Shown: positions 1 to 64,000 of the stretch, piece by piece
How the letters are laid out: each line of letters starts with the position of its first letter
How positions within the stretch are numbered: the first letter of the stretch is position 1
From: a virus
Reading direction: 5' to 3' (one strand)
Length of the DNA stretch: 64,000 bases
IMG/VR virus record: IMGVR_UViG_3300028844_001691
Location: 14,997 to 78,996 of that record
Notes under the pieces: model-generated
Seen by the model: the letters and a program-made list of their open reading frames with translations, nothing else
What the model was told of the DNA's origin: nothing
Database searches by the model: none
Translations under genes and position numbers: made by a program

Positions 1-463
1 TTGGACTTTCGTTAGTGAACTTATTGAAGATGATGAGATGGATGAAGAGACATTGGCTAACCTAGTGTCAGGTGCAGTAGGTGAAGGTGTTGGTGTTAAG
101 TTTATGGCTACTATGAAGAACAGTGGTAAACTTCCTAATCCAACTGATGTCTTAAATGGTAAAGTTAAAAAGTTGGATTCAAGTGTTGAAATTAGTGGTA
201 GGTATTCACTTACTGTTTCTATGTGTTACGAACTTCGTGAAGCATACGAAAAAGAAGGTACAAAAGGTATCGAAAAGTTTCATAAACTTGCAGACAACTT
301 CTTTAGGTTTATGATGGATAACTTTGAAACTGAAATGGTTGTACTTGGTGCAAGAGCGGCATTGGTTACATACAAGATCCCATTAAGACCAAAGTATCTT
401 AAGAATTACAAAGAGTTTTATGACAGGTTTGGCAAGTATATTAAAGCCAGTCATAACGCCTAG
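1..463 (+). CDS. MoxR/CobS-like AAA+ ATPase, C-terminal part (5' truncated by window edge)
   Basis: Frame is open from position 2 (WTFVSELIEDDEM..., resembling the end of the PRSW motif of MoxR-type ATPases); lies upstream of a VWA/metallopeptidase gene, the usual partner. Confidence 0.75.
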   Translation, partial: WTFVSELIEDDEMDEETLANLVSGAVGEGVGVKFMATMKNSGKLPNPTDVLNGKVKKLDSSVEISGRYSLTVSMCYELREAYEKEGTKGIEKFHKLADNFFRFMMDNFETEMVVLGARAALVTYKIPLRPKYLKNYKEFYDRFGKYIKASHNA

Positions 464-483
464 TTCTCCTGCTAGGTAACTTA

Positions 484-514
484 GAAAGGGGTGTAAAAAC
501 CCCTTTCATTTTTT
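484..514 (+). terminator. Rho-independent terminator
   Basis: GAAAGGGGT-gtaaaa-ACCCCTTTC 9-bp stem followed by ATTTTTT, just after the ATPase stop. Confidence 0.85.
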
Positions 515-516
515 AA

Positions 517-522
517 TAAATA
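517..522 (+). promoter_or_regulatory. T4-late-like promoter core (TAAATA)
   Basis: TAAATA 6 nt before ATG 529 with no Shine-Dalgarno; the same arrangement recurs in the window. Confidence 0.5.
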
Positions 523-528
523 ATTTAT

Positions 529-771
529 ATGACCGAAAAAGAAATAAAAACACTTCTCACTACAATAAACGATGAAGATTGGATGTTAGTTATATCACCC
601 GATGGTCAATTAAAAACTGTGGTTATGCCTAAAGATAAAAACTCTGTAGCATTTACAATGAAACAGATTCTTGCTATTGCTGAATCTGGTATGGAAGAAG
701 CAGTTTACCAGGAATTTGCTGAAGAATATCCTGCATTAGCTCATAAATTACCTAAAAAAACCATACATTAA
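529..771 (+). CDS. hypothetical protein
   Basis: 80-aa ORF filling the gap between terminator and next promoter. Confidence 0.7.
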   Translation: MTEKEIKTLLTTINDEDWMLVISPDGQLKTVVMPKDKNSVAFTMKQILAIAESGMEEAVYQEFAEEYPALAHKLPKKTIH

Positions 772-774
772 TAG

Positions 775-805
775 TTGACAAATCCTACAAAGATGCTATT
801 ATAAT
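775..805 (+). promoter_or_regulatory. sigma70-type (early) promoter
   Basis: TTGACA 775-780, TGcTATTAT 794-802 / TATAAT 800-805; downstream TAAGTTAAA + GAGG RBS, the same architecture as 26761-26821. Confidence 0.75.
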
Positions 806-832
806 ATAGTAAGTTAAAAAAAGAGGAATTAT

Positions 833-2140
833 ATGTCATTTCAAACAAACAAAACAACTAGTAAAAAGTTCGCTTGTGAAACAGGCTTTGAGACTGATCC
901 ACAATTGGATGCTAAGGTTAGAGAGAAACTAATACAAGCTCGTGTTAGTCTACTTATTAAACACCCTTTCTTTGGTACACTTGCTACAAGGCTTGAACTT
1001 GTAAATGGTGATGATTGGTTGCCAACCGCGGCAACTGACGGCAGACGTTTTTATTACAATACAAAATTTGTTGATGCATTAAGTGTTGGCGAAACTATGT
1101 TCTTGTTTGGACACGAAGTATTACACGTTGTATACGACCATATGGCTCGTTTCACAGACCGTGATAAACAGTTGGCAAATATTGCCGCTGACTATTGTGT
1201 TAATGGTGATTTGATACAAAATACAGTTGGTGATCCTATTACTACTGTAGATATGATACATGATAAAAAATATTATGGTTGGTCATTTGAAGAAGTCTAT
1301 GACGACTTATATGAGAATGCAGACAAAATTGATATTGAAAGCCTACTAGATAAAGTACTTGACGATCATCTAGATGGTGATGGTTCTGAAAGTGGAAAAG
1401 CCACTGAAGGCGAGGGCGACGATAGTTCTAAAGGTAAAAGCAGTGGACGTCCTAAACTTTCAGAAGAAGAACGTAGACAAATTAGAGAAGAAATGAAAGC
1501 GGCTGTAATGGGTGCGGCTCAGAGTGCTGGTTCAGGTAATGTTCCTGCAGGAGTTAAAAGACTTATTGAACAGTGGACACAACCTAAAATGGATTGGAGA
1601 ACATTGCTTCAACAACAAATTGAAAGCACAATTAAAAGTGACTTTACTTTCCAAAAAATTAACAGACGTAGTTGGCATATGGATGCTATACTACCAGGCA
1701 TGAACAATGATGAAAAGATTGATATTTGTGTTGCTTTAGATATGTCAGGTTCTATTAGTAATAAAATGGCACGTGATTTCTTAAGTGAAATAAAAGGTAT
1801 TATGGATTCATATGAAGACTTTAATATTAAAGTATGGTGCTTTGATACTAGTGTTTATGCAGAACAAGATTTTGATCCAAGCAATGGAGAAGAATTAATT
1901 GACTATGTTCCAATTGGTGGAGGTGGTACAGACTTCGAATGTAATTGGGAATATATGAAAGAGAAGGGCATTGAGCCTAAGAAGTTTATTATGTTTACAG
2001 ATGGTTATCCATTTGGTAGTTGGGGCGATGAATTGTATTGTGACACTGTTTTTATTATACACGGTTCTGATCAAATTGTTCCACCGTTTGGAACTTATGC
2101 ATATTATAACCAAATAGAAGATAAAAAGAAAGCGGCATAA
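833..2140 (+). CDS. metallopeptidase (HExxH) + VWA domain protein (DUF2201-like), MoxR partner
   Basis: TAATDG, HEVLH, acidic/Gly-rich linker, MIDAS DMSGS, GGGGTDF and FTDGY motifs. Confidence 0.9.
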   Translation: MSFQTNKTTSKKFACETGFETDPQLDAKVREKLIQARVSLLIKHPFFGTLATRLELVNGDDWLPTAATDGRRFYYNTKFVDALSVGETMFLFGHEVLHVVYDHMARFTDRDKQLANIAADYCVNGDLIQNTVGDPITTVDMIHDKKYYGWSFEEVYDDLYENADKIDIESLLDKVLDDHLDGDGSESGKATEGEGDDSSKGKSSGRPKLSEEERRQIREEMKAAVMGAAQSAGSGNVPAGVKRLIEQWTQPKMDWRTLLQQQIESTIKSDFTFQKINRRSWHMDAILPGMNNDEKIDICVALDMSGSISNKMARDFLSEIKGIMDSYEDFNIKVWCFDTSVYAEQDFDPSNGEELIDYVPIGGGGTDFECNWEYMKEKGIEPKKFIMFTDGYPFGSWGDELYCDTVFIIHGSDQIVPPFGTYAYYNQIEDKKKAA

Positions 2141-2475
2141 TGCGAGAAATTAATCCGTTGAATGTTCTTAATCAAAGAGAAGTTTCTATGATGCCAGAAC
2201 ATTTTACAAAAATTAAACACGAAGTAGATTACTCGTCTGGTAAAACTCACAATGATGTTGTTGATAATATCAAAACTTGGATCTTTAATAATCTAGATGG
2301 CAGGTTTACTGTAACGGATTATGAAAAATCAGATAGCGATAATGTATGGGACGAGTTCGACGACGATGGTCTTAACTCACGTATGTTTGGCGGACTCGAT
2401 TACAAAGTTATGGTTACTATAGGTTTTGAACAACCTGAGGAATCTACATTCTTTTCTTTGGCTTATCAGGGCTAG
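2140..2475 (+). CDS. hypothetical protein
   Basis: 111-aa ORF coupled (TAATG) to the upstream gene. Confidence 0.7.
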   Translation: MREINPLNVLNQREVSMMPEHFTKIKHEVDYSSGKTHNDVVDNIKTWIFNNLDGRFTVTDYEKSDSDNVWDEFDDDGLNSRMFGGLDYKVMVTIGFEQPEESTFFSLAYQG

Positions 2476-2968
2476 ACTTAATCTTTTCTACACTTAAATC
2501 AATGAATGAAGTAATACCATTTTGATTTATAACACAATAAGAAGTAGAATTTAATAGTCTTGTAAAATATTCCTGAGGTATTGAAGTCATAAACAATTCA
2601 GAAAAGAAAACATTTAAATTATGATATTGATTCATTTTGTATTCTTGTGTTTCTGATTTAGGAATACTAAAACCTTTCTCAAGTATGCCTTCCATTATTT
2701 GAGCAAGTGTTAACCATGTATCAGATTGTTCTTTAGCATTGCTCATCCAATCCGCGGATGTTTGACTGCTATCTAATAAGTTTGCCATTGCGGCGTGTTT
2801 ATATTGTAACGTATACAAATAAACGCACCCACCAGCAACATCATAGAAGTATTTTGCTATAGGCTCATTAAATTCTATAGTTTTAGGCGGATTATTTGGT
2901 GTGTATCGTTCTGCTTGTGCCATTAATGGAGTTAGCATAAGGATACATAAAATAACTAATTTTTTCAT
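2444..2968 (-). CDS. hypothetical exported protein
   Basis: N-terminal signal peptide MKKLVILCILMLTPLMAQA; AGGA RBS; TATAAATA upstream on - strand. Confidence 0.7.
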   Translation of the reverse strand: MKKLVILCILMLTPLMAQAERYTPNNPPKTIEFNEPIAKYFYDVAGGCVYLYTLQYKHAAMANLLDSSQTSADWMSNAKEQSDTWLTLAQIMEGILEKGFSIPKSETQEYKMNQYHNLNVFFSELFMTSIPQEYFTRLLNSTSYCVINQNGITSFIDLSVEKIKSSPDKPKKRM

Positions 2969-2986
2969 AGGTTTTTCCTGTGATGA

Positions 2987-3018
2987 TAAATAATAATAGT
3001 AGTATATAACTATTTATA
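2987..3018. promoter_or_regulatory. pair of opposed T4-late-like promoters serving divergent genes
   Basis: TAAATA on + at 2987-2992 and exact TATAAATA on - at 3011-3018, between divergent ORFs. Confidence 0.6.
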
Positions 3019-3032
3019 CAATGGAGGACGTA

Positions 3033-3386
3033 ATGTCAAAAAAACCAAAAACACACCCTGTTGATAAACCAAAAACTGGAATCAACACATCTGGAACAGA
3101 ATCAACTGCACCAGCAACTGCACCTTTACCGGATCAACCTGGTTTAAGTGTAGGTGACCTTAAAAAAATTGTACAAATTGTTCAAATTTGTTCACAACGT
3201 GGAGCCTTTAAAGCAGAAGAAATGAAAACTGTTGGCGAAACTTATACTAATCTTGTAAACTTTTTAGTTGCCACAGGGGCAATTCCAAAAGGTGATGAAC
3301 CTGCACAGACTTCAGACGAAGCACCTGCCGTAGATCCAGCACCAGCACCAACAAGTGATGCAAGTACAGAAGACTCAAAGTCTTAA
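3033..3386 (+). CDS. hypothetical phage protein with low-complexity Pro/Ala/Thr termini
   Basis: GGAGG RBS before ATG 3033; helical core ending RGAFKAEE. Confidence 0.75.
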   Translation: MSKKPKTHPVDKPKTGINTSGTESTAPATAPLPDQPGLSVGDLKKIVQIVQICSQRGAFKAEEMKTVGETYTNLVNFLVATGAIPKGDEPAQTSDEAPAVDPAPAPTSDASTEDSKS

Positions 3387-3403
3387 TTTAAAAGGAGCAA
3401 TCA

Positions 3404-3976
3404 ATGAAACATATTGGTTTACACAAGGACCGCAAGGTCGCAGTAATCTTTAGAACAGTTCCAAATGAAAACCAGAACTGTCTAATTACATATATAGATT
3501 CTTTACCAGAAATTCCTCGTAATGCAATTAACGAATGTTTAGCATCAGCAGATGGACAAAATTCGCCATCATTCTCTGATGCAGTTTATAGATTTAAAAC
3601 TACAATTGGAGATGGCTTACTTAATACTCTTAATGTAGGAAACATGATGGTTAAGGTTCCAACTGCGGAAGTATTTTTAACACCTAACGATAAGTCAAAA
3701 GTACAACTGTCAGAGTTGAATGCAGAAATTGGAGACGATGTTCCACAATCTGAATCACCTTCAACACGTGATGTAAGAATGCCTGCTGATACACAGACAC
3801 CACCTGCAGGAACTCCAGGAGCATTATCCGATGAGCAAATTGCGGCTAGTTTAAGATCTCAAGCGGCAACAATGCAAAAAGAAGCAACCCGTTTGTTAAA
3901 AGAAGCAGAAGAACTACACCCAGCACCAAAACGTGGTAGAGGGCGTCCTTCAAAGACTCCTTCAGCCGTTAATTAA
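3404..3976 (+). CDS. hypothetical protein with C-terminal AT-hook-like motif
   Basis: AGGAG RBS; ends PKRGRGRPSK. Confidence 0.75.
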   Translation: MKHIGLHKDRKVAVIFRTVPNENQNCLITYIDSLPEIPRNAINECLASADGQNSPSFSDAVYRFKTTIGDGLLNTLNVGNMMVKVPTAEVFLTPNDKSKVQLSELNAEIGDDVPQSESPSTRDVRMPADTQTPPAGTPGALSDEQIAASLRSQAATMQKEATRLLKEAEELHPAPKRGRGRPSKTPSAVN

Positions 3977-3987
3977 CGGAGGCGGAG

Positions 3988-4305
3988 TTGACCAATTCAA
4001 CCATTTGGTTATCTCAAATTATACACCACTGGGAGGATTTGTTTGAAGGAGTTGAATATCAGGATATACCTATCCAGTATGTTCAACGAATGGTTATCCA
4101 TCTAAGGAATGGCGAAAACATTGATTTAAACATCAAAGAAGTTGTACAACAACACGGACTTGATTATAAAAAAATGGAAGAAGCCCTAGACGATAAATTA
4201 GCCAAAATTGAAAATAAGATTAAATATGTCGATTGGCATATTGATACATCCAAAGCCGCGGATGTAATTTCCAAAGCAACAAATCAAATCCTAGGAGACC
4301 TATAA
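3988..4305 (+). CDS. hypothetical protein
   Basis: TTG start after GGAGG; abuts thyX. Confidence 0.7.
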   Translation: MTNSTIWLSQIIHHWEDLFEGVEYQDIPIQYVQRMVIHLRNGENIDLNIKEVVQQHGLDYKKMEEALDDKLAKIENKIKYVDWHIDTSKAADVISKATNQILGDL

Positions 4306-4968
4306 ATGAGTAACGTTAAAATCATAAGTTATAGTAAAGCACCTGACAATATCGAATTAGATAATGTGGAGGATCTTATTGCCTTTTGTGCCAGGGTAAG
4401 TAACCCTAGTAATCAAATGAATAAGGAAACTAATTCAAAACTAATTAAGTATTTGATTAAACATAAACACTGGTCACCACTTGAAATGGTTAGTGCTTGT
4501 TTAGAGATTCATACCACACGTGATATTGCACACCAAATTGTAAGGCATAGAAGTTTTGCCTTTCAAGAATTTAGTCAACGTTATGCTAATCCAAACGAAC
4601 AAGCAGAAATGTTTGAATTACGTGACGCAAGGTTACAAGACACAAAGAATAGACAGAATAGTATTGCCACAGAAAATGTAGAACTTATTCATTCATGGAT
4701 TGAAAAGCAACAACAAGTCATCGATAAAGCAAAAGAAGTTTACGATTGGGCTATTGAAAATGATATTGCAAAGGAACAAGCAAGAGTAGTACTTCCGGAA
4801 GGACTTACTAAAACAACTTTGTATATGAATGGTAGTTTACGTTCGTGGGTACACTACATTGAATTGCGTGGTGCTAATGGTACACAACAAGAACATATGG
4901 ACATTGCTCATGCTTGTGCTAAAGTTATCGCAAATATCTTTCCACTTATAGAAGAAATAAATATATAA
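4306..4968 (+). CDS. thyX: FAD-dependent thymidylate synthase
   Basis: ThyX signature RHRSFAFQEFSQRY; HWSPLE; AKEQARVVLP. Confidence 0.97.
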   Translation: MSNVKIISYSKAPDNIELDNVEDLIAFCARVSNPSNQMNKETNSKLIKYLIKHKHWSPLEMVSACLEIHTTRDIAHQIVRHRSFAFQEFSQRYANPNEQAEMFELRDARLQDTKNRQNSIATENVELIHSWIEKQQQVIDKAKEVYDWAIENDIAKEQARVVLPEGLTKTTLYMNGSLRSWVHYIELRGANGTQQEHMDIAHACAKVIANIFPLIEEINI

Positions 4969-4969
4969 T

Positions 4970-5497
4970 ATGAACCAGCAAGAACTTAACAAATATTTTT
5001 CTACAGAATGGCAACCAGAAATGGAAAAGTATGCTTTGTCAGGAATGGATCTTGTACACAAATGTCGTAAAAGAGATTGGGTATTAGATGTTGGCTGTGG
5101 ATATAATCCTTTTAAAGGACACATAAAAAATTTAGTAGCAATAGATCCTGCAAATGATAAAGCAGATGTTGTTACAACTATCGAAGACTTTGAAACAGAT
5201 AGGCTATTTGACGTAGCATTTTGTTTAGGTAGTATTAACTTTGGTGACGAAGCAAAAATTCGTACACAAATTGAAAAACTTATTACACATATGCAACCTT
5301 CATGTAAAATATTTTGGCGTTGTAATCCAGGACGTTTTGACCACGGAAATCTAAATACACATAAAGTTAACTTCTTTAATTGGAGTGAACAGTATCATGA
5401 AACGTTTTGTAAAGACTATGGATTTAAATTAGTAGAACTTGGTACTGAAATACCAGACAACGATAAGGTTAGAATTTATGCAGAGTGGAATAGATAA
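4970..5497 (+). CDS. class I SAM-dependent methyltransferase
   Basis: Motif I VLDVGCG, acidic residue after beta2 (AIDP), FDV motif. Confidence 0.8.
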   Translation: MNQQELNKYFSTEWQPEMEKYALSGMDLVHKCRKRDWVLDVGCGYNPFKGHIKNLVAIDPANDKADVVTTIEDFETDRLFDVAFCLGSINFGDEAKIRTQIEKLITHMQPSCKIFWRCNPGRFDHGNLNTHKVNFFNWSEQYHETFCKDYGFKLVELGTEIPDNDKVRIYAEWNR

Positions 5498-6347
5498 TTA
5501 TCAAGGTGAAGATCTGATAATCATTACAGGTGCTCCTGGTACTAGATGGAGTGCAAGTATACAATCGATTACAAGTCATCCAAGTATTAACTTGTCAGAC
5601 CAAACAGAAGAACGTTCATATGAACGCACTGCATCATACGAAGATGGTAAGAAAGCAGGTATAGGTTGGCATCGTGGAGTATATTTTGGACCATGCCATG
5701 AGTTTGGTGATACGTTTGACGATTTAGAATCCTGGGATAAAAAAAGTTTACTAGAAGAATTTAAAAAAGCATTTAGTGATTGGGACTATGGCATTAAAAT
5801 TGTTAAGAGTCATTGGTTTGCTTATGGATTAGAACATTTACACAAATGTTTTCCTAAGGCTAGAATTATTGCATACTACTTACCAGACGAACTATGTTTA
5901 CAATGGTGGCAAGTTGTAGGTGGATTCGATATAGAATATCCACATTATGATTGGTACAAAAGTCATAAACGTATGCTTGAACAGATTAAAATTGAAAATG
6001 CTTGTTCAATTAAATTTGCCGCTGAAAAGGGTGTACCATTTTTAAGATACAACACTCTTGCTGAAGTACATAAAGCATTAGGAATGGATCCTAGTAAAGT
6101 AAGTTATAAAGATGTATGGGATAGAGATCCTAAAATCCAAACACTAGCAGAACAACTAGGTGATGGTACTTGGGATTTAGATACACAAGAAGGTAGAGAT
6201 GCATATACAAAACATATGCTCGATGACAGAAGTAAAGCCAACATGGCAATGATTTATAACCCAGAGACGACTTATAGCAATCAAATTATTCCACAAAGTC
6301 TAATTGATTCTACAGTCAAAGTTATTAACAAATACGGACGAAATTAA
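5478..6347 (+). CDS. P-loop/sulfotransferase-fold-like protein (paralog of 6723-7442)
   Basis: IIITGAPGTRWS, HRGVYFGP, IVKSH; ATG at 5478. Confidence 0.55.
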   Translation: MQSGIDNYQGEDLIIITGAPGTRWSASIQSITSHPSINLSDQTEERSYERTASYEDGKKAGIGWHRGVYFGPCHEFGDTFDDLESWDKKSLLEEFKKAFSDWDYGIKIVKSHWFAYGLEHLHKCFPKARIIAYYLPDELCLQWWQVVGGFDIEYPHYDWYKSHKRMLEQIKIENACSIKFAAEKGVPFLRYNTLAEVHKALGMDPSKVSYKDVWDRDPKIQTLAEQLGDGTWDLDTQEGRDAYTKHMLDDRSKANMAMIYNPETTYSNQIIPQSLIDSTVKVINKYGRN

Positions 6348-6348
6348 A

Positions 6349-6723
6349 ATGGCTTATAGTAAAAAAGTTTTAGACCATTACGAAAATCCTCGTAATGTAG
6401 GCAAAATGGTTGAAGATAATAATGTTGGAACAGGAATGGTAGGTGCTCCTGCCTGTGGAGATGTTATGCGATTACAAATAAAAGTAAAAGAAGGCGTAAT
6501 CAAAGATGCTTGTTTTAAAACATATGGTTGTGGAAGTGCTATTGCTAGTAGCAGTCTTGTAACTGAAATGGTTAAAGGCATGACATTAGATGAAGCATCA
6601 GCAGTTAAGAATATGGACATTGTGGAAGAACTTGCATTGCCTCCAGTAAAGATTCACTGTAGTGTATTGGCAGAAGATGCCATTAAATCAGCAATAGAAA
6701 ATTATAAAAGTAAGAACGTATAA
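6349..6723 (+). CDS. iscU: Fe-S cluster assembly scaffold IscU
   Basis: MAYSKKVLDHYENPRNVG, GAPACGD, FKTYGCGSAIASSS, LPPVKIHC. Confidence 0.97.
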   Translation: MAYSKKVLDHYENPRNVGKMVEDNNVGTGMVGAPACGDVMRLQIKVKEGVIKDACFKTYGCGSAIASSSLVTEMVKGMTLDEASAVKNMDIVEELALPPVKIHCSVLAEDAIKSAIENYKSKNV

Positions 6724-7442
6724 TGGATGAAAGTAAATTAGTATTTTTCACAGGTGCCCCTGGAAGTAAATGGAGTGCAGTTGCTCATACTATTGCACAA
6801 AGTAACAAGTATTTGTTTGATACTGGTGACTATGCTCCTGATAGACAATATGCTCACAGTGTTGATAAAGATATAGTTGCTCATAACGGAGCATACTTTG
6901 GTCCCGGTTTTCCTTTTGGAGATAGTTTTGACAAAGTTGCAAAACTACCTAAAGATGAAGTTTATAGAGAAATTGAAGACGCATGGATAACACAGAACGG
7001 CGGACTTAAAATTATTAAATGTCATCAGTTTAGTATTGACCTAGCAGATATTCACAGAGAGTTTCCAACAAGTAAAATTATTATTTGTTATAGAAACAAT
7101 GAAGCCTGTGAAGATGGTTGGTTTGGTGCTGGTGGTTTTAACATTCCTTATCCACAATATAAAGAAGCATATACCAATCGAGAAACAATGATTAAAAAGA
7201 TAGCAGAAGAAAATATGCACAACTTGAAGTTCATTAGAGATGAACAACTAGAAATGCACGTTGCTAATCAAGGACACTTTAAAAATTATTGGGGTGTTGA
7301 TATTAACGATAAACTAAATGCTAAATTTGTTAAATTGATTGAAGGTATTCCAATGCATTGGGATAGTAAGTTTTCTGAAACTGTTGCCATAAAGGCAAAA
7401 AATGATGTTCTTATTTCTACATTAGGATTTAAGGAAAGTTAA
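6723..7442 (+). CDS. P-loop/sulfotransferase-fold-like protein (paralog of 5478-6347)
   Basis: FFTGAPGSKWS, HNGAYFGP, IIKCH, W..AGGF.I.YP.Y shared with the paralog. Confidence 0.55.
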   Translation: MDESKLVFFTGAPGSKWSAVAHTIAQSNKYLFDTGDYAPDRQYAHSVDKDIVAHNGAYFGPGFPFGDSFDKVAKLPKDEVYREIEDAWITQNGGLKIIKCHQFSIDLADIHREFPTSKIIICYRNNEACEDGWFGAGGFNIPYPQYKEAYTNRETMIKKIAEENMHNLKFIRDEQLEMHVANQGHFKNYWGVDINDKLNAKFVKLIEGIPMHWDSKFSETVAIKAKNDVLISTLGFKES

Positions 7443-8093
7443 GACTTTATCAAAGTTAGTCTTATTAAAACTTAATTCAAATTTACTACAAACTTTTTTA
7501 AAGTTTTCTTCAGTGAAAAACTTCTCTGGTTCTGTTATGATAATATCATCTTCAGACACAAATCTACTATAATTATCTATAACTCTTTCCAAGTGTTCTA
7601 GCATATGCATATAGTTTCCTTCAAATAAATCATAAAACGTTTTACCTTTTTCTTCAGGGTTAACATAGTACTTGGCACTTGTTTGACAATATCTTGCAAG
7701 TAGTCTAGCCTTGTCTTTTGGTATGATTACTATATGCTTTGCACCTTCAAAGAATGCTTTAGTTTTATCTAAAGGACCATGTAATGCATACATCAAATGC
7801 TTGGGTTGAAACTGCTCAATTGGGCCTTTTAGAGCTTCATATTTGCCCGTATACAGCCCTTGACGTTCTGCCATATCAAGTACAGGGGGAATAGTAAAAC
7901 CGTCTTTAAAGCGTCTATTCCAGTGAAATTTAGTAAAGTTAGCATCAATACCAAATAGTTCTTTTTCAACATAAGGTTGCCAAGGATGTTCTCCATTAGC
8001 AACGTTGTTATACCAAACAACATCATCAGAACTAGCAAGTAATCTACCTACTTGGTGTCCTTTTGCTCCCATTGGTGCACTAATTACTATCAT
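7422..8093 (-). CDS. hypothetical protein, possible P-loop/sulfotransferase-like N-terminus
   Basis: 223-aa ORF starting MIVISAPMGAKGH; ATGA coupling with upstream gene. Confidence 0.6.
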   Translation of the reverse strand: MIVISAPMGAKGHQVGRLLASSDDVVWYNNVANGEHPWQPYVEKELFGIDANFTKFHWNRRFKDGFTIPPVLDMAERQGLYTGKYEALKGPIEQFQPKHLMYALHGPLDKTKAFFEGAKHIVIIPKDKARLLARYCQTSAKYYVNPEEKGKTFYDLFEGNYMHMLEHLERVIDNYSRFVSEDDIIITEPEKFFTEENFKKVCSKFELSFNKTNFDKVLTFLKS

Positions 8094-8812
8094 TTTCTTC
8101 CTTCATAATATAAAATATTATCTTTAGATACTACTTTATCACCTGTTGCAAACCAATCATTATATACGCATATATCTCCCTTAACAATTAGTTCATTCCA
8201 TTCAGATATTTGTACATCACAATAATATCTATCGCCGAGTATTGGCAATGATGCTTCTCCATCCATGCCATGTATGATTTTACTTCTGTATTCTTCTACT
8301 TTATCTATACTATCAAAAACTGTATTAATAGCACAAGGTCCTATTTCTGTCATTCCCCAATTGGACATAAATGTTGCACCTTTGTTTACAAATGCACTTA
8401 TAAGATGCCACGGTACTCTGTCACTACCGCACGTTACCCAAAGTCCTGTTAAGTCTAAGTCTCTCCAGCCTTTAGTTTTTATTATTGCTTTGCCATGGTC
8501 TGGTGTGATATGCGTATGCGTATACTTCGTAACTTCTCTAACAAATCTATAAGCATTAAAATTTTCTATAACAACTTCTGCACCAACACGAATACCAGGT
8601 AAAGTCTGTGCTAACAAACCACCTGCGTGAGTTGTCTTACATATTGTATAAATTTTAGATTTGCTAGTAATCTTTTGACTATCAATAGCAACTTCATCAG
8701 CCGCTTTTAGTTTAGCAGGAGTTTGCTCGATTACTTTTGGAGTTCCTGTTGTGCCACTTGATTGAATACTAGTACCATTGCTGATAATATTTTGAAGTTC
8801 GTCTAGTTGCAT
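8090..8812 (-). CDS. minimal AMP-binding (ANL-family) adenylating enzyme
   Basis: SSGTTGTPK (A3), WGMTE (A5), ATGD (A7), GR hinge at the very C-terminus; only 240 aa. Confidence 0.85.
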   Translation of the reverse strand: MQLDELQNIISNGTSIQSSGTTGTPKVIEQTPAKLKAADEVAIDSQKITSKSKIYTICKTTHAGGLLAQTLPGIRVGAEVVIENFNAYRFVREVTKYTHTHITPDHGKAIIKTKGWRDLDLTGLWVTCGSDRVPWHLISAFVNKGATFMSNWGMTEIGPCAINTVFDSIDKVEEYRSKIIHGMDGEASLPILGDRYYCDVQISEWNELIVKGDICVYNDWFATGDKVVSKDNILYYEGRK

Positions 8813-8816
8813 TTAC

Positions 8817-9143
8817 CTATTCTTTTAACATCTTAGTTTGTTTAACAAACGGAGACTTTGTCTCTTTCTTTTCGTTTATTTTCTTTCTTAAACTATCCCA
8901 AGCAGGGTGTGTAGGAACAAAGTCATATAATTTTTCATCATACTTTAATCTAAGTTCTAATAATTTAAAATCAAATAGCGGTGGGCAAATTGCGTGAAGA
9001 ATACTTGCTATACATAATAACAATAAACTCCATGCTTCTTTTAAACTTACCCATGCGTGTTTGAAATATAGAACAACTGCATTAGTTCCACTATTACCAC
9101 CATGTGCTTCGGCTTGTCTAAGGTGTTTCCAATTAAACCACAT
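8817..9143 (-). CDS. hypothetical membrane protein (DUF6356-like)
   Basis: HL...YFKH...hydrophobic helix...HAICPPLF pattern. Confidence 0.55.
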   Translation of the reverse strand: MWFNWKHLRQAEAHGGNSGTNAVVLYFKHAWVSLKEAWSLLLLCIASILHAICPPLFDFKLLELRLKYDEKLYDFVPTHPAWDSLRKKINEKKETKSPFVKQTKMLKE

Positions 9144-9687
9144 TAGCTCTTACCTCCATGTACATTTCTCTATTAAGTTTCCACACCGATTGTCTAGTAA
9201 AGTATAGTTCCATATCTTTATGATGTTCGACCATTCCTAGTACTTTTAGTCTTTGAAACAAGCGATGTGTCTTGTTCATTTTACCACTAGCATCATTTGT
9301 CATGTTAGTAGTGATATAAATCTCTTTGTCTTCTCCTATAAACTCTAATTGCTTAGGTAATATATGTCTCCATGTTAAAGCATTCATATGATACTTACTT
9401 AAACCAAATCCATAATGTCCAGGTAACTGTACACCTCTAAACATAACTCTCCATGCATTTTCATTTATTTCTGGTAAAGGGTGGCATCCTGCTAGACTTA
9501 ATATATCTCCATAGCCTGCCTCTAACCCACCATAAGAAACACAATGCCATATACCGCCTTGTTGACGTAACCATTCATATTTCATTGCTGAAAAGGTATT
9601 ATTCATATACCCTAGTTCTTCACACTTTTTACAGAAGTTTTGTAGACATAAATCCATTTCAGGAGTTAGTTCTTTAATTTGAAACAT
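9133..9687 (-). CDS. hypothetical protein, possible GNAT-like fold
   Basis: ORF in operon; beta-rich segment LSLAGCH...WRVMFRG; fold call is weak. Confidence 0.5.
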   Translation of the reverse strand: MFQIKELTPEMDLCLQNFCKKCEELGYMNNTFSAMKYEWLRQQGGIWHCVSYGGLEAGYGDILSLAGCHPLPEINENAWRVMFRGVQLPGHYGFGLSKYHMNALTWRHILPKQLEFIGEDKEIYITTNMTNDASGKMNKTHRLFQRLKVLGMVEHHKDMELYFTRQSVWKLNREMYMEVRANVV

Positions 9688-10318
9688 TAAGTAATGTGCC
9701 TTCCTCATAACGTTGTTTCACTGCTTCAAAAGTTTCCCAAGCACATTTAATTCTAAACATTACTCTGAATTCTTTTATCTCATCAACACTATGTAAAACT
9801 TTACCATTTAGTACATTAGGTACAGTATGATCATATTCATATTCGTAATCTAATTCTGTTTCAATATCTCTGTCTGCATCAGTTCCTTTCCAAAACTTTA
9901 TACTATTAAATCCTGTATCAGGAACTAATGGAAAGAATAAGTTCCAATGCATTTCTCTATCAATATGTTTTTTAAATACAAACCCTGGTTCATATGTCAT
10001 AAATGTACAATCGATTGGCTGTGGTGTTTTTTTAATATGTTTAGTGTTCCCGTTTTTATCTTCTTTAATTAAATCTGCCCAATTAATTTGTTTTATGATA
10101 TTTTGTACTGCTGGATATTCAATAAGTTCCTTGCCTTCGTAGTATGGTGCATAAATGGCTCCAAGTCCGTTATCTCCTCTAGGTTGATTACCGAAATTTG
10201 GATTATATAATTTTTTGTAATCGTTCCATGGAACTTTACAATCTTTTAACTTATCGTATAAGTCTAACAAAGGTTGTTTATCGTATTTCATTTCTTTAAT
10301 TGTAAAATGGTGTTGCAT
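9674..10318 (-). CDS. 2OG-Fe(II) oxygenase-like protein
   Basis: HID...LHSV...R facial-triad pattern. Confidence 0.6.
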   Translation of the reverse strand: MQHHFTIKEMKYDKQPLLDLYDKLKDCKVPWNDYKKLYNPNFGNQPRGDNGLGAIYAPYYEGKELIEYPAVQNIIKQINWADLIKEDKNGNTKHIKKTPQPIDCTFMTYEPGFVFKKHIDREMHWNLFFPLVPDTGFNSIKFWKGTDADRDIETELDYEYEYDHTVPNVLNGKVLHSVDEIKEFRVMFRIKCAWETFEAVKQRYEEGTLLNVSN

Positions 10319-10319
10319 T

Positions 10320-10721
10320 CTATAACCTTTCAATCTTGCTCTGTATTACTCCTATAAGATTAGAAAGACCATTACGTCTTTGAGGAGTAACTAGTTGTAT
10401 AAATCCCAGTGGTTGTAAATCTTCAGCAGTTAATTTCATTGCTTCTTCTTTAGTTGACCCAGTAAATATATCACAAATTATTGTTGTGATTCCTTTTGGT
10501 ATTAATGCATCACTATCGTAATATATGTTTATACCATTTTCTTTAAGTCCTACATCAACCCAAATTTTACTTATACAGCCTGGGACTAACCTATCTTCAG
10601 TTCGCAGTTCTTCTGGAAGTGTTGTCGCTCGTCGGGCGAGATCAACTAGATAAGACAGTTTCTCTTGTCCTTCTAAAAGTTGTAAGTCTTCAGCCCATGC
10701 ATTAATCTTTTTTTGTATCAT
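10320..10721 (-). CDS. sufE: Fe-S assembly sulfur acceptor SufE
   Basis: VPGCISKIW, DSDALIPKG, TPQRRNGL. Confidence 0.92.
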   Translation of the reverse strand: MIQKKINAWAEDLQLLEGQEKLSYLVDLARRATTLPEELRTEDRLVPGCISKIWVDVGLKENGINIYYDSDALIPKGITTIICDIFTGSTKEEAMKLTAEDLQPLGFIQLVTPQRRNGLSNLIGVIQSKIERL

Positions 10722-11061
10722 CTACTATTGGTCTTTCGAAAAATTCTTCCTCTTGCCAAGTATCATAAAATGGTGCTTGGGTATAATAAGGATCATTGAA
10801 GTTTGGGTCGTCTACACCTATTACACTTTTTACTTCTTTGATATAGTGTTTAAGCATATTCTCAACACCCATTTTAAGTGTCATTGTACTACTTGCACAT
10901 CCTGAACAACTTCCGCTCATAAGCATAGTTGCTAGTCCAGTTTCCATATCAAAATCTTCTAGTGATACAGTGCCACCATGTTGTGCAACATTAGGTTGAA
11001 TGTTTTGTTCCACTACTTGGTTTATTTCTTTTACTATTTCTTCTTTTGTTCTTTGAGTCAT
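10702..11061 (-). CDS. NifU C-terminal / NfuA-like Fe-S carrier
   Basis: IQPNVAQHGG, GSCSGCASSTMTLKMGVE; GAGG RBS before ATG 11061. Confidence 0.92.
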   Translation of the reverse strand: MTQRTKEEIVKEINQVVEQNIQPNVAQHGGTVSLEDFDMETGLATMLMSGSCSGCASSTMTLKMGVENMLKHYIKEVKSVIGVDDPNFNDPYYTQAPFYDTWQEEEFFERPIVDDTKKD

Positions 11062-11212
11062 TTGCTTTGCCTCTGTTTTTAGATGTATTCTCTTTGTGTG
11101 GCACAGGTTCAGTTGCACCAGTTAGTTTTTTGAGCCTAGTAAATGCATCTTCATCCATGCCTGCGAAAATCCCTCTTGGGTTTCTCGGTTGTTTGTTTTG
11201 TTTGTTTTTCAT
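10991..11212 (-). CDS. small basic hypothetical protein
   Basis: Starts at the upstream stop (TAATG) but overlaps the Nfu gene by about 70 nt. Confidence 0.4.
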   Translation of the reverse strand: MKNKQNKQPRNPRGIFAGMDEDAFTRLKKLTGATEPVPHKENTSKNRGKANDSKNKRRNSKRNKPSSGTKHST

Positions 11213-12315
11213 TACTTCCTTTTTGGAATCTTACTGTCAGCACTGCTGACACAACTTGGGGAAATACAAGGCATAGGTTTATCAAATAATTTAAACCCTG
11301 TCTCTATATTTCCTAGTGGACTGTCACTGCAACTATAACTTCTCTTAATTGATCCATCGGGTTCTCTTATTATAATTCCTTGGAACCCTGCGTTACATTT
11401 CCAGCCTGTAAATTTGTTAAAATTAAACGCATTAAAGCGTTCTGCTTGATCCATGTACCATTTCTTGCCTTTATTATCTTCAAACTCAACTTGAAAATGT
11501 TGTGGTACTATGCCATTATCTAATTTCATTTCTGGTAAAGGCTTCCAGTTTGGCTTAGGTCTACTTACATATTTATTTTTTTGTTCTGTATAAGCACGTT
11601 GTGGCATATCATTATACAACTTTTGCTTCATTTCTTCTGTATAACCGTCTACTACTCTACTTGCCGTTGGATCACTTTGCGGCTTTAGTGTTACGTTAAT
11701 ATTTTGATTATGAAAGAACAATGCATTCTCATAATACTCGTCAAACTTTTCAGGTACCATAACCATATTAATTGTTACTTGTACATCATGTTCTTGACAT
11801 AGTATTAACTTATCTGCAAGGTCCTGCATTTTCTCAGGTGTATCAACGTGTTCAACGTGTAAACTACAAGTAATACTAGCACGGTGAAACTTACTTGCAT
11901 AGTCGCAGTATGTTTGAAACCATTTCTTATTACGACTACAATTACTAGTCATATGTACACTTGTATAATTTGTGTTGTGTGTATCGTCACTTAAATGTTT
12001 AAGTATATCTAAATAGCCAGGATGAAATGTTGGTTCACCTCCACTTAAACTAAAATGAAAACTATTGAAACCATTATCTCTTGCTTGTCTTTTGATCTCA
12101 TCAATAGTTCGTAAACATAATTCAGTTGGGCGATGATCTTTTCTATCACTACGAGCATAGGGCCAGCAATAACTACATTTGTAATTACAGAAGCGTCCTA
12201 GCAACCAACTTACAGTAAATATATCTCTATGAAGTAAAGTACGTTGTCCTACACTGACTATATCGTCATAGGGTATAGCACTAAAATCGTATGCACTTGT
12301 TTTTAAATCACTCAT
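11212..12315 (-). CDS. radical SAM enzyme with C-terminal Twitch/SPASM-like Cys domain
   Basis: CNYKCSYC, SGGEPT, C-terminal CNAG...DG...SC...GNI...C...C. Confidence 0.92.
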   Translation of the reverse strand: MSDLKTSAYDFSAIPYDDIVSVGQRTLLHRDIFTVSWLLGRFCNYKCSYCWPYARSDRKDHRPTELCLRTIDEIKRQARDNGFNSFHFSLSGGEPTFHPGYLDILKHLSDDTHNTNYTSVHMTSNCSRNKKWFQTYCDYASKFHRASITCSLHVEHVDTPEKMQDLADKLILCQEHDVQVTINMVMVPEKFDEYYENALFFHNQNINVTLKPQSDPTASRVVDGYTEEMKQKLYNDMPQRAYTEQKNKYVSRPKPNWKPLPEMKLDNGIVPQHFQVEFEDNKGKKWYMDQAERFNAFNFNKFTGWKCNAGFQGIIIREPDGSIKRSYSCSDSPLGNIETGFKLFDKPMPCISPSCVSSADSKIPKRK

Positions 12316-12457
12316 CTTTTATCTTTATATGTTGATAATCTATATACTGTGAACACCACTCATAAAAATGTTTATCTGTATCAGGCCAACACTCGGCAAA
12401 TACCGGATCTTTTCTGTGTTCTTTAAACTCTGCTCTTACTTCTTTTTCACTCAGCAT
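12308..12457 (-). CDS. 49-aa small protein (not in ORF track)
   Basis: MLSEKEVRAEFKEHRKDPVFAECWPDTDKHFYEWCSQYIDYQHIKIKDE; fills the gap and overlaps both neighbours. Confidence 0.65.
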   Translation of the reverse strand: MLSEKEVRAEFKEHRKDPVFAECWPDTDKHFYEWCSQYIDYQHIKIKDE

Positions 12458-12800
12458 CTAATCTACTTTTCTTTAAATTCTTAACCAATGCACCATAATT
12501 TGTATTATGCATTCTACTTTGTTTTGTTGTTTCATAAAATGGTTTGCTACACATTCTTGTACAAGCCGGCATTGGATTATTTGTAAAAGATTGTTCTATC
12601 ATATAACTTGCTTCACTACGATTAATTTCATCTAATGTTCCACTTGTGATATGAAGTTGTTCTAGTTTATCGCCAACTACTTTTTTTAGTTGTAAAAACT
12701 CAGGTTCGCCTGCTACATGACAACAAGGTACAATATATCCATCTACTCTCATAGCAGGTACTTGGTCATCTCTGTGTTTACACTTTGGAAAAATAGTCAT
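12447..12800 (-). CDS. stand-alone SPASM/Twitch-like Cys-rich protein
   Basis: PKC...DGYIVPCC...ACTRMC, matching the C-termini of the type-A radical SAM paralogs; AAGGAAG before TTGATG. Confidence 0.8.
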   Translation of the reverse strand: MTIFPKCKHRDDQVPAMRVDGYIVPCCHVAGEPEFLQLKKVVGDKLEQLHITSGTLDEINRSEASYMIEQSFTNNPMPACTRMCSKPFYETTKQSRMHNTNYGALVKNLKKSRLDAE

Positions 12801-13503
12801 CAACTTCCTTCTGAATAACAGTCCATTCTTTACTTTTTAATTGCATATGTTTTGGTGTTCTACCATCGCCTATAAATATTCGTAAAGTGTGAACATCTTG
12901 TTCTTGTGCAAATTTACACATATCTAAAGTTTGATGATAGTTGTGTTCAAAAATAATATGTCTTAAATCTATTTCTGCATCACTGTTATGATCCAACAAA
13001 CTTTGTTTTAAAGTTTTCATTCCCTCAATTATAGTATTCCATTTAGAGTTAACTCTGTAAATAGGATTAGTATCTTCTAATCCGTCTATAGCAAATTCAC
13101 ATCTGTCTCTGCCTTTTAGCACACTTCCTAAATGATGCCACCATTCTTTAGTGCGTCCACTTCCGTTTGTATGAATATTAATCCACGGACGTTTTTCTAA
13201 TGTATTCAAATGTTCTAATTGTTTTAGAAACACTCCGCTATATATAGGATCACCTAATACTAAACTAAAAGTTAAACGATGAATTTTATTCTCAGGTCTA
13301 ACCAAATGTTTAAAGTCTTGTAAACTCATGTCTGTTATATCGTACATAATAGAACTTTCACCTGACTTATACTTTGCCATAATTTTTGTTCTAGCACAAC
13401 CCGGACACATACAATTACATCTTGTAGTTGACTCCACTTGCATCCGTGTACCTTGTTCAAGGTAAACTGAATTATTAAGACCTTCGTAACCTTCTTTAAT
13501 CAT
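12778..13503 (-). CDS. radical SAM enzyme (type A, lacking a fused SPASM domain)
   Basis: CNCMCPGCAR, GDP, HTNGS, FAIDGLEDTNPIYR, IFEHN. Confidence 0.9.
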   Translation of the reverse strand: MIKEGYEGLNNSVYLEQGTRMQVESTTRCNCMCPGCARTKIMAKYKSGESSIMYDITDMSLQDFKHLVRPENKIHRLTFSLVLGDPIYSGVFLKQLEHLNTLEKRPWINIHTNGSGRTKEWWHHLGSVLKGRDRCEFAIDGLEDTNPIYRVNSKWNTIIEGMKTLKQSLLDHNSDAEIDLRHIIFEHNYHQTLDMCKFAQEQDVHTLRIFIGDGRTPKHMQLKSKEWTVIQKEVDDYFSKV

Positions 13504-14818
13504 TAAACAAATCTTTATATCTTGGTGCTACATCTAATATATTTTGACCTCTTGCTTTGTCTAAATACTTTGTAAACTTAACAAACGAATCTATTTCATT
13601 AGAATAGTCTTCTGATTTACAATATTGTAACACACTGTCTAGTATTTTGCAAGCCTTTTCTGATTGTAGTTCAGTAAATTCACCTTCATAAATCTTCTTC
13701 CATCCATTATAAAACGTCTCTAAATCTTCCTTTAATTTAGGAGTTAATAATCTAATATTAGCACGTTTAGGTCCGTGTGCTACATGGTGTGTGATCACTG
13801 GTCTCTTTTTTGTACTGTTTATTTTTTTCCAGCCACTGCCGGCAACTTTCCATTGCATAAACTCTGGTAAGTGCCATATGTTATTAACTGTAACAGTAAA
13901 GGCAACCCAAGCCATAATGTTTTTATTCTCTTGACAGAATAAATCCAACTTGTCTAGGTTCTTTTTTGCTTGTTCCCATTTAATTGGATAACGCTGATAT
14001 TCTAAAACTTTACCAAACCCGTCAATACTAGCACCAACTCTAACTTGTTTAAATGACTTCCAATATTCTAAAACTTTGTCTGGTAATGTTGTCATATTAG
14101 TATTGTATTCAAGTATAATGTTTTTAGCAACATCTTTCTTAACACACTTCTCTAAAAACTCATAATGGCGTTCAATCATCATAGGTTCGCCACCTGCCAT
14201 ATAAACGTGTTGTATTTTATCTAAATTCTTTTCTATATTGTTCCAAAAACTAGTAGAGCCATGCCAATTATAATCGTTAGTTTCTAATCTACCTTTAGCA
14301 TTACGATTAAGTTTAACATAACCGTGTGTATCTTGGAATCCTTCTTCTTTATGATAGTCAGTCCATTGTTCATACCAACTATGACTATCTGTTGGTCCAC
14401 ACATACGACACTGCAAATTACATAAGTTACCAAATCTTAAATCATAATAAACAACAGGTGCATCTTCAGTATTAATGCTTCCATCTTCTTTTGTAACTCG
14501 TTGTGCTTCTTTAAAATCAAAATCCCATTCAGATAATTCGTATTGACGTCTACTATTAAGTCCTACTTGTTCTTCTTGTTGACATCTTGTACATTCATCA
14601 CTCCAAACACCGTTAAGCATATTCTTTCTAACAGTTTTCATTAGTTCTGCATTACGAGCCTGTGCCATACTATGCTTACCTGCATTATAAGGACTACCAT
14701 CTTTATGTCTAACAACTCCTTGGTTCTTAGTCACATTGGCTTGACAACAGATTCGAATGTCTCCGTTATTTCTAACTGCTTGGAAGTTCCAAGGTATAGG
14801 GCAAAATGTTTTACTCAT
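13496..14818 (-). CDS. N-terminal Twitch-domain radical SAM enzyme (type B)
   Basis: FCPIPW...CC...CTRC, then DLRFGNLCNLQCRMC, GGEP, YNTN, SIDG, YQRYP. Confidence 0.93.
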   Translation of the reverse strand: MSKTFCPIPWNFQAVRNNGDIRICCQANVTKNQGVVRHKDGSPYNAGKHSMAQARNAELMKTVRKNMLNGVWSDECTRCQQEEQVGLNSRRQYELSEWDFDFKEAQRVTKEDGSINTEDAPVVYYDLRFGNLCNLQCRMCGPTDSHSWYEQWTDYHKEEGFQDTHGYVKLNRNAKGRLETNDYNWHGSTSFWNNIEKNLDKIQHVYMAGGEPMMIERHYEFLEKCVKKDVAKNIILEYNTNMTTLPDKVLEYWKSFKQVRVGASIDGFGKVLEYQRYPIKWEQAKKNLDKLDLFCQENKNIMAWVAFTVTVNNIWHLPEFMQWKVAGSGWKKINSTKKRPVITHHVAHGPKRANIRLLTPKLKEDLETFYNGWKKIYEGEFTELQSEKACKILDSVLQYCKSEDYSNEIDSFVKFTKYLDKARGQNILDVAPRYKDLFND

Positions 14819-16319
14819 TTATTTGTTCCTTAATATCCTTTGCAATATCAGGATATAATTCTTCAAAGTTTTCATCTCTACTTGCATCTAATATTTTTGT
14901 AATACGCATAAATTCAGGCAAAGCATCTGTTGTATCATTTGCATTCATAAAAGCAATCATATTGTCTAATCCTTTGCAGATTTCATTATATAAACTTTCT
15001 CTGCCGTGATCCCATTCTGTAATAATCTTTAAGTCTTTCCCTAAAACTGTTTGCATGGGTGCTTCTGCGTTCCTCATTTTATAATCTTCAGGCTTACTAT
15101 CAATCCAATTACGAAGCCAGCCTTCTTTCCATTGCTTAAAGTGTTCTTCAACTCTTTGTTTAGTTTTTTTAGGGAGAGAAGTTACACTATAATGAACTGG
15201 GTTATGCACTGGGTGGTATGTAAAACAAGGACTTTGCGAGTATCTATTAAACTTATAAAAGTTTTGTTCTAATATCCACTCTATTAAATCTGTTACATTT
15301 AACACATTTAATATTTGCCAAGTAAACGTAAGCCAACAATTTACATTGTTACTGCTTTCAGTATCTAACTTATGAATGTTCTTTGTTACTTGCTCCCACT
15401 TACTCGGATGTCTTATATAGTTATTTATCGGTCCAATAGCGTCTACACTTCCTCCAACATTTACTTGTTTGAAGTGTTTCCATTGATCTAATACACGTTG
15501 TGGAATGCTTGTAAAATTTGTATTGTAATCTAATTCCATGTTATGAGCAGTACCTGAATCAATATACTTTTGTAATAATTCAAAGTTCTGTTGAATAATT
15601 AATGGTTCACCTCCACTTATAAACATTTGCTTTAGTTCAGGTGCATCTTTTTGAAGTATGTCAGCAACATCTACACGCTCGGTCCATTGATAAGGATTGT
15701 CTCCTACAATCTTTGCTCTGCTTCCGTCCATTTCTAAAGCAACTCTGTGACCATAACTTTTAAATCCTGTATAGCCTGTTGTTTTCATCCATTCAGTATA
15801 CCATTGATGACTTTCAGTAGGTCCACACATTCTACATTTTAAGTTACAAGTATTATCCATTCTAATATCTAAATCTAACAAAGGATATTCTTTTGTATCT
15901 ATTGTTCCATCTTCTTTTGTGTTTGCTATTGCATCATCAACATCAAACTCATTCCAATAACGATTCATGTCAACCCAACGTCTACTCTGTGAGCCTGAAT
16001 CATCTTCTTTATTACATCTTGTGCAATGTTCACTTCGTTTACCAGCAATCATATCACGTCTAGTTTCTTTCATAATCTCACTATTACGAGCATCTGCTAA
16101 ACTTGTATCTTCAATACGCATTGTTTTATCGTCGCTATCTTTACAAACACCACGGACTTTTCTATTAGCCGCGGCTTGTACACACATACGATAATCACCG
16201 TTGTTGTTTATTCCTAAACTTAACCATGGAACAGGACAAAAGCCATTACAACCTTTGGCTTTTAATTCTTGTTCGTATTGTTGTGGATTATTATAATTGT
16301 TTCTGTCGAAGTGTTTCAT
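14811..16319 (-). CDS. N-terminal Twitch-domain radical SAM enzyme (type B)
   Basis: FCPVPW, CTRC, CNLKCRMC, SGGEP, YNTN, YIRHP. Confidence 0.93.
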   Translation of the reverse strand: MKHFDRNNYNNPQQYEQELKAKGCNGFCPVPWLSLGINNNGDYRMCVQAAANRKVRGVCKDSDDKTMRIEDTSLADARNSEIMKETRRDMIAGKRSEHCTRCNKEDDSGSQSRRWVDMNRYWNEFDVDDAIANTKEDGTIDTKEYPLLDLDIRMDNTCNLKCRMCGPTESHQWYTEWMKTTGYTGFKSYGHRVALEMDGSRAKIVGDNPYQWTERVDVADILQKDAPELKQMFISGGEPLIIQQNFELLQKYIDSGTAHNMELDYNTNFTSIPQRVLDQWKHFKQVNVGGSVDAIGPINNYIRHPSKWEQVTKNIHKLDTESSNNVNCWLTFTWQILNVLNVTDLIEWILEQNFYKFNRYSQSPCFTYHPVHNPVHYSVTSLPKKTKQRVEEHFKQWKEGWLRNWIDSKPEDYKMRNAEAPMQTVLGKDLKIITEWDHGRESLYNEICKGLDNMIAFMNANDTTDALPEFMRITKILDASRDENFEELYPDIAKDIKEQINE

Positions 16320-17520
16320 ATATTGGACTTAAATCATGGATATTTGTTTTTCTTATTTCATCGAGCCTATCGTTGTAGTCAAAGAATTCAGTTTTTAGAT
16401 TTTGTAACACAGTTTCATTATTTTTAAAAGGGTTACGTTGTGTATAGTATAAAAGTGAATTACAAATATCTGGTAAAATATCTTTGTTTTTTAATTCTTT
16501 AAGTTGTTCTGCTACAACAGTCTTAAATTCTTCAGTAAGGTTTCTAACTGTTATACGTCTAGGAGCAGTAGCATCAATTACATTAAAATCAAGTTGGACA
16601 TTATGTCTCCATTTTAGTTCATCTTGTAAATTTTTTAGTTCAGGTAACCAATCTTGTACTGTAAAACAAAGATACCAACTCCAAACAATATTAACACCCA
16701 TTCCAGAAATGTTTGGAATTAAGTTTGGCATTTTCAATATGTTTTCTCTTATCTTGTCCCAATTAGCATTTGTTCTAACATAGTTATATGTTGGTCCTGT
16801 ACCATCTAAACTTAATTGTATTTTACAATCTTTAAATTGTTTAACTGCTTTAACCCAATTAGGATTTACATTAGTTGCATTTGTTGTATAACGCAAGTGT
16901 AGATTCTTTGCGTAGTCGTTTGTTGTAACCCAGTCAAGTAATTTTTGTATTTGTGGATCGATTGTAGGTTCACCGCCTAATAATTTTAAAAACGATAAGT
17001 TTCTAAATGTGGTATCGTTTGCAATAGCAGGAAGTAAATCAGAATCTGTAACGTCTAAACTATCTTCTGTCCATCTTTTTAAATCTGGGTTGGCTATTGT
17101 TTCTTTTGCGATTAAACTACTATTACTCGGACTACACATTCTACATTTAAGGTTACATAAATTTCCTGGTCTGTAGTCTAACCATTTTAGGTTAAATTCA
17201 TCTGTATGTTCGTTGTACCATTCATGTGCATCTTGTTTTTTACCTAATATGTTTCTATTAAATGTTTTTCTATCAGATTCCATTCCTGCTTCTTGTTGTT
17301 CTTGACAAACTTTACATCCAGGATGCCATTTGCCGTTTTCAATCGATTTTCTAACACTTTTAACTATGTCACTATTAAAGTAATCTTCAGGACTTTCAGC
17401 AGATGTCCATGTATTAAAGACACAACACATTTTATATTTTTTTTGACTTTCTTTATAGTAAGAAGCCTGCCATGGAGCAATACAAAATACGTCGTGGTTA
17501 ACTGGAAATTTTTTAGCCAT
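16291..17520 (-). CDS. N-terminal Twitch-domain radical SAM enzyme (type B)
   Basis: FCIAPW, MCC, CKVC, CNLKCRMC, GGEP, TTNAT, SLDG. Confidence 0.93.
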   Translation of the reverse strand: MAKKFPVNHDVFCIAPWQASYYKESQKKYKMCCVFNTWTSAESPEDYFNSDIVKSVRKSIENGKWHPGCKVCQEQQEAGMESDRKTFNRNILGKKQDAHEWYNEHTDEFNLKWLDYRPGNLCNLKCRMCSPSNSSLIAKETIANPDLKRWTEDSLDVTDSDLLPAIANDTTFRNLSFLKLLGGEPTIDPQIQKLLDWVTTNDYAKNLHLRYTTNATNVNPNWVKAVKQFKDCKIQLSLDGTGPTYNYVRTNANWDKIRENILKMPNLIPNISGMGVNIVWSWYLCFTVQDWLPELKNLQDELKWRHNVQLDFNVIDATAPRRITVRNLTEEFKTVVAEQLKELKNKDILPDICNSLLYYTQRNPFKNNETVLQNLKTEFFDYNDRLDEIRKTNIHDLSPIYETLRQKQL

Positions 17521-18236
17521 TATTTTTTAACTGTCTTAAATATATCTGTTAACGGCGGATAGCCATAAACATTGTCTACATTATTTGGTATATAAGGTAT
17601 TCGTTGTTCTTTTCCTGTTCTAGGATCGTCATAATTGTATTTTACACCTGGATCTTTTCCATATCCAACACCCATAATAATTACAAATCTCATTGCACGT
17701 TCGTCTTCATCTAGTTTAAATACTTTTGATGCATATTCGTAATCACTACAAATGTTTTGACATATACCTGTTTGTATTCCTCTGTTTGCTAGAGCATACA
17801 TAAGTGTTACTGCCGCAATACCTACTTCAATGTTTTCAGTTTGTGTTTGTGCAACATCACTATGTTTTTTACCAGTTCCTTTACCGTCTAAATAAGCACG
17901 TGAAGTAGACTTGTCAAACATTCCTTCTCTGTCTGCAACCCATCTACTACAAAAGCCTATTAGCCAAGGTGCCAACACTTGTGGATTACCTCTGTCATTT
18001 TCTAATTCATCAGGCCCCCATTCGCCATTACGTTGACAAATAGTCATAATGTTTTTTCTTATTTCTGGATCATCATTACGCAACAGTTTTACTTGATATG
18101 GAAATTGTCTATTTTTTGAAGGTATGTGTTCTAATACTTCAGCAAATACATCATATAATTCTTCTTCAGTTGGTATTTTATCTTCTCTCCACGCAAAAGT
18201 TGTATGTCTTGCGTTAATTAAATCAAGCCATTCCAT
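17520..18236 (-). CDS. nitroreductase-family protein
   Basis: INARHTTFAW, IPSKNRQFPY, ALANRGIQTG, MGVGY. Confidence 0.7.
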   Translation of the reverse strand: MEWLDLINARHTTFAWREDKIPTEEELYDVFAEVLEHIPSKNRQFPYQVKLLRNDDPEIRKNIMTICQRNGEWGPDELENDRGNPQVLAPWLIGFCSRWVADREGMFDKSTSRAYLDGKGTGKKHSDVAQTQTENIEVGIAAVTLMYALANRGIQTGICQNICSDYEYASKVFKLDEDERAMRFVIIMGVGYGKDPGVKYNYDDPRTGKEQRIPYIPNNVDNVYGYPPLTDIFKTVKK

Positions 18237-19497
18237 TTATGTATCTCCTTAATTCAGGAACTAGTTCCAGTACATTTGTATTTCTAATCTTATCTAATGC
18301 GTTAGTATGTCTAACGTATCTAGACTTTTCTTTTTCTGTGTCTAACTCTTGTGTTAATTCGGTTTCTAAAGTAACTAAAGATGATAACACAGGATCGTTG
18401 TCTTTATAACGTTCCTTTAATGTATTTAACTTATTACTGATAAGTTTTTTATGGTCATTATCTAACCAACCTACACACAAGTACATAGGATCAACTAAAG
18501 GTAACAAACTTATGCCTTTGAACTTGTCTCCGCCATATGTTTTACCTAATTCATATAATTCAGGGAACCATTTGTCTATACTAAATGCATTTGTCACTTG
18601 CATAACACAATTAATACCTTGCCATTCTAAATTCTTTATTTTAAATATATCTTTAAAGTTTTCCACACACTTATCGTAGTTTGAATTTGTTCTTAAGTAA
18701 TTGTTTAACAACCCTGTACCATCAAAACTTGTGTTAATAGTTAATTTATTAAACTGTTCTAACAACGGCTGTAGTTTAATTGGATTGACTGTTCCGTTAG
18801 TAAGTAAGTGTAAATTAATACCTTTTGCATAACCCGAGTCGGCTACACGTTGTAACATTTTAATAACACGTTTGTCTACAAGTGTTTCACCTCCAGACAT
18901 CTTTAACCATTTAACATTTTCTAAATCAAAGTTACTTACAATATCAAAGTCATCACTTTCCCAATCGATAGCATTAACTGTTTCCATTTGTTTTTTACTT
19001 GTTGTGATAGTGTCCCAATACCATTCTTTGCCTTGTATCTCTGGATTGGCTAAAACTTCTTTTTCAATTTTATCACTCCAAACAGTATTACAACTTCTAC
19101 ATTTTAAATTACATAGTTTACCAGGACGTAAGTCTATGTCTAAAGGTTTATTGTGTTTATTACCTGTTACTGTATTCAATTCTAGTTCTTCAAAGTCTAA
19201 TTTATTCTCATAACGTTTGAGTAATTGTATTCTTTGACTTTGTTCTGTGTTGCCTTTTGCTTCGTGTTCTTTACAATACCAACAAGCCTTAGGAAATTCC
19301 TCTTTCATAAAAGACTCTCTAGTCTCTTGCATAAATTCTCCGTTCCAAAAGTCTTGAAATGTTTCTTGTAAAGGTTTTGTGCCATCAAATCTGCCAACAA
19401 TATCACTCATACAACAAAGTTTGTGTGCTCTGTTGTTTGCATTGATATACCCATGTACGAAAGGTGCTGGGCAAAAATTCTTTTTATTTTTAAGCAT
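18223..19497 (-). CDS. N-terminal Twitch-domain radical SAM enzyme (type B)
   Basis: FCPAPF, LCC, CWYC, CNLKCRSC, SGGET, LTNGT; likely start ATG 19497. Confidence 0.92.
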   Translation of the reverse strand: MLKNKKNFCPAPFVHGYINANNRAHKLCCMSDIVGRFDGTKPLQETFQDFWNGEFMQETRESFMKEEFPKACWYCKEHEAKGNTEQSQRIQLLKRYENKLDFEELELNTVTGNKHNKPLDIDLRPGKLCNLKCRSCNTVWSDKIEKEVLANPEIQGKEWYWDTITTSKKQMETVNAIDWESDDFDIVSNFDLENVKWLKMSGGETLVDKRVIKMLQRVADSGYAKGINLHLLTNGTVNPIKLQPLLEQFNKLTINTSFDGTGLLNNYLRTNSNYDKCVENFKDIFKIKNLEWQGINCVMQVTNAFSIDKWFPELYELGKTYGGDKFKGISLLPLVDPMYLCVGWLDNDHKKLISNKLNTLKERYKDNDPVLSSLVTLETELTQELDTEKEKSRYVRHTNALDKIRNTNVLELVPELRRYINGMA

Positions 19498-20563
19498 CAA
19501 TTGATCCGCATTTAGAAATACATCTACTAATTCTTGGGTTTTCAGATGCATCTGTTCTGTTGTTAAAACTTTCAGTTAAATCACGTTGGAAATATTGATG
19601 GTTTAATATTTCTGTAATACTATGTTCATCTAAACTGTTCCAGTTACTAGTGTATTTATTGGTATAGTACTCATATTCTTTATATATTTTAGTGCCAGGT
19701 TGTTGATAGTTATAGTATCCAGGTAAATGACAGCATTGATATATTCTTCCACTGTGTTCAACTTGAAATCCGTAATTCTTTTCTCTACGGAACCTACAGT
19801 GTATTGTACTTTCATTTGCAAAGTCTTTTACACTTGCTAATTCTTTTTTGGCTTGTTCAACAATGTCTTTGCTAATTGTACTATTAACATTTTTACTTGT
19901 TGCAGTAACTCCTTTATCTAAGTCTTGCAATCCCATTGCTTCTCTGATAATGCTATGTCTTACTCTAGTGTTTTTATATATAAACGCACTGAAGCCCATT
20001 TCTTTACTCATGCGTTTAGCATCTTCCAATTGATGATCATTATAATCAAAACCAATCCATTTCCATTCAGCATTGCCACCATTATTAATAAAGGCTGTAG
20101 CATTTTCAAAAACTTTGTTTAAGTCTACTCTTACTCTATATCTTTGATGCATTTCTGGATCTATACCATCTATACCAAATGTTATACAACTTGTTTTATG
20201 AAACTTATTCATTAAAGTACCCAAGTCTTTCCAAAACTCCGGAGTCTTATACCCACCATTGCTATCAATATATAATTTAATTTTAGACGCATCTTGTGTT
20301 TTAGCAATATACTCTAACATCTCTAAACTTTGCGGATGATACATACTGTCGCCATAGTTGCCATCAATATTAATTTTAGTTAAGTTGGGCCATTTAACAC
20401 CAAACAAGTTTTGCATATGTTCTAATGTTAACTGTCTACTTCCGTGTGGAGTTATGCCACTATTAACAAAATGTTGTGTTCTGGCACAAGCAGGACATCT
20501 AGCATTACAAGCCGATGTAAACTCTATCATCATATAATTTGTTTTATCTATTTGGTAAGCCAT
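19490..20563 (-). CDS. radical SAM enzyme with C-terminal SPASM-like domain (type A)
   Basis: CNARCPACAR, GNYGD, FGIDG, C-terminal QCCH...RCISKC. Confidence 0.92.
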   Translation of the reverse strand: MAYQIDKTNYMMIEFTSACNARCPACARTQHFVNSGITPHGSRQLTLEHMQNLFGVKWPNLTKINIDGNYGDSMYHPQSLEMLEYIAKTQDASKIKLYIDSNGGYKTPEFWKDLGTLMNKFHKTSCITFGIDGIDPEMHQRYRVRVDLNKVFENATAFINNGGNAEWKWIGFDYNDHQLEDAKRMSKEMGFSAFIYKNTRVRHSIIREAMGLQDLDKGVTATSKNVNSTISKDIVEQAKKELASVKDFANESTIHCRFRREKNYGFQVEHSGRIYQCCHLPGYYNYQQPGTKIYKEYEYYTNKYTSNWNSLDEHSITEILNHQYFQRDLTESFNNRTDASENPRISRCISKCGSIDA

Positions 20564-21228
20564 ACTACTGTATCTGTTTTTCCTGTTAAAATTTTATTTA
20601 ATTTTTCCCCTATCATTTCATGTTCTTGTATAGTAAAATGATTAGGAATATCTGCTGTAGTTCTTTTGTCTGGGTTAGGTTCGTGTGCTGTTGTTAATTT
20701 AAAAAAGTTAGGTTTTACAGTAATCCCATTAGTAAAATAAAAATCATCAACACTAGATGCAAAAGTCCAATCAAAACAAAAGAAATTAATAAATTTAATA
20801 TGATTCATTTTTTTGTATAAGTGTAAGTCCACATAAAATAACAAGTCTAGTGCTTTTTCACATTCTCTTTTTTCATTAAGTATATCATGTTTAATTGCAT
20901 TAGCAACAGCAAGACGTTTATCTTTGTGTACAGGTTTTGTTGTTTTAAAAAATTGTTCATCACAACTCATAGGCTCATAAGGCTTCCAGTCTCTAGCATA
21001 CTCAGGAGCATAAATTCTAAAAGGATGACTCCACCCTACAATACAATATTCAATATCATTATAGTGAGGCGATTTACATAAATCTTTTACTTGTTGCAAC
21101 TGTCTCCAAAACCCTGTAGCACCTATGGCTTGATTTACAACTGTATAATCTTCTGGTATACCTTGTTCTAGCCAATTATTAGGCTCAGCACTAAAGAAAC
21201 TATCACCAATTACATAACAATATTTCAT
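20548..21228 (-). CDS. SGNH/GDSL-like protein
   Basis: N-terminal IGDSF, block II G, C-terminal NH. Confidence 0.7.
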   Translation of the reverse strand: MKYCYVIGDSFFSAEPNNWLEQGIPEDYTVVNQAIGATGFWRQLQQVKDLCKSPHYNDIEYCIVGWSHPFRIYAPEYARDWKPYEPMSCDEQFFKTTKPVHKDKRLAVANAIKHDILNEKRECEKALDLLFYVDLHLYKKMNHIKFINFFCFDWTFASSVDDFYFTNGITVKPNFFKLTTAHEPNPDKRTTADIPNHFTIQEHEMIGEKLNKILTGKTDTVVWLTK

Positions 21229-22215
21229 TTATTTTATCTCCGGTAATTCATTCTTTTTTAATGCTTTAAGGGCCTGTCTAATTCCAACTTTATAATAACG
21301 TTCATCAATTAAAAAGTCTTTGTGCCATTCTTCTTCACCATCAGCCATTGCAATATGCATACAAGGACTGGGCATAATATTTAATTTACGACATAATTGT
21401 ACTTGTAGATCTCTATAATTCTTTACTTGCCAGTCACTAGGTATATGTTTCATAATATGAATACCTACTTGAGCCGCTCCTAATACTAAATGATTATAAT
21501 TATTCTGTTGTCTAATCGGTAAATTGTCTTCGTAATTACTGTAACGCACACCACTTCTGATATTACCTGTTCCAGTTCCTTTAGTTAAACTAAAACAAAC
21601 TTCAGTAATCGCAGGATGTGTTAAATCAATATGTTGATCCATACAAGTACCATACCAAGCACAATCAATTAATACAGGAACCTTTAATCTCCAACAATCA
21701 TCTAATATAGCACGATATCCCAAAGGAGTTCCGCCATTGCCACAAAATGGAAAACTAATTACTACCCAATCGTTTTCTTTAATTGGATTATCACTGTCTA
21801 ATTGACTTAATTCAATATTATCTTGTTCTACACTATCTAAATATTGATAATTGGTAACAACTCTTTTATGATACGCATATTCGCCACGCAACATTCTTAA
21901 ATTTCTATCTTTATATCTATAATATGCTTCATCAAATGCTTGAGTAGTTCCATTAATTAAATCACGATGCTTGAATTGATCTAAACCATGTACAGTATTA
22001 AATTCATTTTCGTGTATCCATTCATGTATACGTTCTTTATATTCATTTGCAACTTCAAAGTATCCAGGTTTATCTAGCCACTCATACCACGGAGCATCTC
22101 TTAATGTAGTTTGAAAGAAGTAATCATAAATTGCATTATGCTTCTTACTGCTAATTAAATCTTTTTCAATTAATTCTTTTGCAAACTCATTAGTTCTGGA
22201 AATGTATCCTGCCAT
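21229..22215 (-). CDS. PLP-dependent fold-type-I enzyme (aminotransferase-like)
   Basis: NGTTQAFD, VLIDCAWYG, FSLTKG (PLP lysine), RSG. Confidence 0.75.
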   Translation of the reverse strand: MAGYISRTNEFAKELIEKDLISSKKHNAIYDYFFQTTLRDAPWYEWLDKPGYFEVANEYKERIHEWIHENEFNTVHGLDQFKHRDLINGTTQAFDEAYYRYKDRNLRMLRGEYAYHKRVVTNYQYLDSVEQDNIELSQLDSDNPIKENDWVVISFPFCGNGGTPLGYRAILDDCWRLKVPVLIDCAWYGTCMDQHIDLTHPAITEVCFSLTKGTGTGNIRSGVRYSNYEDNLPIRQQNNYNHLVLGAAQVGIHIMKHIPSDWQVKNYRDLQVQLCRKLNIMPSPCMHIAMADGEEEWHKDFLIDERYYKVGIRQALKALKKNELPEIK

Positions 22216-23474
22216 GAAGTTCCTCTTATTTTATCCATTTTATTTAAATATTCAATTAATAATGGAATATTTGTTGCTGGTTTATCTAATGCATTTATTA
22301 ATGCATCAAACTTTTTATATTTGTCTGTTACTTGCGTACCTAATTCCATGCGTAATTGAATTATATCCTGTGACGCTTTATCTTTAATTTCTTTATTTAA
22401 ATTATTAATACCTAATATACTAGGAGACCATAGGAAATGCATACCTATAGTTCCACCAAATCTTTTTATATTTAATTTTTTAAATCCCTGATCCATTTTC
22501 CAACGCACAAATTCAGGTATGTGACTAACATTTAATGCATTAACTGTACAGTCAATATCCACTGTTGTATTATCAGGCATATCATCCCAATACTTTAATA
22601 CATTTAATTGATGTTGCCAAGTACCTGGATAACGTATATATTCATAACGTTGTTGTATACCGTCCATGCTTAAATGAATTAAACAATGTTTAAATTTTTT
22701 ATATAATTCTTTTAATTCAGGATCTGTTGTTTGTCCGTTAGTATTAAATCTTAATTCAATATCTTTTGCATAGTTTTTATCTACACAATACTTTAAAAAC
22801 TCTTTAAATTCTTTATTAATAGTTGGCTCACCGCCAATAATATAGATATGTTTTAAATTATGTAGTTGCTCGTATATGTCATTCCAATATGTTTTATTAT
22901 TTTTCCACCAATTATATCCGCCTAATTCATTTCTATTCCAATATACTTCATTTTTTAATTCATTACTTGCACTGCTAATTAATTTATTATAATCAGGTAT
23001 CCATTGTGTACTGTCTGCAGGGTTACACATAACACAAGCAAGGTCACATTTATTACCTAATTTCATATCTACATAGTGTATACCATAACTCATTGCACCC
23101 GAGTTGTCAACACCTTTTAATACTGCTGGCACGTCTATACGTTCTTCCCACTCTTCATTTTCCCACAGTCGTTTGCTTCTATAACCTAATGCTTCTTCTT
23201 TATAGCAACTTAAACAAGCTCTTGGAGTTTTATTACTTAACATATCCGTTCTAATGGCTCGCATATAGTCAGTATTCCAATAATCCTCTGCTCTATCCTG
23301 CTCTAAATTAACAATAGTACCATCATTTTTGCGATTAACACCCGGTTGTCTATTTTTTTCCGTGCTACTGCTGTTGGCATGACAGCATATCTGCATATTA
23401 CCGTCAGTTCTAGTACTTAAATGAATAAAAGGCAGTATGCAAAAGCCTTTTAATTGTTTATGATTCGTCGTCAT
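22170..23474 (-). CDS. N-terminal Twitch-domain radical SAM enzyme (type B)
   Basis: FCILPF, ICC, CLSC, CDLACVMC, GGEP, NTNG, YIRYP; close paralog of 28733-30148. Confidence 0.93.
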   Translation of the reverse strand: MTTNHKQLKGFCILPFIHLSTRTDGNMQICCHANSSSTEKNRQPGVNRKNDGTIVNLEQDRAEDYWNTDYMRAIRTDMLSNKTPRACLSCYKEEALGYRSKRLWENEEWEERIDVPAVLKGVDNSGAMSYGIHYVDMKLGNKCDLACVMCNPADSTQWIPDYNKLISSASNELKNEVYWNRNELGGYNWWKNNKTYWNDIYEQLHNLKHIYIIGGEPTINKEFKEFLKYCVDKNYAKDIELRFNTNGQTTDPELKELYKKFKHCLIHLSMDGIQQRYEYIRYPGTWQHQLNVLKYWDDMPDNTTVDIDCTVNALNVSHIPEFVRWKMDQGFKKLNIKRFGGTIGMHFLWSPSILGINNLNKEIKDKASQDIIQLRMELGTQVTDKYKKFDALINALDKPATNIPLLIEYLNKMDKIRGTSWQDTFPELMSLQKN

Positions 23475-25035
23475 CTAATGTTTCAATATCCAATACTGAT
23501 TGATCTAATCCTTGTACACTTTTATGACTGCCAGGCCCAATACCTGTGCCACCTTGATGCTTGTAACGTCCTGTTTTTTGATCTTTAGGAGCATCAACTA
23601 GTTGTCCATCTTTAGTAATACCTGTGTCGTGTATTTCACTTAAATCTTTATATTCACCTGTTTTTAAATTCTGTTCATTACGGCGCATTGCTTCAAATAT
23701 ACCATCTCCTAGTTCAGTATGACACATTTGTTTACATTTAGCAGGTTGCATTTCACTACTGTGTTTCCAGTCTTCTTCCAGCAAATATTCATAAAAAGGA
23801 TGTTCTAGTATGCTTCTAACAGGGTTATCATCATCTGCAAAGTTATATAAACTGTTCCATTGATCATCTATACCATACTTTTTATAACTAGGAAGAGGCC
23901 AATGATCTGATTTATTTTCATAAAATTCAATTCCACCTAACCAATTACAGGGCCATACTTTACCTGTAGCATCAACGTATATACGTGGATCACCTATGTT
24001 TTGACATATAATGTTTTGTTTAGTACTCCAAAAGTTCTTAGCAGTTTCAGTATGCTTTAAATGAATACCTTTAATCTTTTCTCTATAAGGATGACGATGT
24101 TCAGGTTTAATGCTTACATTCACAGGCGAAAGTTCGGTGCCACCTTGTTTTGCGGCTCGGCTCGAAGAGACGCCAGAAGTGTCGGTAAGCTCAAATTTTA
24201 TAGTAGTGTCTTTTCGCATTAGTTCCTGCTTAGAACTACGGTCTTTAAGCATTTCAAACTCAGCATCTTCTGCCAACTTCTCTGCTTCACGTTTGCTCAT
24301 GCGTATAGGGTTATATCTAAAACTGACCTTTTCAATAAACTCACTAAAGCCCAAGTCCTTTGCATATGCTTTGGCCTCGTCTAATTGGTGTTCATTGTGA
24401 TTCATCATAATCCATTGCCAACGTGCTCTGCCTCCTGCATTAATAAATGCAGTTACATTTTCTACAATACGATCCCATTTTGCACCCACACGATACAAAT
24501 GGTTGGTATCAGCCAGTCCGTCAATGCTAAAGGTAACTCTACCGCCGTAGTAATTCTTTATATTGTCACGGCTTCCACCTTCGCCATTGATTATTGTGGC
24601 TAGTTCTGCCCACCATTCTGGACTTCTTGATGCTCCATTACTTGATATGCTTACGTTCTTTGTACCGTGTTCTCTAAAGTAACGCAGTATGTCTAGTGTT
24701 TCAGGGTGTGCTGTGGGATCACCATAATTACCGCAACTTAAAAAATAGTGTAGTTGTGCCACAAATTCGGGTGGGAAAAACCTTTTGATATCAGCAAGAC
24801 TAATTAACTTTTTACCTGCCTTCTCTAGTTCTGGATTAAATGTACGTCCACAACCTCCACAGTATAAGAAACAAGTGTTGTTGAATTCCAATTCTAAACG
24901 TTTAACACGTTCATATTGAAACATGGTGTAGCCAGCACTGTCTTTCCATTTGTTCGCTTTACGCTCTGTCAATAGTTGCGGATTTAAAGGTGTTTGAGGA
25001 TCTTTATTAAACTGTGATTTATCGTAGTTGCTCAT
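23458..25035 (-). CDS. radical SAM enzyme with C-terminal SPASM-like domain (type A, with insertions)
   Basis: CFLYCGGC, GNYGDP, FSIDGLADTNHLYR, VWPC...KCKQMC. Confidence 0.92.
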   Translation of the reverse strand: MSNYDKSQFNKDPQTPLNPQLLTERKANKWKDSAGYTMFQYERVKRLELEFNNTCFLYCGGCGRTFNPELEKAGKKLISLADIKRFFPPEFVAQLHYFLSCGNYGDPTAHPETLDILRYFREHGTKNVSISSNGASRSPEWWAELATIINGEGGSRDNIKNYYGGRVTFSIDGLADTNHLYRVGAKWDRIVENVTAFINAGGRARWQWIMMNHNEHQLDEAKAYAKDLGFSEFIEKVSFRYNPIRMSKREAEKLAEDAEFEMLKDRSSKQELMRKDTTIKFELTDTSGVSSSRAAKQGGTELSPVNVSIKPEHRHPYREKIKGIHLKHTETAKNFWSTKQNIICQNIGDPRIYVDATGKVWPCNWLGGIEFYENKSDHWPLPSYKKYGIDDQWNSLYNFADDDNPVRSILEHPFYEYLLEEDWKHSSEMQPAKCKQMCHTELGDGIFEAMRRNEQNLKTGEYKDLSEIHDTGITKDGQLVDAPKDQKTGRYKHQGGTGIGPGSHKSVQGLDQSVLDIETLDDDES

Positions 25036-25082
25036 ATAAACTCTTTATAATTGATTAGCATAGTATTACTCTATACAACACT

Positions 25083-25097
25083 GTTATTTACTCTAGT
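25083..25097 (-). repeat. 15-bp inverted-repeat copy containing a late-promoter core (partner at 27281-27295)
   Basis: Reverse complement is ACTAGAGTAAATAAC, identical to + strand 27281-27295. Confidence 0.8.
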
Positions 25098-25123
25098 GTC
25101 ACGTTAGAACCCTAGTAGGCGGA

Positions 25124-25143
25124 TAAATGAATTAATTCATTTA
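25124..25143. repeat. perfect 20-bp palindrome, possible operator
   Basis: TAAATGAATTAATTCATTTA is self-complementary; AAATGAATTAA recurs at 25260-25270. Confidence 0.75.
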
Positions 25144-25188
25144 ATAGTATACACTGTGGGGAAGTTCAACAACTGTTGTGTGTTGCAT
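25141..25188 (-). CDS. putative 15-aa peptide MQHTTVVELPHSVYY
   Basis: ATG 5 nt downstream of an exact TATAAATA (25194-25201). Confidence 0.3.
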   Translation of the reverse strand: MQHTTVVELPHSVYY

Positions 25189-25193
25189 ACAGT

Positions 25194-25246
25194 TATTTAT
25201 ACTTTCCTTATACTGCTATTATACACAAAGAATGACTATAATGCAA
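25194..25246 (-). promoter_or_regulatory. tandem sigma70-type and T4-late-type promoters
   Basis: TTGCAT(25246-25241)-N17-TATAAT(25223-25218), followed by TATAAATA (25201-25194). Confidence 0.65.
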
Positions 25247-25252
25247 GTAAAT

Positions 25253-25354
25253 TCAATTAAAATGAATTAAATTACAAGTGAATCCGGGGTCAAATATTTT
25301 TCTTAATGGTCGGTTGCCGTCGCTCCGGTAAGCCTTTTTGTCGTGCTCGTACAC
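25253..25354 (-). CDS. putative 33-aa peptide MYEHDKKAYRSDGNRPLRKIFDPGFTCNLIHFN
   Basis: GTG start 5 nt after AGGAG, immediately downstream of the radical SAM stop at 25369. Confidence 0.35.
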   Translation of the reverse strand: MYEHDKKAYRSDGNRPLRKIFDPGFTCNLIHFN

Positions 25355-25368
25355 TGTGTCTCCTACCT

Positions 25369-26577
25369 TTAAGACACCTTGCGTATAGATTCAGTTATAA
25401 AGTCCCGTGTAAGGGGCTCTAAATAGTCTTTATAGTGTTGTTTACGGTGCTCATCCAATACTTGTATGCTCTTGACCATTATCTTTAATTGTGCCACCGT
25501 AGGAGGACTATAGTTCGCTAATAATGATTTAATTGAATTAATTAATATGTTACTGTTTGAGCAGTATTCAATATCCTTTAATGCTGTTTCTAGTATATGC
25601 TCGGGTACCATCTTTAAACTGTTGTAGTTATCGTCTGGGTGTAGTATGTTATTCATATATAACTTGTTTGCTCCCAGTCTACTCTGTAGTCTACCAAGGT
25701 TCTCTATATTAAATAACTGTGGTACACAACAGAAATCATAACTTATATCATACTTGCCACGTGTTACACTCTCTAACAGTCTTATTCTATCATTAAAATT
25801 GTCCCACCTATAGGGATATCTTATGTATTCATATGTAGTACCTGTACCATCTACACTTATATTCAAATGTACTTTGTTAAATTCATCAAATAACTCCATG
25901 AATTTAGGGGAGAATTTGGTAGCATTAGTTGTTAACTGTAGACGAATGTCTCGTGCATAGCCTTTGTCTACTATGTAGTGTAGTATATCTAACACTTCTC
26001 GTTGTACTAGAGGTTCTCCGCCTGTGAATTTAAGCACACTCACACCTTGTTCTAGTATAGTGTATACATCTTGTTGTAGTTCTTCTTTCATACTAACCAG
26101 TGTTCTGTCATTTAAATGTGCATAGTTACTTGGCGGAAGTATTTTTTTGTTTATTAGAGCATCTCTTTCCTCGGCGATTAAGTTACTGTCACTGGGACTG
26201 CACATACGACAGCGGAGGTTACACTGATTTGTTAACTTTAAATCTAAATATTGTATTCTAGGTTTGTCTTCGACTATACTATCAAACTTGTTCTGCATAC
26301 TAGTTCTTACACTAGTACCGGCGGCTTCTTCTGTACGCCAACAACGTCTACACATTGCATTCTTGACACCGTTATTGAGATCACTTCTCAATTGATTCAT
26401 CTCTGCACCGTGAAACCATGACGTCAAATCGTAGTCACTGTTGCGAATGTTTGTGGGATTATCCCGGCCCTCTGCATTACAACAGGGTTTGAATGTTCCT
26501 ATTGCACTGCTATGACTGTGTACCCAGGGTAATGGGCACCATGTTGTACTATCTTTATTTGGTTTCATATCACTCAT
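25369..26577 (-). CDS. N-terminal Twitch-domain radical SAM enzyme (type B)
   Basis: WCPLPW, PCC, CRRC, CNLRCRMC, TGGEP, TTNAT, YIRYP. Confidence 0.93.
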   Translation of the reverse strand: MSDMKPNKDSTTWCPLPWVHSHSSAIGTFKPCCNAEGRDNPTNIRNSDYDLTSWFHGAEMNQLRSDLNNGVKNAMCRRCWRTEEAAGTSVRTSMQNKFDSIVEDKPRIQYLDLKLTNQCNLRCRMCSPSDSNLIAEERDALINKKILPPSNYAHLNDRTLVSMKEELQQDVYTILEQGVSVLKFTGGEPLVQREVLDILHYIVDKGYARDIRLQLTTNATKFSPKFMELFDEFNKVHLNISVDGTGTTYEYIRYPYRWDNFNDRIRLLESVTRGKYDISYDFCCVPQLFNIENLGRLQSRLGANKLYMNNILHPDDNYNSLKMVPEHILETALKDIEYCSNSNILINSIKSLLANYSPPTVAQLKIMVKSIQVLDEHRKQHYKDYLEPLTRDFITESIRKVS

Positions 26578-26593
26578 ACGATTGCTTATTATT

Positions 26594-26621
26594 AGTATAC
26601 ACTCTTTTGGGCCTTTGTCAA
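26594..26621 (-). promoter_or_regulatory. sigma70-type promoter for 25369-26577
   Basis: TTGACA-N16-TATACT on - strand, 16 nt upstream of the ATG. Confidence 0.7.
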
Positions 26622-26649
26622 CCTATTATCCGTGTTATTATTGGAGAAA

Positions 26650-26788
26650 AACCGGTTGACAACCTGGTGTAAATGTGTTATAATATATGTATTATAATAA
26701 CTATTCTAGATCCATGATTGAATCTCCTAGTAATACTGTATTTATTGTGCAATAAACCGGTTGACAGATACTGTATATGTGCTATTAT
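26650..26788 (+). promoter_or_regulatory. two tandem sigma70-type early promoters
   Basis: AACCGGTTGACA duplicated (26650-26661, 26755-26766); TTGACA-N17-TATAAT (26679-26684) and TTGACA-N16-TATTAT (26783-26788). Confidence 0.8.
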
Positions 26789-26821
26789 ATATGTATAAGT
26801 TAAACAAAACAGGAGATACAT

Positions 26822-27073
26822 ATGTCATTTGAAACCTACAGTATATTAAAAGTAAGACAAGCCTTTGATAATGCAGATAAACCTGACCCAGATATGCATT
26901 GGAGTCATGGTACACTATGGGTAGATACCAATAGTGAAGAGGATATGGATCTAGTAGCGACTACACTAGAGAATGATGTATTAAGTTCAGACTACAAAGT
27001 AGATATGAACTGTCTTAAAGCAACAGAGACTGAGCCTTGGGATCAATGGGCAGTTGATATAGTACAAGCATAG
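26822..27073 (+). CDS. small acidic hypothetical (early) protein
   Basis: AGGAG RBS; directly downstream of the tandem promoters. Confidence 0.8.
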   Translation: MSFETYSILKVRQAFDNADKPDPDMHWSHGTLWVDTNSEEDMDLVATTLENDVLSSDYKVDMNCLKATETEPWDQWAVDIVQA

Positions 27074-27280
27074 TATACCCACAGTATGAGCTAATAGGGG
27101 GGTTATACGAACTGTATACACTATATCCTAATATAACTTGAATTCAAAAAAACTTTCTGAAATCTGACCCCAGGGGGCTACGTTTTGGCCCCACCTTGAT
27201 TCCTTACCCTGGCGCAATCAAATCGGCTATCAATTTTTTTGAGGTTTTAGCAACACCTTTTCACACCTTTAAATCCGTCT

Positions 27281-27295
27281 ACTAGAGTAAATAAC
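27281..27295 (+). repeat. 15-bp inverted-repeat copy / late promoter
   Basis: ACTAGAGTAAATAAC; TAAATA lies 5 nt before ATG 27299. Confidence 0.8.
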
Positions 27296-27298
27296 TAT

Positions 27299-27556
27299 AT
27301 GTACACTCACATATCAATACTAACAAGTAAAAGCAATCGTGTATACAACACTGCTGAACAGTGGCACAATGAACACGGTCCTTGTGGCGTATTCAATACT
27401 AGTGTAATCAAAGGTAGTATTGTGTGCGATGGTACTAGCAGTGTTACTCGTACACTAGTATATGACAATCATTCAATGCGTACACAACACAGTGAATCAA
27501 AGCGAAGTGTCGATAAGTCATTTACACAACAACTCATACAAGAGATATTAAGTTAA
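27299..27556 (+). CDS. hypothetical protein (probably leaderless late gene)
   Basis: 85-aa ORF; TAAATA-N5-ATG. Confidence 0.65.
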   Translation: MYTHISILTSKSNRVYNTAEQWHNEHGPCGVFNTSVIKGSIVCDGTSSVTRTLVYDNHSMRTQHSESKRSVDKSFTQQLIQEILS

Positions 27557-27585
27557 TCATCAACTACGGCATAAGTACTAAACAA

Positions 27586-27756
27586 ATGGCGCAATATACA
27601 AAACGCAATTTGAATACTAGTAGCGAATATACTTCATATCAAAAGAACAATCCTTTAACAAAATACGTTGAACGAGTTTGTGGAATTAACTGTACTAGTA
27701 GAGCTCCAACTAAACAAAATCAAAAACTTCGTCGTAAGAAATACCAGGGCAAATAA
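27586..27756 (+). CDS. putative 56-aa basic protein (not in ORF track)
   Basis: MAQYTKRNLNTSSEYTSYQKNNPLTKYVERVCGINCTSRAPTKQNQKLRRKKYQGK; TAAGTA at 27572-27577. Confidence 0.45.
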   Translation: MAQYTKRNLNTSSEYTSYQKNNPLTKYVERVCGINCTSRAPTKQNQKLRRKKYQGK

Positions 27757-27765
27757 AAATTTTTG

Positions 27766-27939
27766 CTATATATTTTTTGTGGGTTTTTGTGCGGGGTTTT
27801 TCTTTCCCATTACAGTATTTAGGTTATACTTAAAGGGCAGACCATTGTTACTGTCCATTAATGCTATTAAACAACATAGTGGCAGGGCAAACATCCATAA
27901 CAGGAATACAATAGGAGCGGTGAACACACGTTTGAACAT
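27766..27939 (-). CDS. putative 57-aa membrane peptide (not in ORF track)
   Basis: MFKRVFTAPIVFLLWMFALPLCCLIALMDSNN...; TAAGTA-N5-ATG; one hydrophobic helix. Confidence 0.45.
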   Translation of the reverse strand: MFKRVFTAPIVFLLWMFALPLCCLIALMDSNNGLPFKYNLNTVMGKKNPAQKPTKNI

Positions 27940-28045
27940 ACTAGTACTTATTGTAAAAAATGGCTTTACCGACGCCTTCGTCAGGCAGACCAGCAGTTAT
28001 TCGCGGAGCCAACGAAATTCGTCTGGGTTATTACGACGTCTAGTA

Positions 28046-28693
28046 TCATGTGCCTTTGCGTCCTATGTGAAATACTCTTTTAACATTGGGCAGTCTCGGT
28101 ACACTTACACTAGTGTCTCTAGGTTGGTTATGAGGTAAATCTTCTCTTGCGTGTCCAATCCCTACCATAACTCCACTTATTTTAACTCCATGGAAACCAG
28201 TTATCATGTTAATGCTAGTATCAAAGTCACCGTTTGATTTATCAATTAATAGTTGTTGCATTACATCATTATCATAGCATTGAGTAGCACCTGCACTATA
28301 TCCTAGATCCACTGCCGCAGTAATAGTCCAAGCAACTGCTAGTCCATAACTAAAACTCACGTTTCTATTTATTGTGGATTTATTTTTTATATCATCACTT
28401 TCGATATAACGGTTGTTGTTTATGTGATTGCGAACATATTGTTCATCATGTGCAAACCATACAAGCATAGGAGCATTTAGTTGTCCTTGGTCATTGCTGA
28501 TTTGTTTACTTACATTGAACATAGCAGAGATCAGTTTTGGATCTATAGTATAGTAAACATCATACCATGGAATGTTTTGTTTAGTTAATGTACTACGAAC
28601 TCGTTCAGCAATCGCCTGTGCTTGTTCTTGAGTAATAGGTCGAGTTTGATCCCAGTTGCGTTGAGTTTTTGTTATAGTGTTCCAGTCAATCAT
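28046..28693 (-). CDS. nitroreductase-like protein
   Basis: TQRNWD, TKQNIPWY, QLNAPML, AVDLGYSAG, VGIG; TAAATA-N5-ATG. Confidence 0.7.
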   Translation of the reverse strand: MIDWNTITKTQRNWDQTRPITQEQAQAIAERVRSTLTKQNIPWYDVYYTIDPKLISAMFNVSKQISNDQGQLNAPMLVWFAHDEQYVRNHINNNRYIESDDIKNKSTINRNVSFSYGLAVAWTITAAVDLGYSAGATQCYDNDVMQQLLIDKSNGDFDTSINMITGFHGVKISGVMVGIGHAREDLPHNQPRDTSVSVPRLPNVKRVFHIGRKGT

Positions 28694-28732
28694 AGCAATA
28701 TTTAAATGCTCCCGTATGGTATTAATAAGATA

Positions 28733-30148
28733 CTATTTTAAATCGTCAAAGATATGAGTCATGTGTGGAAATGCTTGTGCAAAGTTTTGACCACGATGTT
28801 GTTCTAGTTTCTCAACCCATTCCTTCATCTCAGGTAATCGTTCACTCCAGTCTTCTGCATTCATAAAATTAACTATGTTTTCAAAACGTTTGACTCCATA
28901 TGTACTTGCTAACCAAGTGTCATAGTCTACGCCTGCTTGTTCAACTCCTGTAAACAACTTCCAGTTTGCTTTCATCCAAGGAATAAACTCTTCAGTATAC
29001 TTGCGTGTTACTTCTCGTTTAAAGTCCAGTGGTAATACTTTAACGTTTAGTTGTGGTGGCCAATAAGCAAAGTGCATATTAATACCGCCAGCACCCAGAG
29101 GCCATATGTTGATCTTTTTAAAGTTTTGTTCTAGTTTCCATTTAACAAACTCTGGAAGATAGTATATGTTCAATGCCATGATAGTAGTAGCAGTTGTTAC
29201 TTCTACATTAGGTCCTGTGTTGTCTAACAAATGAAACTGTTTCACTTGATGTTCCCAAACACTAGGGTAACGTATGTAATCATTTTGTATACCGTGTGCG
29301 TCTATGCTATAGTGAAACCTTACACGTTTAAACTTGTCCCATAGATCAAACAGTCGTTGTGGTAATTCAACTCCGTTACTGTTGTAACGCAATTCAATTT
29401 TGTGTGCGTATCCTCTGCGTACAACTTCTTCTAACAGTGTGTAGTGTTCTTCGATAACAGTACTTTCACCGCCTGCAAAGTATAACTGATACATATGTGG
29501 AATTTGTTCATACAACTCTTCCCAAAATTTTGGATTCTTCATGTGCCAATTGTATGTAGCACCATCTACTTGTCCTTTTTGATCCCACTGCATACTGTTC
29601 TTTAGTTTAGCATTCTCCAGTGTCGGATACATCTTCTTCCAGTCTTTAACCCAACCACTGCTATCATGAGGACTACACATAACACAACCCAGTTGGCATT
29701 TACTTCCCATGCGTAAATCAATGTACCTTATCTTAGGTGGAACACTGCCATCTTCCTGTGTTTCTCTTACTAGTTCGTCTAGGTCAAATCTGTTTCCCCA
29801 ATACTCTGTCTCCCACATACGTTTGCTGGCGTGACCGGCATCTTCTTCTTTGTAACACTTTAAACAACTGGCAGGCTTTTCACCTTTAAGCATTTGCAGT
29901 CTTACACTTCGCATATAACTATTGTTCCATGCGTCTTTTAAACCTGTGGTGTTAAAGTTAGCAGGCTTACCATCGTCGTTCTTTAGTACGCCAACTTCAC
30001 CGCCACCTACTTTTTTACTACTGTCTGCATCTTGTACTGCACTTGCATTGGCTGTACAACATACTCTCATATGTCCGTTAGGTCTACTGGATAAGTGCAT
30101 CCACGGTAAAGCACAAAATGTTTCTGAAGGGAGTTTCTTATTAGGCAT
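28733..30148 (-). CDS. N-terminal Twitch-domain radical SAM enzyme (type B)
   Basis: FCALPW, VCC, CLKC, CQLGCVMC, AGGES, YNSNG, YIRYP. Confidence 0.93.
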   Translation of the reverse strand: MPNKKLPSETFCALPWMHLSSRPNGHMRVCCTANASAVQDADSSKKVGGGEVGVLKNDDGKPANFNTTGLKDAWNNSYMRSVRLQMLKGEKPASCLKCYKEEDAGHASKRMWETEYWGNRFDLDELVRETQEDGSVPPKIRYIDLRMGSKCQLGCVMCSPHDSSGWVKDWKKMYPTLENAKLKNSMQWDQKGQVDGATYNWHMKNPKFWEELYEQIPHMYQLYFAGGESTVIEEHYTLLEEVVRRGYAHKIELRYNSNGVELPQRLFDLWDKFKRVRFHYSIDAHGIQNDYIRYPSVWEHQVKQFHLLDNTGPNVEVTTATTIMALNIYYLPEFVKWKLEQNFKKINIWPLGAGGINMHFAYWPPQLNVKVLPLDFKREVTRKYTEEFIPWMKANWKLFTGVEQAGVDYDTWLASTYGVKRFENIVNFMNAEDWSERLPEMKEWVEKLEQHRGQNFAQAFPHMTHIFDDLK

Positions 30149-31352
30149 TAATTTTCCTGTCTTGTGTATTTAGTTGTAGTTCGGGTATGTAGTTTTGTAT
30201 ATTGATTCCACGCACATGATCCATGTGTGAGCAATACTCAATTAATTTTGTTCTTGTTTCTTGATTAGTTCCTTGGTCAGCACTTTGTTGATAAAAACGT
30301 TTTATGTTTTCTAGTTTACTTGTTATATGTTCTGGCAGTTCTCTTAACACCATGTTTAATCTAAACAAGCCTAGTTCCAATTGACTTCTTGTTAATCCAT
30401 TTACTCGTAACTGTCTAGGTTGATGTAAAGGTTCAACATGAAAGTCGAAACTTGGAAACTCTTTGTGCATCTTTAATAATGCATTTGGAAAGTCTAAATA
30501 GTTTAAACTCATTATACACATTATTAGACTGCTGTCAACACTTTTATTTTCTTGTGCATATGTATGAAACTTTTTTAAGTTAGGTAGTATACTATTCCAT
30601 TGTGCAGGATAACGTATGTAATCATTTACAGTTCCCCATCCTTCTATACTATGTCCTATGCTAACTCTATTAACACGTTGCAGATAGTTGTCAAATTTAG
30701 TAATATCAAATGTGTTGTTAATGTTTAATACCAATTGACTGTTTGGACTTTCACCTTCTGCTACTTCTTTAAGTATTTGTTCTAGTTCGGGCATAACACT
30801 AGTCTCACCGCCATTAATTTTATAACGCCATACACGTTTGTATATGTCTTGAAACTTGTAACTGTTGTCTGGATACCAACCACCAATTACGATTGGTCCT
30901 TTATAGTCTCTGTGCTTTTTACTTTCTAATGCAAACTGACTACTGCGATTGTTATTACACATAACACATTTACTATTACAAAAGTTACTAGGCTTTACAT
31001 CTAAATAATTAACTTCGTCGATGTCACCATGTGTAGTTTCTTTTCCTGTAAATGCAGTACCAAACTTTTTTTCGTACTTGGCAATTTCACTTAAACGTTT
31101 ACTAGTAAATCCTTGGCGTTCTCTTTTGTAACATATGCGTTCACAATGTTCATTACTTTCACCATCGAGCATTTGTTGTCTTAATCTTTTGAACTGTGGC
31201 TTGTTGTATGCTTCACTTAAACTTTCTTGTACTCCCATGGGACTATCGAATTTGGTTATCTCACAACATGGACTTAAACTTCCATTAGTGTTAACGCAAA
31301 TATGTTTCCATAACAGTGGACAACGTTTGTGATCTTTATGGGTAGTTTGCAT
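30141..31352 (-). CDS. N-terminal Twitch-domain radical SAM enzyme (type B)
   Basis: CPLLW, PCC, CERIC, CNSKCVMC, NGGET, YIRYP. Confidence 0.92.
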   Translation of the reverse strand: MQTTHKDHKRCPLLWKHICVNTNGSLSPCCEITKFDSPMGVQESLSEAYNKPQFKRLRQQMLDGESNEHCERICYKRERQGFTSKRLSEIAKYEKKFGTAFTGKETTHGDIDEVNYLDVKPSNFCNSKCVMCNNNRSSQFALESKKHRDYKGPIVIGGWYPDNSYKFQDIYKRVWRYKINGGETSVMPELEQILKEVAEGESPNSQLVLNINNTFDITKFDNYLQRVNRVSIGHSIEGWGTVNDYIRYPAQWNSILPNLKKFHTYAQENKSVDSSLIMCIMSLNYLDFPNALLKMHKEFPSFDFHVEPLHQPRQLRVNGLTRSQLELGLFRLNMVLRELPEHITSKLENIKRFYQQSADQGTNQETRTKLIEYCSHMDHVRGINIQNYIPELQLNTQDRKINA

Positions 31353-32244
31353 AATCCCTTTTCGCCATATATGTAATTCGTAATCCGGCTTTAGTTTTGA
31401 ATTGAGGTTTAGTACCTAATGTACTACTGTGTATTTGTGCAGTGTCAAAAACGTGTAAGTCTCCAGGAGTCCAGTCGTAACTATGTTCAACTGACAATCC
31501 ATGATACCTGTCAATAGTACTTGGTGCTTTATCTAATTCATAACGCAAGAAGTCATCATACAACATTCTAGTCTTTTCTCTGTCAATGGTTGTTGGTCCA
31601 TCTAATGTATATACATTTTTAATTTGTGTATAATCTGTGTAACTGTTGTAATGTGTTGTGCTAATAAACGGTCCATAGTCAAGTGTGCAACCTGTGTCAA
31701 CTACTCGTTGATCATAGTATATCATTTTACATTTACTCTTACCTGGATTAATATACAAAGGTATTAACATACTTTTATATGTTATTAGGTCACTGTCCCA
31801 ATGATCATCAGGTGCTGGCATATCAGTGTGTACACCGTATTGATGTGGAGTATGAAAGAAGTTACCGCCTGATGTGAAAACTTTATCCCAATCCCAACTA
31901 GTATCTTTTAATACATCTTCAGTCCATGGTCTAATAAAATCTTTTACTAACTGTCTAAAGTTACCACTAAAGAATAAGTTTCCAGTTTTACTTACTCTCC
32001 ACGAACCAGTATCTCTAAACATAAACTCGCAAAGTGTTTTAATTTTATCTTCGTCAAATACATTTTGATGTACTACACTTTCTTCCATATAGTTTTCAAT
32101 GTATTGTTTTTTAAAACCGTCATTGAATATCATACCTGCTTTGTCTTCTGATCCTGATTTGTCTTCTGATTCTGAACGCACACCTTGTTTAACATATTTA
32201 AATGTACCCAACTCCATCTCTGCATTATTCTTTTCATCTATCAT
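31336..32244 (-). CDS. 2OG-Fe(II) oxygenase-like protein
   Basis: HTD...WTPGDLHVFD...IHSS...K pattern. Confidence 0.6.
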   Translation of the reverse strand: MIDEKNNAEMELGTFKYVKQGVRSESEDKSGSEDKAGMIFNDGFKKQYIENYMEESVVHQNVFDEDKIKTLCEFMFRDTGSWRVSKTGNLFFSGNFRQLVKDFIRPWTEDVLKDTSWDWDKVFTSGGNFFHTPHQYGVHTDMPAPDDHWDSDLITYKSMLIPLYINPGKSKCKMIYYDQRVVDTGCTLDYGPFISTTHYNSYTDYTQIKNVYTLDGPTTIDREKTRMLYDDFLRYELDKAPSTIDRYHGLSVEHSYDWTPGDLHVFDTAQIHSSTLGTKPQFKTKAGLRITYMAKRDYANYP

Positions 32245-33326
32245 TTAAATTGTTCTCCAAATGGATCAAACTCTGATCCGCATTTCATTGAGCAAACTTT
32301 AAGTTTACCATCATTGCAACTTGGCTTATTCCAACTGTTAGCAATGTCTTCGAATATTCCTGTAGCAAACACTTTGTCCAATCCGTGCCTGGCATCAACT
32401 TTATCTTTGCCACCTGCACGTTCAATGAAGTCCCATATAGGTTCTTCTTTCTTTGGATCTTTATGCCACCATTTGTACATACGTCCGGCTGTCCAGCAAC
32501 AAGGAAGTGCAAGTCCTTCAGCACTAATATAGAGACTTTTAGTAGTTGCATTAGAAACTTTACATTTTATTTGAGCCGTATCGTAATACGAATCCATACT
32601 ACCGTGTCTTTTGACTAGTTCGTCTTGTTGTTGTAATGCTTTGTTTAAGTATTTATTATCTGGTTTTTTAAGTTTAGTACTGTCCTGTCCTTTGCGATTC
32701 TTTGCTTGGTGCGTTTCTTTCTTATCAGTAGTTGCAGTTACAAATCGTCCTGTCTTTTTACTAACAAAACTTTCAAAGCCAATACTCTCTGCTAAGGCCC
32801 GTGCTTCGTCTACTTGATGTTGGTTGTGTTCAAATATTAAAAAGTCCCAACGTGCTTTACCGCCTGCATTAACAAAACTTCTCATACTGCGTTCAACTAT
32901 ACTCCAGTTAACACCTTGTCTATATAAATGGTTTGTATCTTCTAATCCGTCTACACTGAAGATAACGTGACCGTTCTTTCCAAATACATTTGCTAGTTCA
33001 ATCCACCATTCTTCTTTTTGTGCACCTGCGTTGGTATTCATACTTAACCAAATGTCTGGATTGTGTTCTCTAAAGTAACGGAACACTTCTAATGTATCGG
33101 TAGCAACAATAGGATCACCTAAGTTACCACACATAAACATCGACTTTAATTGTTTAACAAAGTCGACGTTAAATATCTTTTTGCAATCTTCTAATGTAAG
33201 TTCATCTAAATTAATATGTGGATTAATTCCTTCTCCATTCATATTTCTATCACACATAGGACAAGCCGCTTGACACTTCTGTGTAATTTCTAAATGGATT
33301 GTGTCGATGTCTGTTATATTATACAT
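32241..33326 (-). CDS. radical SAM enzyme with C-terminal SPASM-like domain (type A)
   Basis: CQAACPMCDR, GNLGDP, FSVDGLEDTNHLYR, PCCW...VCSMKCG. Confidence 0.93.
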   Translation of the reverse strand: MYNITDIDTIHLEITQKCQAACPMCDRNMNGEGINPHINLDELTLEDCKKIFNVDFVKQLKSMFMCGNLGDPIVATDTLEVFRYFREHNPDIWLSMNTNAGAQKEEWWIELANVFGKNGHVIFSVDGLEDTNHLYRQGVNWSIVERSMRSFVNAGGKARWDFLIFEHNQHQVDEARALAESIGFESFVSKKTGRFVTATTDKKETHQAKNRKGQDSTKLKKPDNKYLNKALQQQDELVKRHGSMDSYYDTAQIKCKVSNATTKSLYISAEGLALPCCWTAGRMYKWWHKDPKKEEPIWDFIERAGGKDKVDARHGLDKVFATGIFEDIANSWNKPSCNDGKLKVCSMKCGSEFDPFGEQFK

Positions 33327-33729
33327 TACTAATTCTGTTTCTTAAATCCGTTGTACTAAATCTGTGATCTCTTTTATTAAAGTAAAGTTCAATGTCTCTG
33401 CGTTTACAAGTATCTTTTCCTGTAAAGTCTTTATCTCTATACTCTTCTCCAAGTATTCTAACATTGATGTTTAACGTTTGCAGAATATCTTCTAAGTCTT
33501 GTTCTGTTTGATATGGAATAACTTCATCTACATATTCAACTGCTTTTAGTTGTAAGTATCTTTCAAACATTGTTTGTACTGGTTTGTTTTTTGTATCTGG
33601 TCTATCGATAGTTGGATCACTATGGAATCCTAATATTAAATAATCACATTGATTTTTAGCATCACGAAGCATAGCAACGTGCCCGGCGTGTAATAAATCA
33701 AACGTACTAAATGTTATTCCTACTTTCAT
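33319..33729 (-). CDS. cytidylyltransferase (TagD/glycerol-3-phosphate CT-like)
   Basis: TFDLLHAGH (HxGH), KPVQ...ER, FSTT; start MKVGITF at 33729. Confidence 0.9.
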   Translation of the reverse strand: MKVGITFSTFDLLHAGHVAMLRDAKNQCDYLILGFHSDPTIDRPDTKNKPVQTMFERYLQLKAVEYVDEVIPYQTEQDLEDILQTLNINVRILGEEYRDKDFTGKDTCKRRDIELYFNKRDHRFSTTDLRNRISNV

Positions 33730-33890
33730 AATATCGATTTCCTTCTGCATTCTTCATATACTCTCCAAGTCCACCATGTACTAATCACTATAGGTAAACC
33801 TGACCAACTACCATGCATCCACATCATTATTCCTGTGTGCAATAATTTACTGTGCCAGTAAATACTCAAGTAGTCGTACCATTTAAACAT
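33726..33890 (-). CDS. 54-aa Trp-rich small protein (not in ORF track)
   Basis: MFKWYDYLSIYWHSKLLHTGIMMWMHGSWSGLPIVISTWWTWRVYEECRRKSIL; TAATG and ATGA coupling on both sides. Confidence 0.7.
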   Translation of the reverse strand: MFKWYDYLSIYWHSKLLHTGIMMWMHGSWSGLPIVISTWWTWRVYEECRRKSIL

Positions 33891-34231
33891 TAATGGTTTC
33901 TCTTTCCGTCAAACACACATACAAAATAACATCCGTCGTTACCTGCATGGACTCTGTGAAAGTGTCCGTCTTCAATTAATATAACATCTCCCGGAGCAAC
34001 AGTGTGTTCTGTCTTTACTCCGTTAGTGTTTATTAGTTCCATTGTTCCAGAACCACTTATAAAATTGTATACTTCTTCTTGTCCTACATGAGCATGACCC
34101 GTAGTACTTTTATTGGGTTTTAAATCTGTACTGCTAACAACAAGATTGTTTAGTGTCTTGTTATCTTTAAGTAAGTAAGTGTCATTGTCTTTAATTACTT
34201 CGCCACCTATGTCTGTTACATTTAATTTCAT
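33890..34231 (-). CDS. cupin domain protein
   Basis: HAH...EEVY...GSG...PGD...FHRV. Confidence 0.85.
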   Translation of the reverse strand: MKLNVTDIGGEVIKDNDTYLLKDNKTLNNLVVSSTDLKPNKSTTGHAHVGQEEVYNFISGSGTMELINTNGVKTEHTVAPGDVILIEDGHFHRVHAGNDGCYFVCVFDGKRNH

Positions 34232-34968
34232 TGCTTAACCTTATCATTATATTCAACTGCACTTCTAAGAATACTAAAGTCTAATCCTTGTTGATGAGCA
34301 GTTTTAATTATTGCAGTTGTATCTTTAGGAAAGCAATGTCCACCAAATCCTCTATCGGCTGTTACTTTACTGTGTCCTATTCCGATACGCTCGTCATCTG
34401 TAACAAACTTTCTCACTACTTCAAAGTTAATACCCAGTGCTTGACAAAGATCAAACACTTGATTAAAATAACTAACTTTGGTTGCAAGGAAACTGTTACG
34501 CATATATTTTGTTACAATTAATTCTTGTACTGTTCCTGTTTTAAATTGTAAGTCTGGCTTTAGTGGATAAAACAGGTTAATCCAAAAAATAGAATTCTCA
34601 TCACTTATATACATTGTCTTTTGTGATGCAAAGTCTTGTACTGCCGTTTCAGCTCTTAGAAACTCTGGACTAAATGATATTTGTTTATTAGGATACTGAT
34701 CCTTAATTACTTGCCACCCTTCTATACTAATCGTGCTTTTAATTAATACAGGAACATCTGGCGAATCACTTAATACATCTAATACATTGTTAACATTACA
34801 ACTACCATCTCTGTGTTCTGGTGTGCTAACACAAATAATTAAAGCATCACAATCATTGATTGTATTTTTGTTTACTGCTGGGTCTACTATATGAGTTGAA
34901 TGATTATGTTTTAAAAACATATCCATTGCCTTACCTACATATCCATATCCTGCTATTGTTATTTTCAT
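34228..34968 (-). CDS. UDP-glucose/GDP-mannose dehydrogenase family, short form lacking the C-terminal domain
   Basis: GYGYVG, IKST, SPEFL, GFGGHCFPKD. Confidence 0.9.
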   Translation of the reverse strand: MKITIAGYGYVGKAMDMFLKHNHSTHIVDPAVNKNTINDCDALIICVSTPEHRDGSCNVNNVLDVLSDSPDVPVLIKSTISIEGWQVIKDQYPNKQISFSPEFLRAETAVQDFASQKTMYISDENSIFWINLFYPLKPDLQFKTGTVQELIVTKYMRNSFLATKVSYFNQVFDLCQALGINFEVVRKFVTDDERIGIGHSKVTADRGFGGHCFPKDTTAIIKTAHQQGLDFSILRSAVEYNDKVKQ

Positions 34969-35192
34969 TTTGCTATCCAATATATCCAAACCAACATAGG
35001 TATAATAATAAAGAACTGTGGAAGGAAGTTAAGTATAAGAGCCTTCTCTTTCCATTTATAGCCTACATATATCCAGCCACTTGCTCCTATCATTTGTAGT
35101 ATACTGTTCCAAGGTGTAATACCTGCAACATGAAACACCATTGCTAATAAGATAAAACAAGCACTTGTATATTTTATTATTCTAACTAACAT
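34965..35192 (-). CDS. small membrane protein
   Basis: Three hydrophobic segments; W.YVG..W motif; resembles 55391-55633. Confidence 0.7.
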   Translation of the reverse strand: MLVRIIKYTSACFILLAMVFHVAGITPWNSILQMIGASGWIYVGYKWKEKALILNFLPQFFIIIPMLVWIYWIAK

Positions 35193-35404
35193 ATTAATTT
35201 AACTTCTACTCCTGGACCAACTTTACTAGGCAAGTCTCCGTGTTGTTCTACATACCAATTGATAACTGCTTTATACCAGTTATGACTATTATGGTGTGCT
35301 TGTTTATTGAACTGATGAATGTTAACACTTGTTGCATCCATAGTTGCCAATGCCCTTGCACTTTCTAATTGCAGTTCTCTAATCGATAAACTATCTAATT
35401 CCAT
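35186..35404 (-). CDS. hypothetical protein
   Basis: Short ORF coupled within the operon; C-terminal GDLPSKVGPG. Confidence 0.65.
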   Translation of the reverse strand: MELDSLSIRELQLESARALATMDATSVNIHQFNKQAHHNSHNWYKAVINWYVEQHGDLPSKVGPGVEVKLIC

Positions 35405-36573
35405 ATTTCTTCTGCCCACGGATACATATCTAAAAATTTAGTATTACATTTATAATCCCAAATGTCAAGTGCATAATGTTTGAAAGTTTTTTTATCTTGT
35501 TCTGACATTGGTTTATATTCGTGTATACTTTTTTCTATAAAACTCTCCCAATTATATTTTTCAGATTTACTTCTTCTATACATTAAAAAATCTTTTTTAA
35601 TAGCATTCAATTTTTTTATAGTATGTTCTCTTTTATATATAGGTATATGTCTAAAATTTTGAAAAGACGGAGTTAGGATTTCATTAAATGCTATATACAT
35701 TCGTTGATCAAATTGTTCAAATTGTAATGTCCATTCTAAAAACTTATCTATAGTAAGAGTATTTAAAATACCAACACATGGAACAAGTGTTACTATTAGA
35801 TTTCTTGTTTTATAGTTAAGTAATGTTTTAAAGTTCTTTTCTATAGTTTCCCATTTTGCAGGATATCGCTGATATTCAAATTCTTCTCCTACACCATCTA
35901 TACTACAGTTTATAACTACACGTTCAAATTTTTGTAGTTTTTCTATTACTTTAGGTTTAATGGCTGTAACATTTGTTATAAAATCAAGATGTATATTAGT
36001 TTTATTTTCGTTTATTAATCCGTCTATAAATTTTTCTACCTCAGGCATTATAAATGGTTCACCACCTGCAAAACGTATATGTTTTAAGTTTGGACTTTTT
36101 AAAACTAAATTAAGCATATGTTCTACAGGATACGAATCGGGAACAGAGTGTCTTGAAATTGTATCTATACCTTTTTCTTTTTCTAATTCTAATCCATAAT
36201 TAATCCATTGATCACTATTGTAAGTCCCACACATCTTACACTTCAAATTGCATTTGTTTGTTAAACGTAAATCTAAAAAAGATACAGTAGTATCAGACGG
36301 TTTCGAATGTTTTTGCCTTTTACTAATATTTCCAATATCTTCATAGTACCAACAAGTTTTACAAGCAGGGTGTCTTATTCCGTTGTTAAGTGCATCTCTA
36401 ATTTCAGATAACGAAGAGTTAGATTTATAAAATTGTTCTATATTGTCAATAGTACTCCAGTCAAGAGAACTAAAAAACTTTCTATCTTGTATACAACATT
36501 GAGAGACTTTTCCGTCTATAGAACAAAAAAGTCCGTTGTTTGCAAGTGAGCAATATGTATTATCTAATTCCAA
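35395..36573 (-). CDS. N-terminal Twitch-domain radical SAM enzyme (type B)
   Basis: YCSLA, QCC, CKTC, CNLKCKMC, AGGEP, ITN, YQRYP. Confidence 0.92.
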   Translation of the reverse strand: MELDNTYCSLANNGLFCSIDGKVSQCCIQDRKFFSSLDWSTIDNIEQFYKSNSSLSEIRDALNNGIRHPACKTCWYYEDIGNISKRQKHSKPSDTTVSFLDLRLTNKCNLKCKMCGTYNSDQWINYGLELEKEKGIDTISRHSVPDSYPVEHMLNLVLKSPNLKHIRFAGGEPFIMPEVEKFIDGLINENKTNIHLDFITNVTAIKPKVIEKLQKFERVVINCSIDGVGEEFEYQRYPAKWETIEKNFKTLLNYKTRNLIVTLVPCVGILNTLTIDKFLEWTLQFEQFDQRMYIAFNEILTPSFQNFRHIPIYKREHTIKKLNAIKKDFLMYRRSKSEKYNWESFIEKSIHEYKPMSEQDKKTFKHYALDIWDYKCNTKFLDMYPWAEEIWN

Positions 36574-37426
36574 TTCTCATATACCTTGTGTATTTGCCTA
36601 AGTCTAATTCACCTTCGTATAAAACTGTAGACATTGGCGTTTGTTCTGCAAACTCTTTTACACTGTTAACGCAATTAACGTGTTCAGGTAATTCACTGTA
36701 ATTATTATTTTGCAATACAAGTAACTTGTCTTTAGGCATTTTTGCATACCACTCACTAAAGTTTTCTATATGCTCACAACTAGTATTAATAATAGTATCA
36801 GGCTCTTCTGTTACAGCATGACTCATTCTATCGTTTGCAGTACTCCAGCAACTCCAAGTATGTCCACTGTAGTCGATGTTATGCATATCTTCTGTAATTG
36901 CTTTAAACTGCCATCCTTGTTGTACCCAATGTGCATTTACTGAGTCTGCAATTTTTTCGCATTCAGGATTAATATCAAAACTTCTAATATTATAAATTTT
37001 CAATCTGTGAGGCCACTGTCTAGGTGAGCCGGCTCTGTCCGCCAACGTTTTGCCATAACCAGTTTTTAAGTTGTCATCTCCTTGGTAAGCCTTTCTTGTT
37101 CCTCTGTGTGTTAACATAGATGCTAGTATACCATACCAACCGCCTAATATAAAAACGTTTCCTAAAAGCAATCCTGCTTTTGATCCATATACAACAGGTA
37201 AGTCATCACTTCTATCTTTAACCCATAGTTCATTATTAATATCAGTTAGTACTTGTACAATCCATTGTTTGCTTTTTAATTGTCCAATACTCATAGCATC
37301 GTTAAAGTCGACATCCATATTATTCATTGTATTACTAATATCTTTGAATAAAGGATCGCTTGTTAACATATACATACGAGCAAATAAATCTTTATCGTCT
37401 TTTACTTTTAATTGTTCTTTACTCAT
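36560..37426 (-). CDS. class I SAM-dependent methyltransferase-like protein
   Basis: VFILGGWYG, SFDINP, IINTSCEH. Confidence 0.65.
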   Translation of the reverse strand: MSKEQLKVKDDKDLFARMYMLTSDPLFKDISNTMNNMDVDFNDAMSIGQLKSKQWIVQVLTDINNELWVKDRSDDLPVVYGSKAGLLLGNVFILGGWYGILASMLTHRGTRKAYQGDDNLKTGYGKTLADRAGSPRQWPHRLKIYNIRSFDINPECEKIADSVNAHWVQQGWQFKAITEDMHNIDYSGHTWSCWSTANDRMSHAVTEEPDTIINTSCEHIENFSEWYAKMPKDKLLVLQNNNYSELPEHVNCVNSVKEFAEQTPMSTVLYEGELDLGKYTRYMRIGIR

Positions 37427-38085
37427 TTTTTAAACCTTTCTTTTAACCAGTTCCAATTATTAATATTTGTATAATCTTGTTCGTACTTGCCGTACTCTGC
37501 ACCTGCTATTGCACCTGCAATACTATAATCTCCAAAGTCTCCGTTGCCAACTGTGGTCCATACTTTTAATCTAGCATCATCTTCTTCGTTCTTTTGTCCA
37601 GGTATAATCTTACTAGTGAGTTTAGTACATTCTCTAAATGCCGCTTTCCAAGTATTAAAAGGATCAGTATCATAATGCACTGTACTTCCTATTACTGGAT
37701 ACGGAACAAACTTTGTACTAATTGCAGTTGTAAAGTCTACAACTGTTTCAACGTCAACGTCTAAGACTTTTTGTGTAGGGAATAGTTTTATTCCACTGTA
37801 TCCATATACCAAGTCATTAACACTGTTACGAGCTCGGTATACATATACTGCATCCTTGCCGTACTTGTCTGGCTTCATAGATGGGTCAAAGTCTTCTGCT
37901 ATTAAGTTGTCGCCTTCTATAACATAATACATTTCAGTACGAGCCATTTTTGCACAGGCTTGATGTGCATTTGGTAAGCCTTGTACTCCATGACTACGCC
38001 TTGCCCATGGAAACTTTTTCTTTACAATGTCCCAATGCTTATCAGCATTAGGCTCTTCATAACTCATAAAAATAATATCAAACAT
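37423..38085 (-). CDS. putative glycosyltransferase (GT-A-like; paralog of 56229-57164)
   Basis: SYEEPN, AH, EGD (DxD-like), YGYSGIKLFP, AFRE. Confidence 0.55.
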   Translation of the reverse strand: MFDIIFMSYEEPNADKHWDIVKKKFPWARRSHGVQGLPNAHQACAKMARTEMYYVIEGDNLIAEDFDPSMKPDKYGKDAVYVYRARNSVNDLVYGYSGIKLFPTQKVLDVDVETVVDFTTAISTKFVPYPVIGSTVHYDTDPFNTWKAAFRECTKLTSKIIPGQKNEEDDARLKVWTTVGNGDFGDYSIAGAIAGAEYGKYEQDYTNINNWNWLKERFKK

Positions 38086-39272
38086 TATTCGTCACCCTCA
38101 AAGTTTTTTTGTCTTTCTTCTTTTACTGCAATATTAGTAGATATCGTTGGCGCTATTACTTCACCAGTTCTAAAATCTTCTAATGTCCGCATATTGGTAG
38201 CGGGCCAGGCTACTCGTTTACTACAAGTAGTTGAACATATTCTATAACGATCCTTAGGACCTAAGCCATGTTGTTTGGCTTCCCAACTATCTACTAAATC
38301 TTCTTTAAAGAATGGATGCTCCATTACTTCGTCCCAAGTGTGCTCATATAAGTTGTTAAAGTTTTTATCGTAGTTTAAGTCGATATGATCTCTTTGTTCG
38401 TCATTACGCATATACTTTGCACTAGTAAAATAACAACAAGGCCATAGTCTACCATCATAACTTAAATGATATTGTTTTAATTCTGTTCTCCAACGACAGT
38501 CAATTGGATCATTTGGTACTTCAGTACTATCAAGTACTTGATGATATCTTCTAATTTTTTTCATATCGCCTTTGTTCTTTAGTAAGTATTCATCTAAATT
38601 ATTTAACAAAGGACTTTTATTTTCTCTTACTTTAAATTTAGTAAATCCCATAGACTTTGCTAAAACTCTTGCTTCTAATAGTTGATGTTTGTTCCACGGA
38701 AACTCTAGCATTTGCCAACTAGCTCTGCCACCTGCATCAATAAATGCTTGTGCGTTTTCCATAATCTTATCCCAACGACAATTTTTACGATACAAATGAT
38801 TAGTATCTTCTAATCCGTCTATACTAAAGTGAACAGTATGGTCGCCTGGACCTCTGCCACGTGATAATAAAACTTCAGCAAACTCTTTTAAGTACTTAGG
38901 TGTACGCATACTTCCATTAGTGTGCATACCAATATAGATATCTGGTCTAATTGAAAGTAAGTGATCAGTTATGCCTATTAAGTCTTTATGTCCTAACGGA
39001 TCATCGATTGTACCAGTGTACTGTACTTCTTTAATATTAGTAGCACCAGTCATAATATTTGTTATTAATTCTTTAGTTGCATACTTAGGCTTTCCTAATC
39101 CGGGTCTATTCTTCATAGGCAAGTTTTCGATGTTAACATTAACACCTTCTGTTTGAAGCCTTTTCAATTCGTTAAAGTCAATAGTGTTACGTTGACAACT
39201 ACTGCATAATGCATTACATACATTACTCAGTTCAAACTGAATGCCGACTGGGTTTGGTAAGTATGCACCCAT
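38085..39272 (-). CDS. radical SAM enzyme with C-terminal SPASM-like domain (type A)
   Basis: CNALCSSCQR, HTNGS, FSIDGLEDTNHLYR, LWPCC...ICSTTC. Confidence 0.92.
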   Translation of the reverse strand: MGAYLPNPVGIQFELSNVCNALCSSCQRNTIDFNELKRLQTEGVNVNIENLPMKNRPGLGKPKYATKELITNIMTGATNIKEVQYTGTIDDPLGHKDLIGITDHLLSIRPDIYIGMHTNGSMRTPKYLKEFAEVLLSRGRGPGDHTVHFSIDGLEDTNHLYRKNCRWDKIMENAQAFIDAGGRASWQMLEFPWNKHQLLEARVLAKSMGFTKFKVRENKSPLLNNLDEYLLKNKGDMKKIRRYHQVLDSTEVPNDPIDCRWRTELKQYHLSYDGRLWPCCYFTSAKYMRNDEQRDHIDLNYDKNFNNLYEHTWDEVMEHPFFKEDLVDSWEAKQHGLGPKDRYRICSTTCSKRVAWPATNMRTLEDFRTGEVIAPTISTNIAVKEERQKNFEGDE

Positions 39273-40786
39273 TAACTACACACCTTTACACCATATGCTT
39301 GTTCAAATCTATCTGCATCTGCTCTATCATTAACCATAGGCTCGCCTCTAATATTTAAACTTGTATTAAGTAAGATAGGACAACCTGTTAGTACATACCA
39401 TTTTTCTAATAGTTCTCTAACTCCACTAGGAAAATATTCGTCTACTGTTTGTACACGACTTGTTCCATCAACGTGTATGATTGCAGGAAACTCGTCTGGC
39501 TTCTTACACTTTGCAACCACTTGCATATAAGGACTTGTTTGCATTTGTGGAGGCATTTCAAAATATTCATGAACGTGTTCTGCTAATATCATAGGAGCAA
39601 ATGGTCTAAACTTTTGTCTGCGTTTAATCTCATTTACTTTGTCTTTGATTTCTGCTCCTCGAGGATCTGCTAATAAACTTCTATTACCTAATGCACGTGG
39701 ACCAAACTCTGCTTTACCACTTGCAACTCCTACAATCTTATTCTTTTGTAGTTCATCAATTAAAGCATCTGTTGGATATGCACCTGGGATAGGTGTTCCT
39801 AAGAATGGAGTCTCCCAATTAAGTTTACTACCATAAGCCAATGCCGCGGCACCTAAGGCACTGCCACAGTCTCCTGGGTTAGGCATAATCCAAATGTCAT
39901 CAAAGAAATTACCAAGTCCTCTATTGTATAAACAGTTAAGAGCAACTCCTCCCATGTAAACTAAATTACGGCTTTTATTAAAACCTCTAGCTCTTGCCAT
40001 TACGTTATCAATAAGTTGTTCTACAACTGCTTGAGCACTTGCGGCGATATCATATTCGTTAACATCTTTTAAAAAATCTTTGTCTACACCAATGTGTAAG
40101 TTATCTTTAAATCTACCATCAGAGTCGTCGTGTAATAGTGCATCATAAATTTCTTTTTCGTGTGTAGGTTTACCCCAACCAGCCATACCCATCATAATAT
40201 ATTCTTCGTCTAATGGACGTAAGCCAAGTCGATGCGTTAATGCACTATAGTATAAACCAATACTGTGTGGATACTTCTGACTCCACAACTTTTTATATAC
40301 TGCATTCATCTTCTCATCGTATTCGGCGTGCCATATACTAATAGTTTCCCATTCGCCAATAGCATCGATAACAACAACAGTTGCATCATTAAATGGACTA
40401 GTCTGAAATCCAGCCGCCGCATGAGTGTGATGATGTCTATAAGTATGAAGCATCGAGTCAGGCAAATAGTTCTTGTTATCAAATGTGAATTGTTTATTAA
40501 GAGCACCTCTGGTAGTCCATGTACTACTGCGATCGCCAAACATTCCTTGTCCAGCATATAGTTCTCTAGTCTTTTTTAACCAAGGTGTTTCGTAAAATCC
40601 AATAGCATCAAACTTTCCATATCCTTCTTGATATGATAATGCTTGTTTAATTATTGGTTCACACAAATCTTTGTCATGTTTTTTCTTACTGTATCTTTCA
40701 CTATGTCCAGCAAAAACAATTTCGCCATCTTCAACAACAGCCAAACCTGCATCGTGAAATCCTGCACTTACTCCTAGTGTTAACAT
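39272..40786 (-). CDS. O-carbamoyltransferase (NodU/CmcH/TobZ family)
   Basis: FHDAG, HHHTHAAA, DAIGE, GGVALN, EFGPRALGNRS, FRPFAP, HVDGTSRVQ, LNTSLN; start at 40786. Confidence 0.95.
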   Translation of the reverse strand: MLTLGVSAGFHDAGLAVVEDGEIVFAGHSERYSKKKHDKDLCEPIIKQALSYQEGYGKFDAIGFYETPWLKKTRELYAGQGMFGDRSSTWTTRGALNKQFTFDNKNYLPDSMLHTYRHHHTHAAAGFQTSPFNDATVVVIDAIGEWETISIWHAEYDEKMNAVYKKLWSQKYPHSIGLYYSALTHRLGLRPLDEEYIMMGMAGWGKPTHEKEIYDALLHDDSDGRFKDNLHIGVDKDFLKDVNEYDIAASAQAVVEQLIDNVMARARGFNKSRNLVYMGGVALNCLYNRGLGNFFDDIWIMPNPGDCGSALGAAALAYGSKLNWETPFLGTPIPGAYPTDALIDELQKNKIVGVASGKAEFGPRALGNRSLLADPRGAEIKDKVNEIKRRQKFRPFAPMILAEHVHEYFEMPPQMQTSPYMQVVAKCKKPDEFPAIIHVDGTSRVQTVDEYFPSGVRELLEKWYVLTGCPILLNTSLNIRGEPMVNDRADADRFEQAYGVKVCS

Positions 40787-41790
40787 TAAGCTCGTCTCTC
40801 CAAGTCTAACGTGGCACAATGATGACCTCCACCTAGTGTACGACTATGTGTTAGTTGTACAGGTATAACTTCAAACTTTGCACGTTCTAATTTTTTAATT
40901 AATTTTGGTTGTCTAGGATCTACAATAACTGTTTTAGGATCTACACTTAAAACATTCATACCAATCCAATTACTTGCATAAGGATAATTATGAAACTCCA
41001 TATCCTCTACACTGTCTACCCAAATACGTTTATGCTTCTTTAAAAATTTCGGTAATTGTGAAGGTTTAACTCTTTGTTTGTTAATTAACAATGTCGATTC
41101 ATTCAACGCACATATTGTACTGTCGATGTGTGCATAAGCATAAACATCTTCCCATATGTGAACTGTATACTCAGACCCGAGTACTGTACTTAACCAAGCC
41201 GCTCCAGCCGAATTACCTGTTTGACTTTTTAAGTATAACAAGTCATTGCCAAAACGTAAAACGTTTGCGGCATCAAATATAGGAGTCTTTTCTGTAAGTT
41301 TACCATTTTCAAATACTTCGTGTACTGGTAATGCATGACGTGGAGCACTAATCCATTTAACACCAGACTTCATTGCTTCGTGTCTAATATCTCTATATGC
41401 TTCTGTTTCGTGAAACCTACTATGAAACAATACAGGAGTTTCAATTACTGTATTGCCTACTACAAGTATAACATCTCTTGGACAATAATTATAAAACCCA
41501 TCTGCAAAGTATCTATATCCATGTACTGTTTGTTGAAAGTCTAATTGTCTTGGACGTAAAACTTCGACGCCTAAATCTGTTAATACTTTTTCAAATTGTC
41601 GTAGTTCATGGTCTGTTAAATCTAATATGTCTTTACTAATTGGTCCAACTGGTTGTGCAGATTCAGTCCACTTGCTATGTTTAGCAACTTCATTAAAGAC
41701 ATCATCATACTTTGGAAATCTTGCACCGTGAACATCTCCTAATACAACTCTTTTTAATGGATCCCATTCATTGTGCGATTCAATAATCAT
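40786..41790 (-). CDS. amidinotransferase (glycine / inosamine-phosphate amidinotransferase family)
   Basis: NEWDPL, YCPRD, FDAAN, HIDST, GGGHHCATLD with catalytic Cys. Confidence 0.93.
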   Translation of the reverse strand: MIIESHNEWDPLKRVVLGDVHGARFPKYDDVFNEVAKHSKWTESAQPVGPISKDILDLTDHELRQFEKVLTDLGVEVLRPRQLDFQQTVHGYRYFADGFYNYCPRDVILVVGNTVIETPVLFHSRFHETEAYRDIRHEAMKSGVKWISAPRHALPVHEVFENGKLTEKTPIFDAANVLRFGNDLLYLKSQTGNSAGAAWLSTVLGSEYTVHIWEDVYAYAHIDSTICALNESTLLINKQRVKPSQLPKFLKKHKRIWVDSVEDMEFHNYPYASNWIGMNVLSVDPKTVIVDPRQPKLIKKLERAKFEVIPVQLTHSRTLGGGHHCATLDLERRA

Positions 41791-42485
41791 TTCGTGTTTC
41801 CTATTTTAAAACATTTTGTAATACTTGGATACTTCACGTGTTGTGGCATTTTTTCTTTATACTGATCCAACTTAACTATACCAACTGCCGATTGTTCTGG
41901 CGACAGATAGTAATGATATCCAATTTCTTCATATTGCTCTTTATCCCAAGGAGACACTTTTAGGTCTCTACCATCGTACCTAGAGCGAATAATCCAATCA
42001 TATGCTTCTCTATTATCTAATAGTATAGCACCGCCTTTGCCAATTGTCAATGGTTTTCCATTGCCAAAGCTCAAGCATTTGAACGTTTCTGCTTCATACA
42101 TATTACGTTGTAATCTTCTAGCACTGTCAAATATAGGTAATTGTCCTAATTTATATTCGCCAATCCATTTATCTTCATTGATATTAAAAGATAAATCTAA
42201 ACGTTTAAGCATCATAGGAATACTTAAATATGTTTGATCAGGTATATCAATATGTGGAACACGATTTGGGTGTTTTCTTTTATACCACCTTATACATAAT
42301 TCGATTGCGTGTGTGCAACAATCAGTTGTTATCACATATGGTGCTCCAGTATAATCAGCAAGACGTTTTTCAAATTCGCTTATAACATCATACGGATCAT
42401 TCCAACTAACACCATAATCTTTTAACATCTCTAGGATGTCAAGATTAATAATGTCCTGTAATTTGTAAGGTGTATCTTGGTTCAT
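41787..42485 (-). CDS. DegT/DnrJ/EryC1/StrS aminotransferase, short form
   Basis: FEKRLADY, DCCTHA, DSA, SFGNGKPL...GGAI. Confidence 0.85.
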   Translation of the reverse strand: MNQDTPYKLQDIINLDILEMLKDYGVSWNDPYDVISEFEKRLADYTGAPYVITTDCCTHAIELCIRWYKRKHPNRVPHIDIPDQTYLSIPMMLKRLDLSFNINEDKWIGEYKLGQLPIFDSARRLQRNMYEAETFKCLSFGNGKPLTIGKGGAILLDNREAYDWIIRSRYDGRDLKVSPWDKEQYEEIGYHYYLSPEQSAVGIVKLDQYKEKMPQHVKYPSITKCFKIGNTK

Positions 42486-42969
42486 AACCTATATTGCCTG
42501 CACTGTGTGGAACTCTTCCACGCCAAAGCACGGCTCCTCCTTTGTGCCAATTCATACTATATTGGTCTACTTCAAACATATGTCCTTGTTTTTTATCTTC
42601 TAAAAATACTAAACAACGTAACACATCATCACTACTTTCGATATGAAAGAGTTCTTTATATTTGTTATAGTGATCTGCGTGTGGTGGTAGTATGTCACCT
42701 GTTGTCATTTTATAGAATGTATAACCACAGTCTTTCCATTCTAAAATTTTTCCAATGTCTTTTGCCCATTGCGGAATTGCTGACTGATCATTAAACATCA
42801 TACCAGTAAAGTTATCATGTGTATGTCCAGCAGTTCTCCATTTTGCTAATTGCTCTAAGTCTCCGTAGGCAACTCGTTTATAATCAAAACTTTCAAAGTC
42901 TTTTGTTTCCCATACAGGATCAAGTTCCAGTGTATGATATTCTAAAGGACTAATCTCTTGTGTTGCCAT
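42445..42969 (-). CDS. 2OG-Fe(II) oxygenase-like protein
   Basis: LPPHAD...PHSAGN...RYTLQITG. Confidence 0.7.
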   Translation of the reverse strand: MATQEISPLEYHTLELDPVWETKDFESFDYKRVAYGDLEQLAKWRTAGHTHDNFTGMMFNDQSAIPQWAKDIGKILEWKDCGYTFYKMTTGDILPPHADHYNKYKELFHIESSDDVLRCLVFLEDKKQGHMFEVDQYSMNWHKGGAVLWRGRVPHSAGNIGYEPRYTLQITGHY

Positions 42970-44098
42970 AATGTATTACTTTCACTTTTGGATCTTTGGC
43001 TGTGTATGTACGCCATGGATCGAAAACTATTGTTGCACTGTCGACATTAAAGTTATGGTCAGTTGGGTGAGTTATAACCATAACTTCAACTGCATGGTCG
43101 AAACCATTAACAATCATTCCACCCAACTTTCCAATATAGTGTTGAACTAGTAATGCATAAGATCCATCAGTGTATGCTACTCCTGGCTTATATGTATCAC
43201 TCGTAAAGCAAATTTGCTTTCCATGTTTTAATATTTCTTTTGCCATACGTTCGGCTTGTACTTCTCTACTTTTGGCAATCGCGTCGAACAAGTCATATCC
43301 TAAGTCTAATCGTTCCGCTAAATGTCTTAGGGCAATATTATCTCTAGGGTGACAAGGTCCACCGTCGCCCATGCCTGCTTTCATATAAGCGGCACTGGTT
43401 ATTCGGTATCCTGCATTACTTAAACTATTTGTTACAACATCAACATTCATATTCCCAACACTTTGGGCAACGTCTTGAATCATATTAACTAGACTTAACC
43501 TTGCACTAATAAATGTGTTGTAAAATATTTTTGTTGCTTCTGCTTCTTCCCATGTACCAATATTATAATGCGGATCATTCTCCATTACTGTTTTGTAAAA
43601 TTTTACTAATGCTTTTGCATCAGTGTCGTTTGGTTTGTTGCCTCCAATGATAACCATATCTGGATTTACCATATCCCAAGCAACTGTACCCATAGCAATT
43701 AAGTATGGGTTATAAATTAATCTTGCTTTATCTAATAAGCCTGCGAATTCTCTTCTTGTTGTTCCTGGAAGTACTGTACTAATCAAAACAACAATAGTAT
43801 CTTCTGTTGCGTATTTGTTAATTTCTTTTAAACATTCTTTAACAGGATCTAAACCAAAGTCTTTGTTTGGTAAATGTGTTATAGGAGTTTCTCCACCATA
43901 GTCTTTATGGTGTGGAGTTTGTACTGCAACAAAGACAAAGTCCTGTCCTACTACTGCTTCTTTTGGTGTCTTAGACACTCGTACAAGCCCACTAAAGCGT
44001 TCTTCTTTGTCATACCCTGTAACTGTATGTCCTTTTTTAACTAGCATCTCAGAACTAATCATTCCAAGTTTTCCTAAACCAAACCAGCCTATTTTCAT
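42950..44098 (-). CDS. UDP-glucose/GDP-mannose dehydrogenase family
   Basis: GLGKLG, AVQTP, STVLPGT, GDGGPCHPRD, YKPG. Confidence 0.9.
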   Translation of the reverse strand: MKIGWFGLGKLGMISSEMLVKKGHTVTGYDKEERFSGLVRVSKTPKEAVVGQDFVFVAVQTPHHKDYGGETPITHLPNKDFGLDPVKECLKEINKYATEDTIVVLISTVLPGTTRREFAGLLDKARLIYNPYLIAMGTVAWDMVNPDMVIIGGNKPNDTDAKALVKFYKTVMENDPHYNIGTWEEAEATKIFYNTFISARLSLVNMIQDVAQSVGNMNVDVVTNSLSNAGYRITSAAYMKAGMGDGGPCHPRDNIALRHLAERLDLGYDLFDAIAKSREVQAERMAKEILKHGKQICFTSDTYKPGVAYTDGSYALLVQHYIGKLGGMIVNGFDHAVEVMVITHPTDHNFNVDSATIVFDPWRTYTAKDPKVKVIHYGNTRD

Positions 44099-45300
44099 AA
44101 TTCTAATACCTTTGTGATATGTTTTCTAATCTCACCTGTTCTAATTAAGTTGCGATTGTGTATAAGGATTGGTCTCATATGTTTCTTTATTGTTTCTAAT
44201 TCTTTATATGATTGATTACTAATGTCGATAATAATATCAAATACTTTATCCATTCTTTTAATAGGATCAACTTCCTCATCGTAACTTTCATCCCAAAACT
44301 CGTGGAATGTTTTTGCTCCCCAATGCTTTAACAAGTCTAAACTATGTACACCTGCTAACAATAATACAGGTGAACCTTGCTTCATAGGGTTTAATGTTTT
44401 TTCACTTATTTGTCCCCAGGGGTATTCGTAATTTGTTTCACATACCAGACTAGCAAACGAGTTCCAATAAGTATCTTCTAACGGATCAGAAGTAGTAATA
44501 TTATTTATGGCTCCTACTTGTGGGCTCATATAATCTTTCATGCTTACTACTTGACATTCAGTATCTTCTTTTGTTAACGGTAAATGAGTCATAAGGTCTT
44601 TACAACCTTTGCTATAAGATTCAAAATGTTTACTGTTGTTTAATGGAAATTTTAAAAGTACATCATCTGTTTTATGATAATGCGTAATAACACTGTCCTT
44701 TGGCATTGTGTTATATAAGAAACTAACAGCCGCGTGTCTATGCTGATCCCAGCGATATGTAAAACAGTTTATTTTATGATTAATTTCTTCTGGTAGACCA
44801 TTGCTAGGTTCTCTGTTATAATGACAAGCACCTAAACTAAAAGTGTCTAATGGGTAAATTGCCCAGTCGGAATACTTTGTGTTTTGTAATTGCTCTAACA
44901 TACGATACTCATTTGTAAATATTTTAAACTTACAGTTGTGTTTATTACACCAGTTTTGTATCATATCGAATTCATTGATGCTACAATCTTCTTGTATTAA
45001 CCCGTCTGGGCAACTATACCTGGAGTGATTTTGCCATACTGATAATACTTCGTACAAAAAGAAATATACTGTCGTATGGTCTACAAAGTTAATACTTGAA
45101 TCTGACCAAGATTCGAACCATTCACACGGACCGTCAAATATAAAATAAGGGGTTTTGATTTCTAAACTTTGGAGTGATTCTGCTGTTTTTCGAAATCTTC
45201 CACGTGTGTCACTAAATTTAGTGATGGTTGACGTTGCATCAACTACAGAGTGGTTTATTGCTTTGTTAATATTATTTATGTAAATTGAGTTAAATTGCAT
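44095..45300 (-). CDS. putative glycosyltransferase-like protein
   Basis: C-terminal LVCET...ISEKTLNP...G.KTF...DESYD, reminiscent of GT10-like donor-binding motifs. Confidence 0.5.
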   Translation of the reverse strand: MQFNSIYINNINKAINHSVVDATSTITKFSDTRGRFRKTAESLQSLEIKTPYFIFDGPCEWFESWSDSSINFVDHTTVYFFLYEVLSVWQNHSRYSCPDGLIQEDCSINEFDMIQNWCNKHNCKFKIFTNEYRMLEQLQNTKYSDWAIYPLDTFSLGACHYNREPSNGLPEEINHKINCFTYRWDQHRHAAVSFLYNTMPKDSVITHYHKTDDVLLKFPLNNSKHFESYSKGCKDLMTHLPLTKEDTECQVVSMKDYMSPQVGAINNITTSDPLEDTYWNSFASLVCETNYEYPWGQISEKTLNPMKQGSPVLLLAGVHSLDLLKHWGAKTFHEFWDESYDEEVDPIKRMDKVFDIIIDISNQSYKELETIKKHMRPILIHNRNLIRTGEIRKHITKVLEL

Positions 45301-46648
45301 CGAACCAAGCCATATATTCGGGAAAAACTTCGCTAAAAATGGTACTTCTACGTTTATCGAGCTCTTTAGTATATACTTTAAAGTTCTGCTTATGATTATT
45401 ACTATCTACTGTTTGTTGACTTCTCCAGTATTCAATAATACGTTCTAGTTTAGCAGTTTCACTATTATGCATTAACTCTACAATTTCCATCTGTTTCATA
45501 TACTCAACTGTATTAGTCATGTATTCTTCAAATGTTTTATCTAGTATTTTAACATCCATCATCTCAGGATATCTTAAAAAAGGTATGTCAATGTACATAC
45601 AATCTCTACCGTATTGTTTTCTTATTTCAACTAAATCTTTTAGGAAGTCTTTGAATGATGTTACACTTAATGCATTGTAGGTACACATGAATGTAACTAC
45701 AAACCTGTCTTCATTTTTAAATTCTTCTAATACACGTTTTACATTTTTTATAAACTTGTTATAATCTAAACCATTTCTAATATACTCTGCTTTATTACCA
45801 AATGCTTCTGCACTTGTGTAAACTTCTAGTTTACGAACTTTGCCACTTGCTAATACTTTCTTTGCTTGATTAATAAACTTATCGAATAGTTTGTCCTCAA
45901 CACAAAAGTTACTATTAATACCTAACAGTAAATCTTTATTTGGTTTATCTGTTTCAATGATCCAGTCCATCATTTTAAATGTGTTCTTGTTCATAAGTGG
46001 CTCGCCACCTGTAACACGGAACGTATGCAATGCTGGATACAACTCAGGCCACCATTCCCAAAATGCTTCTACATATGGATTGTGTTCTCTTTCTGGTATA
46101 GGCATTCTGCCTCTACGTTCTGTCCATGTTATGTCGTTGTAATTATCTGAAGTGCTAAAGCCTCCATGTTGTTTTACTTCTTGCATCCACGCACTACTAA
46201 TAGCAGGACTACAATACATACATTTAAAATTACAAGCATAACCAAAACTTACTTCTACATAACTTGGTTGAAAGTTTGTACTCCAATCATTATTTTTAAT
46301 TGTATCAAAGTGTTTGTTACTCCAACTAAATGCACTCTTTAAATGTCTGTCACTTAAAGCATTTGGATCTGCATCTTCAACTCTCCAACAGTAGTCACAT
46401 TCTTTAGGTCTACCACCTTCAAGCATTTCTTTACGTTGTTGTTTTTTATATATAGAGTTGTGTAATGAACTAGGGTCTAGTTTAATTTCGTCAACTGGTA
46501 CTTGGTGTACCGGTGGGTGATGACAACTATGTGCAGTTCCATTTTGTAAGTTAAGTGTAAGTTGTGTCCACTTTGCTAAACAGAATCCAGGACCTACTGC
46601 ATTCAGTTTGGCTTTCATTTCATGCGGATCTGTTCCGGTAAAACTCAT
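45290..46648 (-). CDS. N-terminal Twitch-domain radical SAM enzyme (type B)
   Basis: FCLAKW, SCHHP, CDYC, CNFKCMYC, TGGEPL, YIRNG. Confidence 0.93.
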   Translation of the reverse strand: MSFTGTDPHEMKAKLNAVGPGFCLAKWTQLTLNLQNGTAHSCHHPPVHQVPVDEIKLDPSSLHNSIYKKQQRKEMLEGGRPKECDYCWRVEDADPNALSDRHLKSAFSWSNKHFDTIKNNDWSTNFQPSYVEVSFGYACNFKCMYCSPAISSAWMQEVKQHGGFSTSDNYNDITWTERRGRMPIPEREHNPYVEAFWEWWPELYPALHTFRVTGGEPLMNKNTFKMMDWIIETDKPNKDLLLGINSNFCVEDKLFDKFINQAKKVLASGKVRKLEVYTSAEAFGNKAEYIRNGLDYNKFIKNVKRVLEEFKNEDRFVVTFMCTYNALSVTSFKDFLKDLVEIRKQYGRDCMYIDIPFLRYPEMMDVKILDKTFEEYMTNTVEYMKQMEIVELMHNSETAKLERIIEYWRSQQTVDSNNHKQNFKVYTKELDKRRSTIFSEVFPEYMAWFDAI

Positions 46649-47352
46649 TACGAATAATCTTCTTTAAGTATATCCCAAGTATCATAAGGCCCTTTGACTT
46701 GATGCCATTTATCTCCAGGGTTTGTCATTTTGTCTGCTAATGGTTTATCGTTTCCATTAATGTGAATTCTGTCTCCAAAGAATATCATTGGTGTTCCAAT
46801 AATATCATATACTTGTGCTTTGTTCTTTCCTTTTAGATGAATATCTATACTAGTGTTACCACCTAGTTCTGCTTCAAAGCCTGGGAAAGTTTCGTTAAAC
46901 ATTTCACAAATACTAACACGTTCATTATTTACTTTGTCCCATTCATAATAATCATCACGTTGTTGCCCTACGGCATTTCTTCCTACAGTACTAAAGTTTA
47001 TTAACCCTGTACGTTTTTCAATATGAAGTCCATACTTGTGTTTATATTTACTGAAGTCTACTTGTTGTTCTAACCATGTGTCCATATCTTCTGGAGCATT
47101 AAGGTTACTACTCGAAACTTCAATACCATTACGCCATACACTGTTACCTGCACATTGAAATACCATTGTACAGTTGTCTACGATCTCGTGTCCTATTTGT
47201 TCTATTGTTTTAGGTCTATCACTACCTGTAACAATAAAGACACTTTTGTTTTTCATCCAGTTTAAGAACCAGAGTCTAAAGTCAACAGGAATTACTTGCC
47301 TACTTTCAGACAAGGTTCCATCTACGTCAAATACATAATTTACACGGTCCAA
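46648..47352 (-). CDS. HAD-IIB phosphomannomutase-like enzyme
   Basis: FDVDGTL, VTGSD, RTGLINFS..GR, GG.TSIDI, FGDR...GND. Confidence 0.88.
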   Translation of the reverse strand: MDRVNYVFDVDGTLSESRQVIPVDFRLWFLNWMKNKSVFIVTGSDRPKTIEQIGHEIVDNCTMVFQCAGNSVWRNGIEVSSSNLNAPEDMDTWLEQQVDFSKYKHKYGLHIEKRTGLINFSTVGRNAVGQQRDDYYEWDKVNNERVSICEMFNETFPGFEAELGGNTSIDIHLKGKNKAQVYDIIGTPMIFFGDRIHINGNDKPLADKMTNPGDKWHQVKGPYDTWDILKEDYS

Positions 47353-47501
47353 CTTTTCAACTGCTCCTTTGTTGGTTTCATTGGTTCAAGTTTTTCTATC
47401 TTACCACCCTTCTCTAAAAACTTTTTCATTCGTTCATCTAGTTTTCTTTGAAGTTCAGCAGGTTCTGGTTTTGTATAATCTTTTTGTTTATTATCTATCA
47501 T
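47340..47501 (-). CDS. 53-aa SutA-like RNA-polymerase-binding mini-protein (not in ORF track)
   Basis: MIDNKQKDYTKPEPAELQRKLDERMKKFLEKGGKIEKLEPMKPTKEQLKSWTV; ATGA coupling; FLxxGGKI motif. Confidence 0.65.
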   Translation of the reverse strand: MIDNKQKDYTKPEPAELQRKLDERMKKFLEKGGKIEKLEPMKPTKEQLKSWTV

Positions 47502-48634
47502 TGTGTTACACTGTCTATTGCTTTTCTTAATTTTAATGCTCCGGCTTTCATACCGTCTGGGTGTTCGTGAATTGCTCCACCAACATTTGCCATATAGTCA
47601 ACACCAAAGCGTCTTGTTATTTCTGGAATAAGTTCTGCTGTCATGCCACAACTTAAAGCAGGCACTACATTGTTTCCACTTAACATATGCATTGTGCTTC
47701 GAAGTTCATTTTCATCATCACTTAAATATCCGCCCCACATACCTGTATGGATTGTATCCACTCCACAGATACTTGCTAACTTACATAACACATACCAACT
47801 AATACGATATGCATTCTTTGTACTGCTTATTACTTTGTCGCCTGACTTCTGATAATGTATATACAAAGGTAAGTTTAATTTGTTAATACTCTTATAAGAT
47901 CCGTGCCCACTCCAGAAGTTAACGTGTACTCCATTACCTCCGCCATCTGCAACCATTTTGGCTCTATCTAGCAAGTACAAAGGATCACTATTAATACAAT
48001 AGCAATACACAACGTTTGTTCCTGCTAACACCCGCTGTATGACGTCTATGCGAGTCTTAAGGGGTAAACAAGCCGGGTTTGCCATTATCTCATCTTCTTT
48101 GATAAAGTCAACTCCGCCTTCTACAAATGCAGTAACAATTTCGACTAATGCTTGTTCTGTTAGTCCTGTCTTGGGTTTAACAATACTACCTAGCAATGGC
48201 TTGTTGTAATTGCCTGTAAGTTTTCTAAATCCTGATAATCCGTAACGTGGTGCAACTGCATCACATAATGAAAAATCGATATCTAAATCTAATAGTTCAC
48301 ATCTGTGAATATAATCGATGTCCATTTGTCCACCCATTAACACACAAAGTAATTGTGCTATTCCATCAGTTTCCCAGTCAATAATTCTATAGGGCCAAGC
48401 AATTTTAACTATGCCTGTGTTCTTTCCTATAAAGTCTGCTGGCTTTCCAATAATCTTTGCTGAGTATTGTTCAATCAACTCTGGTGTTTCATATTCATTT
48501 CTTACACTAGGGTTACCTACACTTTGCCCGACTGCTAATCCAAATGCCGCCTTGTTTAAGTCGTTACCTTCTAGTTTGTATGTTACTGTAAAGTATTCCT
48601 TGGGATCTACTTCACTCACGTATATATCAAGCAT
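47498..48634 (-). CDS. RuBisCO-like protein (form IV)
   Basis: GSIVKPKTGL, GGVDFIKEDE, DTIHTG, PALSCG, GGAIHEHPDG; loop-6 Lys absent. Confidence 0.93.
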   Translation of the reverse strand: MLDIYVSEVDPKEYFTVTYKLEGNDLNKAAFGLAVGQSVGNPSVRNEYETPELIEQYSAKIIGKPADFIGKNTGIVKIAWPYRIIDWETDGIAQLLCVLMGGQMDIDYIHRCELLDLDIDFSLCDAVAPRYGLSGFRKLTGNYNKPLLGSIVKPKTGLTEQALVEIVTAFVEGGVDFIKEDEIMANPACLPLKTRIDVIQRVLAGTNVVYCYCINSDPLYLLDRAKMVADGGGNGVHVNFWSGHGSYKSINKLNLPLYIHYQKSGDKVISSTKNAYRISWYVLCKLASICGVDTIHTGMWGGYLSDDENELRSTMHMLSGNNVVPALSCGMTAELIPEITRRFGVDYMANVGGAIHEHPDGMKAGALKLRKAIDSVTQ

Positions 48635-48651
48635 AATGTATTGTACCTTCT

Positions 48652-48981
48652 TTATTCTTTAATGTCAAACATATATTTGTCATCTGTGTCACAAATATCT
48701 CTAACTACTGTTAATTCTACATCGGTTAAGTATTCAACTTGACTAACTTCATATGGGTATAATATAAAAATGTCGCCTTCGCTAAATATTTCTCCGTTAA
48801 TTTTTACTTTTCCTTTTCGCATACAGTTGATCTCTGTACCTTTTTTATGAAAGTGATCCTGATGGAATTCACCTTTTTTGTGTCTGTGAATACCAACTTC
48901 AAAGTTTGCCTTAAAAGCCGTAGGTTCAAAGTTACCTACAAACCATCCACCTTTCATATCATCTAATTTAAATTTCTTCAT
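48652..48981 (-). CDS. cupin-like protein
   Basis: GGWFVGNFEP, HFHK..TE...GDIF. Confidence 0.75.
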   Translation of the reverse strand: MKKFKLDDMKGGWFVGNFEPTAFKANFEVGIHRHKKGEFHQDHFHKKGTEINCMRKGKVKINGEIFSEGDIFILYPYEVSQVEYLTDVELTVVRDICDTDDKYMFDIKE

Positions 48982-49262
48982 TTATGTTCCTCTAACAAGT
49001 TATATTCATATAACTCTTTTGGTGTATTAACTATAAGCATATCAGGATCGTGTACATCCATAAACTTAACTTCGTTAACGTAAACTTTACACATATCAGT
49101 TAGTTCAGGATAGTCTAATATTAATTCATTATCTAATATTACAGTATCAAAGTTTCCTACTTCAAGTGTTCTTTGTAAAACACTTCTGCCATTACAGGCA
49201 ACAACTGCGATTGGGTAATCCCAACCTATCCACTTATCGTTTGATACAGATAGTTTGCCCAT
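48978..49262 (-). CDS. hypothetical protein
   Basis: ORF in operon; start position uncertain. Confidence 0.5.
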   Translation of the reverse strand: MGKLSVSNDKWIGWDYPIAVVACNGRSVLQRTLEVGNFDTVILDNELILDYPELTDMCKVYVNEVKFMDVHDPDMLIVNTPKELYEYNLLEEHK

Positions 49263-49921
49263 CCTTTATGTCCTTCATCTAATGTGTGTCCACCTGTGCC
49301 ACAGGGCCAGCCTTGACTTTTTGTCATGTCAATAAAACTTGGCATAATGTAATTAACATCTTTAAGCCATTCGCTGTCTGGTTCGTCAAGTGCAAACGTT
49401 TGTATTAATTTTACTTTTAAACTTTTTGCAATTTGTTGTAAGTTCCACATACGTTCAAACTGCATTTGTTTTCTACTTTCAGTTCCTAGTGTTGTTGTAT
49501 ACGGTTTGTGCATTTTATTAATTGTATTAACTAACATAGGATCTAAATTCATTTCATCGTTGCCTGGTATATGTCCTGGTATGTTATAACATACATTATG
49601 ATAAGGTATATACTTTGCACCTTGCCAATCCACTGGTAACTCATCACGTTCAAACGTTGTCCAACAAACAACAACAAGCAATTCTGCACCTGGATGTTTA
49701 TTACACCATTCACGCATAAAACGTATTGTGCGTCTTGCTATTCTGCTCCCACTTGTTCCACGCATTGCTTCATTTACAACCGCTGGTATACTTAACTTAT
49801 CTGCAAGTAGTTTGGGCCAACTGTTACGCAATCTGTATGTAGGTGTGTCATCATTATAAGGTAATCCTAATTCATCACCTTCGGTCCAACTATCACCATT
49901 TGCATACAAACATTTAATCAT
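49226..49921 (-). CDS. SGNH/GDSL-like protein
   Basis: YANGDSWT, NEA..G.S, C-terminal GH...GH. Confidence 0.75.
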   Translation of the reverse strand: MIKCLYANGDSWTEGDELGLPYNDDTPTYRLRNSWPKLLADKLSIPAVVNEAMRGTSGSRIARRTIRFMREWCNKHPGAELLVVVCWTTFERDELPVDWQGAKYIPYHNVCYNIPGHIPGNDEMNLDPMLVNTINKMHKPYTTTLGTESRKQMQFERMWNLQQIAKSLKVKLIQTFALDEPDSEWLKDVNYIMPSFIDMTKSQGWPCGTGGHTLDEGHKGWANYLYQTISG

Positions 49922-50640
49922 CCACGCCACCATTTGTTATGATAGTTAGATAAATCTTCTGGAGTACCAACCGGGCTAAAGTTCTTTGCTTCTACCTCAT
50001 ATGGTTTAACAATATTATTTTTAAGTGTGTAATTATACACTGGTGCTAGATAAAATTCGTTATTGTGTCTATCATTGTTTTCAATCATTTGTTCAGCACC
50101 TTCAACAAATAAACTTCCTTTGCTCCAATGGTATAAACCAACAGTAGCCATATTACTAATTGCAACTTTCTCTGCCGCTTCTGTTATGTGCCCGTCGTCA
50201 TTAATCTTAACAAAACTATGTTTATTATGATTATGTGGGTAGGTCATTACCCAACTCACGTGGGGCTCAAGTTTACATTTTTCTAAAAACATTTCGCTAT
50301 CCCAATGTAACACTTGATCACTGTTAATACTAATTAAAGGTTCGTCGTTGTTTATAAATTCTTTTGCTTTTAATAAACTACAAGCGGCACCATCTGTAAG
50401 ATGATCTAGTGCAACAATATTAACATTGTCTGCAAAACTTTCTAAATGTTCTTTAAGCCATGGATAATCAACAAGATGTTCTTGTTGAACTACGAATGTA
50501 TAGTTACCAGCAATACCTAAACTATCAACAGCACTTTGTATCATTGTGGTGCCACCAACTCTTACTAGAGGTTTAGGAACAGTATATCCTGCATCTTTGA
50601 ATCTACTGCCGGCTCCTGCCATTCCAATTATAATATTCAT
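49918..50640 (-). CDS. sugar-phosphate nucleotidyltransferase
   Basis: MAGAGSRF..AGY..PKPL, TDGAA, NSD, AEK, EFY, GTPED. Confidence 0.9.
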   Translation of the reverse strand: MNIIIGMAGAGSRFKDAGYTVPKPLVRVGGTTMIQSAVDSLGIAGNYTFVVQQEHLVDYPWLKEHLESFADNVNIVALDHLTDGAACSLLKAKEFINNDEPLISINSDQVLHWDSEMFLEKCKLEPHVSWVMTYPHNHNKHSFVKINDDGHITEAAEKVAISNMATVGLYHWSKGSLFVEGAEQMIENNDRHNNEFYLAPVYNYTLKNNIVKPYEVEAKNFSPVGTPEDLSNYHNKWWRG

Positions 50641-50647
50641 CGATTTC

Positions 50648-50770
50648 CTACTTATATATGTATGGGTCTTTTTTCTTAATCTCTTTTAATTTTTTTCTGT
50701 AAGCACGTTCAAGTTTAATTCGATAAACTATGTCACCAAACCAACGTTTAATTTTTTTTAGTATATACAT
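50648..50770 (-). CDS. 40-aa basic small protein (not in ORF track)
   Basis: MYILKKIKRWFGDIVYRIKLERAYRKKLKEIKKKDPYIYK fills the intergenic gap. Confidence 0.6.
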   Translation of the reverse strand: MYILKKIKRWFGDIVYRIKLERAYRKKLKEIKKKDPYIYK

Positions 50771-50789
50771 TTTATGAGTTCCATATTGT

Positions 50790-51509
50790 TTACTGTTGCA
50801 AGTGAGCAACAATAGTTTTTGCTAATTTTTTATGTCCTAATTCATTAGGGTGTCTTCCGGGAGCCCTTACGTCTTCAAGGTGTTCGTATTCCATTAATTG
50901 TCTATTGAAACTAATGGGATATGGGGATATTGCATCTAACCATTTTTCATTTGCTTCGGGTCTACCTAGTACAAATTCTGGATTGTCTAAAGCATATGTT
51001 TGTAATAATCTAACTCCTAAATTATCACAGGCTTGCTTCAACAACCATTGTAAGTTAAAGAACTTATAACTATTTACCTTACTACTGTTCAGCATAGTAC
51101 GATTCATGTGATAATCTAACATTAATTTATCAGTTACATTTGGTTTAGAATTCATAAGCATACTTGTATATTCAATATCTAATGATTCCCAATCGGTATA
51201 TCCGTTATTGTGTTCTCTTTTAACTGCAACTGGAAGTTCAAATCTTTCATATGTAGTCCATGCAACAATTACTAAAAGTTCCTCTGGGTTACCTTTATAG
51301 TTTCTAATATAGTCTATAGTCTTTCGAAATATTCTATCATTACTTCCGCCACCTTGTGCTTCGTTAACTAGTTGTGGTATTTTTAATTCTTGTGCAACGT
51401 GCCAGGGCCAAGTATTATAAAACTTGTATGTAAGATGATCTGTATTATCATCTTTTAACTCTTGTCCAAAAGTCCAACTATCACCGTTTGCATATAAAGT
51501 TTTAATCAT
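50790..51509 (-). CDS. SGNH/GDSL-like protein
   Basis: YANGDSWTFG, GGSNDRIFR, HPNELGH. Confidence 0.8.
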   Translation of the reverse strand: MIKTLYANGDSWTFGQELKDDNTDHLTYKFYNTWPWHVAQELKIPQLVNEAQGGGSNDRIFRKTIDYIRNYKGNPEELLVIVAWTTYERFELPVAVKREHNNGYTDWESLDIEYTSMLMNSKPNVTDKLMLDYHMNRTMLNSSKVNSYKFFNLQWLLKQACDNLGVRLLQTYALDNPEFVLGRPEANEKWLDAISPYPISFNRQLMEYEHLEDVRAPGRHPNELGHKKLAKTIVAHLQQ

Positions 51510-52269
51510 CTAATAACCTCTTACACATTTTTGCTATATTATTTTGAAACTCGGGTCCACTATGCATATGATCTCTAGCAAGTAAAGTTAAGTCATTTTT
51601 TATATCAGAATAATGTAATGGAAATTCTAAATTTTGTAAATGGTCAAAAGGGCACCAAGTTATATTTAAAACAGGAACACCTAAAGACTGCCATACATTA
51701 TTAAAACCTAAGTACCAAGCAATATTATTCATATGTATTTCACCATCTGATGTTATATAATACTTCCACCAATCATCTTCTTTGCCGTTAGAAACATCTA
51801 AACTAATTTTATCGTTATTATAAGTTCCCCAACTTTTTCTATTTGCTTCGGGCCATTGTACTATAACTTGTTTTGGTAATGGTAGTTTATGCTGTTTCCA
51901 TAATAAACTATTATAGTAAATTACATCTAACCCTGTTCCGGATTTGCCTGCATTATAATAATCCATCTTTAGTAGTTTAGCAAGTTTATAAGGCCACGTT
52001 TGGTAGTCATGTAAGCCTGTACCTTCTGTGAAACTACATCCAAACGTTAATATAAAATCTTTATCTAATTGATCAACTTCTTTTGATCTATAACCAAAAC
52101 TATTGAATTCATATTTAATACTAACTTCGGACCAACGCCAATTTTGTAATTTTTTTAAATTATTACTGTAAAACTCTTTACTATCACTACTGTACCATTC
52201 TAAGGATTTACTAGCAACACTAGTATCTAACATTTGTGGATAACTAGGGTGATAACTTAATGAGGCCAT
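51502..52269 (-). CDS. SGNH/GDSL-like protein
   Basis: FNSFGYRS, FGCSFTEG, ARDHMHSG (DxxH). Confidence 0.75.
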   Translation of the reverse strand: MASLSYHPSYPQMLDTSVASKSLEWYSSDSKEFYSNNLKKLQNWRWSEVSIKYEFNSFGYRSKEVDQLDKDFILTFGCSFTEGTGLHDYQTWPYKLAKLLKMDYYNAGKSGTGLDVIYYNSLLWKQHKLPLPKQVIVQWPEANRKSWGTYNNDKISLDVSNGKEDDWWKYYITSDGEIHMNNIAWYLGFNNVWQSLGVPVLNITWCPFDHLQNLEFPLHYSDIKNDLTLLARDHMHSGPEFQNNIAKMCKRLLDD

Positions 52270-53045
52270 TGTGCATCTACTTTAGGTTTAATAATTTCAA
52301 ACACTTGCCTATGTCCTTCGTAGTCACAATGTCCTGTGTTCCTTTTGTCAGGATACTCTCTACTAAAATAACCCCAATCAACATTTGCATAATTTACTTC
52401 AGGTAGCAGTCTTTCAAAGTCTGGCTGGTGTCCCATAAAAACGTGTGGTATATTATTTGTTTTCATTAGCAAGTGTGCTGATGTTAAAATACCAATGTCA
52501 TACTCATTTTTAATATCAAATGAGAAAAAGTCTGCTACCCAATTCTGTAATACTCTTAAACGTGCATCTGGCTCGTGTCTTTCAAACTGTGCCCAATGTG
52601 CCTTAACATCTCTATCAAAGAAACTATCTAAATTTTGTAGTGTTTCACTTTGCATACTATTATCAGTTGTAACTGGAATAGGTCTTCGAAACTCTGCTGG
52701 TGTGTATTTGTCATACGGCGGATAGTCTTCATAATTTAAATGTTCAATTGTTGGTTCTGTTCCCATAGGTTTATCTTGTCCAGGTTTAAACCAAACAGTT
52801 CTTGCCGCATTTGTCATACTAATAATAACGAAAGGTTTGTAATTACCTACTGTCATTCTTTCAACTGCGTGTTTTACTTGCAACCAAATAGTGAAGTTAC
52901 AACATCCACTTCTACCAATTACTTTTTGTTCTACACCTTTGTATTCGGCAGTAAGTCCACCAAAACTTTTCTCAAAACAATCATGGTCAGGTAATCCACT
53001 ACCATTACTAAAACTATCACCGCACGTTATAATTAAATTTCGCAT
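52257..53045 (-). CDS. SGNH/GDSL-like protein
   Basis: CGDSFS, GCCN, GHCDYEGH. Confidence 0.75.
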   Translation of the reverse strand: MRNLIITCGDSFSNGSGLPDHDCFEKSFGGLTAEYKGVEQKVIGRSGCCNFTIWLQVKHAVERMTVGNYKPFVIISMTNAARTVWFKPGQDKPMGTEPTIEHLNYEDYPPYDKYTPAEFRRPIPVTTDNSMQSETLQNLDSFFDRDVKAHWAQFERHEPDARLRVLQNWVADFFSFDIKNEYDIGILTSAHLLMKTNNIPHVFMGHQPDFERLLPEVNYANVDWGYFSREYPDKRNTGHCDYEGHRQVFEIIKPKVDAQWPH

Positions 53046-53905
53046 ATGTTATTCTCTCTAATATATCTATTAAGTTCTCTTGCCCAAAGCATATGTCCAT
53101 ATTTGTTTGGGTGCATACCTGATATAACTTTTGTATTATACTCAGTTTCATCTTGACTTGTAATATATCCATGAAAACTATGTGGTGCTTCTGTTTTACC
53201 GTAGAATCTTTTGCTGTCTACTTGTTCCCATAACCAACCATCGTTTTGTCCGTTATAATGAAAGTTCCAACGTGGGTCAGCATTGCCTACAGTCATCTTT
53301 TCTGTTTCACTATTAACATAATTCTTATCTTGCCATTGTGCTATTTGTGTTTCATCTACATTATAAAATGCTTGAAAGAACAAGTAGTTAATCTTATGTA
53401 CTTTAAAAAAGTTTTCTAATTGTAGTACTTGTTGTACATATCGATTAACATACTCTTCTTTATTCCATAAGTACATTCTGTAGTTATCAAAGAAGGGTTG
53501 CATACCTCTTTGCATATACGGATGGTTAGTTTGATTGGGCCATATAGTAGTCCAGCCAGAGCCGTTACGTTCGTCTACAGGATCCTTATAGTAAAAGTCC
53601 TTACGTTCAGGACTAGTTAAGCCAACTATGACAAACAAATTGTTTTCACAGTCTATATCAGGCTTAATATAATTTTCAGTAATCCAACTTAATGTTGTTC
53701 TTACAATTCTATCATTACTTGCGGCAGGATAAGATATGTTTGTTAAGTCATCTGCTTTAATCATATCCTTTAACATAGTGGGCCAAATTTTAGGAATGCG
53801 ATATGCATTGTTCTCTGGATCCCAATCACTTACAGTGTCTGGTAAAGCAGGATCTCTAATCTCACTGCCAAATGTCCAACTATCTCCTGTTGTTAATAAG
53901 TGCAT
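53033..53905 (-). CDS. SGNH/GDSL-like protein
   Basis: TGDSWTFG, ASNDRIVR, HPNKYGH. Confidence 0.8.
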   Translation of the reverse strand: MHLLTTGDSWTFGSEIRDPALPDTVSDWDPENNAYRIPKIWPTMLKDMIKADDLTNISYPAASNDRIVRTTLSWITENYIKPDIDCENNLFVIVGLTSPERKDFYYKDPVDERNGSGWTTIWPNQTNHPYMQRGMQPFFDNYRMYLWNKEEYVNRYVQQVLQLENFFKVHKINYLFFQAFYNVDETQIAQWQDKNYVNSETEKMTVGNADPRWNFHYNGQNDGWLWEQVDSKRFYGKTEAPHSFHGYITSQDETEYNTKVISGMHPNKYGHMLWARELNRYIRENNICEI

Positions 53906-54654
53906 TAATAAGCCGCCTTTATCTCTTCAAATTGTGTACTTGGATCTAAATCTTCTACACTAGTTCTCCAAAGTGTTTCCATTAATTGTGGAACAATTTG
54001 TATCATTTTAATATTTCTTTTTTGTGCTTGTTGATATATTAATGTTCCAGGACTTAACATACTATCTCCTGGATCTGTAGTATAACCACCTTGTAGTTTT
54101 AATGCTAATGGATAAGTTTCCCAATTATAATAACGATATGAATCACAAGCAATATCCATACTAGGACTATCACCCCAGAATATAATATCACTTAATCCGT
54201 GTTTACCAAAGTCGTTTGGTACTAAACCTCTGTTACCAATACTATAGTATATACTTCTTTCTTCAATAGGTCTCGGACCAAATGTTTTTCCATCTGGTGT
54301 TAGCATATCATATCTGCATTTAATTACTTTATCATATCTAAAATTATTCTTTACTTCAACTTCACGTTTCATAAAGTTTGATTTTTGTATACTGTAAAGC
54401 ATATTACCAAACGGGCCTGCATGATTAATTGAAGTTTGATAATCTAGTTTAATTAAATTATGTACACTATCATTAATAGTTTCTTCTAATATTTTGTAGT
54501 CATCTAATTTATGTAACTTGTCACCTGAGGTTGTCCAAGTATGACAATAAATGTCTGCTGGTGTATCTCTAAAGTAATCCATTAAACGTGGCATAGCAAC
54601 TTTAAAAGTTCTAAGTTCACCACTAAAACATATTGCAGTATTAGAGTGTTTCAT
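53905..54654 (-). CDS. putative glycosyltransferase (AxCxSGxxR family)
   Basis: AICFSGELR, HTW, YD.VI..RYD. Confidence 0.55.
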   Translation of the reverse strand: MKHSNTAICFSGELRTFKVAMPRLMDYFRDTPADIYCHTWTTSGDKLHKLDDYKILEETINDSVHNLIKLDYQTSINHAGPFGNMLYSIQKSNFMKREVEVKNNFRYDKVIKCRYDMLTPDGKTFGPRPIEERSIYYSIGNRGLVPNDFGKHGLSDIIFWGDSPSMDIACDSYRYYNWETYPLALKLQGGYTTDPGDSMLSPGTLIYQQAQKRNIKMIQIVPQLMETLWRTSVEDLDPSTQFEEIKAAY

Positions 54655-55378
54655 AATCGCCTCCTCCTGTCATATGTTCTTGTTTAGGTCTTACTAGTTT
54701 AATTGGGGGATATATTTGTTCTAAGTTTAAGTTACATTCTTTTAAGTAATACATAAAAACGTGTTCAGGTCCATAATGTAATTTCTCTGGCATTTCAAAA
54801 AACTCTATTGGGTGTCTATGAAAGTGACTATAAAAATCACAAGCAATATCATAAACATCTGTTGGTCCTTGCCAATACAAATCTCCACAACGACTTCTGT
54901 GATTGCCTTCTTCAAATCCTAAATGTATAACTTGTAACGTATCTTTCTTAGGTTCAGGTACTTGCCAATCTTCGTCAAACATAGTGTCCCAACGTAATCT
55001 AACAACTAAATCAAAGTTACTATTGTTCTCTATTTCAAATTTCTTTTTTAAATGTGATGCTACCATTACACCATAAAACTGACTTTGGTAATTAACATCA
55101 TGTAATGCTTGGTCTAAACCTGGTGTGAATTCAATTTGTTTTTGTGATACTATTTCTAGTCCAGGTAATTCTCTACGAAGTTCTTGTATCTCAGTATTAG
55201 GAACTTCTTCTATGTCATCGATACCTTTAGTTACTTTAACAAAGTTTGGTGCACTACGAGTATTCCATGTATGTCCAAAGTAATGTACTTCGTGTTCTTT
55301 AAATATATCTTTCCAAGTTGGTAAACATTTACGCCAACTCTGTCTTAATTGTCCACTTAAACAAATTGCTATTTTCAT
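54641..55378 (-). CDS. putative glycosyltransferase (AxCxSGxxR family), paralog of 53905-54654
   Basis: AICLSGQLR, HTW, FDLVVRLRWD. Confidence 0.55.
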   Translation of the reverse strand: MKIAICLSGQLRQSWRKCLPTWKDIFKEHEVHYFGHTWNTRSAPNFVKVTKGIDDIEEVPNTEIQELRRELPGLEIVSQKQIEFTPGLDQALHDVNYQSQFYGVMVASHLKKKFEIENNSNFDLVVRLRWDTMFDEDWQVPEPKKDTLQVIHLGFEEGNHRSRCGDLYWQGPTDVYDIACDFYSHFHRHPIEFFEMPEKLHYGPEHVFMYYLKECNLNLEQIYPPIKLVRPKQEHMTGGGDYETL

Positions 55379-55390
55379 AATGTTATCCTT

Positions 55391-55633
55391 TTAAAACCAG
55401 TTCCAAACTCCACGTATTGCTAAACACAGATACATAAGTTCCATTAGTGCTCTGGGTATATCTTTATCTTTGTAACCCATGTATACCCAAATACTACAAC
55501 TGAATAATGCAACTGTCCACCCTAGCCATTGTAGTTCTTCGTTACCACTTGATAATATAAATGCACTTATCATTGCTAGGATAAAACCTAGCCACCTAAA
55601 TCCATCCAGTTTTTCGTAAAAGCGAATTTTCAT
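55391..55633 (-). CDS. small membrane protein
   Basis: Three hydrophobic helices. Confidence 0.7.
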   Translation of the reverse strand: MKIRFYEKLDGFRWLGFILAMISAFILSSGNEELQWLGWTVALFSCSIWVYMGYKDKDIPRALMELMYLCLAIRGVWNWF

Positions 55634-56051
55634 AATTGCTTACCCAATCAGAGCAAATACCAAAGCAACCCTCAGGGACGGTATCTTTCTCATTTTGCAA
55701 ACATATAACACTTTTAGATGTTACTTGTTTGTAAGGGTATGTCCAAATATACCCTTTACTTGTTAATGTTCTTTCATCTTGTTCATGCCAAAAGCAATGT
55801 ATGTAATTAAATAACATAAATTCTAATGCTTCTAAATTTTTTGCATGATTCCAAAATGCATTGTTGCTTATAAAATTTTGTGTAACAGGGTATGTAGGTT
55901 TATCGTGTCCTAGCCATAACCGTTCATTAACAAACCACACATCGACTTCGCAGTCAAAACCTTTGTCAACTGCGTTAAGTAAATACTCAGGATCATTTTC
56001 CCTCTCAGGTTTAGGACCTGCTGTATTTCCTCTATGTGCGATTAGTTTCAT
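55596..56051 (-). CDS. glycerophosphodiester phosphodiesterase-like (PLC-like) protein, minimal
   Basis: IAHRGN, EN, EVDV, LGHD, GICSD. Confidence 0.8.
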   Translation of the reverse strand: MKLIAHRGNTAGPKPERENDPEYLLNAVDKGFDCEVDVWFVNERLWLGHDKPTYPVTQNFISNNAFWNHAKNLEALEFMLFNYIHCFWHEQDERTLTSKGYIWTYPYKQVTSKSVICLQNEKDTVPEGCFGICSDWVSNYENSLLRKTGWI

Positions 56052-56229
56052 CTTCTTTTCTTATACTCCAAGTTTTATTGTCAAGTTCTTCCCAAATAAG
56101 ATTATCACCTACGTCCCATCCTACTTGATCTAAACACCCAGGAGGAAATTCTAAAAACAGTTCTTTTGTTTTGCCATTCTCTTGTATTTCTACTGTCCAA
56201 CTGTTTGTTCCTGTTTGTTTATATTTCAT
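56032..56229 (-). CDS. AbrB/MazE-like DNA-binding protein
   Basis: LEFP...LDQVGWDVGDNLIW swapped-hairpin pattern. Confidence 0.7.
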   Translation of the reverse strand: MKYKQTGTNSWTVEIQENGKTKELFLEFPPGCLDQVGWDVGDNLIWEELDNKTWSIRKEDETNRT

Positions 56230-57164
56230 TATTTCTTCCTATCTGCTTCTTGCTCTGTAATCATTACACCATAACGTTTTGGATTTTGGTATACACTTTT
56301 AAACCATATACTACCTTGTGCATCTAAATCTGCAACTCTGTAATGAAGTTCATCTCTTAATCTATCACCATAGTGTTGCAATTTTTTCAAACGATCTTTA
56401 GGATTTGAATATACTTTTGTTTTCTCTCGTACAAAAGGTTGCATAAAACTATAGTCGGCAATTTGTGTATGATCCCATCCATCTAGATTTATTTTCGCAA
56501 CTGCTTCTCTGGCTCCTAATATTGCCCAATCACCATTTGGAACATCCATACCAACACTACACCAAATACTAAGGCGTTGCATATTTTTAATATGATTCTG
56601 TGTTAAGAATTTATTTTTAGGAGGAAGTATACCTTTATCTAAACTCATTTTAACACCTTCTCTAAAGCCGCCTCTGTATGCTTGTTCTGGTGTTGCGTTA
56701 ATAACGACATCACTAAATGTATCTGCCATTTGGAAGTATGTGTGCATCCAACAAAAGTCTACACTATGAGCACCATCTTCACTTTGGTCATTCTCATGAC
56801 TATTCATATTCTCAATAACGTGTTTGGGCCATAGTTTAAGTCCGCCATTACCGTATGCTAAACTATTAACAATGTTATGTCCACACCAACTAAAGATATA
56901 ATCGCCTTGTTCTTCTTCGTCAATCTCAATAGTTTGTTTAAAAAAATCTTTATGTACAACATTGTCTCCGTCTACTGTAACTAATCTTCTTTTAGTTGCA
57001 ATCCTGCCTGCTTCATTGTGTGCCGCGTCGAACCCAGTAAAGCCGTCGACACGTTTAGCCCATGGACACTTGCTTAACAAGTCTGCCCAATTCTTTTCTT
57101 TGTTTGGTTCATCGTAACTAATGTAAACTACATCAAAGTCACTAATTGGATAAGTCTGTTTCAT
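56229..57164 (-). CDS. putative glycosyltransferase (GT-A-like; paralog of 37423-38085)
   Basis: SYDEPN, AAH, VDGD (DxD), YGNGGLKLWP, GFREGVK. Confidence 0.6.
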   Translation of the reverse strand: MKQTYPISDFDVVYISYDEPNKEKNWADLLSKCPWAKRVDGFTGFDAAHNEAGRIATKRRLVTVDGDNVVHKDFFKQTIEIDEEEQGDYIFSWCGHNIVNSLAYGNGGLKLWPKHVIENMNSHENDQSEDGAHSVDFCWMHTYFQMADTFSDVVINATPEQAYRGGFREGVKMSLDKGILPPKNKFLTQNHIKNMQRLSIWCSVGMDVPNGDWAILGAREAVAKINLDGWDHTQIADYSFMQPFVREKTKVYSNPKDRLKKLQHYGDRLRDELHYRVADLDAQGSIWFKSVYQNPKRYGVMITEQEADRKK

Positions 57165-57741
57165 TTTCTATTTCCTTATAAGCCATAAACACATTTACAT
57201 CATCTTCTGTAAGTATTTCACAACTATTGATTTTTTTATATTCCTTAATATGATATTCTAATTCTTGCTTATGTTGTACATTTATTTCAGCAAGTGATAG
57301 CATATAATTTCCTTTTGGTACTACCCACATTTTTCTTTTAGAAGGTAAACTACTTCTTACATTAATTTTTAATTTTCTTGTTTCTTTATTAAAAAGTAAT
57401 GTTACAAGTCTTTCAGGATTCCATAAAGACGGATCTAATTTATGTAACATTGAATTGTTTCGAACAGCATTGCTACTAATGTCAACAATCTTTACAGGGT
57501 CTGAATCTTTATCAATAATGTAATTGTTTAAATTAACATCTTGCATTTTTAAAAATTCTTCTTTAGTAATGTTTGTTACTAGATCATCTTTAAATTCTTC
57601 TTGTTGATTTGCCGACATTGATAATATTTTACCAAATATATCGTAATAAAGAAAAAACTGTTGTTCTTCTTTATCTCTTTTTAGAGAACCAAAATGTTCT
57701 TGCATCATTTGATTAAATTCTAAATCGCTAAATTCTGACAT
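57142..57741 (-). CDS. hypothetical protein
   Basis: 199-aa ORF in operon. Confidence 0.7.
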   Translation of the reverse strand: MSEFSDLEFNQMMQEHFGSLKRDKEEQQFFLYYDIFGKILSMSANQQEEFKDDLVTNITKEEFLKMQDVNLNNYIIDKDSDPVKIVDISSNAVRNNSMLHKLDPSLWNPERLVTLLFNKETRKLKINVRSSLPSKRKMWVVPKGNYMLSLAEINVQHKQELEYHIKEYKKINSCEILTEDDVNVFMAYKEIENETDLSN

Positions 57742-58604
57742 TATACTCCTGCTTGTTTCTCTAAAGTTTTAATTAATTCATCTGTACACCATGACTTAAC
57801 ACAATAATGTACTGGCTTTGTTTGATAGTAGTTATTAATCCACAAGCCTTCTTCATTATATTGTCCGTCTAAATAATCTGTCCAGTCTGTATCACTAACT
57901 GTATAATCTAATAATCCTTGACATTTACTTTTCATATGTACAAAACTAAAAGATTGTGGAGGTGTTACTTTATTTTCCCAACCCAATAATCTAATTGCCA
58001 TTCCATAAACTTCATCAGTATAAGCAACGTCATTAGTATTAATTCTCATAAACTCGTTTGAATACTTTTCCCAATCCCTATAGATATCTTCTACTTGTAA
58101 ATAAAACAATAATGCTTCTTTACTTTTTCTAAAGTACGTTAATGCACTGTAGGCATTATAAAATTGATTTTCAGAAAATCCTCGTCTGTAATAAGTATCA
58201 TCACCAACTACATCTCTAAACGTGTGTATTTTATTACAAACTCCAATTGGAAAATTTCTGGCTTTCATTATTTCCCAATAGTAGTTTACGTCTGTTGTAA
58301 AAAGCATATCAGCATCGAGTTTAATAGTTTCGTCATATGGTGTCATATGATAAACTTTCCACTCATTTTGTAACTTCCAGTTATGCATTATTGCTTCGTC
58401 TGTCCAGGGGATAATTTTAACATCAAAGACGTCTAAATAATGCTTGGGTAATTTTTCTAAATCTTCTTCAGTCATACCCACTGTTAAATCACTTGGCCCT
58501 TTTGTTTGACTTGCTTTCAAACTCAATGCTAGTGCATATGCCATTCGGGGATAGTCCCCAAATTTCTTACTGTATTGTGCAAATGTAAAATATCCTTTGC
58601 TCAT
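57741..58604 (-). CDS. putative glycosyltransferase (GT8-like)
   Basis: ALALSLK, TPYDETIKLDAD (DxD), C-terminal HM/HY. Confidence 0.7.
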   Translation of the reverse strand: MSKGYFTFAQYSKKFGDYPRMAYALALSLKASQTKGPSDLTVGMTEEDLEKLPKHYLDVFDVKIIPWTDEAIMHNWKLQNEWKVYHMTPYDETIKLDADMLFTTDVNYYWEIMKARNFPIGVCNKIHTFRDVVGDDTYYRRGFSENQFYNAYSALTYFRKSKEALLFYLQVEDIYRDWEKYSNEFMRINTNDVAYTDEVYGMAIRLLGWENKVTPPQSFSFVHMKSKCQGLLDYTVSDTDWTDYLDGQYNEEGLWINNYYQTKPVHYCVKSWCTDELIKTLEKQAGV

Positions 58605-59434
58605 GAATAAATCTCCATAAACTTATCATAATGTTTTTCTAAAGATTGTTTGTTGAGCATATGTACGTTTGTGTCTTTAAGTAATACAGGAATAGTTTCT
58701 GTTTCTAAAATTATACTTCCTTTTTTAACATCTAATATATTTTCCATTCCAAAACTATTAATTTGTCTAATGGGTAAAGGTTTAATATAATCATCTCTAA
58801 AACCTCCAATTATATGACTTGCAATCGCGGCTGTTATATCATTACGAAAGTATTGATAAGGAATTCTAAATGTCTTTTTATAAAAGTCATAATGTTCTCT
58901 TACATACTTTGCAATGTCAAACCATTCTTTAGTTTCTTCACACTTGCGAAAGTACATAACTGTGAACCAGTGTACTTTGCTAAATCCGTCTTGTACAACA
59001 AGTTCATAAACGTGTTGTTGATGTTTGGCAGGAATTCTTGTATGTGTATTCATAAGCATGGGTTCTTTGTTTCCCCATACAGTGTTTAACACATCATTTT
59101 GTATTAAGTAATCACTATCAATTAATATTGTCTCATCGAACGGAGACAAATCATATGCAGTAAGTCTGTCAAGATTATGCCATTGTACAGGAGTAAATTT
59201 TCCATCCACGTACATTGGTCTTAAATTTATTTCTTCTACTTTTGCTTTCCAATCAATAATGACATCAAATAATGATAAATCTTCTTCGCATTCATCTAAA
59301 GGTGTTACTATTGCAACGGGTACATTTAGATAGTGCTTGGCAAGTACTGCCGACACTTTTGCTTGTTTTATATAATTAAAGTCTTTATTGTTTTTTGCAA
59401 AGAGAAGAATACCTTTATTCTTCGTTGAAGTCAT
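58601..59434 (-). CDS. putative glycosyltransferase (GT8-like), paralog of 57741-58604
   Basis: SPFDETILIDSD (DxD), YFRK, RND, HMLNK. Confidence 0.7.
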   Translation of the reverse strand: MTSTKNKGILLFAKNNKDFNYIKQAKVSAVLAKHYLNVPVAIVTPLDECEEDLSLFDVIIDWKAKVEEINLRPMYVDGKFTPVQWHNLDRLTAYDLSPFDETILIDSDYLIQNDVLNTVWGNKEPMLMNTHTRIPAKHQQHVYELVVQDGFSKVHWFTVMYFRKCEETKEWFDIAKYVREHYDFYKKTFRIPYQYFRNDITAAIASHIIGGFRDDYIKPLPIRQINSFGMENILDVKKGSIILETETIPVLLKDTNVHMLNKQSLEKHYDKFMEIYS

Positions 59435-59774
59435 ATTGAACTAACTCTTCGATTGTCCTTGCTTGCCTTAATCGTCTTATCTCTGCTAGTGCATTGTTCT
59501 GCTCTTGAGCATACTTCTTCATGCAACTATCTTTGAATTCTTTTACATTTGTAATTTCGGTTGGATTTCCGTTGATGTCGTCTATAACAGCGGAGTCATA
59601 TTCGCAACGGTGTAAATGATCTAAGTGGTTTAAAAGTTCACTGTTGATATAAAAAAGTCCGCCAAGATGACCAACCGTGAGCTTCTCTTTGATTAATTCT
59701 TTAAGAAGGTTTAATTGATTTTGTTGAACTGCTATATATTTTGATTTGTCAAAAATCGTTTCTAAGTCTTGCAT
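59415..59774 (-). CDS. hypothetical protein
   Basis: 119-aa ORF; AGGA RBS; first gene downstream of the 59818-59846 promoter. Confidence 0.7.
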   Translation of the reverse strand: MQDLETIFDKSKYIAVQQNQLNLLKELIKEKLTVGHLGGLFYINSELLNHLDHLHRCEYDSAVIDDINGNPTEITNVKEFKDSCMKKYAQEQNNALAEIRRLRQARTIEELVQYDFNEE

Positions 59775-59787
59775 TTTTTTTCCTATT

Positions 59788-59822
59788 AAAATAGTAGAGT
59801 AATTGTCTTACTCTACTATTTT
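59788..59822. repeat. perfect 15-bp-stem inverted repeat (terminator or operator)
   Basis: AAAATAGTAGAGTAA-ttgtc-TTACTCTACTATTTT. Confidence 0.85.
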
Positions 59823-59846
59823 ATATGATAGGGGGATAAATGTCAA
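59818..59846 (-). promoter_or_regulatory. sigma70-type promoter at the head of the modification island
   Basis: TTGACA(59846-59841)-N17-TAAAAT(59823-59818). Confidence 0.7.
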
Positions 59847-59862
59847 TCTAAATATTTAATAT

Positions 59863-60780
59863 TTAGAATCCAGATACTTGTGTGTTTGATGGTGTAGCAG
59901 GAGCATATACTGTACTCTTTCTAAACCCAACACTTACGGCTGTTCCAGTTGCTACGGTATCCGCAGTACTTGGAGCAATCGCTGTAGATTGGTCAACTAA
60001 ACTAATGTTAAAGTAAATTCTATGATTAGTTTCGTCAATCTTTGCTTGAACTGTCATATCGTTGGCACCGTATGCACCACCACCAATGTTAGTACCAGTG
60101 AAAATGTTTTGGTAAGTACCAGACAATGATGTGTAACCAAATGCGGCTAAAGTACCACTACTACCTGTTCTTGTAGTTGCAGTTTTGCCTAATTTTAGTG
60201 TACCAACTTTATTGTTAAAAATGTCTCTCCAGTCATTATCTTGTGCTGTTGAACCACTTGCGTGTTGGAAAGTTAAGTGGATTTCGCCACCTGTGTTAAA
60301 GAAACCATCTAAAGCCGCCTGTGAAGCGAACTGTGAATAAATTTCTGCATCAATAGTTTCACTACCGCCTGTACCCCATGTACTGCCTCTTGAAGAAACA
60401 GCCGAGCCAGCCACTGTAGTTTGTTGTGCGGCATCAACGTTATTAGCATTTGTACTAATATCTGATACTGCTGATGATAAGTTTAATGTACCTGAACCCG
60501 ATGTTGAACCATCTAATGCTTCAATCGTGTCACTTGTACTTGGGTTACTACCAATGTTAATTGTAGTACCTTGGTGTGTTGCGGCATTTGTTACCGCTGT
60601 CATTAATGTCGCCCATGAACTTGCACTAACAGTTGCCGAAGCAGATACTGTTGATAGTGAAGTCTGACCGTAGCCTGAGCCACTTCTATAAGAAGCACTG
60701 TTACCAATTACGGTATTAACAGTACTTACGAACGAGTTGTAGTCTGCGGCTAAAATTGTATTGCCTGAACTATATGTCAT
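59863..60780 (-). CDS. Ser/Thr/Gly-rich virion structural protein (tail/baseplate-associated)
   Basis: MTYSSGNTILAADYN, GYGQ, FFNTGG; composition and position among tail genes. Confidence 0.7.
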   Translation of the reverse strand: MTYSSGNTILAADYNSFVSTVNTVIGNSASYRSGSGYGQTSLSTVSASATVSASSWATLMTAVTNAATHQGTTINIGSNPSTSDTIEALDGSTSGSGTLNLSSAVSDISTNANNVDAAQQTTVAGSAVSSRGSTWGTGGSETIDAEIYSQFASQAALDGFFNTGGEIHLTFQHASGSTAQDNDWRDIFNNKVGTLKLGKTATTRTGSSGTLAAFGYTSLSGTYQNIFTGTNIGGGAYGANDMTVQAKIDETNHRIYFNISLVDQSTAIAPSTADTVATGTAVSVGFRKSTVYAPATPSNTQVSGF

Positions 60781-60810
60781 TTATATTCCCCTATATTCGA
60801 ATAGTTGTTT

Positions 60811-62283
60811 TTAGTTTACTTTAACGAAGCACATTACTGAACCTTCGTCTTCTGTATATTTATTTTCTAATGCTCTACCAATAGTATTGAAAGCATTAAT
60901 TTCACTTGAAGAACCTGCTCTTGCAACTCCGTTACCTGCACTAATTAAACGATCGCCTTTGTTCACAGTACCGACTACCATTACCGGAACACGACCTTGA
61001 ATAGCAACTGCTGGATGAGTTTCCTCACTACCTGCTCCTGCATTCATTAAATATGCTGGTCTAGTTGAGATAACGCCAAAAACTTTACTTGAAGCCTCTT
61101 CGTTAACTCTTGTAATTTCTTCTACTCCGCCTAGTGCTACTACTGTACCTGGAGCATAAGTGTTGTCAGAAGCAAAACGCTCTGCCAAGTCAGCATATTG
61201 AGCCGATGTACTTTCTCCATGAAATGTAGTTGCGTGTATTTGAGCATACTTGGTTCCACTGGAACCTAAGTTTCTTGTATTGTTTGCATCTGGTAATAAA
61301 TTACCTGCTAATGCAACACTACCGTCACTTGCTAATGTACCGGACGAACCTAATACACCATCAACATATGCTTTAGTGGCTACACCTAATGTTTGTGTAG
61401 GTGCACCTAACACTAATACTTCACCCGTTGCGCCATCGATAGTTAATGCACTTTTTGGAGTACCACCATCGTTAACACCGAGAATTAAATCTCCGTCTGA
61501 TGTATTATTTTTAATTGTAACATCATTAGTTGCGATTGTCAATGTTAAATCATTATCAGCACCAACTGTTACACCACCATCGTTAAGAACACCTAGTGTT
61601 CCACTTGTTGTGTCGTTAGCATCTGAACGCAAATAACTTGTTGCGGCTTGTCCACCTAATGAATCTGAATCAGTGGCTGTGCCGTTTAATTTGTTGTTTG
61701 TAACACCAGTACTTAAATTGTACCCTGGTGCAATACTTGAAAATCCTGTTATAGTTGGACTTGGTGTAAATGCTGTATCTTTACTTACGATTGCAACAAT
61801 TACATCTGAAATCATTATTTTTACAATAACGTGTGCTGTTCCACCACCATCATTTACTGATTCAACTACTGGTCCACTTTGTCCAGCACCTGAACTAAAT
61901 GCAGGTCCTACTAGTGTCCATGTTGCACCATTATAAACTTTTAATTGAGTATTAGCGGTATCCCACCATAAATCTCCTACTACACCTGACGCTGGCTGTG
62001 AGGCACTTGCAGTTGAACTTGAAACAGTTTTAAAAGTACTACCTGTGTAAACTTTTAATAAATTGTTTGTAGAATCCCACCAAAGTTGACCTGCCAACGG
62101 TGAACTAGGAGCAGTTGTGTTTGAGAAGTTCTCTAGCAGTTTGACAAAGTTTTCGTTTAATGCATCGCCGTAACCACTATAATTTTTTCCAATAAGCGTT
62201 AAGTCAGCAGTTGAGCTGTCAATAGTACCGTCTGCCACGTTGGCTAGTACTGTTCCGCTTGTTTTATTAATTGTATAGGCCAT
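60811..62283 (-). CDS. tail fibre/baseplate protein with C-terminal intramolecular-chaperone-like domain
   Basis: LIGKNYSGYG...NENFVKLLENF, GQLWWD/GDLWWD repeats, ATKAYVD, AQYADLAE...GRVPV...KGD.L. Confidence 0.8.
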   Translation of the reverse strand: MAYTINKTSGTVLANVADGTIDSSTADLTLIGKNYSGYGDALNENFVKLLENFSNTTAPSSPLAGQLWWDSTNNLLKVYTGSTFKTVSSSTASASQPASGVVGDLWWDTANTQLKVYNGATWTLVGPAFSSGAGQSGPVVESVNDGGGTAHVIVKIMISDVIVAIVSKDTAFTPSPTITGFSSIAPGYNLSTGVTNNKLNGTATDSDSLGGQAATSYLRSDANDTTSGTLGVLNDGGVTVGADNDLTLTIATNDVTIKNNTSDGDLILGVNDGGTPKSALTIDGATGEVLVLGAPTQTLGVATKAYVDGVLGSSGTLASDGSVALAGNLLPDANNTRNLGSSGTKYAQIHATTFHGESTSAQYADLAERFASDNTYAPGTVVALGGVEEITRVNEEASSKVFGVISTRPAYLMNAGAGSEETHPAVAIQGRVPVMVVGTVNKGDRLISAGNGVARAGSSSEINAFNTIGRALENKYTEDEGSVMCFVKVN

Positions 62284-62306
62284 TTTATCTTTGCTCCAAT
62301 TTATTG

Positions 62307-62313
62307 TATTTAT
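62307..62313 (-). promoter_or_regulatory. T4-late-like promoter core
   Basis: ATAAATA on - strand, upstream of the GGAG RBS of 60811-62283. Confidence 0.55.
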
Positions 62314-62336
62314 TCAATTTTTAATATATCCATGTA

Positions 62337-63005
62337 TTAACTAATAGTACTTAGGTTGGTTAAAGTCTGAATTCTAACCGTATAATCTATTTGGATTAAG
62401 CGGTTTAATGACTTTTGTACTGGGTGAAACACTACATGAGTCAGTAATTTACCTGTTCCCACTGTTCCATTCCACGATTTAAGTCCTAATTCGTCAAATA
62501 CATATGTGCTTTCGAAGTTACTTGCGTTGTCGAAAGCGGCTTGTCCACTAGGTTCACCATAATCTAGTAGGCAACTTACAACGATATCAGTGTAAACCAA
62601 ACTACTTGTATGGCTCACTTGAATTTTGTTTCTTACTGGATCTGTGTTTAAACTGCTTGTATCGTCCACTACTTTATAGTAAGTTGGGTTATACAAGTTT
62701 GCACTTTGTCCAGTATTGTTAGCAGGCAAATATGTAATAACTCCAGTTGGGTCAACACTTGTACCACCATTACCAAAGTGCATTTCGTGAACAAAACCGT
62801 TTGTTTTATTTGCTAAACTCATTGCTAATGCTTCACTCATATTTTCATAGTGAATTGCATTACGTTTGTTTACAAATACTTCGCCGTTTTCAGGATCAAA
62901 GATTTTAATGTGTCCTTGAACTTGTACGCCGCCATTCTCATCTGGTTTTTTCATTTGTTTACTCTCGTTTTCTTTTTCGTTTTTAATTTCTGTTTCTTTT
63001 GTCAT
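62337..63005 (-). CDS. virion structural protein (tail collar/baseplate-like)
   Basis: FGNGG, FDELGL, HPVQKSLNRLIQIDYT; located between fibre genes. Confidence 0.65.
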   Translation of the reverse strand: MTKETEIKNEKENESKQMKKPDENGGVQVQGHIKIFDPENGEVFVNKRNAIHYENMSEALAMSLANKTNGFVHEMHFGNGGTSVDPTGVITYLPANNTGQSANLYNPTYYKVVDDTSSLNTDPVRNKIQVSHTSSLVYTDIVVSCLLDYGEPSGQAAFDNASNFESTYVFDELGLKSWNGTVGTGKLLTHVVFHPVQKSLNRLIQIDYTVRIQTLTNLSTIS

Positions 63006-63006
63006 A

Positions 63007-64000
63007 TTATAACTTCAACATAATTTCTACTAACTTGTCACCATTGTCAGTATTTGTTTCTAATGCAATACCAACTATTGGTCCTGAGCCGTTCATACTT
63101 GCTTTACCGTCTGCAATAGCAAGTGCCGGAGCACCTTTAGTAATTGGACCAGACACTATACAAGGTACACGACCTACTAGTGCTATTGGTTGTCCATCTG
63201 CATCTTTGTTCATTAAGTATGCAGGTGCAGTTGAAATAACTCCAGCAATATAATCATCGCCAGGTTGATATTTTCTAACTTCTTCAGTACCACCAACTAC
63301 AACAACTGTACCTGGTAATAATTCAGCATTTGGTTTATATACCTCAGCCAAGTCAGCATATTGAGCCTGTGTAGCAGTTCCGCTAAAAATACCTGCCGCT
63401 AATGTATCTGTACTTGGATTATATGTTAAATTAGTATCAACATACAAATCTTCATCTCCAGATGTAGCATCAGCAAATGTTAAATAATGTGTCGCGTTTG
63501 TAGTACTGCTTTGTATATTTATCTTGTCTGCATTTACGGCATCTGTAGCATTGGCTACTGTGCCACTAACATTAATAGTTATTGTGTTATCTGTTGTAGC
63601 AGTGGTAATATTTGTTCCACCTGCAAATACTAATGTATCAGTACCAACAGTAACGTTATCTGTAGTTGAACCATCACTAACTGTTAGTGTAGTACTTAAA
63701 CCTGAAACTTGTGCGTCAACATACGCCTTAGTAGAGGCATCTTGTGCCGCTGTTGGATCAGCCATTGCTGTAATTTTATTACTGCCCATTGCTAATGCAC
63801 CAGCCATTGTTCCACCTGCTAGTGCAAGTTTAGTAGTGTCTGCTGTTGTTAATGTGTTTAGTTGTGTTTGGATAGCACTTGTTACACCATCTAAATATCC
63901 AATTTCTGTATAAGTTAATGTTGATGGTATTCCGTCTAATACATTTAATTCTGTTGCTGTTGCTGTAATACCAAGTCCGCCTAATGTTGCACTTGTTGGA
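63007..64000 (-). CDS. tail fibre protein, C-terminal part (5' truncated by window edge)
   Basis: Frame is open to the window end (TATELNVLDG...EIGYLDGVTSAIQTQL), DPTAAQDASTKAYVD, AQYADLAE...GRVPC chaperone-like tail. Confidence 0.85.
   Translation of the reverse strand, partial: PTSATLGGLGITATATELNVLDGIPSTLTYTEIGYLDGVTSAIQTQLNTLTTADTTKLALAGGTMAGALAMGSNKITAMADPTAAQDASTKAYVDAQVSGLSTTLTVSDGSTTDNVTVGTDTLVFAGGTNITTATTDNTITINVSGTVANATDAVNADKINIQSSTTNATHYLTFADATSGDEDLYVDTNLTYNPSTDTLAAGIFSGTATQAQYADLAEVYKPNAELLPGTVVVVGGTEEVRKYQPGDDYIAGVISTAPAYLMNKDADGQPIALVGRVPCIVSGPITKGAPALAIADGKASMNGSGPIVGIALETNTDNGDKLVEIMLKL

Follow-up and report, generated by a model that had tools for sequence, protein, structure and literature searches.

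Why would an uncultured marine T4-like giant phage carry a run of radical SAM genes, and on what would their products act? We asked this of a 64,000-nt window (positions 14,997-78,996 of IMG/VR record IMGVR_UViG_3300028844_001691), to which all coordinates below refer; ORFs are named by their first position. Between 11212 and 46648 the minus strand holds 16 radical SAM ORFs just where the initial annotation had placed them, each with one CxxxCxxC motif and none with an internal stop. Among six-frame segments of at least 80 aa in the whole window, we found 17 CxxxCxxC matches compared to 0.25 expected from Cys content, the 17th (52393-52722, plus strand) being antisense to a gene. The Pfam Radical_SAM model matched all 16 ORFs, 11 of them at or above the gathering score. 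Full-length matches to the NCBIfam model NF033640 (N_Twi_rSAM) rescued four of the five that scored lower (18223, 28733, 30141 and 45290), and the remaining one, 23458, shares 33-37% identity with 19490 and 32241. The ORFs are not housekeeping enzymes: none reached a MoaA, NrdG or QueE cut-off. All-against-all BLASTP reproduced the proposed classes of ten (group A, N_Twi), five (group B) and one (11212), with pairwise identities of 19-34% within group A and 23-37% within group B; links between classes reach only 20-28% identity over parts of the shared radical SAM core.

All ten group A proteins are end-to-end NF033640 matches, at 226-425 bits (cut-off, 170 bits), and share four invariant N-terminal Cys and a GGE motif. 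This membership, along with a match between a profile of the ten and the C-terminal twitch of BtrN (E = 1e-4), bears out the N-terminal Twitch-type auxiliary-cluster domain originally suggested for them. For comparison we used G001, a collinear 306-kb T4-like relative with a T4-type gp23. Orthologs in this phage were found for 13496..14818 (440 aa, NF033640 365.5 bits; 83% identity, dN/dS 0.10), 14811..16319 (502 aa, 338.4 bits; 67%, 0.21), 16291..17520 (409 aa, 263.6 bits; 54%, 0.37), 18223..19551 (442 aa, 242.7 bits; 82%, 0.08) and 45290..46648 (452 aa, 326.5 bits; 86%, 0.12), the last of which also has relatives at 38-42% identity in Bdellovibrionota arrays. The counterpart of 25369..26577 (402 aa, 257.4 bits) is only 48% identical; a promoter-like site lies near this gene on the minus strand (26594-26621). 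An AF2 model of 22170..23474 (434 aa, 359.9 bits; pLDDT 92) had generic radical SAM cores as its best PDB matches (Z 11-13). The best-conserved N_Twi protein is 28733..30148 (471 aa, 424.9 bits; dN/dS 0.07), while 30141..31352 (403 aa, 226.5 bits) and 35395..36573 (392 aa, TTG start, 234.7 bits) are accessory cassettes and have no ortholog in G001, where the best match to 30141 is a 27% identical paralog. Our literature search found no paper characterising any NF033640 member, its substrate or its product.

The five group B radical SAMs have a C-terminal Cys-rich domain, and the GD(P) and F(S/G/A)(I/V)DG motifs are visible in their alignment, consistent with the GD(P)/FxIDG core described earlier. 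One is split over two ORFs: 12778..13503 (241 aa; CxxxCxxC at residue 29; Pfam 30.9 bits) encodes the radical SAM core, and 12447..12803 (118 aa, minus strand) a separate Cys-rich module that aligns to the PCC...CxxxC C-terminal part of the group and matches Pfam SPASM weakly (18.2 bits versus a cut-off of 21.5). This split recurs in G001 and in one Bdellovibrionia genome. The other members are 19490..20563 (357 aa; Pfam 31.3 bits; G001 ortholog 89%, dN/dS 0.07), which is 25-33% identical to other group B members; 23458..25035 (525 aa, with N- and C-terminal extensions; CxxxCxxC at residue 55; ortholog 87%, dN/dS 0.14); 32241..33326 (361 aa; dN/dS 0.10), with 4740 matching database proteins (E ≤ 1e-5); and 38085..39272 (395 aa; Pfam Radical_SAM 44.9 bits; weak SPASM match, 20.4), an accessory cassette with no ortholog in G001. 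The proposed C-terminal or separate module holds, but its SPASM label is at best tentative: about five Cys are conserved in the domain, and the Pfam SPASM matches stay below cut-off. The sixteenth protein, 11212..12315 (367 aa; Pfam Radical_SAM 51.9 bits; G001 ortholog 95%, dN/dS 0.05), stands alone.

The array is maintained in related phages. Positional counterparts of 13 of the 16 genes are present in G001 and are under purifying selection (dN/dS 0.05-0.37), in agreement with the earlier view that the paralogs are not decayed; the other three (30141, 35395 and 38085) are cassettes present in some phages and absent from others. Paralogs cluster with orthologs of other phages and not with each other. 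Each of the five large phage records that we examined had both architectures, relatives of 28733 at 64-93% identity are found in at least 80 viral contigs, and arrays of this kind are commonplace in the lineage. Expression is weakly indicated by contigs from RNA libraries, which may contain DNA. Old orthogroups common to phages, with cassettes gained and lost, fit the diversifying tailoring arsenal envisaged in the initial annotation; its assignment of a separate substrate or position to each paralog is a conjecture.

Three genes, one per class, form a conserved trio: 11212 (plain radical SAM), 28733 (N-terminal Twitch) and 32241 (C-terminal Cys-rich domain). These are the most conserved relative to G001 (88-95% identity), and a 32241 gene is found no more than 10 kb from 28733 orthologs in all 40 long viral loci and in 32 of the 40 long genome-assembly loci. 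Bdellovibrionota carry 28733 relatives at 52-62% identity, and in most of their long loci the trio is co-located, with 11212 orthologs (50-64% identity) adjoining the other two genes. The bacterial loci sit inside contigs of 0.5-3 Mb with ordinary cell genes on their flanks, and each genome with the trio has 7-20 N_Twi genes, whose neighbours include GT2 glycosyltransferases and homologues of the phage amidinotransferase, dehydrogenase and aminotransferase-like genes. In one Bdellovibrio isolate, the island contains three GT2 genes above the Pfam cut-off and one marginal, two of which overlap radical SAM genes, as well as an epimerase/dehydratase and homologues of the phage amidinotransferase, UDP-sugar dehydrogenase and DegT-like gene. 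A fatty-acid hydroxylase gene is also found there. The whole island type is common to the phage and Bdellovibrionota.

Other proteins accompany the trio. Two of 288 and 220 aa (36560..38085, minus strand) do so in both phages and Bdellovibrionota, and of 40 long viral loci, 38 have w37423 and 33 have w36560; nothing in Pfam, PHROG or PDB matched this pair. The protein encoded by 56229..57164 (minus strand) is a moderately supported candidate glycosyltransferase: its AF2 model (pLDDT 92) has a GT-A fold and aligns with glycosyltransferases across some 140 residues (Z 9-10.4), its DxD (D65 and D67) is invariant, and of 40 long loci each, 16 viral and 11 genome-assembly ones carry a homologue.

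The remaining neighbours, nucleotidyltransferases among them, support a sugar-tailoring setting, in keeping with the sugar chemistry considered in the initial annotation. The block at 39272..44098 (minus strand) has Pfam matches to an O-carbamoyltransferase, a StrB1-type amidinotransferase, a short DegT-like protein, a cupin/hydroxylase-like protein and a UDP-sugar dehydrogenase, and homologues of three of its genes occur in the Bdellovibrio isolate island. Its amidinotransferase (40786-41790) matches StrB1 (PDB 1bwd) over its full length (E = 1e-83), and the carbamoyltransferase matches NovN, GdmN and TobZ at E values of 1e-38 to 1e-51. Adjoining 32241 on the minus strand are a cytidylyltransferase, a cupin and a short UDP-sugar dehydrogenase (33319..34989; Pfam). 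Fe-S delivery genes for SufE and a NifU-like protein lie directly 3' of the array (10320..11118, minus strand; Pfam 96.5 and 76.9 bits), and an IscU scaffold is encoded at 6304..6723 on the plus strand (PDB IscU chains, E = 7.6e-59). Tail-fibre-like and virion structural genes (60811..63999; PHROGs) share the strand of the island and lie upstream of it. Besides the GT-A protein, the only glycosyltransferase signal in the window is a weak Pfam hint at 58601-59434; Wzx, Wzy and other export genes are absent from it, and about 20 island ORFs have no family match.

Since the same gene set, trio included, is found in Bdellovibrio-type bacteria, it most likely edits a sugar-bearing molecule. On balance, we favor a model in which the 16 genes are the phage copy of an old, modular sugar-tailoring island that carries out radical tailoring of an amino-sugar or glycan. 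Around the trio core, which travels with the GT-A-fold protein and the two small proteins, lie accessory N_Twi and group B paralogs that come and go as cassettes among related phages. Nucleotidyltransferases and a phosphomutase would activate the sugar, and dehydrogenases and the DegT-like protein would oxidise and aminate it. In each radical SAM enzyme, the CxxxCxxC-bound [4Fe-4S] cluster and SAM would generate a 5'-deoxyadenosyl radical that abstracts hydrogen from a C-H of a sugar, aminosugar or cyclitol unit; as in BtrN, the auxiliary cluster may then take an electron or bind substrate, and different paralogs could bring about oxidation, epimerisation, dehydration, decarboxylation or C-C bond formation. 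The StrB1-type enzyme would add guanidino groups, the O-carbamoyltransferase carbamoyl groups, and the GT-A protein would transfer the sugar, while the IscU, SufE and NifU-like proteins might supply the roughly 30 Fe-S clusters needed. Counting against this model are the scarcity of glycosyltransferase signals and the lack of export genes in the window, the island ORFs without a family match, the weak expression evidence and the generic nature of the structural neighbours. Because the island sits behind tail-fibre genes, the acceptor is probably a virion or cell-surface glycoconjugate.

That same placement would also suit protein or peptide maturases that introduce thioether, C-C or epimerised residues into phage structural proteins such as tail fibres, or into unrecognised precursor peptides, and the top structural and sequence neighbours of the array include anSME, SkfB, SuiB, CteB and TigE. 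The structural neighbours are generic (Z 11-13), with the peptide/protein maturases anSME, SkfB, SuiB and CteB alongside the sugar/nucleoside enzymes BlsE, viperin and DesII. RiPP maturase models matched only at scores well short of their cut-offs. The initial annotation had named local peptides as possible substrates, but we found neither shared N-terminal leaders nor Cys/Ser/Thr-rich small ORFs as precursors in the window. With the radical SAM genes interleaved instead with sugar-nucleotide, amidinotransferase and carbamoyltransferase genes, and overlapping GT2 genes in the Bdellovibrio isolate, we regard maturation as unlikely.

For a StrB1/TobZ/BtrN-like toolkit, a free aminoglycoside-like metabolite is as good a fit as a glycan. 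The full-length StrB1 match, the kinship of the carbamoyltransferase with NovN, GdmN and TobZ and of the twitch domain with that of BtrN, and an island type common to two kinds of bacterial predator are all consistent with a guanidino- and carbamoyl-substituted pseudo-oligosaccharide, rather than a surface glycan, that phages and Bdellovibrio-type predators use against prey or competitors. We hold this to be rather improbable, as a polymer or glycoconjugate accords better with tail-fibre-proximal placement and with a bacterial version rich in GT2 genes; Pfam also revealed neither a cyclitol synthase (of the 2-deoxy-scyllo-inosose or inositol-phosphate synthase type) nor an exporter or self-resistance gene, an absence that is weak evidence given the many ORFs without a family match. 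Modification of nucleotides or DNA (base hypermodification) or of lipids (such as lipid A or membrane lipids) in place of sugars is very improbable: the window does contain a thymidylate-synthase-like and an HNH gene, viperin, QueE and the lipid enzymes Tes and GDGT-MAS give weak matches, and the Bdellovibrio island has its fatty-acid hydroxylase, but the first two genes lie in a separate module on the opposite strand, all such family matches are far below cut-offs, and the same radical SAM sets adjoin GT2 genes in bacterial chromosomes.

Tailoring of a sugar-bearing molecule thus remains our preferred reading, and it can be set against known systems. Radical SAM gene sets in marine T4-like environmental phage genomes appear in two reports (PMC5332604, Nishimura et al. 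2017; PMC7029224, Zaragoza-Solas et al. 2020), one of which includes a T4-like 183-kb genome with 12 such genes and Fe-S assembly genes. The setting is alike, but the papers only counted or mentioned the genes, in passing as in all the literature we found; the family identity, two architectures, conserved trio and Bdellovibrionota link are absent from both. Among characterised enzymes, BtrN, the archetypal Twitch radical SAM (PDB 4m7t; the 2-deoxy-scyllo-inosamine dehydrogenase of butirosin biosynthesis), has a homologous auxiliary-cluster domain (E = 1e-4), and the neighbourhood of the N_Twi genes is likewise one of aminosugar/aminocyclitol tailoring. We take the N_Twi Cys spacing, C-x17-C...C-x2-C, to resemble that of BtrN. 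In the N_Twi proteins, however, the domain order is reversed, with the twitch before the radical SAM core, and they are 150-250 residues longer, with a C-terminal region that is helical; at so low an overall similarity, the same reaction cannot be assumed. With anSME, SkfB, SuiB, CteB, BlsE, MoaA, viperin and DesII, the proteins have in common a partial TIM-barrel radical SAM core (Z 10-13, rmsd 3.6-5 Å, 195-220 residues), and no single one of these outranks the rest. The C-terminal domain of group B has about five conserved Cys in place of the seven of the SPASM motif, and no peptide substrate was found encoded near the phage array. Streptomycin and tobramycin tailoring shares with the island the StrB1 homologue (full length, E = 1e-83) and a TobZ/NovN/GdmN-family carbamoyltransferase, but the cyclitol synthase, resistance gene and exporter were not found in the island, and the phage genes are embedded near tail fibres together with 16 radical SAMs. 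Lastly, NF033640 itself is a catalogued family without an assigned reaction, with which the phage proteins have in common the four-Cys N-terminal domain, CxxxCxxC and GGE motif, and of which this phage carries ten 19-34% identical paralogs plus a second radical SAM family.

All 16 radical SAM open reading frames (ORFs) listed in the initial annotation were found where it had placed them, on the minus strand, each with a single CxxxCxxC motif; chance alone would give about 0.25 of these motifs across the window. The Pfam Radical_SAM model (PF04055) matched all 16, with 11 of them reaching its gathering score of 29.5 bits. The remaining five, named like the others by their start coordinates, were 18223 (17.1 bits), 23458 (23.1 bits), 28733 (20.8 bits), 30141 (24.1 bits) and 45290 (22.0 bits); four of these are full-length members of the family NF033640, and the fifth, 23458, is 33 to 37% identical to relatives that pass. 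All-against-all BLASTP recovered the proposed three classes: group A, ten proteins with an N-terminal Cys-rich domain (13496, 14811, 16291, 18223, 22170, 25369, 28733, 30141, 35395 and 45290; 19 to 34% identity within the group), group B, five proteins with a C-terminal or separate Cys-rich domain (12778, 19490, 23458, 32241 and 38085; 23 to 37%), and ORF 11212, which stands apart. Links between classes reached only 20 to 28% identity, over parts of the common radical SAM core. None of the proteins belongs to MoaA, NrdG or QueE, as every ORF fell far short of the NCBIfam equivalog cutoffs (best scores, 58.1 versus 284 bits for MoaA, 20.7 versus 131 for NrdG2, and 23 versus 206 to 300 for QueE).

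The ten group-A proteins are members of NF033640 (N_Twi_rSAM, "twitch domain-containing radical SAM protein"), which they matched over approximately positions 1 to 397 of the 398-position model with 226.5 to 424.9 bits, the curated cutoff being 170 bits. Group B and 11212 scored 30 to 54 bits on the core alone and thus lie outside the family. Four N-terminal cysteines (C12, C30, C95 and C98, numbered as in 28733) and the cluster motif CxxxCxxC do not vary across the ten, and the GGE-type SAM-binding motif (G226, G227, E228) is invariant in the ten and in 59 homologues. A profile of the ten also matched the C-terminal twitch of BtrN (4m7t, residues 185 to 258; E value, 1e-4). The proposed N-terminal Twitch domain is therefore upheld by full-length family matches, invariant cysteines and the profile match, and we regard it as a predicted twitch domain, homologous to that of BtrN, which would hold a single auxiliary [4Fe-4S] cluster. 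The family is large: about 7,000 clusters (50% identity) matched its profile at an E value of ≤1e-30, tandem fusions included. These fusions (metagenomic proteins P0289-P0340) carry two or three modules per protein of 800 to 1400 amino acids. A look-up of sequence clusters gave no informative names, and our literature search found no paper characterizing any NF033640 member.

Group B required a change of name. Its proteins share GD(P) and FSIDG motifs and, at the C terminus, a Cys-rich part in which about five cysteines are conserved (C...(P)CC...CxxxC in alignment A3). The domain had been described as SPASM-like, a label that calls for a PF13186 score of at least 21.5 bits and a seven-cysteine pattern containing CX2CX5CX3C, with two auxiliary clusters. 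The only hits, 38085 (20.4 bits) and 12447 (18.2 bits), were below the cutoff, so "SPASM" overstates it; judged by its cysteines, the domain is better described as twitch-like or a partial SPASM. One member is split on the minus strand into a core ORF (12778-13503) and a Cys-rich ORF (12447-12803) that overlap by 26 nucleotides. G001, a 306,714-bp viral record, and a Bdellovibrionia chromosome (L170:14475-15584) show this split too; it therefore represents an old two-gene form rather than a lesion, and the enzyme looks like a stable two-subunit form.

The window spans bases 14997-78996 of its source IMG/VR record, which is 78,996 bp long and has a CheckV completeness of 22%. G001 is collinear with the window at 70 to 89% nucleotide identity, and its major capsid protein is a T4-type gp23, from which we conclude that the source is an uncultured T4-like jumbo phage with a genome of roughly 300 kb or more. 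At least seven studies have yielded marine metagenomes with near-identical DNA, and in 14 DNA runs (seven studies) a 10-kb stretch of the array (11212-21200) is covered to at least 79%. Among GenBank phages, megablast with the first 11 kb gave no match and the sole tblastn match to 28733 was in Ralstonia phage RsoM2USA (24% identity), indicating that GenBank holds no cultured close relative. Searches for tRNAs and Rfam families returned nothing. Metatranscriptome libraries from three studies contain contigs that span many genes of the array, several of them at 100% identity; being unstranded contigs that may stem from DNA carry-over, they give a weak hint that the array is expressed.

Thirteen of the 16 radical SAM genes have positional counterparts in G001, at 48 to 95% identity and with dN/dS of 0.05 to 0.37, ratios that are approximate given a dS of 0.7 to 1.9. 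The genes are intact and under purifying selection, in agreement with the view that none is decaying. G001 lacks orthologs of the other three, 30141, 35395 and 38085, showing that single radical SAM cassettes are gained and lost. Three island ORFs of other kinds (9674-10333, 28046-28693 and 31336-32244) likewise have no counterpart in G001, so such gain and loss is not limited to radical SAM genes. In a tree of 56 N-Twitch proteins from five large phage records, the paralogs of the window fell into orthogroups with proteins of other phages and not with one another, and hence predate the divergence of these phages. Both architectures are present in all five of these records, other records of the phage lineage carry 7 to 17 N-Twitch genes above the cutoff, and the 28733 orthogroup occurs on 181 viral stretches.

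The island reads from a tail-fiber-like block (60.8 to 64 kb) toward genes for Fe-S cluster assembly, with a SufE and a NifU-like domain protein adjoining the array (10320-11118, minus strand) and an IscU nearby (6304-6723, plus strand). A 240-amino-acid ORF at 8090-8812 matches only the middle of an AMP-binding (adenylation) domain and may be a fragment or short form of it. The minus-strand array is broken by a 1.47-kb block of higher GC content (26577-28046) with plus-strand ORFs at 26822-27073, 27299-27556 and 27668-28138; the ends of the G001 contig lie in the equivalent region. Since this block is flanked by near-consensus, divergent sigma-70-like candidate promoters (26594-26621, minus strand, 11/12 positions; 26656-26684, plus strand, 12/12 with TG), the array would comprise at least two transcription units.

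Interleaved with the radical SAM genes are genes for an O-carbamoyltransferase related to NovN, GdmN and TobZ, a short DegT-like protein, two UDP-sugar dehydrogenase-like proteins, a cytidylyltransferase, a nucleotidyltransferase, a phosphomannomutase-like HAD protein and a RuBisCO-like protein. The ORF at 40786-41790 is a full-length homologue (PDB 1bwd; E value, 1e-83) of StrB1, the L-arginine:inosamine-phosphate amidinotransferase of streptomycin biosynthesis. Three DUF6071 paralogs (49226-49933, 50790-51509 and 53033-53905) have a GDS-type block in common and may, to judge from their sequences, be sugar O-acyl esterases or transferases; their N-terminal NGDSWTFG block resembles block I of SGNH/GDSL proteins. 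The AlphaFold2 model of the protein at 56229-57164 (pLDDT, 92) has a GT-A Rossmann-like fold, matching human B4GALNT1, WrtF, STIV A197 and SpsA (Z, 9 to 10.4; root mean square deviation, ~3.1 to 3.4 Å over ~140 residues), and its DxD motif (D65-x-D67) is invariant in 25 homologues. We consider it a candidate glycosyltransferase, whose activity we infer only, because IspD-type nucleotidyltransferases have the same fold (Z, 8 to 9). ORF 44095-45300 encodes 401 amino acids with 10 cysteines, lacks CxxxCxxC and matches no family or PDB entry; it is conserved in G001 (67% identity; dN/dS, 0.13). PDB sequence searches with 44095, 21229, 37423 and the DegT-like protein 41787 yielded nothing usable.

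The same type of island, with glycosyltransferases, occurs in Bdellovibrionota. The alignment of the ten paralogs was too divergent as a query for genome scans, and a scan with 25369 alone found nothing. When aligned 28733 orthologs served as the query against species-representative genomes, 69 loci were identified, most of them in Bdellovibrionota (52 to 62% identity); they include megabase contigs, complete chromosomes of metagenome-assembled genomes (MAGs) and a cultured Bdellovibrio isolate. Three genes form a conserved trio. Of 40 long loci from genome assemblies, the majority come from Bdellovibrionota and a few are probably phage contigs binned in error; the 28733 ortholog has an ortholog of 32241 within 10 kb at 32 of these loci and one of 11212 at 30. 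Homologues of two small proteins, 37423 and 36560, and of 56229 often accompany them. On one Bdellovibrionia contig, a compact six-gene cassette sits between cellular genes (MoxR ATPase, SppA peptidase and type II secretion system ATPase), and Bdellovibrionota genomes carry 7 to 20 N-Twitch genes each, partly in arrays. The isolate has a 40-kb island of N-Twitch, group-B and 11212-type genes together with an epimerase/dehydratase and homologues of the window's amidinotransferase (38% identity), UDP-sugar dehydrogenase, DegT-like protein, 44095 (26% identity) and 21229. Three GT2 glycosyltransferases in this island exceed the Pfam cutoff and one is marginal; two of them overlap radical SAM genes.

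In trees of 28733 and 32241, high-GC bacterial members were absent from the well-supported clades formed by the phage copies (support, 0.95 and 0.98). Labeling tips by GC content is a crude device, as a low GC content is also found at many marine Bdellovibrionota loci. This separation argues against a recent transfer and leaves its direction aside. Rickettsiales, Gammaproteobacteria, Chloroflexota and the like were rejected as hosts: the MAG contigs so labeled have a GC content of 0.27 to 0.37 and five to seven N-Twitch genes per 21 kb, and are probably mis-binned phage contigs. Examples are L100, L101, L143 and L144 (GC content, 0.27 to 0.36), whose labels are Rickettsiales, Gammaproteobacteria, Chloroflexota and Acidimicrobiaceae.

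What the enzymes act on is suggested by the anatomy of the island, which points to an activated sugar, aminosugar or cyclitol. We lean toward a model in which such a substrate would undergo radical tailoring, with reaction types like those of BtrN, BlsE and DesII, and would then be transferred to a presumed acceptor. Structure does not decide the substrate class: the AlphaFold2 model of 22170 (pLDDT, 92) had no function-specific neighbor in fold searches, only generic radical SAM cores (Z, 11 to 13) that mix protein maturases with sugar and nucleoside enzymes. Protein or peptide maturation is thus represented among these neighbors, but we consider it an unlikely role for the set; searches of the window for leaders and precursors were negative. 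Among ORFs of at least 30 amino acids, only the DUF6071 paralogs shared an N-terminal hexamer, and the gaps between island ORFs held no Cys/Ser-rich or precursor-like small ORFs, a search that covers local small substrates and not distant or large proteins. A free aminoglycoside-like metabolite, favored by the StrB1 homologue but a poorer fit to the GT2-rich bacterial island than a polymer or glycoconjugate, seems slightly less likely still. Modification of nucleotides, DNA or lipids we regard as very improbable.

Radical sugar tailoring also underlies a bolder and distinctly more tentative proposal, that giant T4-like phages and Bdellovibrio-type predators might share a combinatorial radical carbohydrate system. 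The fixed trio would make a core unusual sugar, which interchangeable N-Twitch paralogs would diversify into strain-specific hypermodified glycans or aminoglycoside-like molecules, acting on the predator surface or against prey. If true, the proposal would add a novel class of radical carbohydrate-editing reactions, together with a new trait that bacterial predators have in common.

The system itself is real, widespread and uncharacterized, and is not unique to the window. Nishimura et al. (2017; PMC5332604) described a T4-like environmental genome with 12 radical SAM genes and Fe-S assembly genes, and Zaragoza-Solas et al. (2020; PMC7029224) reported that the host-recognition cluster of pelagimyophages contains radical SAM cassettes; we found no paper on the function of NF033640, on arrays like this one or on a connection to Bdellovibrio. 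For a virus, 16 radical SAM enzymes with a demand for roughly 30 Fe-S clusters, along with the phage's own IscU, SufE and NifU-like genes, amount to a very large investment. Should a glycan or aminoglycoside-like compound be the product, it would entail new radical carbohydrate chemistry and, in abundant marine phages, would account for a widespread variable block of the host-recognition region. The N-Twitch family was previously known almost only from uncultured phages, and the trio, its GT-A partner and the island in a cultured Bdellovibrio now offer a concrete way to approach both the chemistry and the biological target.

The group-A domain thus has a homologue in BtrN. BtrN-type Twitch dehydrogenases, which oxidize a secondary alcohol of an aminocyclitol, have the radical SAM core first and the twitch domain C-terminal to it, as in 4m7t. 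In group A this order is reversed, which sets these proteins apart from the BtrN type: their homologous domain lies N-terminal to the core.

What the first reader, a model, noticed from the sequence alone, without database searches (positions are those of the whole stretch)
39272..44098. Aminoglycoside-like tailoring cassette: dehydrogenase, oxygenase, DegT aminotransferase, amidinotransferase, carbamoyltransferase
Seen: five consecutive overlapping genes. Known: a DegT-type aminotransferase followed by a StrB1-type amidinotransferase builds the guanidino groups of streptidine, and TobZ/NodU enzymes O-carbamoylate sugars. Inference: the phage may make a guanidino- and carbamoyl-substituted sugar, with Twitch radical SAM enzymes (BtrN-like) supplying keto intermediates.
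Basis: partly seen in the sequence, partly recalled or inferred. Interest (0 to 1): 0.75.

Follow-up and report, generated by a model that had tools for sequence, protein, structure and literature searches.

The report
Phage guanidino-sugar tailoring gene cassette
An uncultured giant marine T4-like phage carries five intact enzyme genes, centred on a streptomycin-type amidinotransferase, whose core recurs with a sugar-transferase gene in hundreds of phage contigs and probably makes a positively charged guanidino sugar that nobody has yet detected.

Summary
Window 39272-44098 (minus strand) has five consecutive, overlapping, intact genes:
- a nucleotide-sugar 6-dehydrogenase-like enzyme;
- a 174-aa Fe(II)/2-oxoglutarate oxygenase;
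- a 232-aa "mini" DegT aminotransferase;
- an amidinotransferase much closer to StrB1 than to AGAT, SxtG or HsvA;
- a NodU/TobZ-type carbamoyltransferase.

All are under purifying selection (dN/dS 0.05-0.20).

The unit is wider than five genes. The upstream 401-aa gene (44095-45300) models as a GT-B glycosyltransferase. The set of glycosyltransferase, dehydrogenase, oxygenase and amidinotransferase, often with the mini-DegT and an N-terminal-twitch radical SAM, recurs in at least three gene orders in about 140 sampled viral contigs. The carbamoyltransferase is a lineage-specific addition.

I found no inositol, kinase or phosphatase genes, so this looks like nucleotide-sugar and glycan chemistry rather than a streptidine or aminoglycoside pathway. 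"BtrN-like" is not supported.

Product and acceptor are unknown. The most likely product is a guanidino, here also carbamoylated, sugar handed to the glycosyltransferase.

This scan reached the same reading on other phage genomes. In the literature such genes are annotated in phages S-SCSM2R and CP220, with no function shown.

The parts
45290..46648 (-). Radical SAM enzyme with an N-terminal twitch domain (452 aa). It lies just upstream of the cassette and often accompanies it in other phages.
   Evidence: NCBIfam NF033640 N_Twi_rSAM, 326 bits against a cut-off of 170. Homologues lie beside the module in 37 of 72 oxygenase-seeded viral loci. No PDB sequence match at E<=0.1.
44095..45300 (-). 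GT-B-fold glycosyltransferase-like protein (401 aa) from a virus-only family. It is the probable transferase for the tailored sugar.
   Evidence: No Pfam, PHROG or NCBIfam hit. The AlphaFold model has pLDDT 65, with a well-predicted C-terminal half. All top Foldseek hits are GT-B enzymes. VIA-align gives Z 10.4 for T4 AGT, 10.3 for GlgM and 9.8 for T4 BGT. The Atlas clusters are 100% viral. Homologues lie within 6 kb of the amidinotransferase or oxygenase in 45/70 and 51/72 viral loci.
42950..44098 (-). Nucleotide-sugar 6-dehydrogenase-like enzyme (382 aa) of the UDP-Glc/GDP-Man dehydrogenase family
   Evidence: Pfam N-terminal and central domains above cut-off. PHROG 9148, E 9e-82. The catalytic Cys motif GGPCHPRD and the K/N motif align to UGDH 2o3j. 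TIGR03026 scores 139.5 bits, below its cut-off of 189.8. Found next to the amidinotransferase in 57/70 viral loci.
42445..42969 (-). Miniature Fe(II)/2-oxoglutarate-dependent oxygenase (174 aa)
   Evidence: H97, D99, H155 and R165 are invariant in 42 homologues. The model has pLDDT 92. Foldseek and VIA-align hits are all Fe/2OG oxygenases: prolyl hydroxylases at Z 13.7, and the sugar-acting enzymes SnoK, EvdO2, AviO1 and HygX at Z 11-12. The family is 97-100% viral.
41787..42485 (-). Mini-DegT: a half-size PLP-dependent sugar aminotransferase homologue (232 aa) with no C-terminal domain
   Evidence: Pfam DegT, 63.8 bits, covering roughly profile positions 30-260 of 360. T58, D120, S139 and K144 (the Schiff-base Lys in LSFxxGK) are invariant. 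The database search gave 5871 hits at E<=1e-5, and the 120 best listed are all 190-243 aa long. dN/dS is 0.13-0.20.
40786..41790 (-). StrB1-type L-arginine amidinotransferase (334 aa)
   Evidence: phmmer against the PDB: StrB1 (1bwd) 284 bits, HsvA 170, SxtG 164, AGAT 156. Equivalents of StrB1 D108, R127, D179, H227, D229 and C332 are invariant. Lowest dN/dS of the set, 0.05-0.15. It sits in a viral clade outside the bacterial and Streptomyces clade.
39272..40819 (-). NodU/CmcH/TobZ-type O-carbamoyltransferase (515 aa), an addition specific to this lineage
   Evidence: Pfam Carbam_trans_N and _C. PDB: NovN 178 bits, GdmN 170, TobZ 138, with the HHxxH, D-G and YrdC-like motifs aligned. PHROG 1601, E 1e-97. 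Present in only 6/70 and 1/72 of the other viral loci.
38085..39272 (-). Radical SAM/SPASM enzyme (395 aa), a variable insert after the carbamoyltransferase
   Evidence: Pfam Radical_SAM and SPASM. Among the close relatives it is found only in L009. No PDB sequence match.
37423..38085 (-). Conserved 220-aa protein of unknown family, a paralogue of 56229-57164, that follows the cassette
   Evidence: No family hit. Kept downstream in all close relatives. The family lies near the module in 32 of 72 oxygenase-seeded loci.

Best explanation
The five genes belong to a phage-specific sugar-tailoring module.

What the sequence shows: all five enzymes are intact, and their catalytic residues are in place.

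What I infer as the route:
1. The dehydrogenase oxidises a nucleotide-activated hexose to its uronic acid. The sugar is probably supplied by the phosphomannomutase-like and nucleotidyltransferase genes a few kb upstream.
2. The small Fe/2OG oxygenase oxidises a ring carbon, giving a keto sugar.
3. The mini-DegT turns the keto group into an amine.
4. The StrB1-type amidinotransferase moves the amidino group of L-arginine onto that amine. This makes a guanidino group and releases ornithine.
5. In this lineage the NodU/TobZ-type enzyme also O-carbamoylates a hydroxyl.
6. The adjacent GT-B-like protein (44095-45300) transfers the finished sugar to an acceptor that has not been identified. The most likely acceptor is a virion or cell-envelope glycoconjugate.

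The logic parallels the WbpA/WbpB/WbpE/WbpD route to 2,3-diamino uronic acids. Here a 2OG oxygenase would stand in for the 3-dehydrogenase, and amidination for N-acetylation.
For: Enzyme identities and catalytic residues.

Functional coupling:
- In 70 amidinotransferase-seeded viral loci outside the window's clade, the dehydrogenase is nearby in 57, the oxygenase in 55 and the glycosyltransferase in 45.
- In 72 oxygenase-seeded loci, the amidinotransferase is nearby in 56, the glycosyltransferase in 51, the mini-DegT in 49 and the dehydrogenase in 42.
- The same set appears in at least three gene orders:
  - '<GT DH> OX> AT>'
  - '<DH mDegT> AT> OX> GT> <rSAM'
  - 'GT> DH> OX> mDegT> AT> CT>'
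  Rearrangement with retention is the classic sign of one pathway.

Glycan context:
- The 401-aa protein has a GT-B fold.
- PMM-like and sugar-1-phosphate nucleotidyltransferase genes lie upstream in the same strand run.
- In the cultured cyanophage S-SCSM2R, the oxygenase and amidinotransferase pair sits among five annotated glycosyltransferases, a 195-aa DegT and a radical SAM.
- In Campylobacter phage CP220, an amidinotransferase sits between radical SAM genes and two nucleotide-diphospho-sugar transferases.

Selection and occurrence:
- Purifying selection acts on all six genes.
- The stretch recurs in marine metagenomes from several studies, and pieces of all five genes occur in contigs from RNA libraries of four studies. 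This is only a weak hint of expression.

Precedent: several Fe/2OG oxygenases that act on sugar carbons (SnoK, EvdO2, AviO1, HygX) are among the structural neighbours.
Against: - No product, substrate or acceptor has been observed. Every chemical step is inferred.
- The commonest arrangement ('<GT DH> OX> AT>') has no aminotransferase, so the amine may come from elsewhere or the acceptor may not be a keto-derived amino sugar.
- StrB1's known acceptors are phosphorylated cyclitols, not nucleotide sugars.
- The dehydrogenase scores below NCBIfam's subfamily cut-off, and Pfam did not detect its C-terminal nucleotide-binding domain.
- The glycosyltransferase model has only moderate confidence (pLDDT 65), and its Z scores of 8-10 lie near the zone where matches can reflect just a common fold.
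- The role of a 2OG oxygenase as a sugar alcohol oxidase is a guess.
Confidence: 0.55

Rival explanations
1. DNA hypermodification. The tailored (guanidino) sugar is transferred by the GT-B protein onto a modified base of the phage genome, as T4 alpha- and beta-glucosyltransferases do with 5-hydroxymethylcytosine. This would shield the DNA from host nucleases.
For: - The best VIA-align matches of the glycosyltransferase model include both T4 DNA glucosyltransferases (1y6f Z 10.4, 1c3j Z 9.8) and a phage glycosyltransferase, 9iqz.
- The carriers are T4-like.
- In 23 of 70 loci a UvdE-like endonuclease gene follows the module.
- AlkB-type nucleic-acid oxygenases are among the structural neighbours of the oxygenase, Z 11-12.
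Against: - Those Z values are tied with many non-DNA GT-B enzymes such as GlgM, BshA, PimB and fucosyltransferases.
- No ThyA-type hydroxymethylase, C5 DNA methyltransferase or TET/JBP gene was found in the window's contig or in its 306-kb, 87%-complete relative.
- The window encodes a ThyX-type thymidylate synthase, which is normal dTMP supply.
- In this genome the module lies inside a 50-kb island with sugar-activation genes that begins beside the tail-fibre genes.
Confidence: 0.12
2. A diffusible aminoglycoside-, cyclitol- or guanidine-alkaloid-like small molecule (an antibiotic or signal) made in the infected cell. This is what the first reader's analogy implies, and it matches the label 'antibiotic synthesis genes' used for S-SCSM2R.
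For: - The amidinotransferase is 45-50% identical to StrB1.
- An amidinotransferase with a carbamoyltransferase recalls bluensomycin. In Streptomyces bluensis (L019) a 30%-identical carbamoyltransferase lies about 8 kb from the StrB1 homologue.
- The same pairing recalls saxitoxin (SxtG and SxtI; from my own knowledge).
- The S-SCSM2R paper lists such genes as antibiotic synthesis genes (PMC12801897).
Against: - No inositol-phosphate synthase, inositol dehydrogenase, kinase, phosphatase, exporter or resistance gene was found among about 60 ORFs scanned.
- The conserved partners are a nucleotide-sugar dehydrogenase and a glycosyltransferase, not cyclitol enzymes.
- Of 80 bacterial loci with StrB1 homologues, only two also carry the oxygenase, and one of these also carries the dehydrogenase and the glycosyltransferase. 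Both nest inside viral clades.
- The window's enzyme lies outside the actinomycete clade.
Confidence: 0.1
3. The amidinotransferase serves arginine, guanidino or nitrogen metabolism of the infected cell, acting on a free amino acid or polyamine (for example glycine, lysine, ornithine or putrescine). The neighbouring sugar enzymes would then work on separate substrates.
For: - Characterised relatives outside StrB1 (AGAT, SxtG, HsvA) use small amines, and HsvA uses polyamines (molecule names; substrates from my own knowledge).
- The commonest module form lacks an aminotransferase.
- Rare bacterial fusions join the amidinotransferase domain to ATP-grasp ligase domains.
Against: - It links tightly to the dehydrogenase, oxygenase and glycosyltransferase through several gene rearrangements.
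- It is much closer to StrB1 than to the small-amine enzymes, 284 against 156-170 bits.
- It aligns to StrB1 end to end with only short gaps.
- It is repeatedly embedded among glycosyltransferases in three distant phage lineages.
Confidence: 0.1

Closest known systems
StrB1, L-arginine:inosamine-phosphate amidinotransferase of Streptomyces griseus (PDB 1bwd; streptidine branch of streptomycin biosynthesis)
   Same: Homologous end to end (284 bits, about 45-50% identity). Similar length (334 against 348 aa). Equivalents of D108, R127, D179, H227, D229 and C332 are conserved.
   Different: The phage enzyme belongs to a viral clade outside the bacterial and actinomycete clade. Its partners are a nucleotide-sugar dehydrogenase, a 2OG oxygenase and a GT-B protein rather than inositol-pathway enzymes. 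Its acceptor is unknown.
WbpA/WbpB/WbpE/WbpD pathway to UDP-2,3-diacetamido-2,3-dideoxy-glucuronic acid (Pseudomonas aeruginosa O-antigen; from my own knowledge, not tested here)
   Same: The same order of enzyme classes: nucleotide-sugar 6-dehydrogenase, then oxidation to a keto sugar, then a DegT-type transaminase, then modification of the new amine, then glycosyl transfer.
   Different: The oxidation step would be done by a small Fe/2OG oxygenase rather than an NAD-dependent dehydrogenase. The transaminase is half-size. The amine would be amidinated, not acetylated. None of this has been shown experimentally.
Bluensomycin (bluensidine) biosynthesis in Streptomyces bluensis, and TobZ/NovN/NodU O-carbamoyltransferases
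   Same: A StrB1-type amidinotransferase and a NodU-family carbamoyltransferase in one cluster (L019). The phage carbamoyltransferase has both the Kae1-like and YrdC-like domains with their motifs.
   Different: Only 30% identity to the S. bluensis enzyme. The bluensomycin substrate is a cyclitol. In phages the carbamoyltransferase is limited to the window's clade and one other locus.
Radical SAM plus 'putative glycine amidinotransferase' modules of Campylobacter phages CP220/CPt10 (Timms et al. 2010, PMC2853527), and the 'antibiotic synthesis genes' of cyanophage S-SCSM2R (PMC12801897)
   Same: These are T4-like phages that combine an amidinotransferase with several radical SAM enzymes and glycosyltransferases. 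S-SCSM2R has true homologues of the oxygenase (hhalign 99.8%), the mini-DegT (37% identity) and the amidinotransferase (35% identity).
   Different: The CP220 amidinotransferase is only 26% identical, and the gene upstream of it shows no detectable similarity to the oxygenase. Neither paper assigns a product, and neither noted the conserved dehydrogenase, oxygenase, amidinotransferase and glycosyltransferase set.

Membership tests
Amidinotransferase, StrB1 type (pentein / guanidino-group-modifying superfamily) | Full-length homology, closer to StrB1 than to AGAT, SxtG or HsvA | tested here: met
   StrB1 284 bits (E 1e-83) over residues 2-332, against HsvA 170, SxtG 164 and AGAT 156 bits
Amidinotransferase, StrB1 type (pentein / guanidino-group-modifying superfamily) | Catalytic Cys-His-Asp triad and substrate-binding Asp/Arg (StrB1 C332, H227, D108, D179, D229, R127) | tested here: met
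   C325, H221, D106, D173, D223 and R125 align to these residues and are invariant in 17 diverse homologues
Amidinotransferase, StrB1 type (pentein / guanidino-group-modifying superfamily) | Transfers the amidino group from L-arginine to inosamine phosphate | not testable with these tools
   Needs an enzyme assay
Amidinotransferase, StrB1 type (pentein / guanidino-group-modifying superfamily) | Placement inside the actinomycete StrB1 clade | tested here: not met
   In the quick ML tree of 153 sequences the window lies in a viral clade of 19 (SH-aLRT 96). The 84 bacterial sequences, including S. griseus, form a separate clade (SH-aLRT 95). The root is uncertain.
DegT/DnrJ/EryC1/StrS sugar aminotransferases | Pfam PF01041 above the gathering score | tested here: met
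   63.8 bits against a cut-off of 19.8
DegT/DnrJ/EryC1/StrS sugar aminotransferases | PLP-binding residues: Schiff-base Lys, Asp to the pyridine N, Ser/Thr to the phosphate | tested here: met
   K144, D120, S139 and T58 are invariant in 15 mini-DegT sequences. The SFxxGK motif aligns with the Lys motif of AHBA synthase and ColD-type enzymes.
DegT/DnrJ/EryC1/StrS sugar aminotransferases | Two-domain architecture of about 360-400 aa with a C-terminal small domain | tested here: not met
   The protein is 232 aa and ends near profile position 260 of 360. The next gene starts 4 nt before its stop codon. All 120 best database relatives are 190-243 aa long.
NodU/CmcH/TobZ carbamoyltransferases | Kae1-like N-terminal and YrdC-like C-terminal domains, both above cut-off, with their metal- and nucleotide-binding motifs | tested here: met
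   138 and 178 bits. The HHxxHA, GDxG, GPRALGNRS and FRPFAP motifs align to NovN.
UDP-glucose/GDP-mannose 6-dehydrogenases | NAD-binding and central domains, with the catalytic Cys | tested here: met
   PF03721 63.5 bits and PF00984 56.7 bits. GGPCHPRD aligns to GFGGSCFQKD of UGDH.
UDP-glucose/GDP-mannose 6-dehydrogenases | C-terminal nucleotide-sugar-binding domain, and the NCBIfam TIGR03026 subfamily cut-off | tested here: inconclusive
   PF03720 was not reported. TIGR03026 scores 139.5 bits, below its cut-off of 189.8, but the alignment reaches profile position 363 of 413.
Fe(II)/2-oxoglutarate-dependent oxygenases | Double-stranded beta-helix fold with the HxD...H iron triad and a 2OG-binding Arg | tested here: met
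   H97-x-D99, H155 and R165 are invariant. All 50 top VIA-align matches are Fe/2OG oxygenases, Z 10.0-13.7. The Pfam Asp_Arg_Hydrox hit itself is below its cut-off.
GT-B glycosyltransferases (for the adjacent 401-aa protein) | Two Rossmann-like domains with a nucleotide-sugar-binding C-terminal domain | tested here: inconclusive
   Model pLDDT is 65, with only the C-terminal half confident. Nearly all top hits are GT-B enzymes, but at Foldseek E about 1e-3 and Z 8-10.4. There is no sequence-profile hit to the PDB.
Streptidine / aminoglycoside cyclitol pathway | Inositol dehydrogenase, inosamine kinase and phosphatase alongside the aminotransferase and amidinotransferase | tested here: not met
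   None was found among about 60 ORFs of the window scanned with Pfam or NCBIfam
BtrN-type twitch radical SAM dehydrogenases | Sequence relationship to BtrN, with the auxiliary-cluster (twitch) domain C-terminal to the radical SAM core | tested here: inconclusive
   phmmer of 38085-39272 and 45290-46648 against the PDB gave no match at E<=0.1. 45290-46648 belongs to NF033640, whose twitch domain is N-terminal. That BtrN's domain is C-terminal comes from my own knowledge.

The most novel reading that the evidence does not exclude
Hundreds of T4-like, often jumbo, aquatic phages share a virus-specific pathway: a GT-B transferase, a nucleotide-sugar dehydrogenase, a miniature 2OG oxygenase, a half-size DegT and a StrB1-type amidinotransferase. 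It makes a guanidino-substituted, in this lineage also carbamoylated, uronic-type sugar and attaches it to virion proteins, the host envelope or even the phage DNA. A cationic guanidino sugar in a glycoconjugate or a genome would be a kind of biological modification not yet described.
Probability: 0.35. Interest if true: 0.8.

Novelty: new variant of a known kind. Interest (0 to 1): 0.6.

Why it matters
As far as I know, guanidino sugars are known only from a few actinomycete antibiotics. If confirmed, a conserved phage pathway for one would add a new building block to viral glycobiology.

The pathway is common. At least 429 viral stretches carry the amidinotransferase and at least 586 carry the oxygenase. 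Its carriers include abundant marine T4-like jumbo phages.

Possible uses:
- It could explain part of the large, unexplained "glycan islands" of these phages, with consequences for host range, virion stability or evasion of host defences.
- It offers unusually small enzyme scaffolds (a 174-aa 2OG oxygenase and a mini-DegT of about 200 aa) for enzymology and chemoenzymatic synthesis.

A cultured carrier exists (Synechococcus phage S-SCSM2R), so the question can be tested directly.

Tried and rejected
- The genomic context of the roughly 50%-identical metagenomic amidinotransferases therefore had to be read from IMG/VR and GTDB loci instead.
- **No close relative among cultured phages.** Megablast of the cassette against cultured phages gave no match.
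- **PDB sequence searches with no hit.**
  - phmmer of the oxygenase: none.
  - Its profile: only a marginal AtsK hit, E 0.03.
  - Profile of the 401-aa family: none.
  - phmmer of both flanking radical SAM proteins: none, so no link to BtrN could be shown.
- **CP220 gp085.** This is the gene upstream of the CP220 amidinotransferase. It showed no similarity to the oxygenase profile.
- **Fusion proteins.** A search for longer proteins containing the amidinotransferase found only two bacterial cases. One carries ATP-grasp domains and one is 667 aa. Neither helps with the phage module.
- **DNA-modification partners.** Searches in the window's contig and its relatives found no ThyA-type hydroxymethylase (PF00303), C5 methyltransferase (PF00145) or TET/JBP gene (PF12851). 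These records are incomplete, and the TET model matched none of the control genomes either, so this is weak evidence.
- **Partners seen in other phages.** Genes that follow the module elsewhere (a UvdE-like gene and the families I labelled c5, c11 and c12) have no homologue in this 79-kb contig.
- **RNA-library contigs.** They cover only parts of the stretch. The uncovered parts, and the contigs themselves, do not prove or exclude transcription.
- **Not used.** Complex prediction was not run, because the report makes no binding claim.

Full report
**What is there**

The window is the last 64 kb of a 78,996-bp virus record. CheckV rates the record about 22% complete.
- The first 22 kb carries phage genes on the plus strand: a tail-fibre-like protein, an exonuclease, a ThyX-type thymidylate synthase and a QueE-like radical SAM.
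- From window position 7422 to the end, everything runs on the minus strand.
- Close relatives include a 306-kb contig that is 87% complete. It has a T4-type gp23 capsid gene, as do two 340-kb phages carrying the same module.
- The carrier is therefore an uncultured marine T4-like jumbo phage.

Within 39272-44098 there are five consecutive minus-strand ORFs that overlap by 20, 41, 4 and 34 nt.

**The five genes**

*Dehydrogenase, 42950-44098 (382 aa).*
- It has the NAD-binding and central domains of the UDP-glucose/GDP-mannose dehydrogenase family.
- It matches PHROG 9148 at E 9e-82.
- It keeps the catalytic cysteine motif, GGPCHPRD aligned to GFGGSCFQKD of UGDH.
- It is divergent: 139.5 bits against TIGR03026, below the cut-off of 189.8.

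*Oxygenase, 42445-42969 (174 aa).*
- It has only a sub-threshold Asp_Arg_Hydrox hit.
- Forty-two homologues share an invariant H97-x-D99...H155...R165 motif.
- A pLDDT-92 model matches only Fe(II)/2OG oxygenases, by Foldseek and by VIA-align. The best are prolyl hydroxylases at Z 13.7, rmsd 3.5, 160 residues aligned. The sugar-acting enzymes SnoK, EvdO2, AviO1 and HygX score Z 11-12.

*Mini-DegT, 41787-42485 (232 aa).*
- It is a DegT-family protein (63.8 bits) without the C-terminal domain.
- The Schiff-base lysine (K144), D120, S139 and T58 are invariant.
- The database search gave 5871 hits at E<=1e-5. The best 120 are all 190-243 aa long. It is a natural half-size family, not a truncated gene.

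*Amidinotransferase, 40786-41790 (334 aa).*
- It scores 284 bits against StrB1 (1bwd) over its whole length. HsvA scores 170, SxtG 164 and AGAT 156.
- The equivalents of StrB1 D108, R127, D179, H227, D229 and C332 are invariant.

*Carbamoyltransferase, 39272-40819 (515 aa).*
- It has both carbamoyltransferase domains.
- It aligns with NovN, GdmN and TobZ with the catalytic motifs in place.

*Selection.* All five genes, plus the upstream 401-aa gene, show dN/dS of 0.05-0.20 against three relatives.

**The real unit is different from the five genes**

The gene just upstream (44095-45300, 401 aa) has no family hit and belongs to a virus-only family. Its model has pLDDT 65, with a confident C-terminal half.
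- By Foldseek it resembles only GT-B glycosyltransferases.
- By VIA-align the best matches are T4 alpha-glucosyltransferase (Z 10.4), GlgM (10.3) and T4 beta-glucosyltransferase (9.8), followed by many other GT-B enzymes.

Relatives of the amidinotransferase occur in at least 429 stretches of IMG/VR. I looked at 70 such loci outside the window's own clade:

| Partner gene | Loci of 70 |
|---|---|
| Dehydrogenase | 57 |
| Oxygenase | 55 |
| 401-aa family | 45-54 |
| Mini-DegT | 15 |
| Carbamoyltransferase | 6 |

I then seeded from the oxygenase, which has at least 586 viral stretches. This gave 72 further loci:

| Partner gene | Loci of 72 |
|---|---|
| Amidinotransferase | 56 |
| Glycosyltransferase | 51 |
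| Mini-DegT | 49 |
| Dehydrogenase | 42 |
| Homologue of the N-terminal-twitch radical SAM 45290-46648 | 37 |
| Carbamoyltransferase | 1 |

The same set occurs in at least three gene orders:
- '<GT DH> OX> AT>'
- '<DH mDegT> AT> OX> GT> <rSAM'
- the window's 'GT> DH> OX> mDegT> AT> CT>'

A gene set that stays together through rearrangement is strong evidence for a single pathway.

**Phage-specific rather than bacterial**

- Among 80 loci from species-representative bacterial genomes that encode StrB1 homologues, only two also carry the oxygenase. One of them also carries the dehydrogenase and the glycosyltransferase.
- In the tree, those two amidinotransferases nest deep inside viral clades. 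Both contigs are short pieces of metagenome-assembled genomes, so they are probably phage DNA.
- The 84 other bacterial sequences, including Streptomyces StrB1, form one clade. The window lies in a separate viral clade of 19 (quick tree, root uncertain).

**Cultured carriers**

- Among cultured phages, only Synechococcus phage S-SCSM2R has the oxygenase (hhalign 99.8%), the amidinotransferase (35% identity) and a 195-aa DegT (37% identity). There they sit among five annotated glycosyltransferases and a radical SAM. Its authors list them as "antibiotic synthesis genes" (PMC12801897).
- Campylobacter phage CP220 has a more distant amidinotransferase (26% identity) among five radical SAM genes and two nucleotide-diphospho-sugar transferases. 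Timms et al. noted this module in 2010 without assigning a function (PMC2853527).

**How it probably works**

The sequence shows intact catalytic machinery in all the enzymes. The route itself is inferred:
1. A nucleotide-activated hexose is oxidised at C6 by the dehydrogenase. PMM-like and nucleotidyltransferase genes lie a few kb upstream.
2. The 2OG oxygenase oxidises a ring carbon to a ketone.
3. The mini-DegT aminates it.
4. The amidinotransferase converts the amine to a guanidine, using arginine.
5. In this lineage the carbamoyltransferase adds an O-carbamoyl group.
6. The GT-B protein transfers the product.

This mirrors the logic of the WbpA/B/E/D pathway (my own knowledge). I put about 0.55 on this reading.

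Weak points:
- The commonest module form has no aminotransferase.
- StrB1's known acceptors are cyclitol phosphates.
- The acceptor of the glycosyltransferase is unknown.

**Rivals**

- *DNA hypermodification, 0.12.* It is suggested by the T4 AGT and BGT matches, but these are tied with many other GT-B enzymes. No hydroxymethylase, C5 methyltransferase or TET/JBP gene was found in the 87%-complete relative.
- *Aminoglycoside-like free metabolite, 0.10.* It lacks the expected inositol, kinase, phosphatase and export genes among about 60 ORFs scanned.
- *Role in free amino-acid or polyamine metabolism, 0.10.* It does not explain the tight linkage to the sugar enzymes.

- "DegT followed by StrB1-type amidinotransferase" is right, and the pairing recurs, but the DegT is a mini form.
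- "TobZ/NodU carbamoylates sugars" is plausible, but the gene is an add-on in this lineage.
- "BtrN-like Twitch radical SAM supplying keto intermediates" is not supported. Neither flanking radical SAM matches any solved structure by sequence. The conserved one belongs to NF033640, whose twitch domain is N-terminal.

**Occurrence and expression**

The stretch occurs nearly unchanged in marine metagenomes from several independent studies. Contigs from RNA libraries of four studies hold near-identical pieces of all five genes. This fits with transcription in nature but does not prove it, because RNA libraries can contain DNA.

**Novelty**

- Each enzyme family is known. The combination has not been characterised: a virus-specific, rearranging set built around a StrB1-type amidinotransferase with a miniature oxygenase, a half-size DegT and a GT-B transferase.
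- The papers found only annotate single genes.
- Earlier follow-ups of this scan reached the same reading on other phage genomes. Within the scan, this is therefore one more member of a module already seen.
- I rate it a new variant of a known kind (sugar and glycan tailoring clusters), with interest 0.6.

Noticed in passing
window 33319-34989 (-): A second, shorter trio of sugar enzymes. It consists of a 253-aa truncated nucleotide-sugar dehydrogenase homologue (34228-34989), a 113-aa small cupin (33890-34231, weak oxalate-decarboxylase and ectoine-synthase-type hits) and a 143-aa cytidylyl/adenylyltransferase (33319-33750, RfaE domain II / glycerol-3-phosphate cytidylyltransferase-like). The trio is conserved in the close relatives.
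   Followed up: partly
L069 (Haliscomenobacter MAG contig) and L085 (Terrimicrobiaceae MAG contig): These were the only two of 80 'bacterial' loci with the oxygenase next to the amidinotransferase. L069 also has the glycosyltransferase, the dehydrogenase, a UvdE-like gene and a shortened DNA polymerase III alpha. Their amidinotransferases nest inside viral clades, so the contigs are probably phage DNA binned into MAGs.
   Followed up: partly
L098, L223 and 21 other viral loci; L069:5899-6930: A UvdE-like endonuclease (TIM-barrel) gene often lies a few genes downstream of the module (23 of 70 loci). Three families with no Pfam hit sit in between: c5 (about 238 aa), c11 (about 412 aa) and c12 (about 191 aa). 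None has a homologue in this window's contig.
   Followed up: partly
L163:17354-20337 (S-SCSM2R ORF266-269): S-SCSM2R has a second, more divergent 'glycine amidinotransferase' (ORF266) beside 2OG oxygenases and KdsA/KdsB. The paper reports ORF266 and the oxygenase ORF269 in the purified-virion proteome (PMC12801897).
   Followed up: no
proteins P0121-P0240; phage records MW353175-7, LR756502, LR756511: The mini-DegT belongs to a very large family of short proteins: 5871 hits at E<=1e-5, and the 120 best listed are all 190-243 aa long. It also occurs in Flavobacterium myophages ('immuto'), next to a mannosyltransferase, and in two roughly 600-kb huge phages. Those phages have no amidinotransferase hit.
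   Followed up: no
proteins P0241 (667 aa) and P0242 (720 aa): Rare long proteins that contain a StrB1-like amidinotransferase domain. In P0242 it is fused to ATP-grasp ligase domains (PF15632, PF02655, PF21360).
   Followed up: no
window 8090-8812, 10320-11118 (-): A 240-aa fragment-sized AMP-binding (adenylate-forming) domain protein, plus SufE and NifU-like Fe-S supply genes, lie at the downstream end of the same minus-strand run.
   Followed up: no
L101, L105, L125, L119, L121, L130: Some viral loci carry two amidinotransferase paralogues a few kb apart. One is next to a mini-DegT or a 256-aa unknown protein, the other next to the dehydrogenase. Two or three copies of the GT-B-like family accompany them.
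   Followed up: no

Follow-up and report, generated by a model that had tools for sequence, protein, structure and literature searches.

Highly divergent RuBisCO-like proteins (RLPs) were reported in 2018 on myovirus-type IMG/VR contigs, together with a Beckwithbacteria homolog, as a 'Form IV-like' group whose key residues are unlike those of known form IV proteins (Jaffe, Castelle, Dupont, Banfield, Mol Biol Evol, PMC6389311). In the parts of that report that deal with these proteins, their function was left open and no link to a nucleotidyltransferase (NTase), a cupin, a GDPD-like phosphodiesterase or a GT-A-type protein was described; here this link is quantified and backed by gene fusions. 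Our literature search found no paper describing a cassette of RLP, NTase, cupin, GDPD and AxCxSGxxR proteins. The characterised RLPs, namely MtnW/YkrW, the R. rubrum MTRu-1-P isomerase and OiaX, act in salvage or catabolism. Another related system is the phage UDP-D-arabinofuranose route, which consists of an arabinose-5-P isomerase, the kinase/NTase AfhE and the HAD phosphatase AfhF (PMC13326640).

We analysed a 64,000-nucleotide stretch (the window) from a T4-like, very large (jumbo) phage. The region 46648-56051 on the minus strand is probably an expanded jumbo-phage form of a widespread, NTase-centred sugar-activation cassette, and this form is what the window contributes. As the first-pass annotation had stated, the genes it named lie within 10 kb on a single strand, and every one of them is an intact, tightly packed ORF. 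Most adjacent genes share 1-38 nt or are spaced by 12-17 nt, and the widest spacings, up to about 150 nt, flank ORFs of 53 and 54 aa. No promoter or terminator signal that would define an operon was found. The shared direction within 10 kb has little meaning because every gene in 8090-64000 is on the minus strand. What goes beyond chance is conservation across genomes and gene fusion.

The RLP gene (47498-48634, minus strand) encodes a member of the RuBisCO large-subunit superfamily (PF00016, 1.3e-33; 116.9 bits against a cut-off of 30.1), and its top match among solved structures was 2cwx (4e-32). Like the characterised RLPs, it has the large-subunit fold, the lysine pair and the carbamate/Mg triad, and its loop 6 lacks the carboxylation lysine. 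When aligned to 2cwx, it showed the substitutions K334Y, H294Q, R295K, N123G and E60Q. A carboxylating RuBisCO of forms I-III was rejected on all five of these positions and on the TIGR03326 score (149 bits against a cut-off of 497). The MtnW/YkrW DK-MTP-1-P enolase was also rejected (NF007095, 124.6 bits against 409; TIGR03332, 101 bits against 513.6), as was OiaX of the apiose pathway (NF042437, 116 bits against 700). The RLP scored well under every NCBIfam RuBisCO and RLP cut-off. It differs from the characterised RLPs both in these scores (101-125 bits against cut-offs of 409-700) and in the clade-specific H294Q, K334Y, E60Q and N123G, and lies outside all characterised RLP families.

Residues K153, K155, K179, E180, D181, E182, Q262 and Y303 are invariant across the clade. 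The core for Mg/carbamate and proton abstraction (KPK and K-E-D-E) is kept, with the carboxylation residues gone. Of the two phosphate sites, the proximal one is invariant and the distal one varies (K/S at 263, H/Q at 296). The protein is 48-57% identical to RLPs of diverse IMG/VR contigs and 48% identical to the homolog in a Beckwithbacteria MAG (L089). Judged by homology, it belongs to the phage/Beckwithbacteria 'Form IV-like' clade as that clade is presented in PMC6389311.

The cupin gene (48652-48981, minus strand) encodes a single-domain protein of 109 aa (phrog_24762, 2.4e-32) with cupin motif 1, G-x5-H-x-H-x4-E-x6-G, in which H43, H45 and E50 are invariant in the family. The family profile matched solved cupins at 4e-6 to 1e-3, and the protein is a member of the cupin superfamily though the motif-2 histidine is missing. 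A cupin was present at 59 of 80 RLP loci, and a small metal-type cupin is the usual companion of the RLP.

The NTase (49918-50640, minus strand) is an unfused protein of 240 aa that belongs to the sugar-phosphate nucleotidyltransferases (PF00483, 1e-12; 48.6 bits against a cut-off of 21.2). G9, G11 and R13 of its N-terminal G-x-G-x-R loop are invariant and K23 is nearly so. The family profile matched 4evw over the full length (6.6e-38), followed by mannose-1-P, glucose-1-P and GlcNAc-1-P NTases; sugar-1-phosphate NTases were matched at 1e-12, compared with about 5e-4 for alcohol-phosphate cytidylyltransferases. The entry 4evw is a structural genomics protein from Vibrio cholerae, deposited as 'nucleoside-diphosphate-sugar pyrophosphorylase', and to our knowledge it has no assigned substrate. 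It is no guide to the specificity of the phage enzyme because the depositors' name and title give a generic function only.

A contig scan found the RLP encoded on 193 IMG/VR contigs. We dereplicated the viral loci to 23 (RLP identity below 75%, 3 kb or more of flanking sequence on either side) and counted partners within 10 kb of the RLP, irrespective of shared ancestry. An NTase was found at 23 loci, a GDPD at 21, a cupin at 19 and an AxCxSGxxR protein at 16, always on the strand of the RLP barring one NTase case and one cupin case. The usual compact order is NTase-cupin-RLP-GDPD. Of 80 viral loci, 78-79 have an NTase beside the RLP, as do 43 of 50 cellular loci by our count from the locus table; the two genes are adjacent in Pelagibacter, Legionella, Nonomuraea, CPR and DPANN genomes. 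Fusion proteins were found for RLP-NTase (664-671 aa), RLP-NTase-cupin (813-817 aa; P0001, P0002), NTase-cupin (L066, L072) and NTase-GDPD (L109), each from a single metagenomic contig; they could be gene-calling artefacts. Because of the co-occurrence and the first three kinds of fusion, the RLP, the cupin and the NTase are regarded as functionally coupled. The first-pass annotation had treated these three as parts of one route and had made its proposal depend on the co-occurrence of homologs; both points held, with an NTase at every dereplicated locus.

The hub of the wider unit is the 4evw-type NTase. For the NTase, the phosphodiesterase and the AxCxSGxxR proteins, loci without an RLP are far commoner than RLP loci. 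The last two do lie in the conserved neighbourhood but follow the NTase, not the RLP. Among loci sampled around the NTase, a fusion of HAD and NTase occurred at 42 of 46 without an RLP against only 3 of 11 with one (Fisher p = 4e-5, loci counted irrespective of shared ancestry), and each of these three also had a second, unfused NTase. The logic of the UDP-arabinofuranose route is most likely common to these HAD-NTase sister cassettes. That route is likewise phage-encoded and leads from a pentose-phosphate intermediate to a nucleotide sugar by a small MurU-like NTase and a HAD enzyme (PMC13326640). In contrast, the present locus has an RLP and a cupin at the front end and lies among genes for glycans, not DNA modification. 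A UDP-arabinofuranose module (API, AfhE and AfhF) was rejected, as the NTase consists of one 240-aa domain without a kinase and the HAD protein is of the PMM type. No SIS isomerase was matched among the ORFs scanned.

Glycan biosynthesis is supported as the setting of the cassette in every lineage examined. The Pelagibacter pair lies near GT9 and a CMP-sugar synthetase, and the Nonomuraea pair is in an integrated element with GT2 and an integrase nearby. In four Legionellaceae loci, all without GDPD, LicD (1e-42) adjoins RLP-NTase. The neighbours in 26 diverse phage loci include sugar methyltransferases, GDP-mannose dehydratase, GT10, GT2, DegT and NeuB. GDPD is absent from many cellular loci, as is LicD from many loci that have GT-A or GT2 transferases. 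Unlike the salvage or catabolic setting of the characterised RLPs, that of the phage RLP is biosynthetic, with an NTase and transferases, which suggests a candidate glycan-building role for the RuBisCO fold.

The miniature GDPD-like phosphodiesterase (55596-56051, minus strand; phrog_34507, 3.6e-25) has 151 aa, about 90 residues fewer than canonical GDPDs, which are TIM barrels of about 240 aa. It had no Pfam match. The GDPD motifs H-R-G, E-N, E-x-D and H-D are all present and invariant in the family (H6, R7, E18, N19, E35, D37 and H49), and the family profile matched the GDPD 7e0v at 8e-5 over residues 2-54 only. The AF2 model had a pLDDT of 94, and its ten best Foldseek matches were GDPDs save one glucanase (best E 3e-3, TM about 0.5).

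The two AxCxSGxxR proteins (53905-54654 and 54641-55378, both minus strand) carry AICFSGELR and AICLSGQLR, respectively, at their N-termini and are only 19% identical to each other. The first is a GT-A-like member of alignment A1 with a weak phrog_13607 match. The AF2 model of the second (pLDDT 84, pTM 0.86) gave BoGT6a as the best Foldseek match (2.5e-8). Superposition on the GT-A fold (VIA) gave Z 13.3 and rmsd 3.3 over 188 residues, with many GT-A glycosyltransferases next and NTase folds moderately lower at Z about 10. The models thus predict a GT-A transferase fold, in support of the earlier suggestion that these proteins are transferases. The canonical DxD motif is absent from the family, with an invariant R129-x-D131 in its stead; it is also missing in BoGT6a (4cj8/4ayj). 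A sequence relationship to GT6/GT-A enzymes is not detectable, and the family has motifs of its own, A-x-C-x-S-G-x-x-R at the N terminus and then Y-D...R-x-D. Pfam DUF7796 did not match.

The HAD gene (46648-47352, minus strand) encodes a PMM-type HAD-IIB protein, a phosphomutase or phosphatase, with a DVDGTL motif (PF03332, 3e-20, above cut-off). Its relatives occur at only 10 of 80 RLP loci. It is an accessory of the jumbo-phage lineage outside the conserved core, and its earlier inclusion in the cassette as a mutase is not retained. Five SGNH/DUF6071 paralogs, absent from the first-pass annotation, are interspersed among the cassette genes between 49226 and 53905 on the minus strand. Three of the five pass PF19547, at 49226-49933 (4.7e-10; GDSWT motif), 50790-51509 (1.1e-11) and 53033-53905 (9.6e-20; GDSWT and HPN motifs). 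The other two, at 51502-52269 and 52257-53045, have no Pfam match and are assigned by motif alone (block-I GCSFT and GDSFS, plus a C-terminal His motif).

In the sugar-activation cassette that we favour, the RLP and the cupin would remodel a keto-sugar phosphate via enolisation (isomerisation or epimerisation), the NTase would activate the phospho-sugar so formed as a nucleotide-linked donor, and the two AxCxSGxxR proteins would pass this unit on to a glycan. The mini-GDPD may make or cleave a phosphodiester within the same route. As lineage-specific additions, the PMM-type HAD may reposition or remove a phosphate and the five SGNH paralogs may handle O-acyl groups. Candidate acceptors include virion proteins, phage-directed glycans of the host surface and other molecules. 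A plain NDP-sugar route offers the GDPD step no clear place, and LicD and GDPD hint at phosphodiester chemistry, in contrast to the sugar-1-phosphate-like NTase. Of the activated-sugar pathway proposed at first pass, the coupling, the neighbourhood and the GT-A fold stand, whereas the HAD mutase as a member of the core does not. Its branched or shortened sugar product is an analogy only, because the RLP is in no characterised family, OiaX included; a hint in its favour comes from cyanophage S-SKS1, in which one fusion protein joins a sister NTase to a genuine RibB. RibB converts ribulose 5-phosphate into a C4 keto-phosphate.

This fusion also bears on a sub-variant of the cassette, an activated phospho-polyol or keto-polyol donor, which we consider possible but unlikely. 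The RLP and the cupin would act on a ketopentose phosphate, for example ribulose 5-phosphate, and rearrange or shorten it, the NTase would form an NDP-alcohol in the style of CDP-ribitol, and LicD- or GDPD-type enzymes would install a phosphodiester, with no glycoside. Such a donor would suit the LicD genes of the GDPD-less Legionellaceae loci, the complete set of GDPD catalytic residues, the NTase-GDPD fusion and the variable distal phosphate site of the RLP beside its invariant proximal site. However, LicC, IspD and IPCT are much farther from the NTase profile than aldose-1-phosphate NTases are, and the many loci with GT-A/GT2 but no LicD, like the many cellular loci without GDPD, argue against such a donor.

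An RLP and a cupin methylsulfurylase also occur together in the MTA-isoprenoid shunt of Rhodospirillum rubrum, a precedent for the RLP-cupin pair, and at least ten radical SAM genes are in the window, one immediately downstream of the HAD gene. It is nevertheless very unlikely that the RLP and the cupin recycle or dispose of 5-deoxyribose or methylthioribose phosphates from radical SAM enzymes: of 80 RLP loci, only about 13 have radical SAM genes, far fewer than have the NTase, the RLP is far under the MtnW cut-offs, and its fusion partner is the NTase, not a salvage enzyme. Homologs of PNP_UDP_1 (MtnN/MtnP) and IF-2B (MtnA) are absent from the 79-kb record; as this is only about 22% of the genome, missing salvage genes may lie elsewhere in the phage genome or in the host. 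Still less probable is a donor for DNA hypermodification, in which the activated sugar would be placed on a modified phage base as in arabinosyl-hydroxycytosine phages. T4-like phages make NDP-arabinofuranose from Ru5P by an isomerase, a kinase-NTase and a HAD phosphatase (PMC13326640), and this T4-like phage has a thymidylate-synthase-like gene at 4306-4968, but the bifunctional kinase-NTase is absent here, RLP-NTase pairs lie in chromosomal surface-glycan regions of Pelagibacter and Legionella beside LicD, GT9 and GT2, and the phage neighbourhoods are full of fucosyltransferases, NeuB and sugar methyltransferases. That the genes are mere neighbours in a large glycan island, sharing no pathway, is hardly credible. 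Adjacency in so wholly co-directional an island proves nothing, but the cassette is conserved among viruses, bacteria and archaea at protein identities down to about 37-50%, and co-occurrence and the four kinds of gene fusion already contradict such a reading.

Three small minus-strand ORFs of the region are kept in five close relatives only. They are a 53-aa coupled ORF between the RLP and HAD genes (47340-47501), a 94-aa ORF with no family match (48978-49262) and a hydrophobic 80-aa ORF (55391-55633) with a weak PnuC-like match under cut-off (9e-4).

All genes that the first-pass annotation had named in this cluster are present and intact on the minus strand. The RuBisCO-like protein (RLP; 47498-48634) passes PF00016, the nucleotidyltransferase (NTase; 49918-50640) passes PF00483, and the HAD protein (46648-47352) passes the eukaryotic-type phosphomannomutase (PMM) model. 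Cupin motif 1 is exact in the 109-aa cupin (48652-48981), whose profile, built from 34 homologs, matches solved cupins. In the 151-aa mini-phosphodiesterase (mini-GDPD; 55596-56051), the GDPD catalytic set H-R, E-N, E-x-D and H-D occupies invariant columns among 47 homologs. The family profile matches a solved GDPD at 8e-5, and the top structural matches of the model (pLDDT 94) are mainly GDPDs, with modest scores.

The two AxCxSGxxR proteins (53905-54654 and 54641-55378) belong to one family, with a mutual identity of just 19%. Their profile gave no sequence match among solved structures. For the model of the second protein (pLDDT 84), the best superposition is with BoGT6a, a metal-independent enzyme of family GT6 (Foldseek 2.5e-8; by VIA, Z 13.3 and rmsd 3.3 over 188 residues), followed by a long series of GT-A glycosyltransferases. 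Pfam DUF7796, suggested for the family by a protein atlas, was rejected since it has no match in this record. Kinship with the NTase was also rejected (profile-profile probability 0.7%); the likeness between the N-terminal loops of the two families is positional only. The first-pass annotation had not listed five tandem SGNH-like paralogs (49226-53905), which are interleaved with the NTase and of which three pass Pfam DUF6071. As esterases or transferases, they may act on O-acyl groups of the glycan. The window carries an expanded jumbo-phage architecture, in which five SGNH and two GT-A-like paralogs split the cassette and a separate PMM-type HAD is kept beside the RLP.

Every gene between 8090 and 64000 lies on the minus strand. 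Co-directionality is uninformative inside the window, so a test of linkage was sought in other genomes. A scan found RLP relatives on 193 IMG/VR contigs, from which 80 loci were fetched. Profile searches of these loci detected the NTase in 78, GDPD in 64, cupin in 59 and AxCxSGxxR proteins in 46. A reciprocal search from the GDPD side was weak: no segment of the GDPD alignment was conserved sufficiently to serve as a query, and a single GDPD protein as query yielded only 11 loci. After dereplication at 75% RLP identity, with at least 3 kb of flank required on each side, 23 loci were left. Within 10 kb of the RLP, the NTase was found in 23/23, GDPD in 21/23, cupin in 19/23 and AxCxSGxxR in 16/23, so the homologs do co-occur in the gene neighbourhood of this RLP clade. 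All partners share the strand of the RLP except for one NTase and one cupin, and the commonest compact order is NTase, cupin, RLP, GDPD. Gene fusions independently support the linkage beyond adjacency. In a collection of 5.8 billion proteins, three predicted proteins of 664-671 aa are RLP-NTase fusions and two of 813 and 817 aa are RLP-NTase-cupin fusions. NTase-cupin fusions occur in two loci, and an NTase-GDPD fusion in one DPANN MAG.

The annotation had proposed a route in which the RLP, cupin and HAD mutase rearrange a sugar phosphate, which is then activated and transferred by the AxCxSGxxR proteins. The observation behind it is real and the interpretation is sound in outline, as co-occurrence and fusions indicate; some details are wrong, among them the part given to the mutase and the place of the NTase. 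PMM-type HAD genes occur in just 10 of the 80 RLP loci and SGNH paralogs in about 11, and the twitch-domain radical SAM gene that adjoins the HAD gene here occurs in 13. These three are markers of an expanded-island sublineage that is coherent to about 55% RLP identity. A Pfam tally over 139 neighbours from 26 diverse phage loci gave sugar methyltransferases, GDP-mannose 4,6-dehydratase and GT10 fucosyltransferases, and also GT2, DegT, NeuB and T4 gp15. The RLP loci fall into two cassette types (the cupin-less set lies within our loci L011-L079). In cupin-bearing loci, a Methyltransf_24 gene usually follows the RLP (25/26 such genes), while cupin-less loci have instead an FkbM-type methyltransferase, a distant AxCxSGxxR protein and a 243-aa protein with no assigned family. 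In 12 cupin-less loci, a member of this further, more distant AxCxSGxxR subfamily immediately follows the RLP on its downstream side.

The wider unit has the NTase, rather than the RLP, as its hub. With the NTase family as seed, a search reached at least 583 viral stretches, as against 193 for the RLP. In 57 fetched NTase loci with adequate flanks, the RLP was present in 11, cupin in 16, GDPD in 42 and AxCxSGxxR in 35. Where the RLP is missing, the NTase carries a fused N-terminal HAD_2 domain in 42 of 46 loci (about 455 aa; domain confirmed by Pfam on two examples). Among the 11 RLP loci, this fusion is present in just 3, each of which has an unfused NTase in addition. The opposition between RLP and HAD fusion has p = 4e-5 by Fisher's exact test, a statistic that ignores shared phylogeny. 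In the cultured cyanophage S-SKS1 of Synechococcus, an NTase of the same family is fused to a genuine RibB domain (1e-47 against solved DHBP synthases) in a 475-aa protein (SWZG_00042; positions 7001-8428 of the fetched locus L223), and the cluster also has a fucosyltransferase and an epimerase. Since HAD fusions are concentrated in RLP-less loci and a RibB fusion exists, RLP plus cupin, fused HAD and fused RibB look like alternative front ends supplying the NTase, and GDPD and the AxCxSGxxR proteins look like the back end. The S-SKS1 fusion is a possible experimental handle on a sister pathway. Among cultured cyanophages, S-PRM1, S-CAM9 and Bellamy have the HAD-NTase form of the sister cassette. 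No isolate carrying the RLP was found among 50,697 GenBank phage records (tblastn of the RLP; megablast of 46000-56500). In one viral locus (L138), a 373-aa protein with four DUF4379 treble-clef zinc-finger repeats (1e-73) lies at 4157-5278 between a HAD-NTase fusion and GDPD; this contig is 316 kb yet rated 18% complete, and the virus may be much larger.

The RLP clade also occurs in 50 loci of prokaryote assemblies (36-52% identity). The NTase adjoins the RLP in 43 of these by manual count from the table, and many of the loci with no NTase are short contigs. Four Legionellaceae loci have the RLP-NTase pair divergently adjacent to a LicD-family phosphotransferase (1e-42; L122:6636-7487, L126:6761-7612, L124:6934-7773 and L128:4994-5848), and neither GDPD nor cupin was found in these four. 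LicD was rejected as a general cassette partner, as an iterated search returned the four Legionellaceae loci only. In three of the four loci, LicD has as a neighbour a protein of about 325 aa that is conserved but matches no family. On a complete Pelagibacter chromosome, the genes around the pair include a GT9 heptosyltransferase, a CMP-sugar-type cytidylyltransferase and a second, HAD-fused NTase. In the actinomycete Nonomuraea rosea, the pair adjoins a phage-type integrase, and GT2 comes after the pair. This cassette (L117:5096-12920; GDPD, RLP, NTase, GT2, an AdoHcy-hydrolase-like NAD-binding protein and a dNK-like kinase) appears to be carried by an integrated element. In all lineages examined, the setting is glycan biosynthesis.

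Aligned with Pyrococcus RuBisCO, the RLP keeps the KPK lysines and the K-x-D-E Mg/carbamate site and has the substitutions H294Q, R295K, K334Y, E60Q and N123G. Across 27 members of the clade, K153, K155, K179, E180, D181, E182, Q262 and Y303 are invariant, as is the proximal phosphate site (S328-C329-G330 and G352-G353). Residues of the distal phosphate site are variable, with K or S at 263 and H or Q at 296. This residue pattern does not fit a carboxylase, and scores fall far below the cut-offs for form III RuBisCO, MtnW and OiaX. The pattern fits an enolising enzyme with a keto-sugar substrate of which one phosphate is bound firmly.

The NTase profile gives a full-length match to 4evw, an uncharacterised protein of V. 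cholerae (6.6e-38), and then matches mannose-1-phosphate, glucose-1-phosphate and GlcNAc-1-phosphate NTases (1e-12 to 1e-7). Against LicC, IspD and inositol-1-phosphate cytidylyltransferase it reaches only about 5e-4. This ranking leans towards an anomeric sugar 1-phosphate as the probable substrate, which speaks against the main rival, a variant of the scheme in which a phospho-polyol is activated. LicD and GDPD, however, hint at phosphodiester chemistry and favour that variant. Because these hints conflict, we commit to the general sugar-activation scheme alone and keep the phospho-polyol variant as its main rival.

A more ambitious reading of the general scheme, which we regard as rather improbable, is that a RuBisCO fold was recruited for biosynthesis. 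Starting from a common ketopentose phosphate, the RLP and its cupin would make a keto-sugar or polyol phosphate that is rearranged or shortened. After activation with a nucleotide, this product would be attached to glycans of the phage or the cell surface, and the link may be a phosphodiester made by enzymes of the LicD or mini-GDPD type. The NTases fused to HAD or RibB would then serve as parallel front ends for donors of the same kind. If true, this would be the first anabolic, glycan-building role of a RuBisCO-like protein, and the activated sugar units of marine phages, SAR11 and Legionella would form a new family.

In Jaffe et al. 2018 (PMC6389311), about 80 phage RLPs and a Beckwithbacteria homolog form a divergent form IV-like clade, to which the authors assign no function. 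We found no publication describing the cassette, and a full-text literature search returned none that joins RuBisCO-like, nucleotidyltransferase and cupin. By its logic, the nearest characterised phage pathway is that from Ru5P to UDP-arabinofuranose by an isomerase, a kinase-NTase and a HAD phosphatase (PMC13326640); its enzymes are different and it serves DNA modification. Phage RLPs have been known since 2018 with no assigned function, and the defined enzyme set makes reconstitution a tractable experiment. Should the inferred role hold, the RuBisCO superfamily would gain a class of biosynthetic reaction, and abundant marine microbes and their viruses would prove to bear a hidden sugar unit, with a possible influence on phage-host recognition. 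Legionella nautarum, L. drozanskii, L. maceachernii and Nonomuraea rosea are cultivable carriers for genetics.

The source record is linear (78,996 bp, IMG/VR; the window is bases 14997-78996), with a CheckV completeness of 22%. A 96%-identical RLP was found on a relative's 306.7-kb contig, which is rated 87% complete and encodes a T4 gp23-type capsid protein (2.3e-99). This places the source among the T4-like jumbo myoviruses, with a genome of roughly 350 kb. No methionine-salvage genes were found in the 78,996-bp record. Methyltransferases and GDP-mannose dehydratase, partners of the cassette in other genomes, were not found in the window. The window gave no promoter signal that would delimit transcription units. 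It has 72 sigma-70-like sites where 74 are expected, and 3 copies of the T4 late-promoter consensus TATAAATA over its whole length where shuffles predict 12; at least 3 occurrences were counted in 100/100 shuffles, so the motif is depleted, not enriched. Directly upstream of the glycan island are two tail-fibre-like genes (60811-62283 and 63007-63999, both on the minus strand) with PHROG tail-fibre/virion-protein matches. Their position is compatible with glycosylation of virion parts, yet is no evidence for it. The cassette sits within this island of about 50 kb, together with a carbamoyltransferase, a DegT aminotransferase and an NDP-sugar dehydrogenase. At least 10 radical SAM genes, several of which cross-match one another, lie in this co-directional island at 11212-46648; the one at 45290-46648, next to the HAD gene, passes the NCBIfam 'N-terminal twitch domain radical SAM' model NF033640 (2.5e-97).
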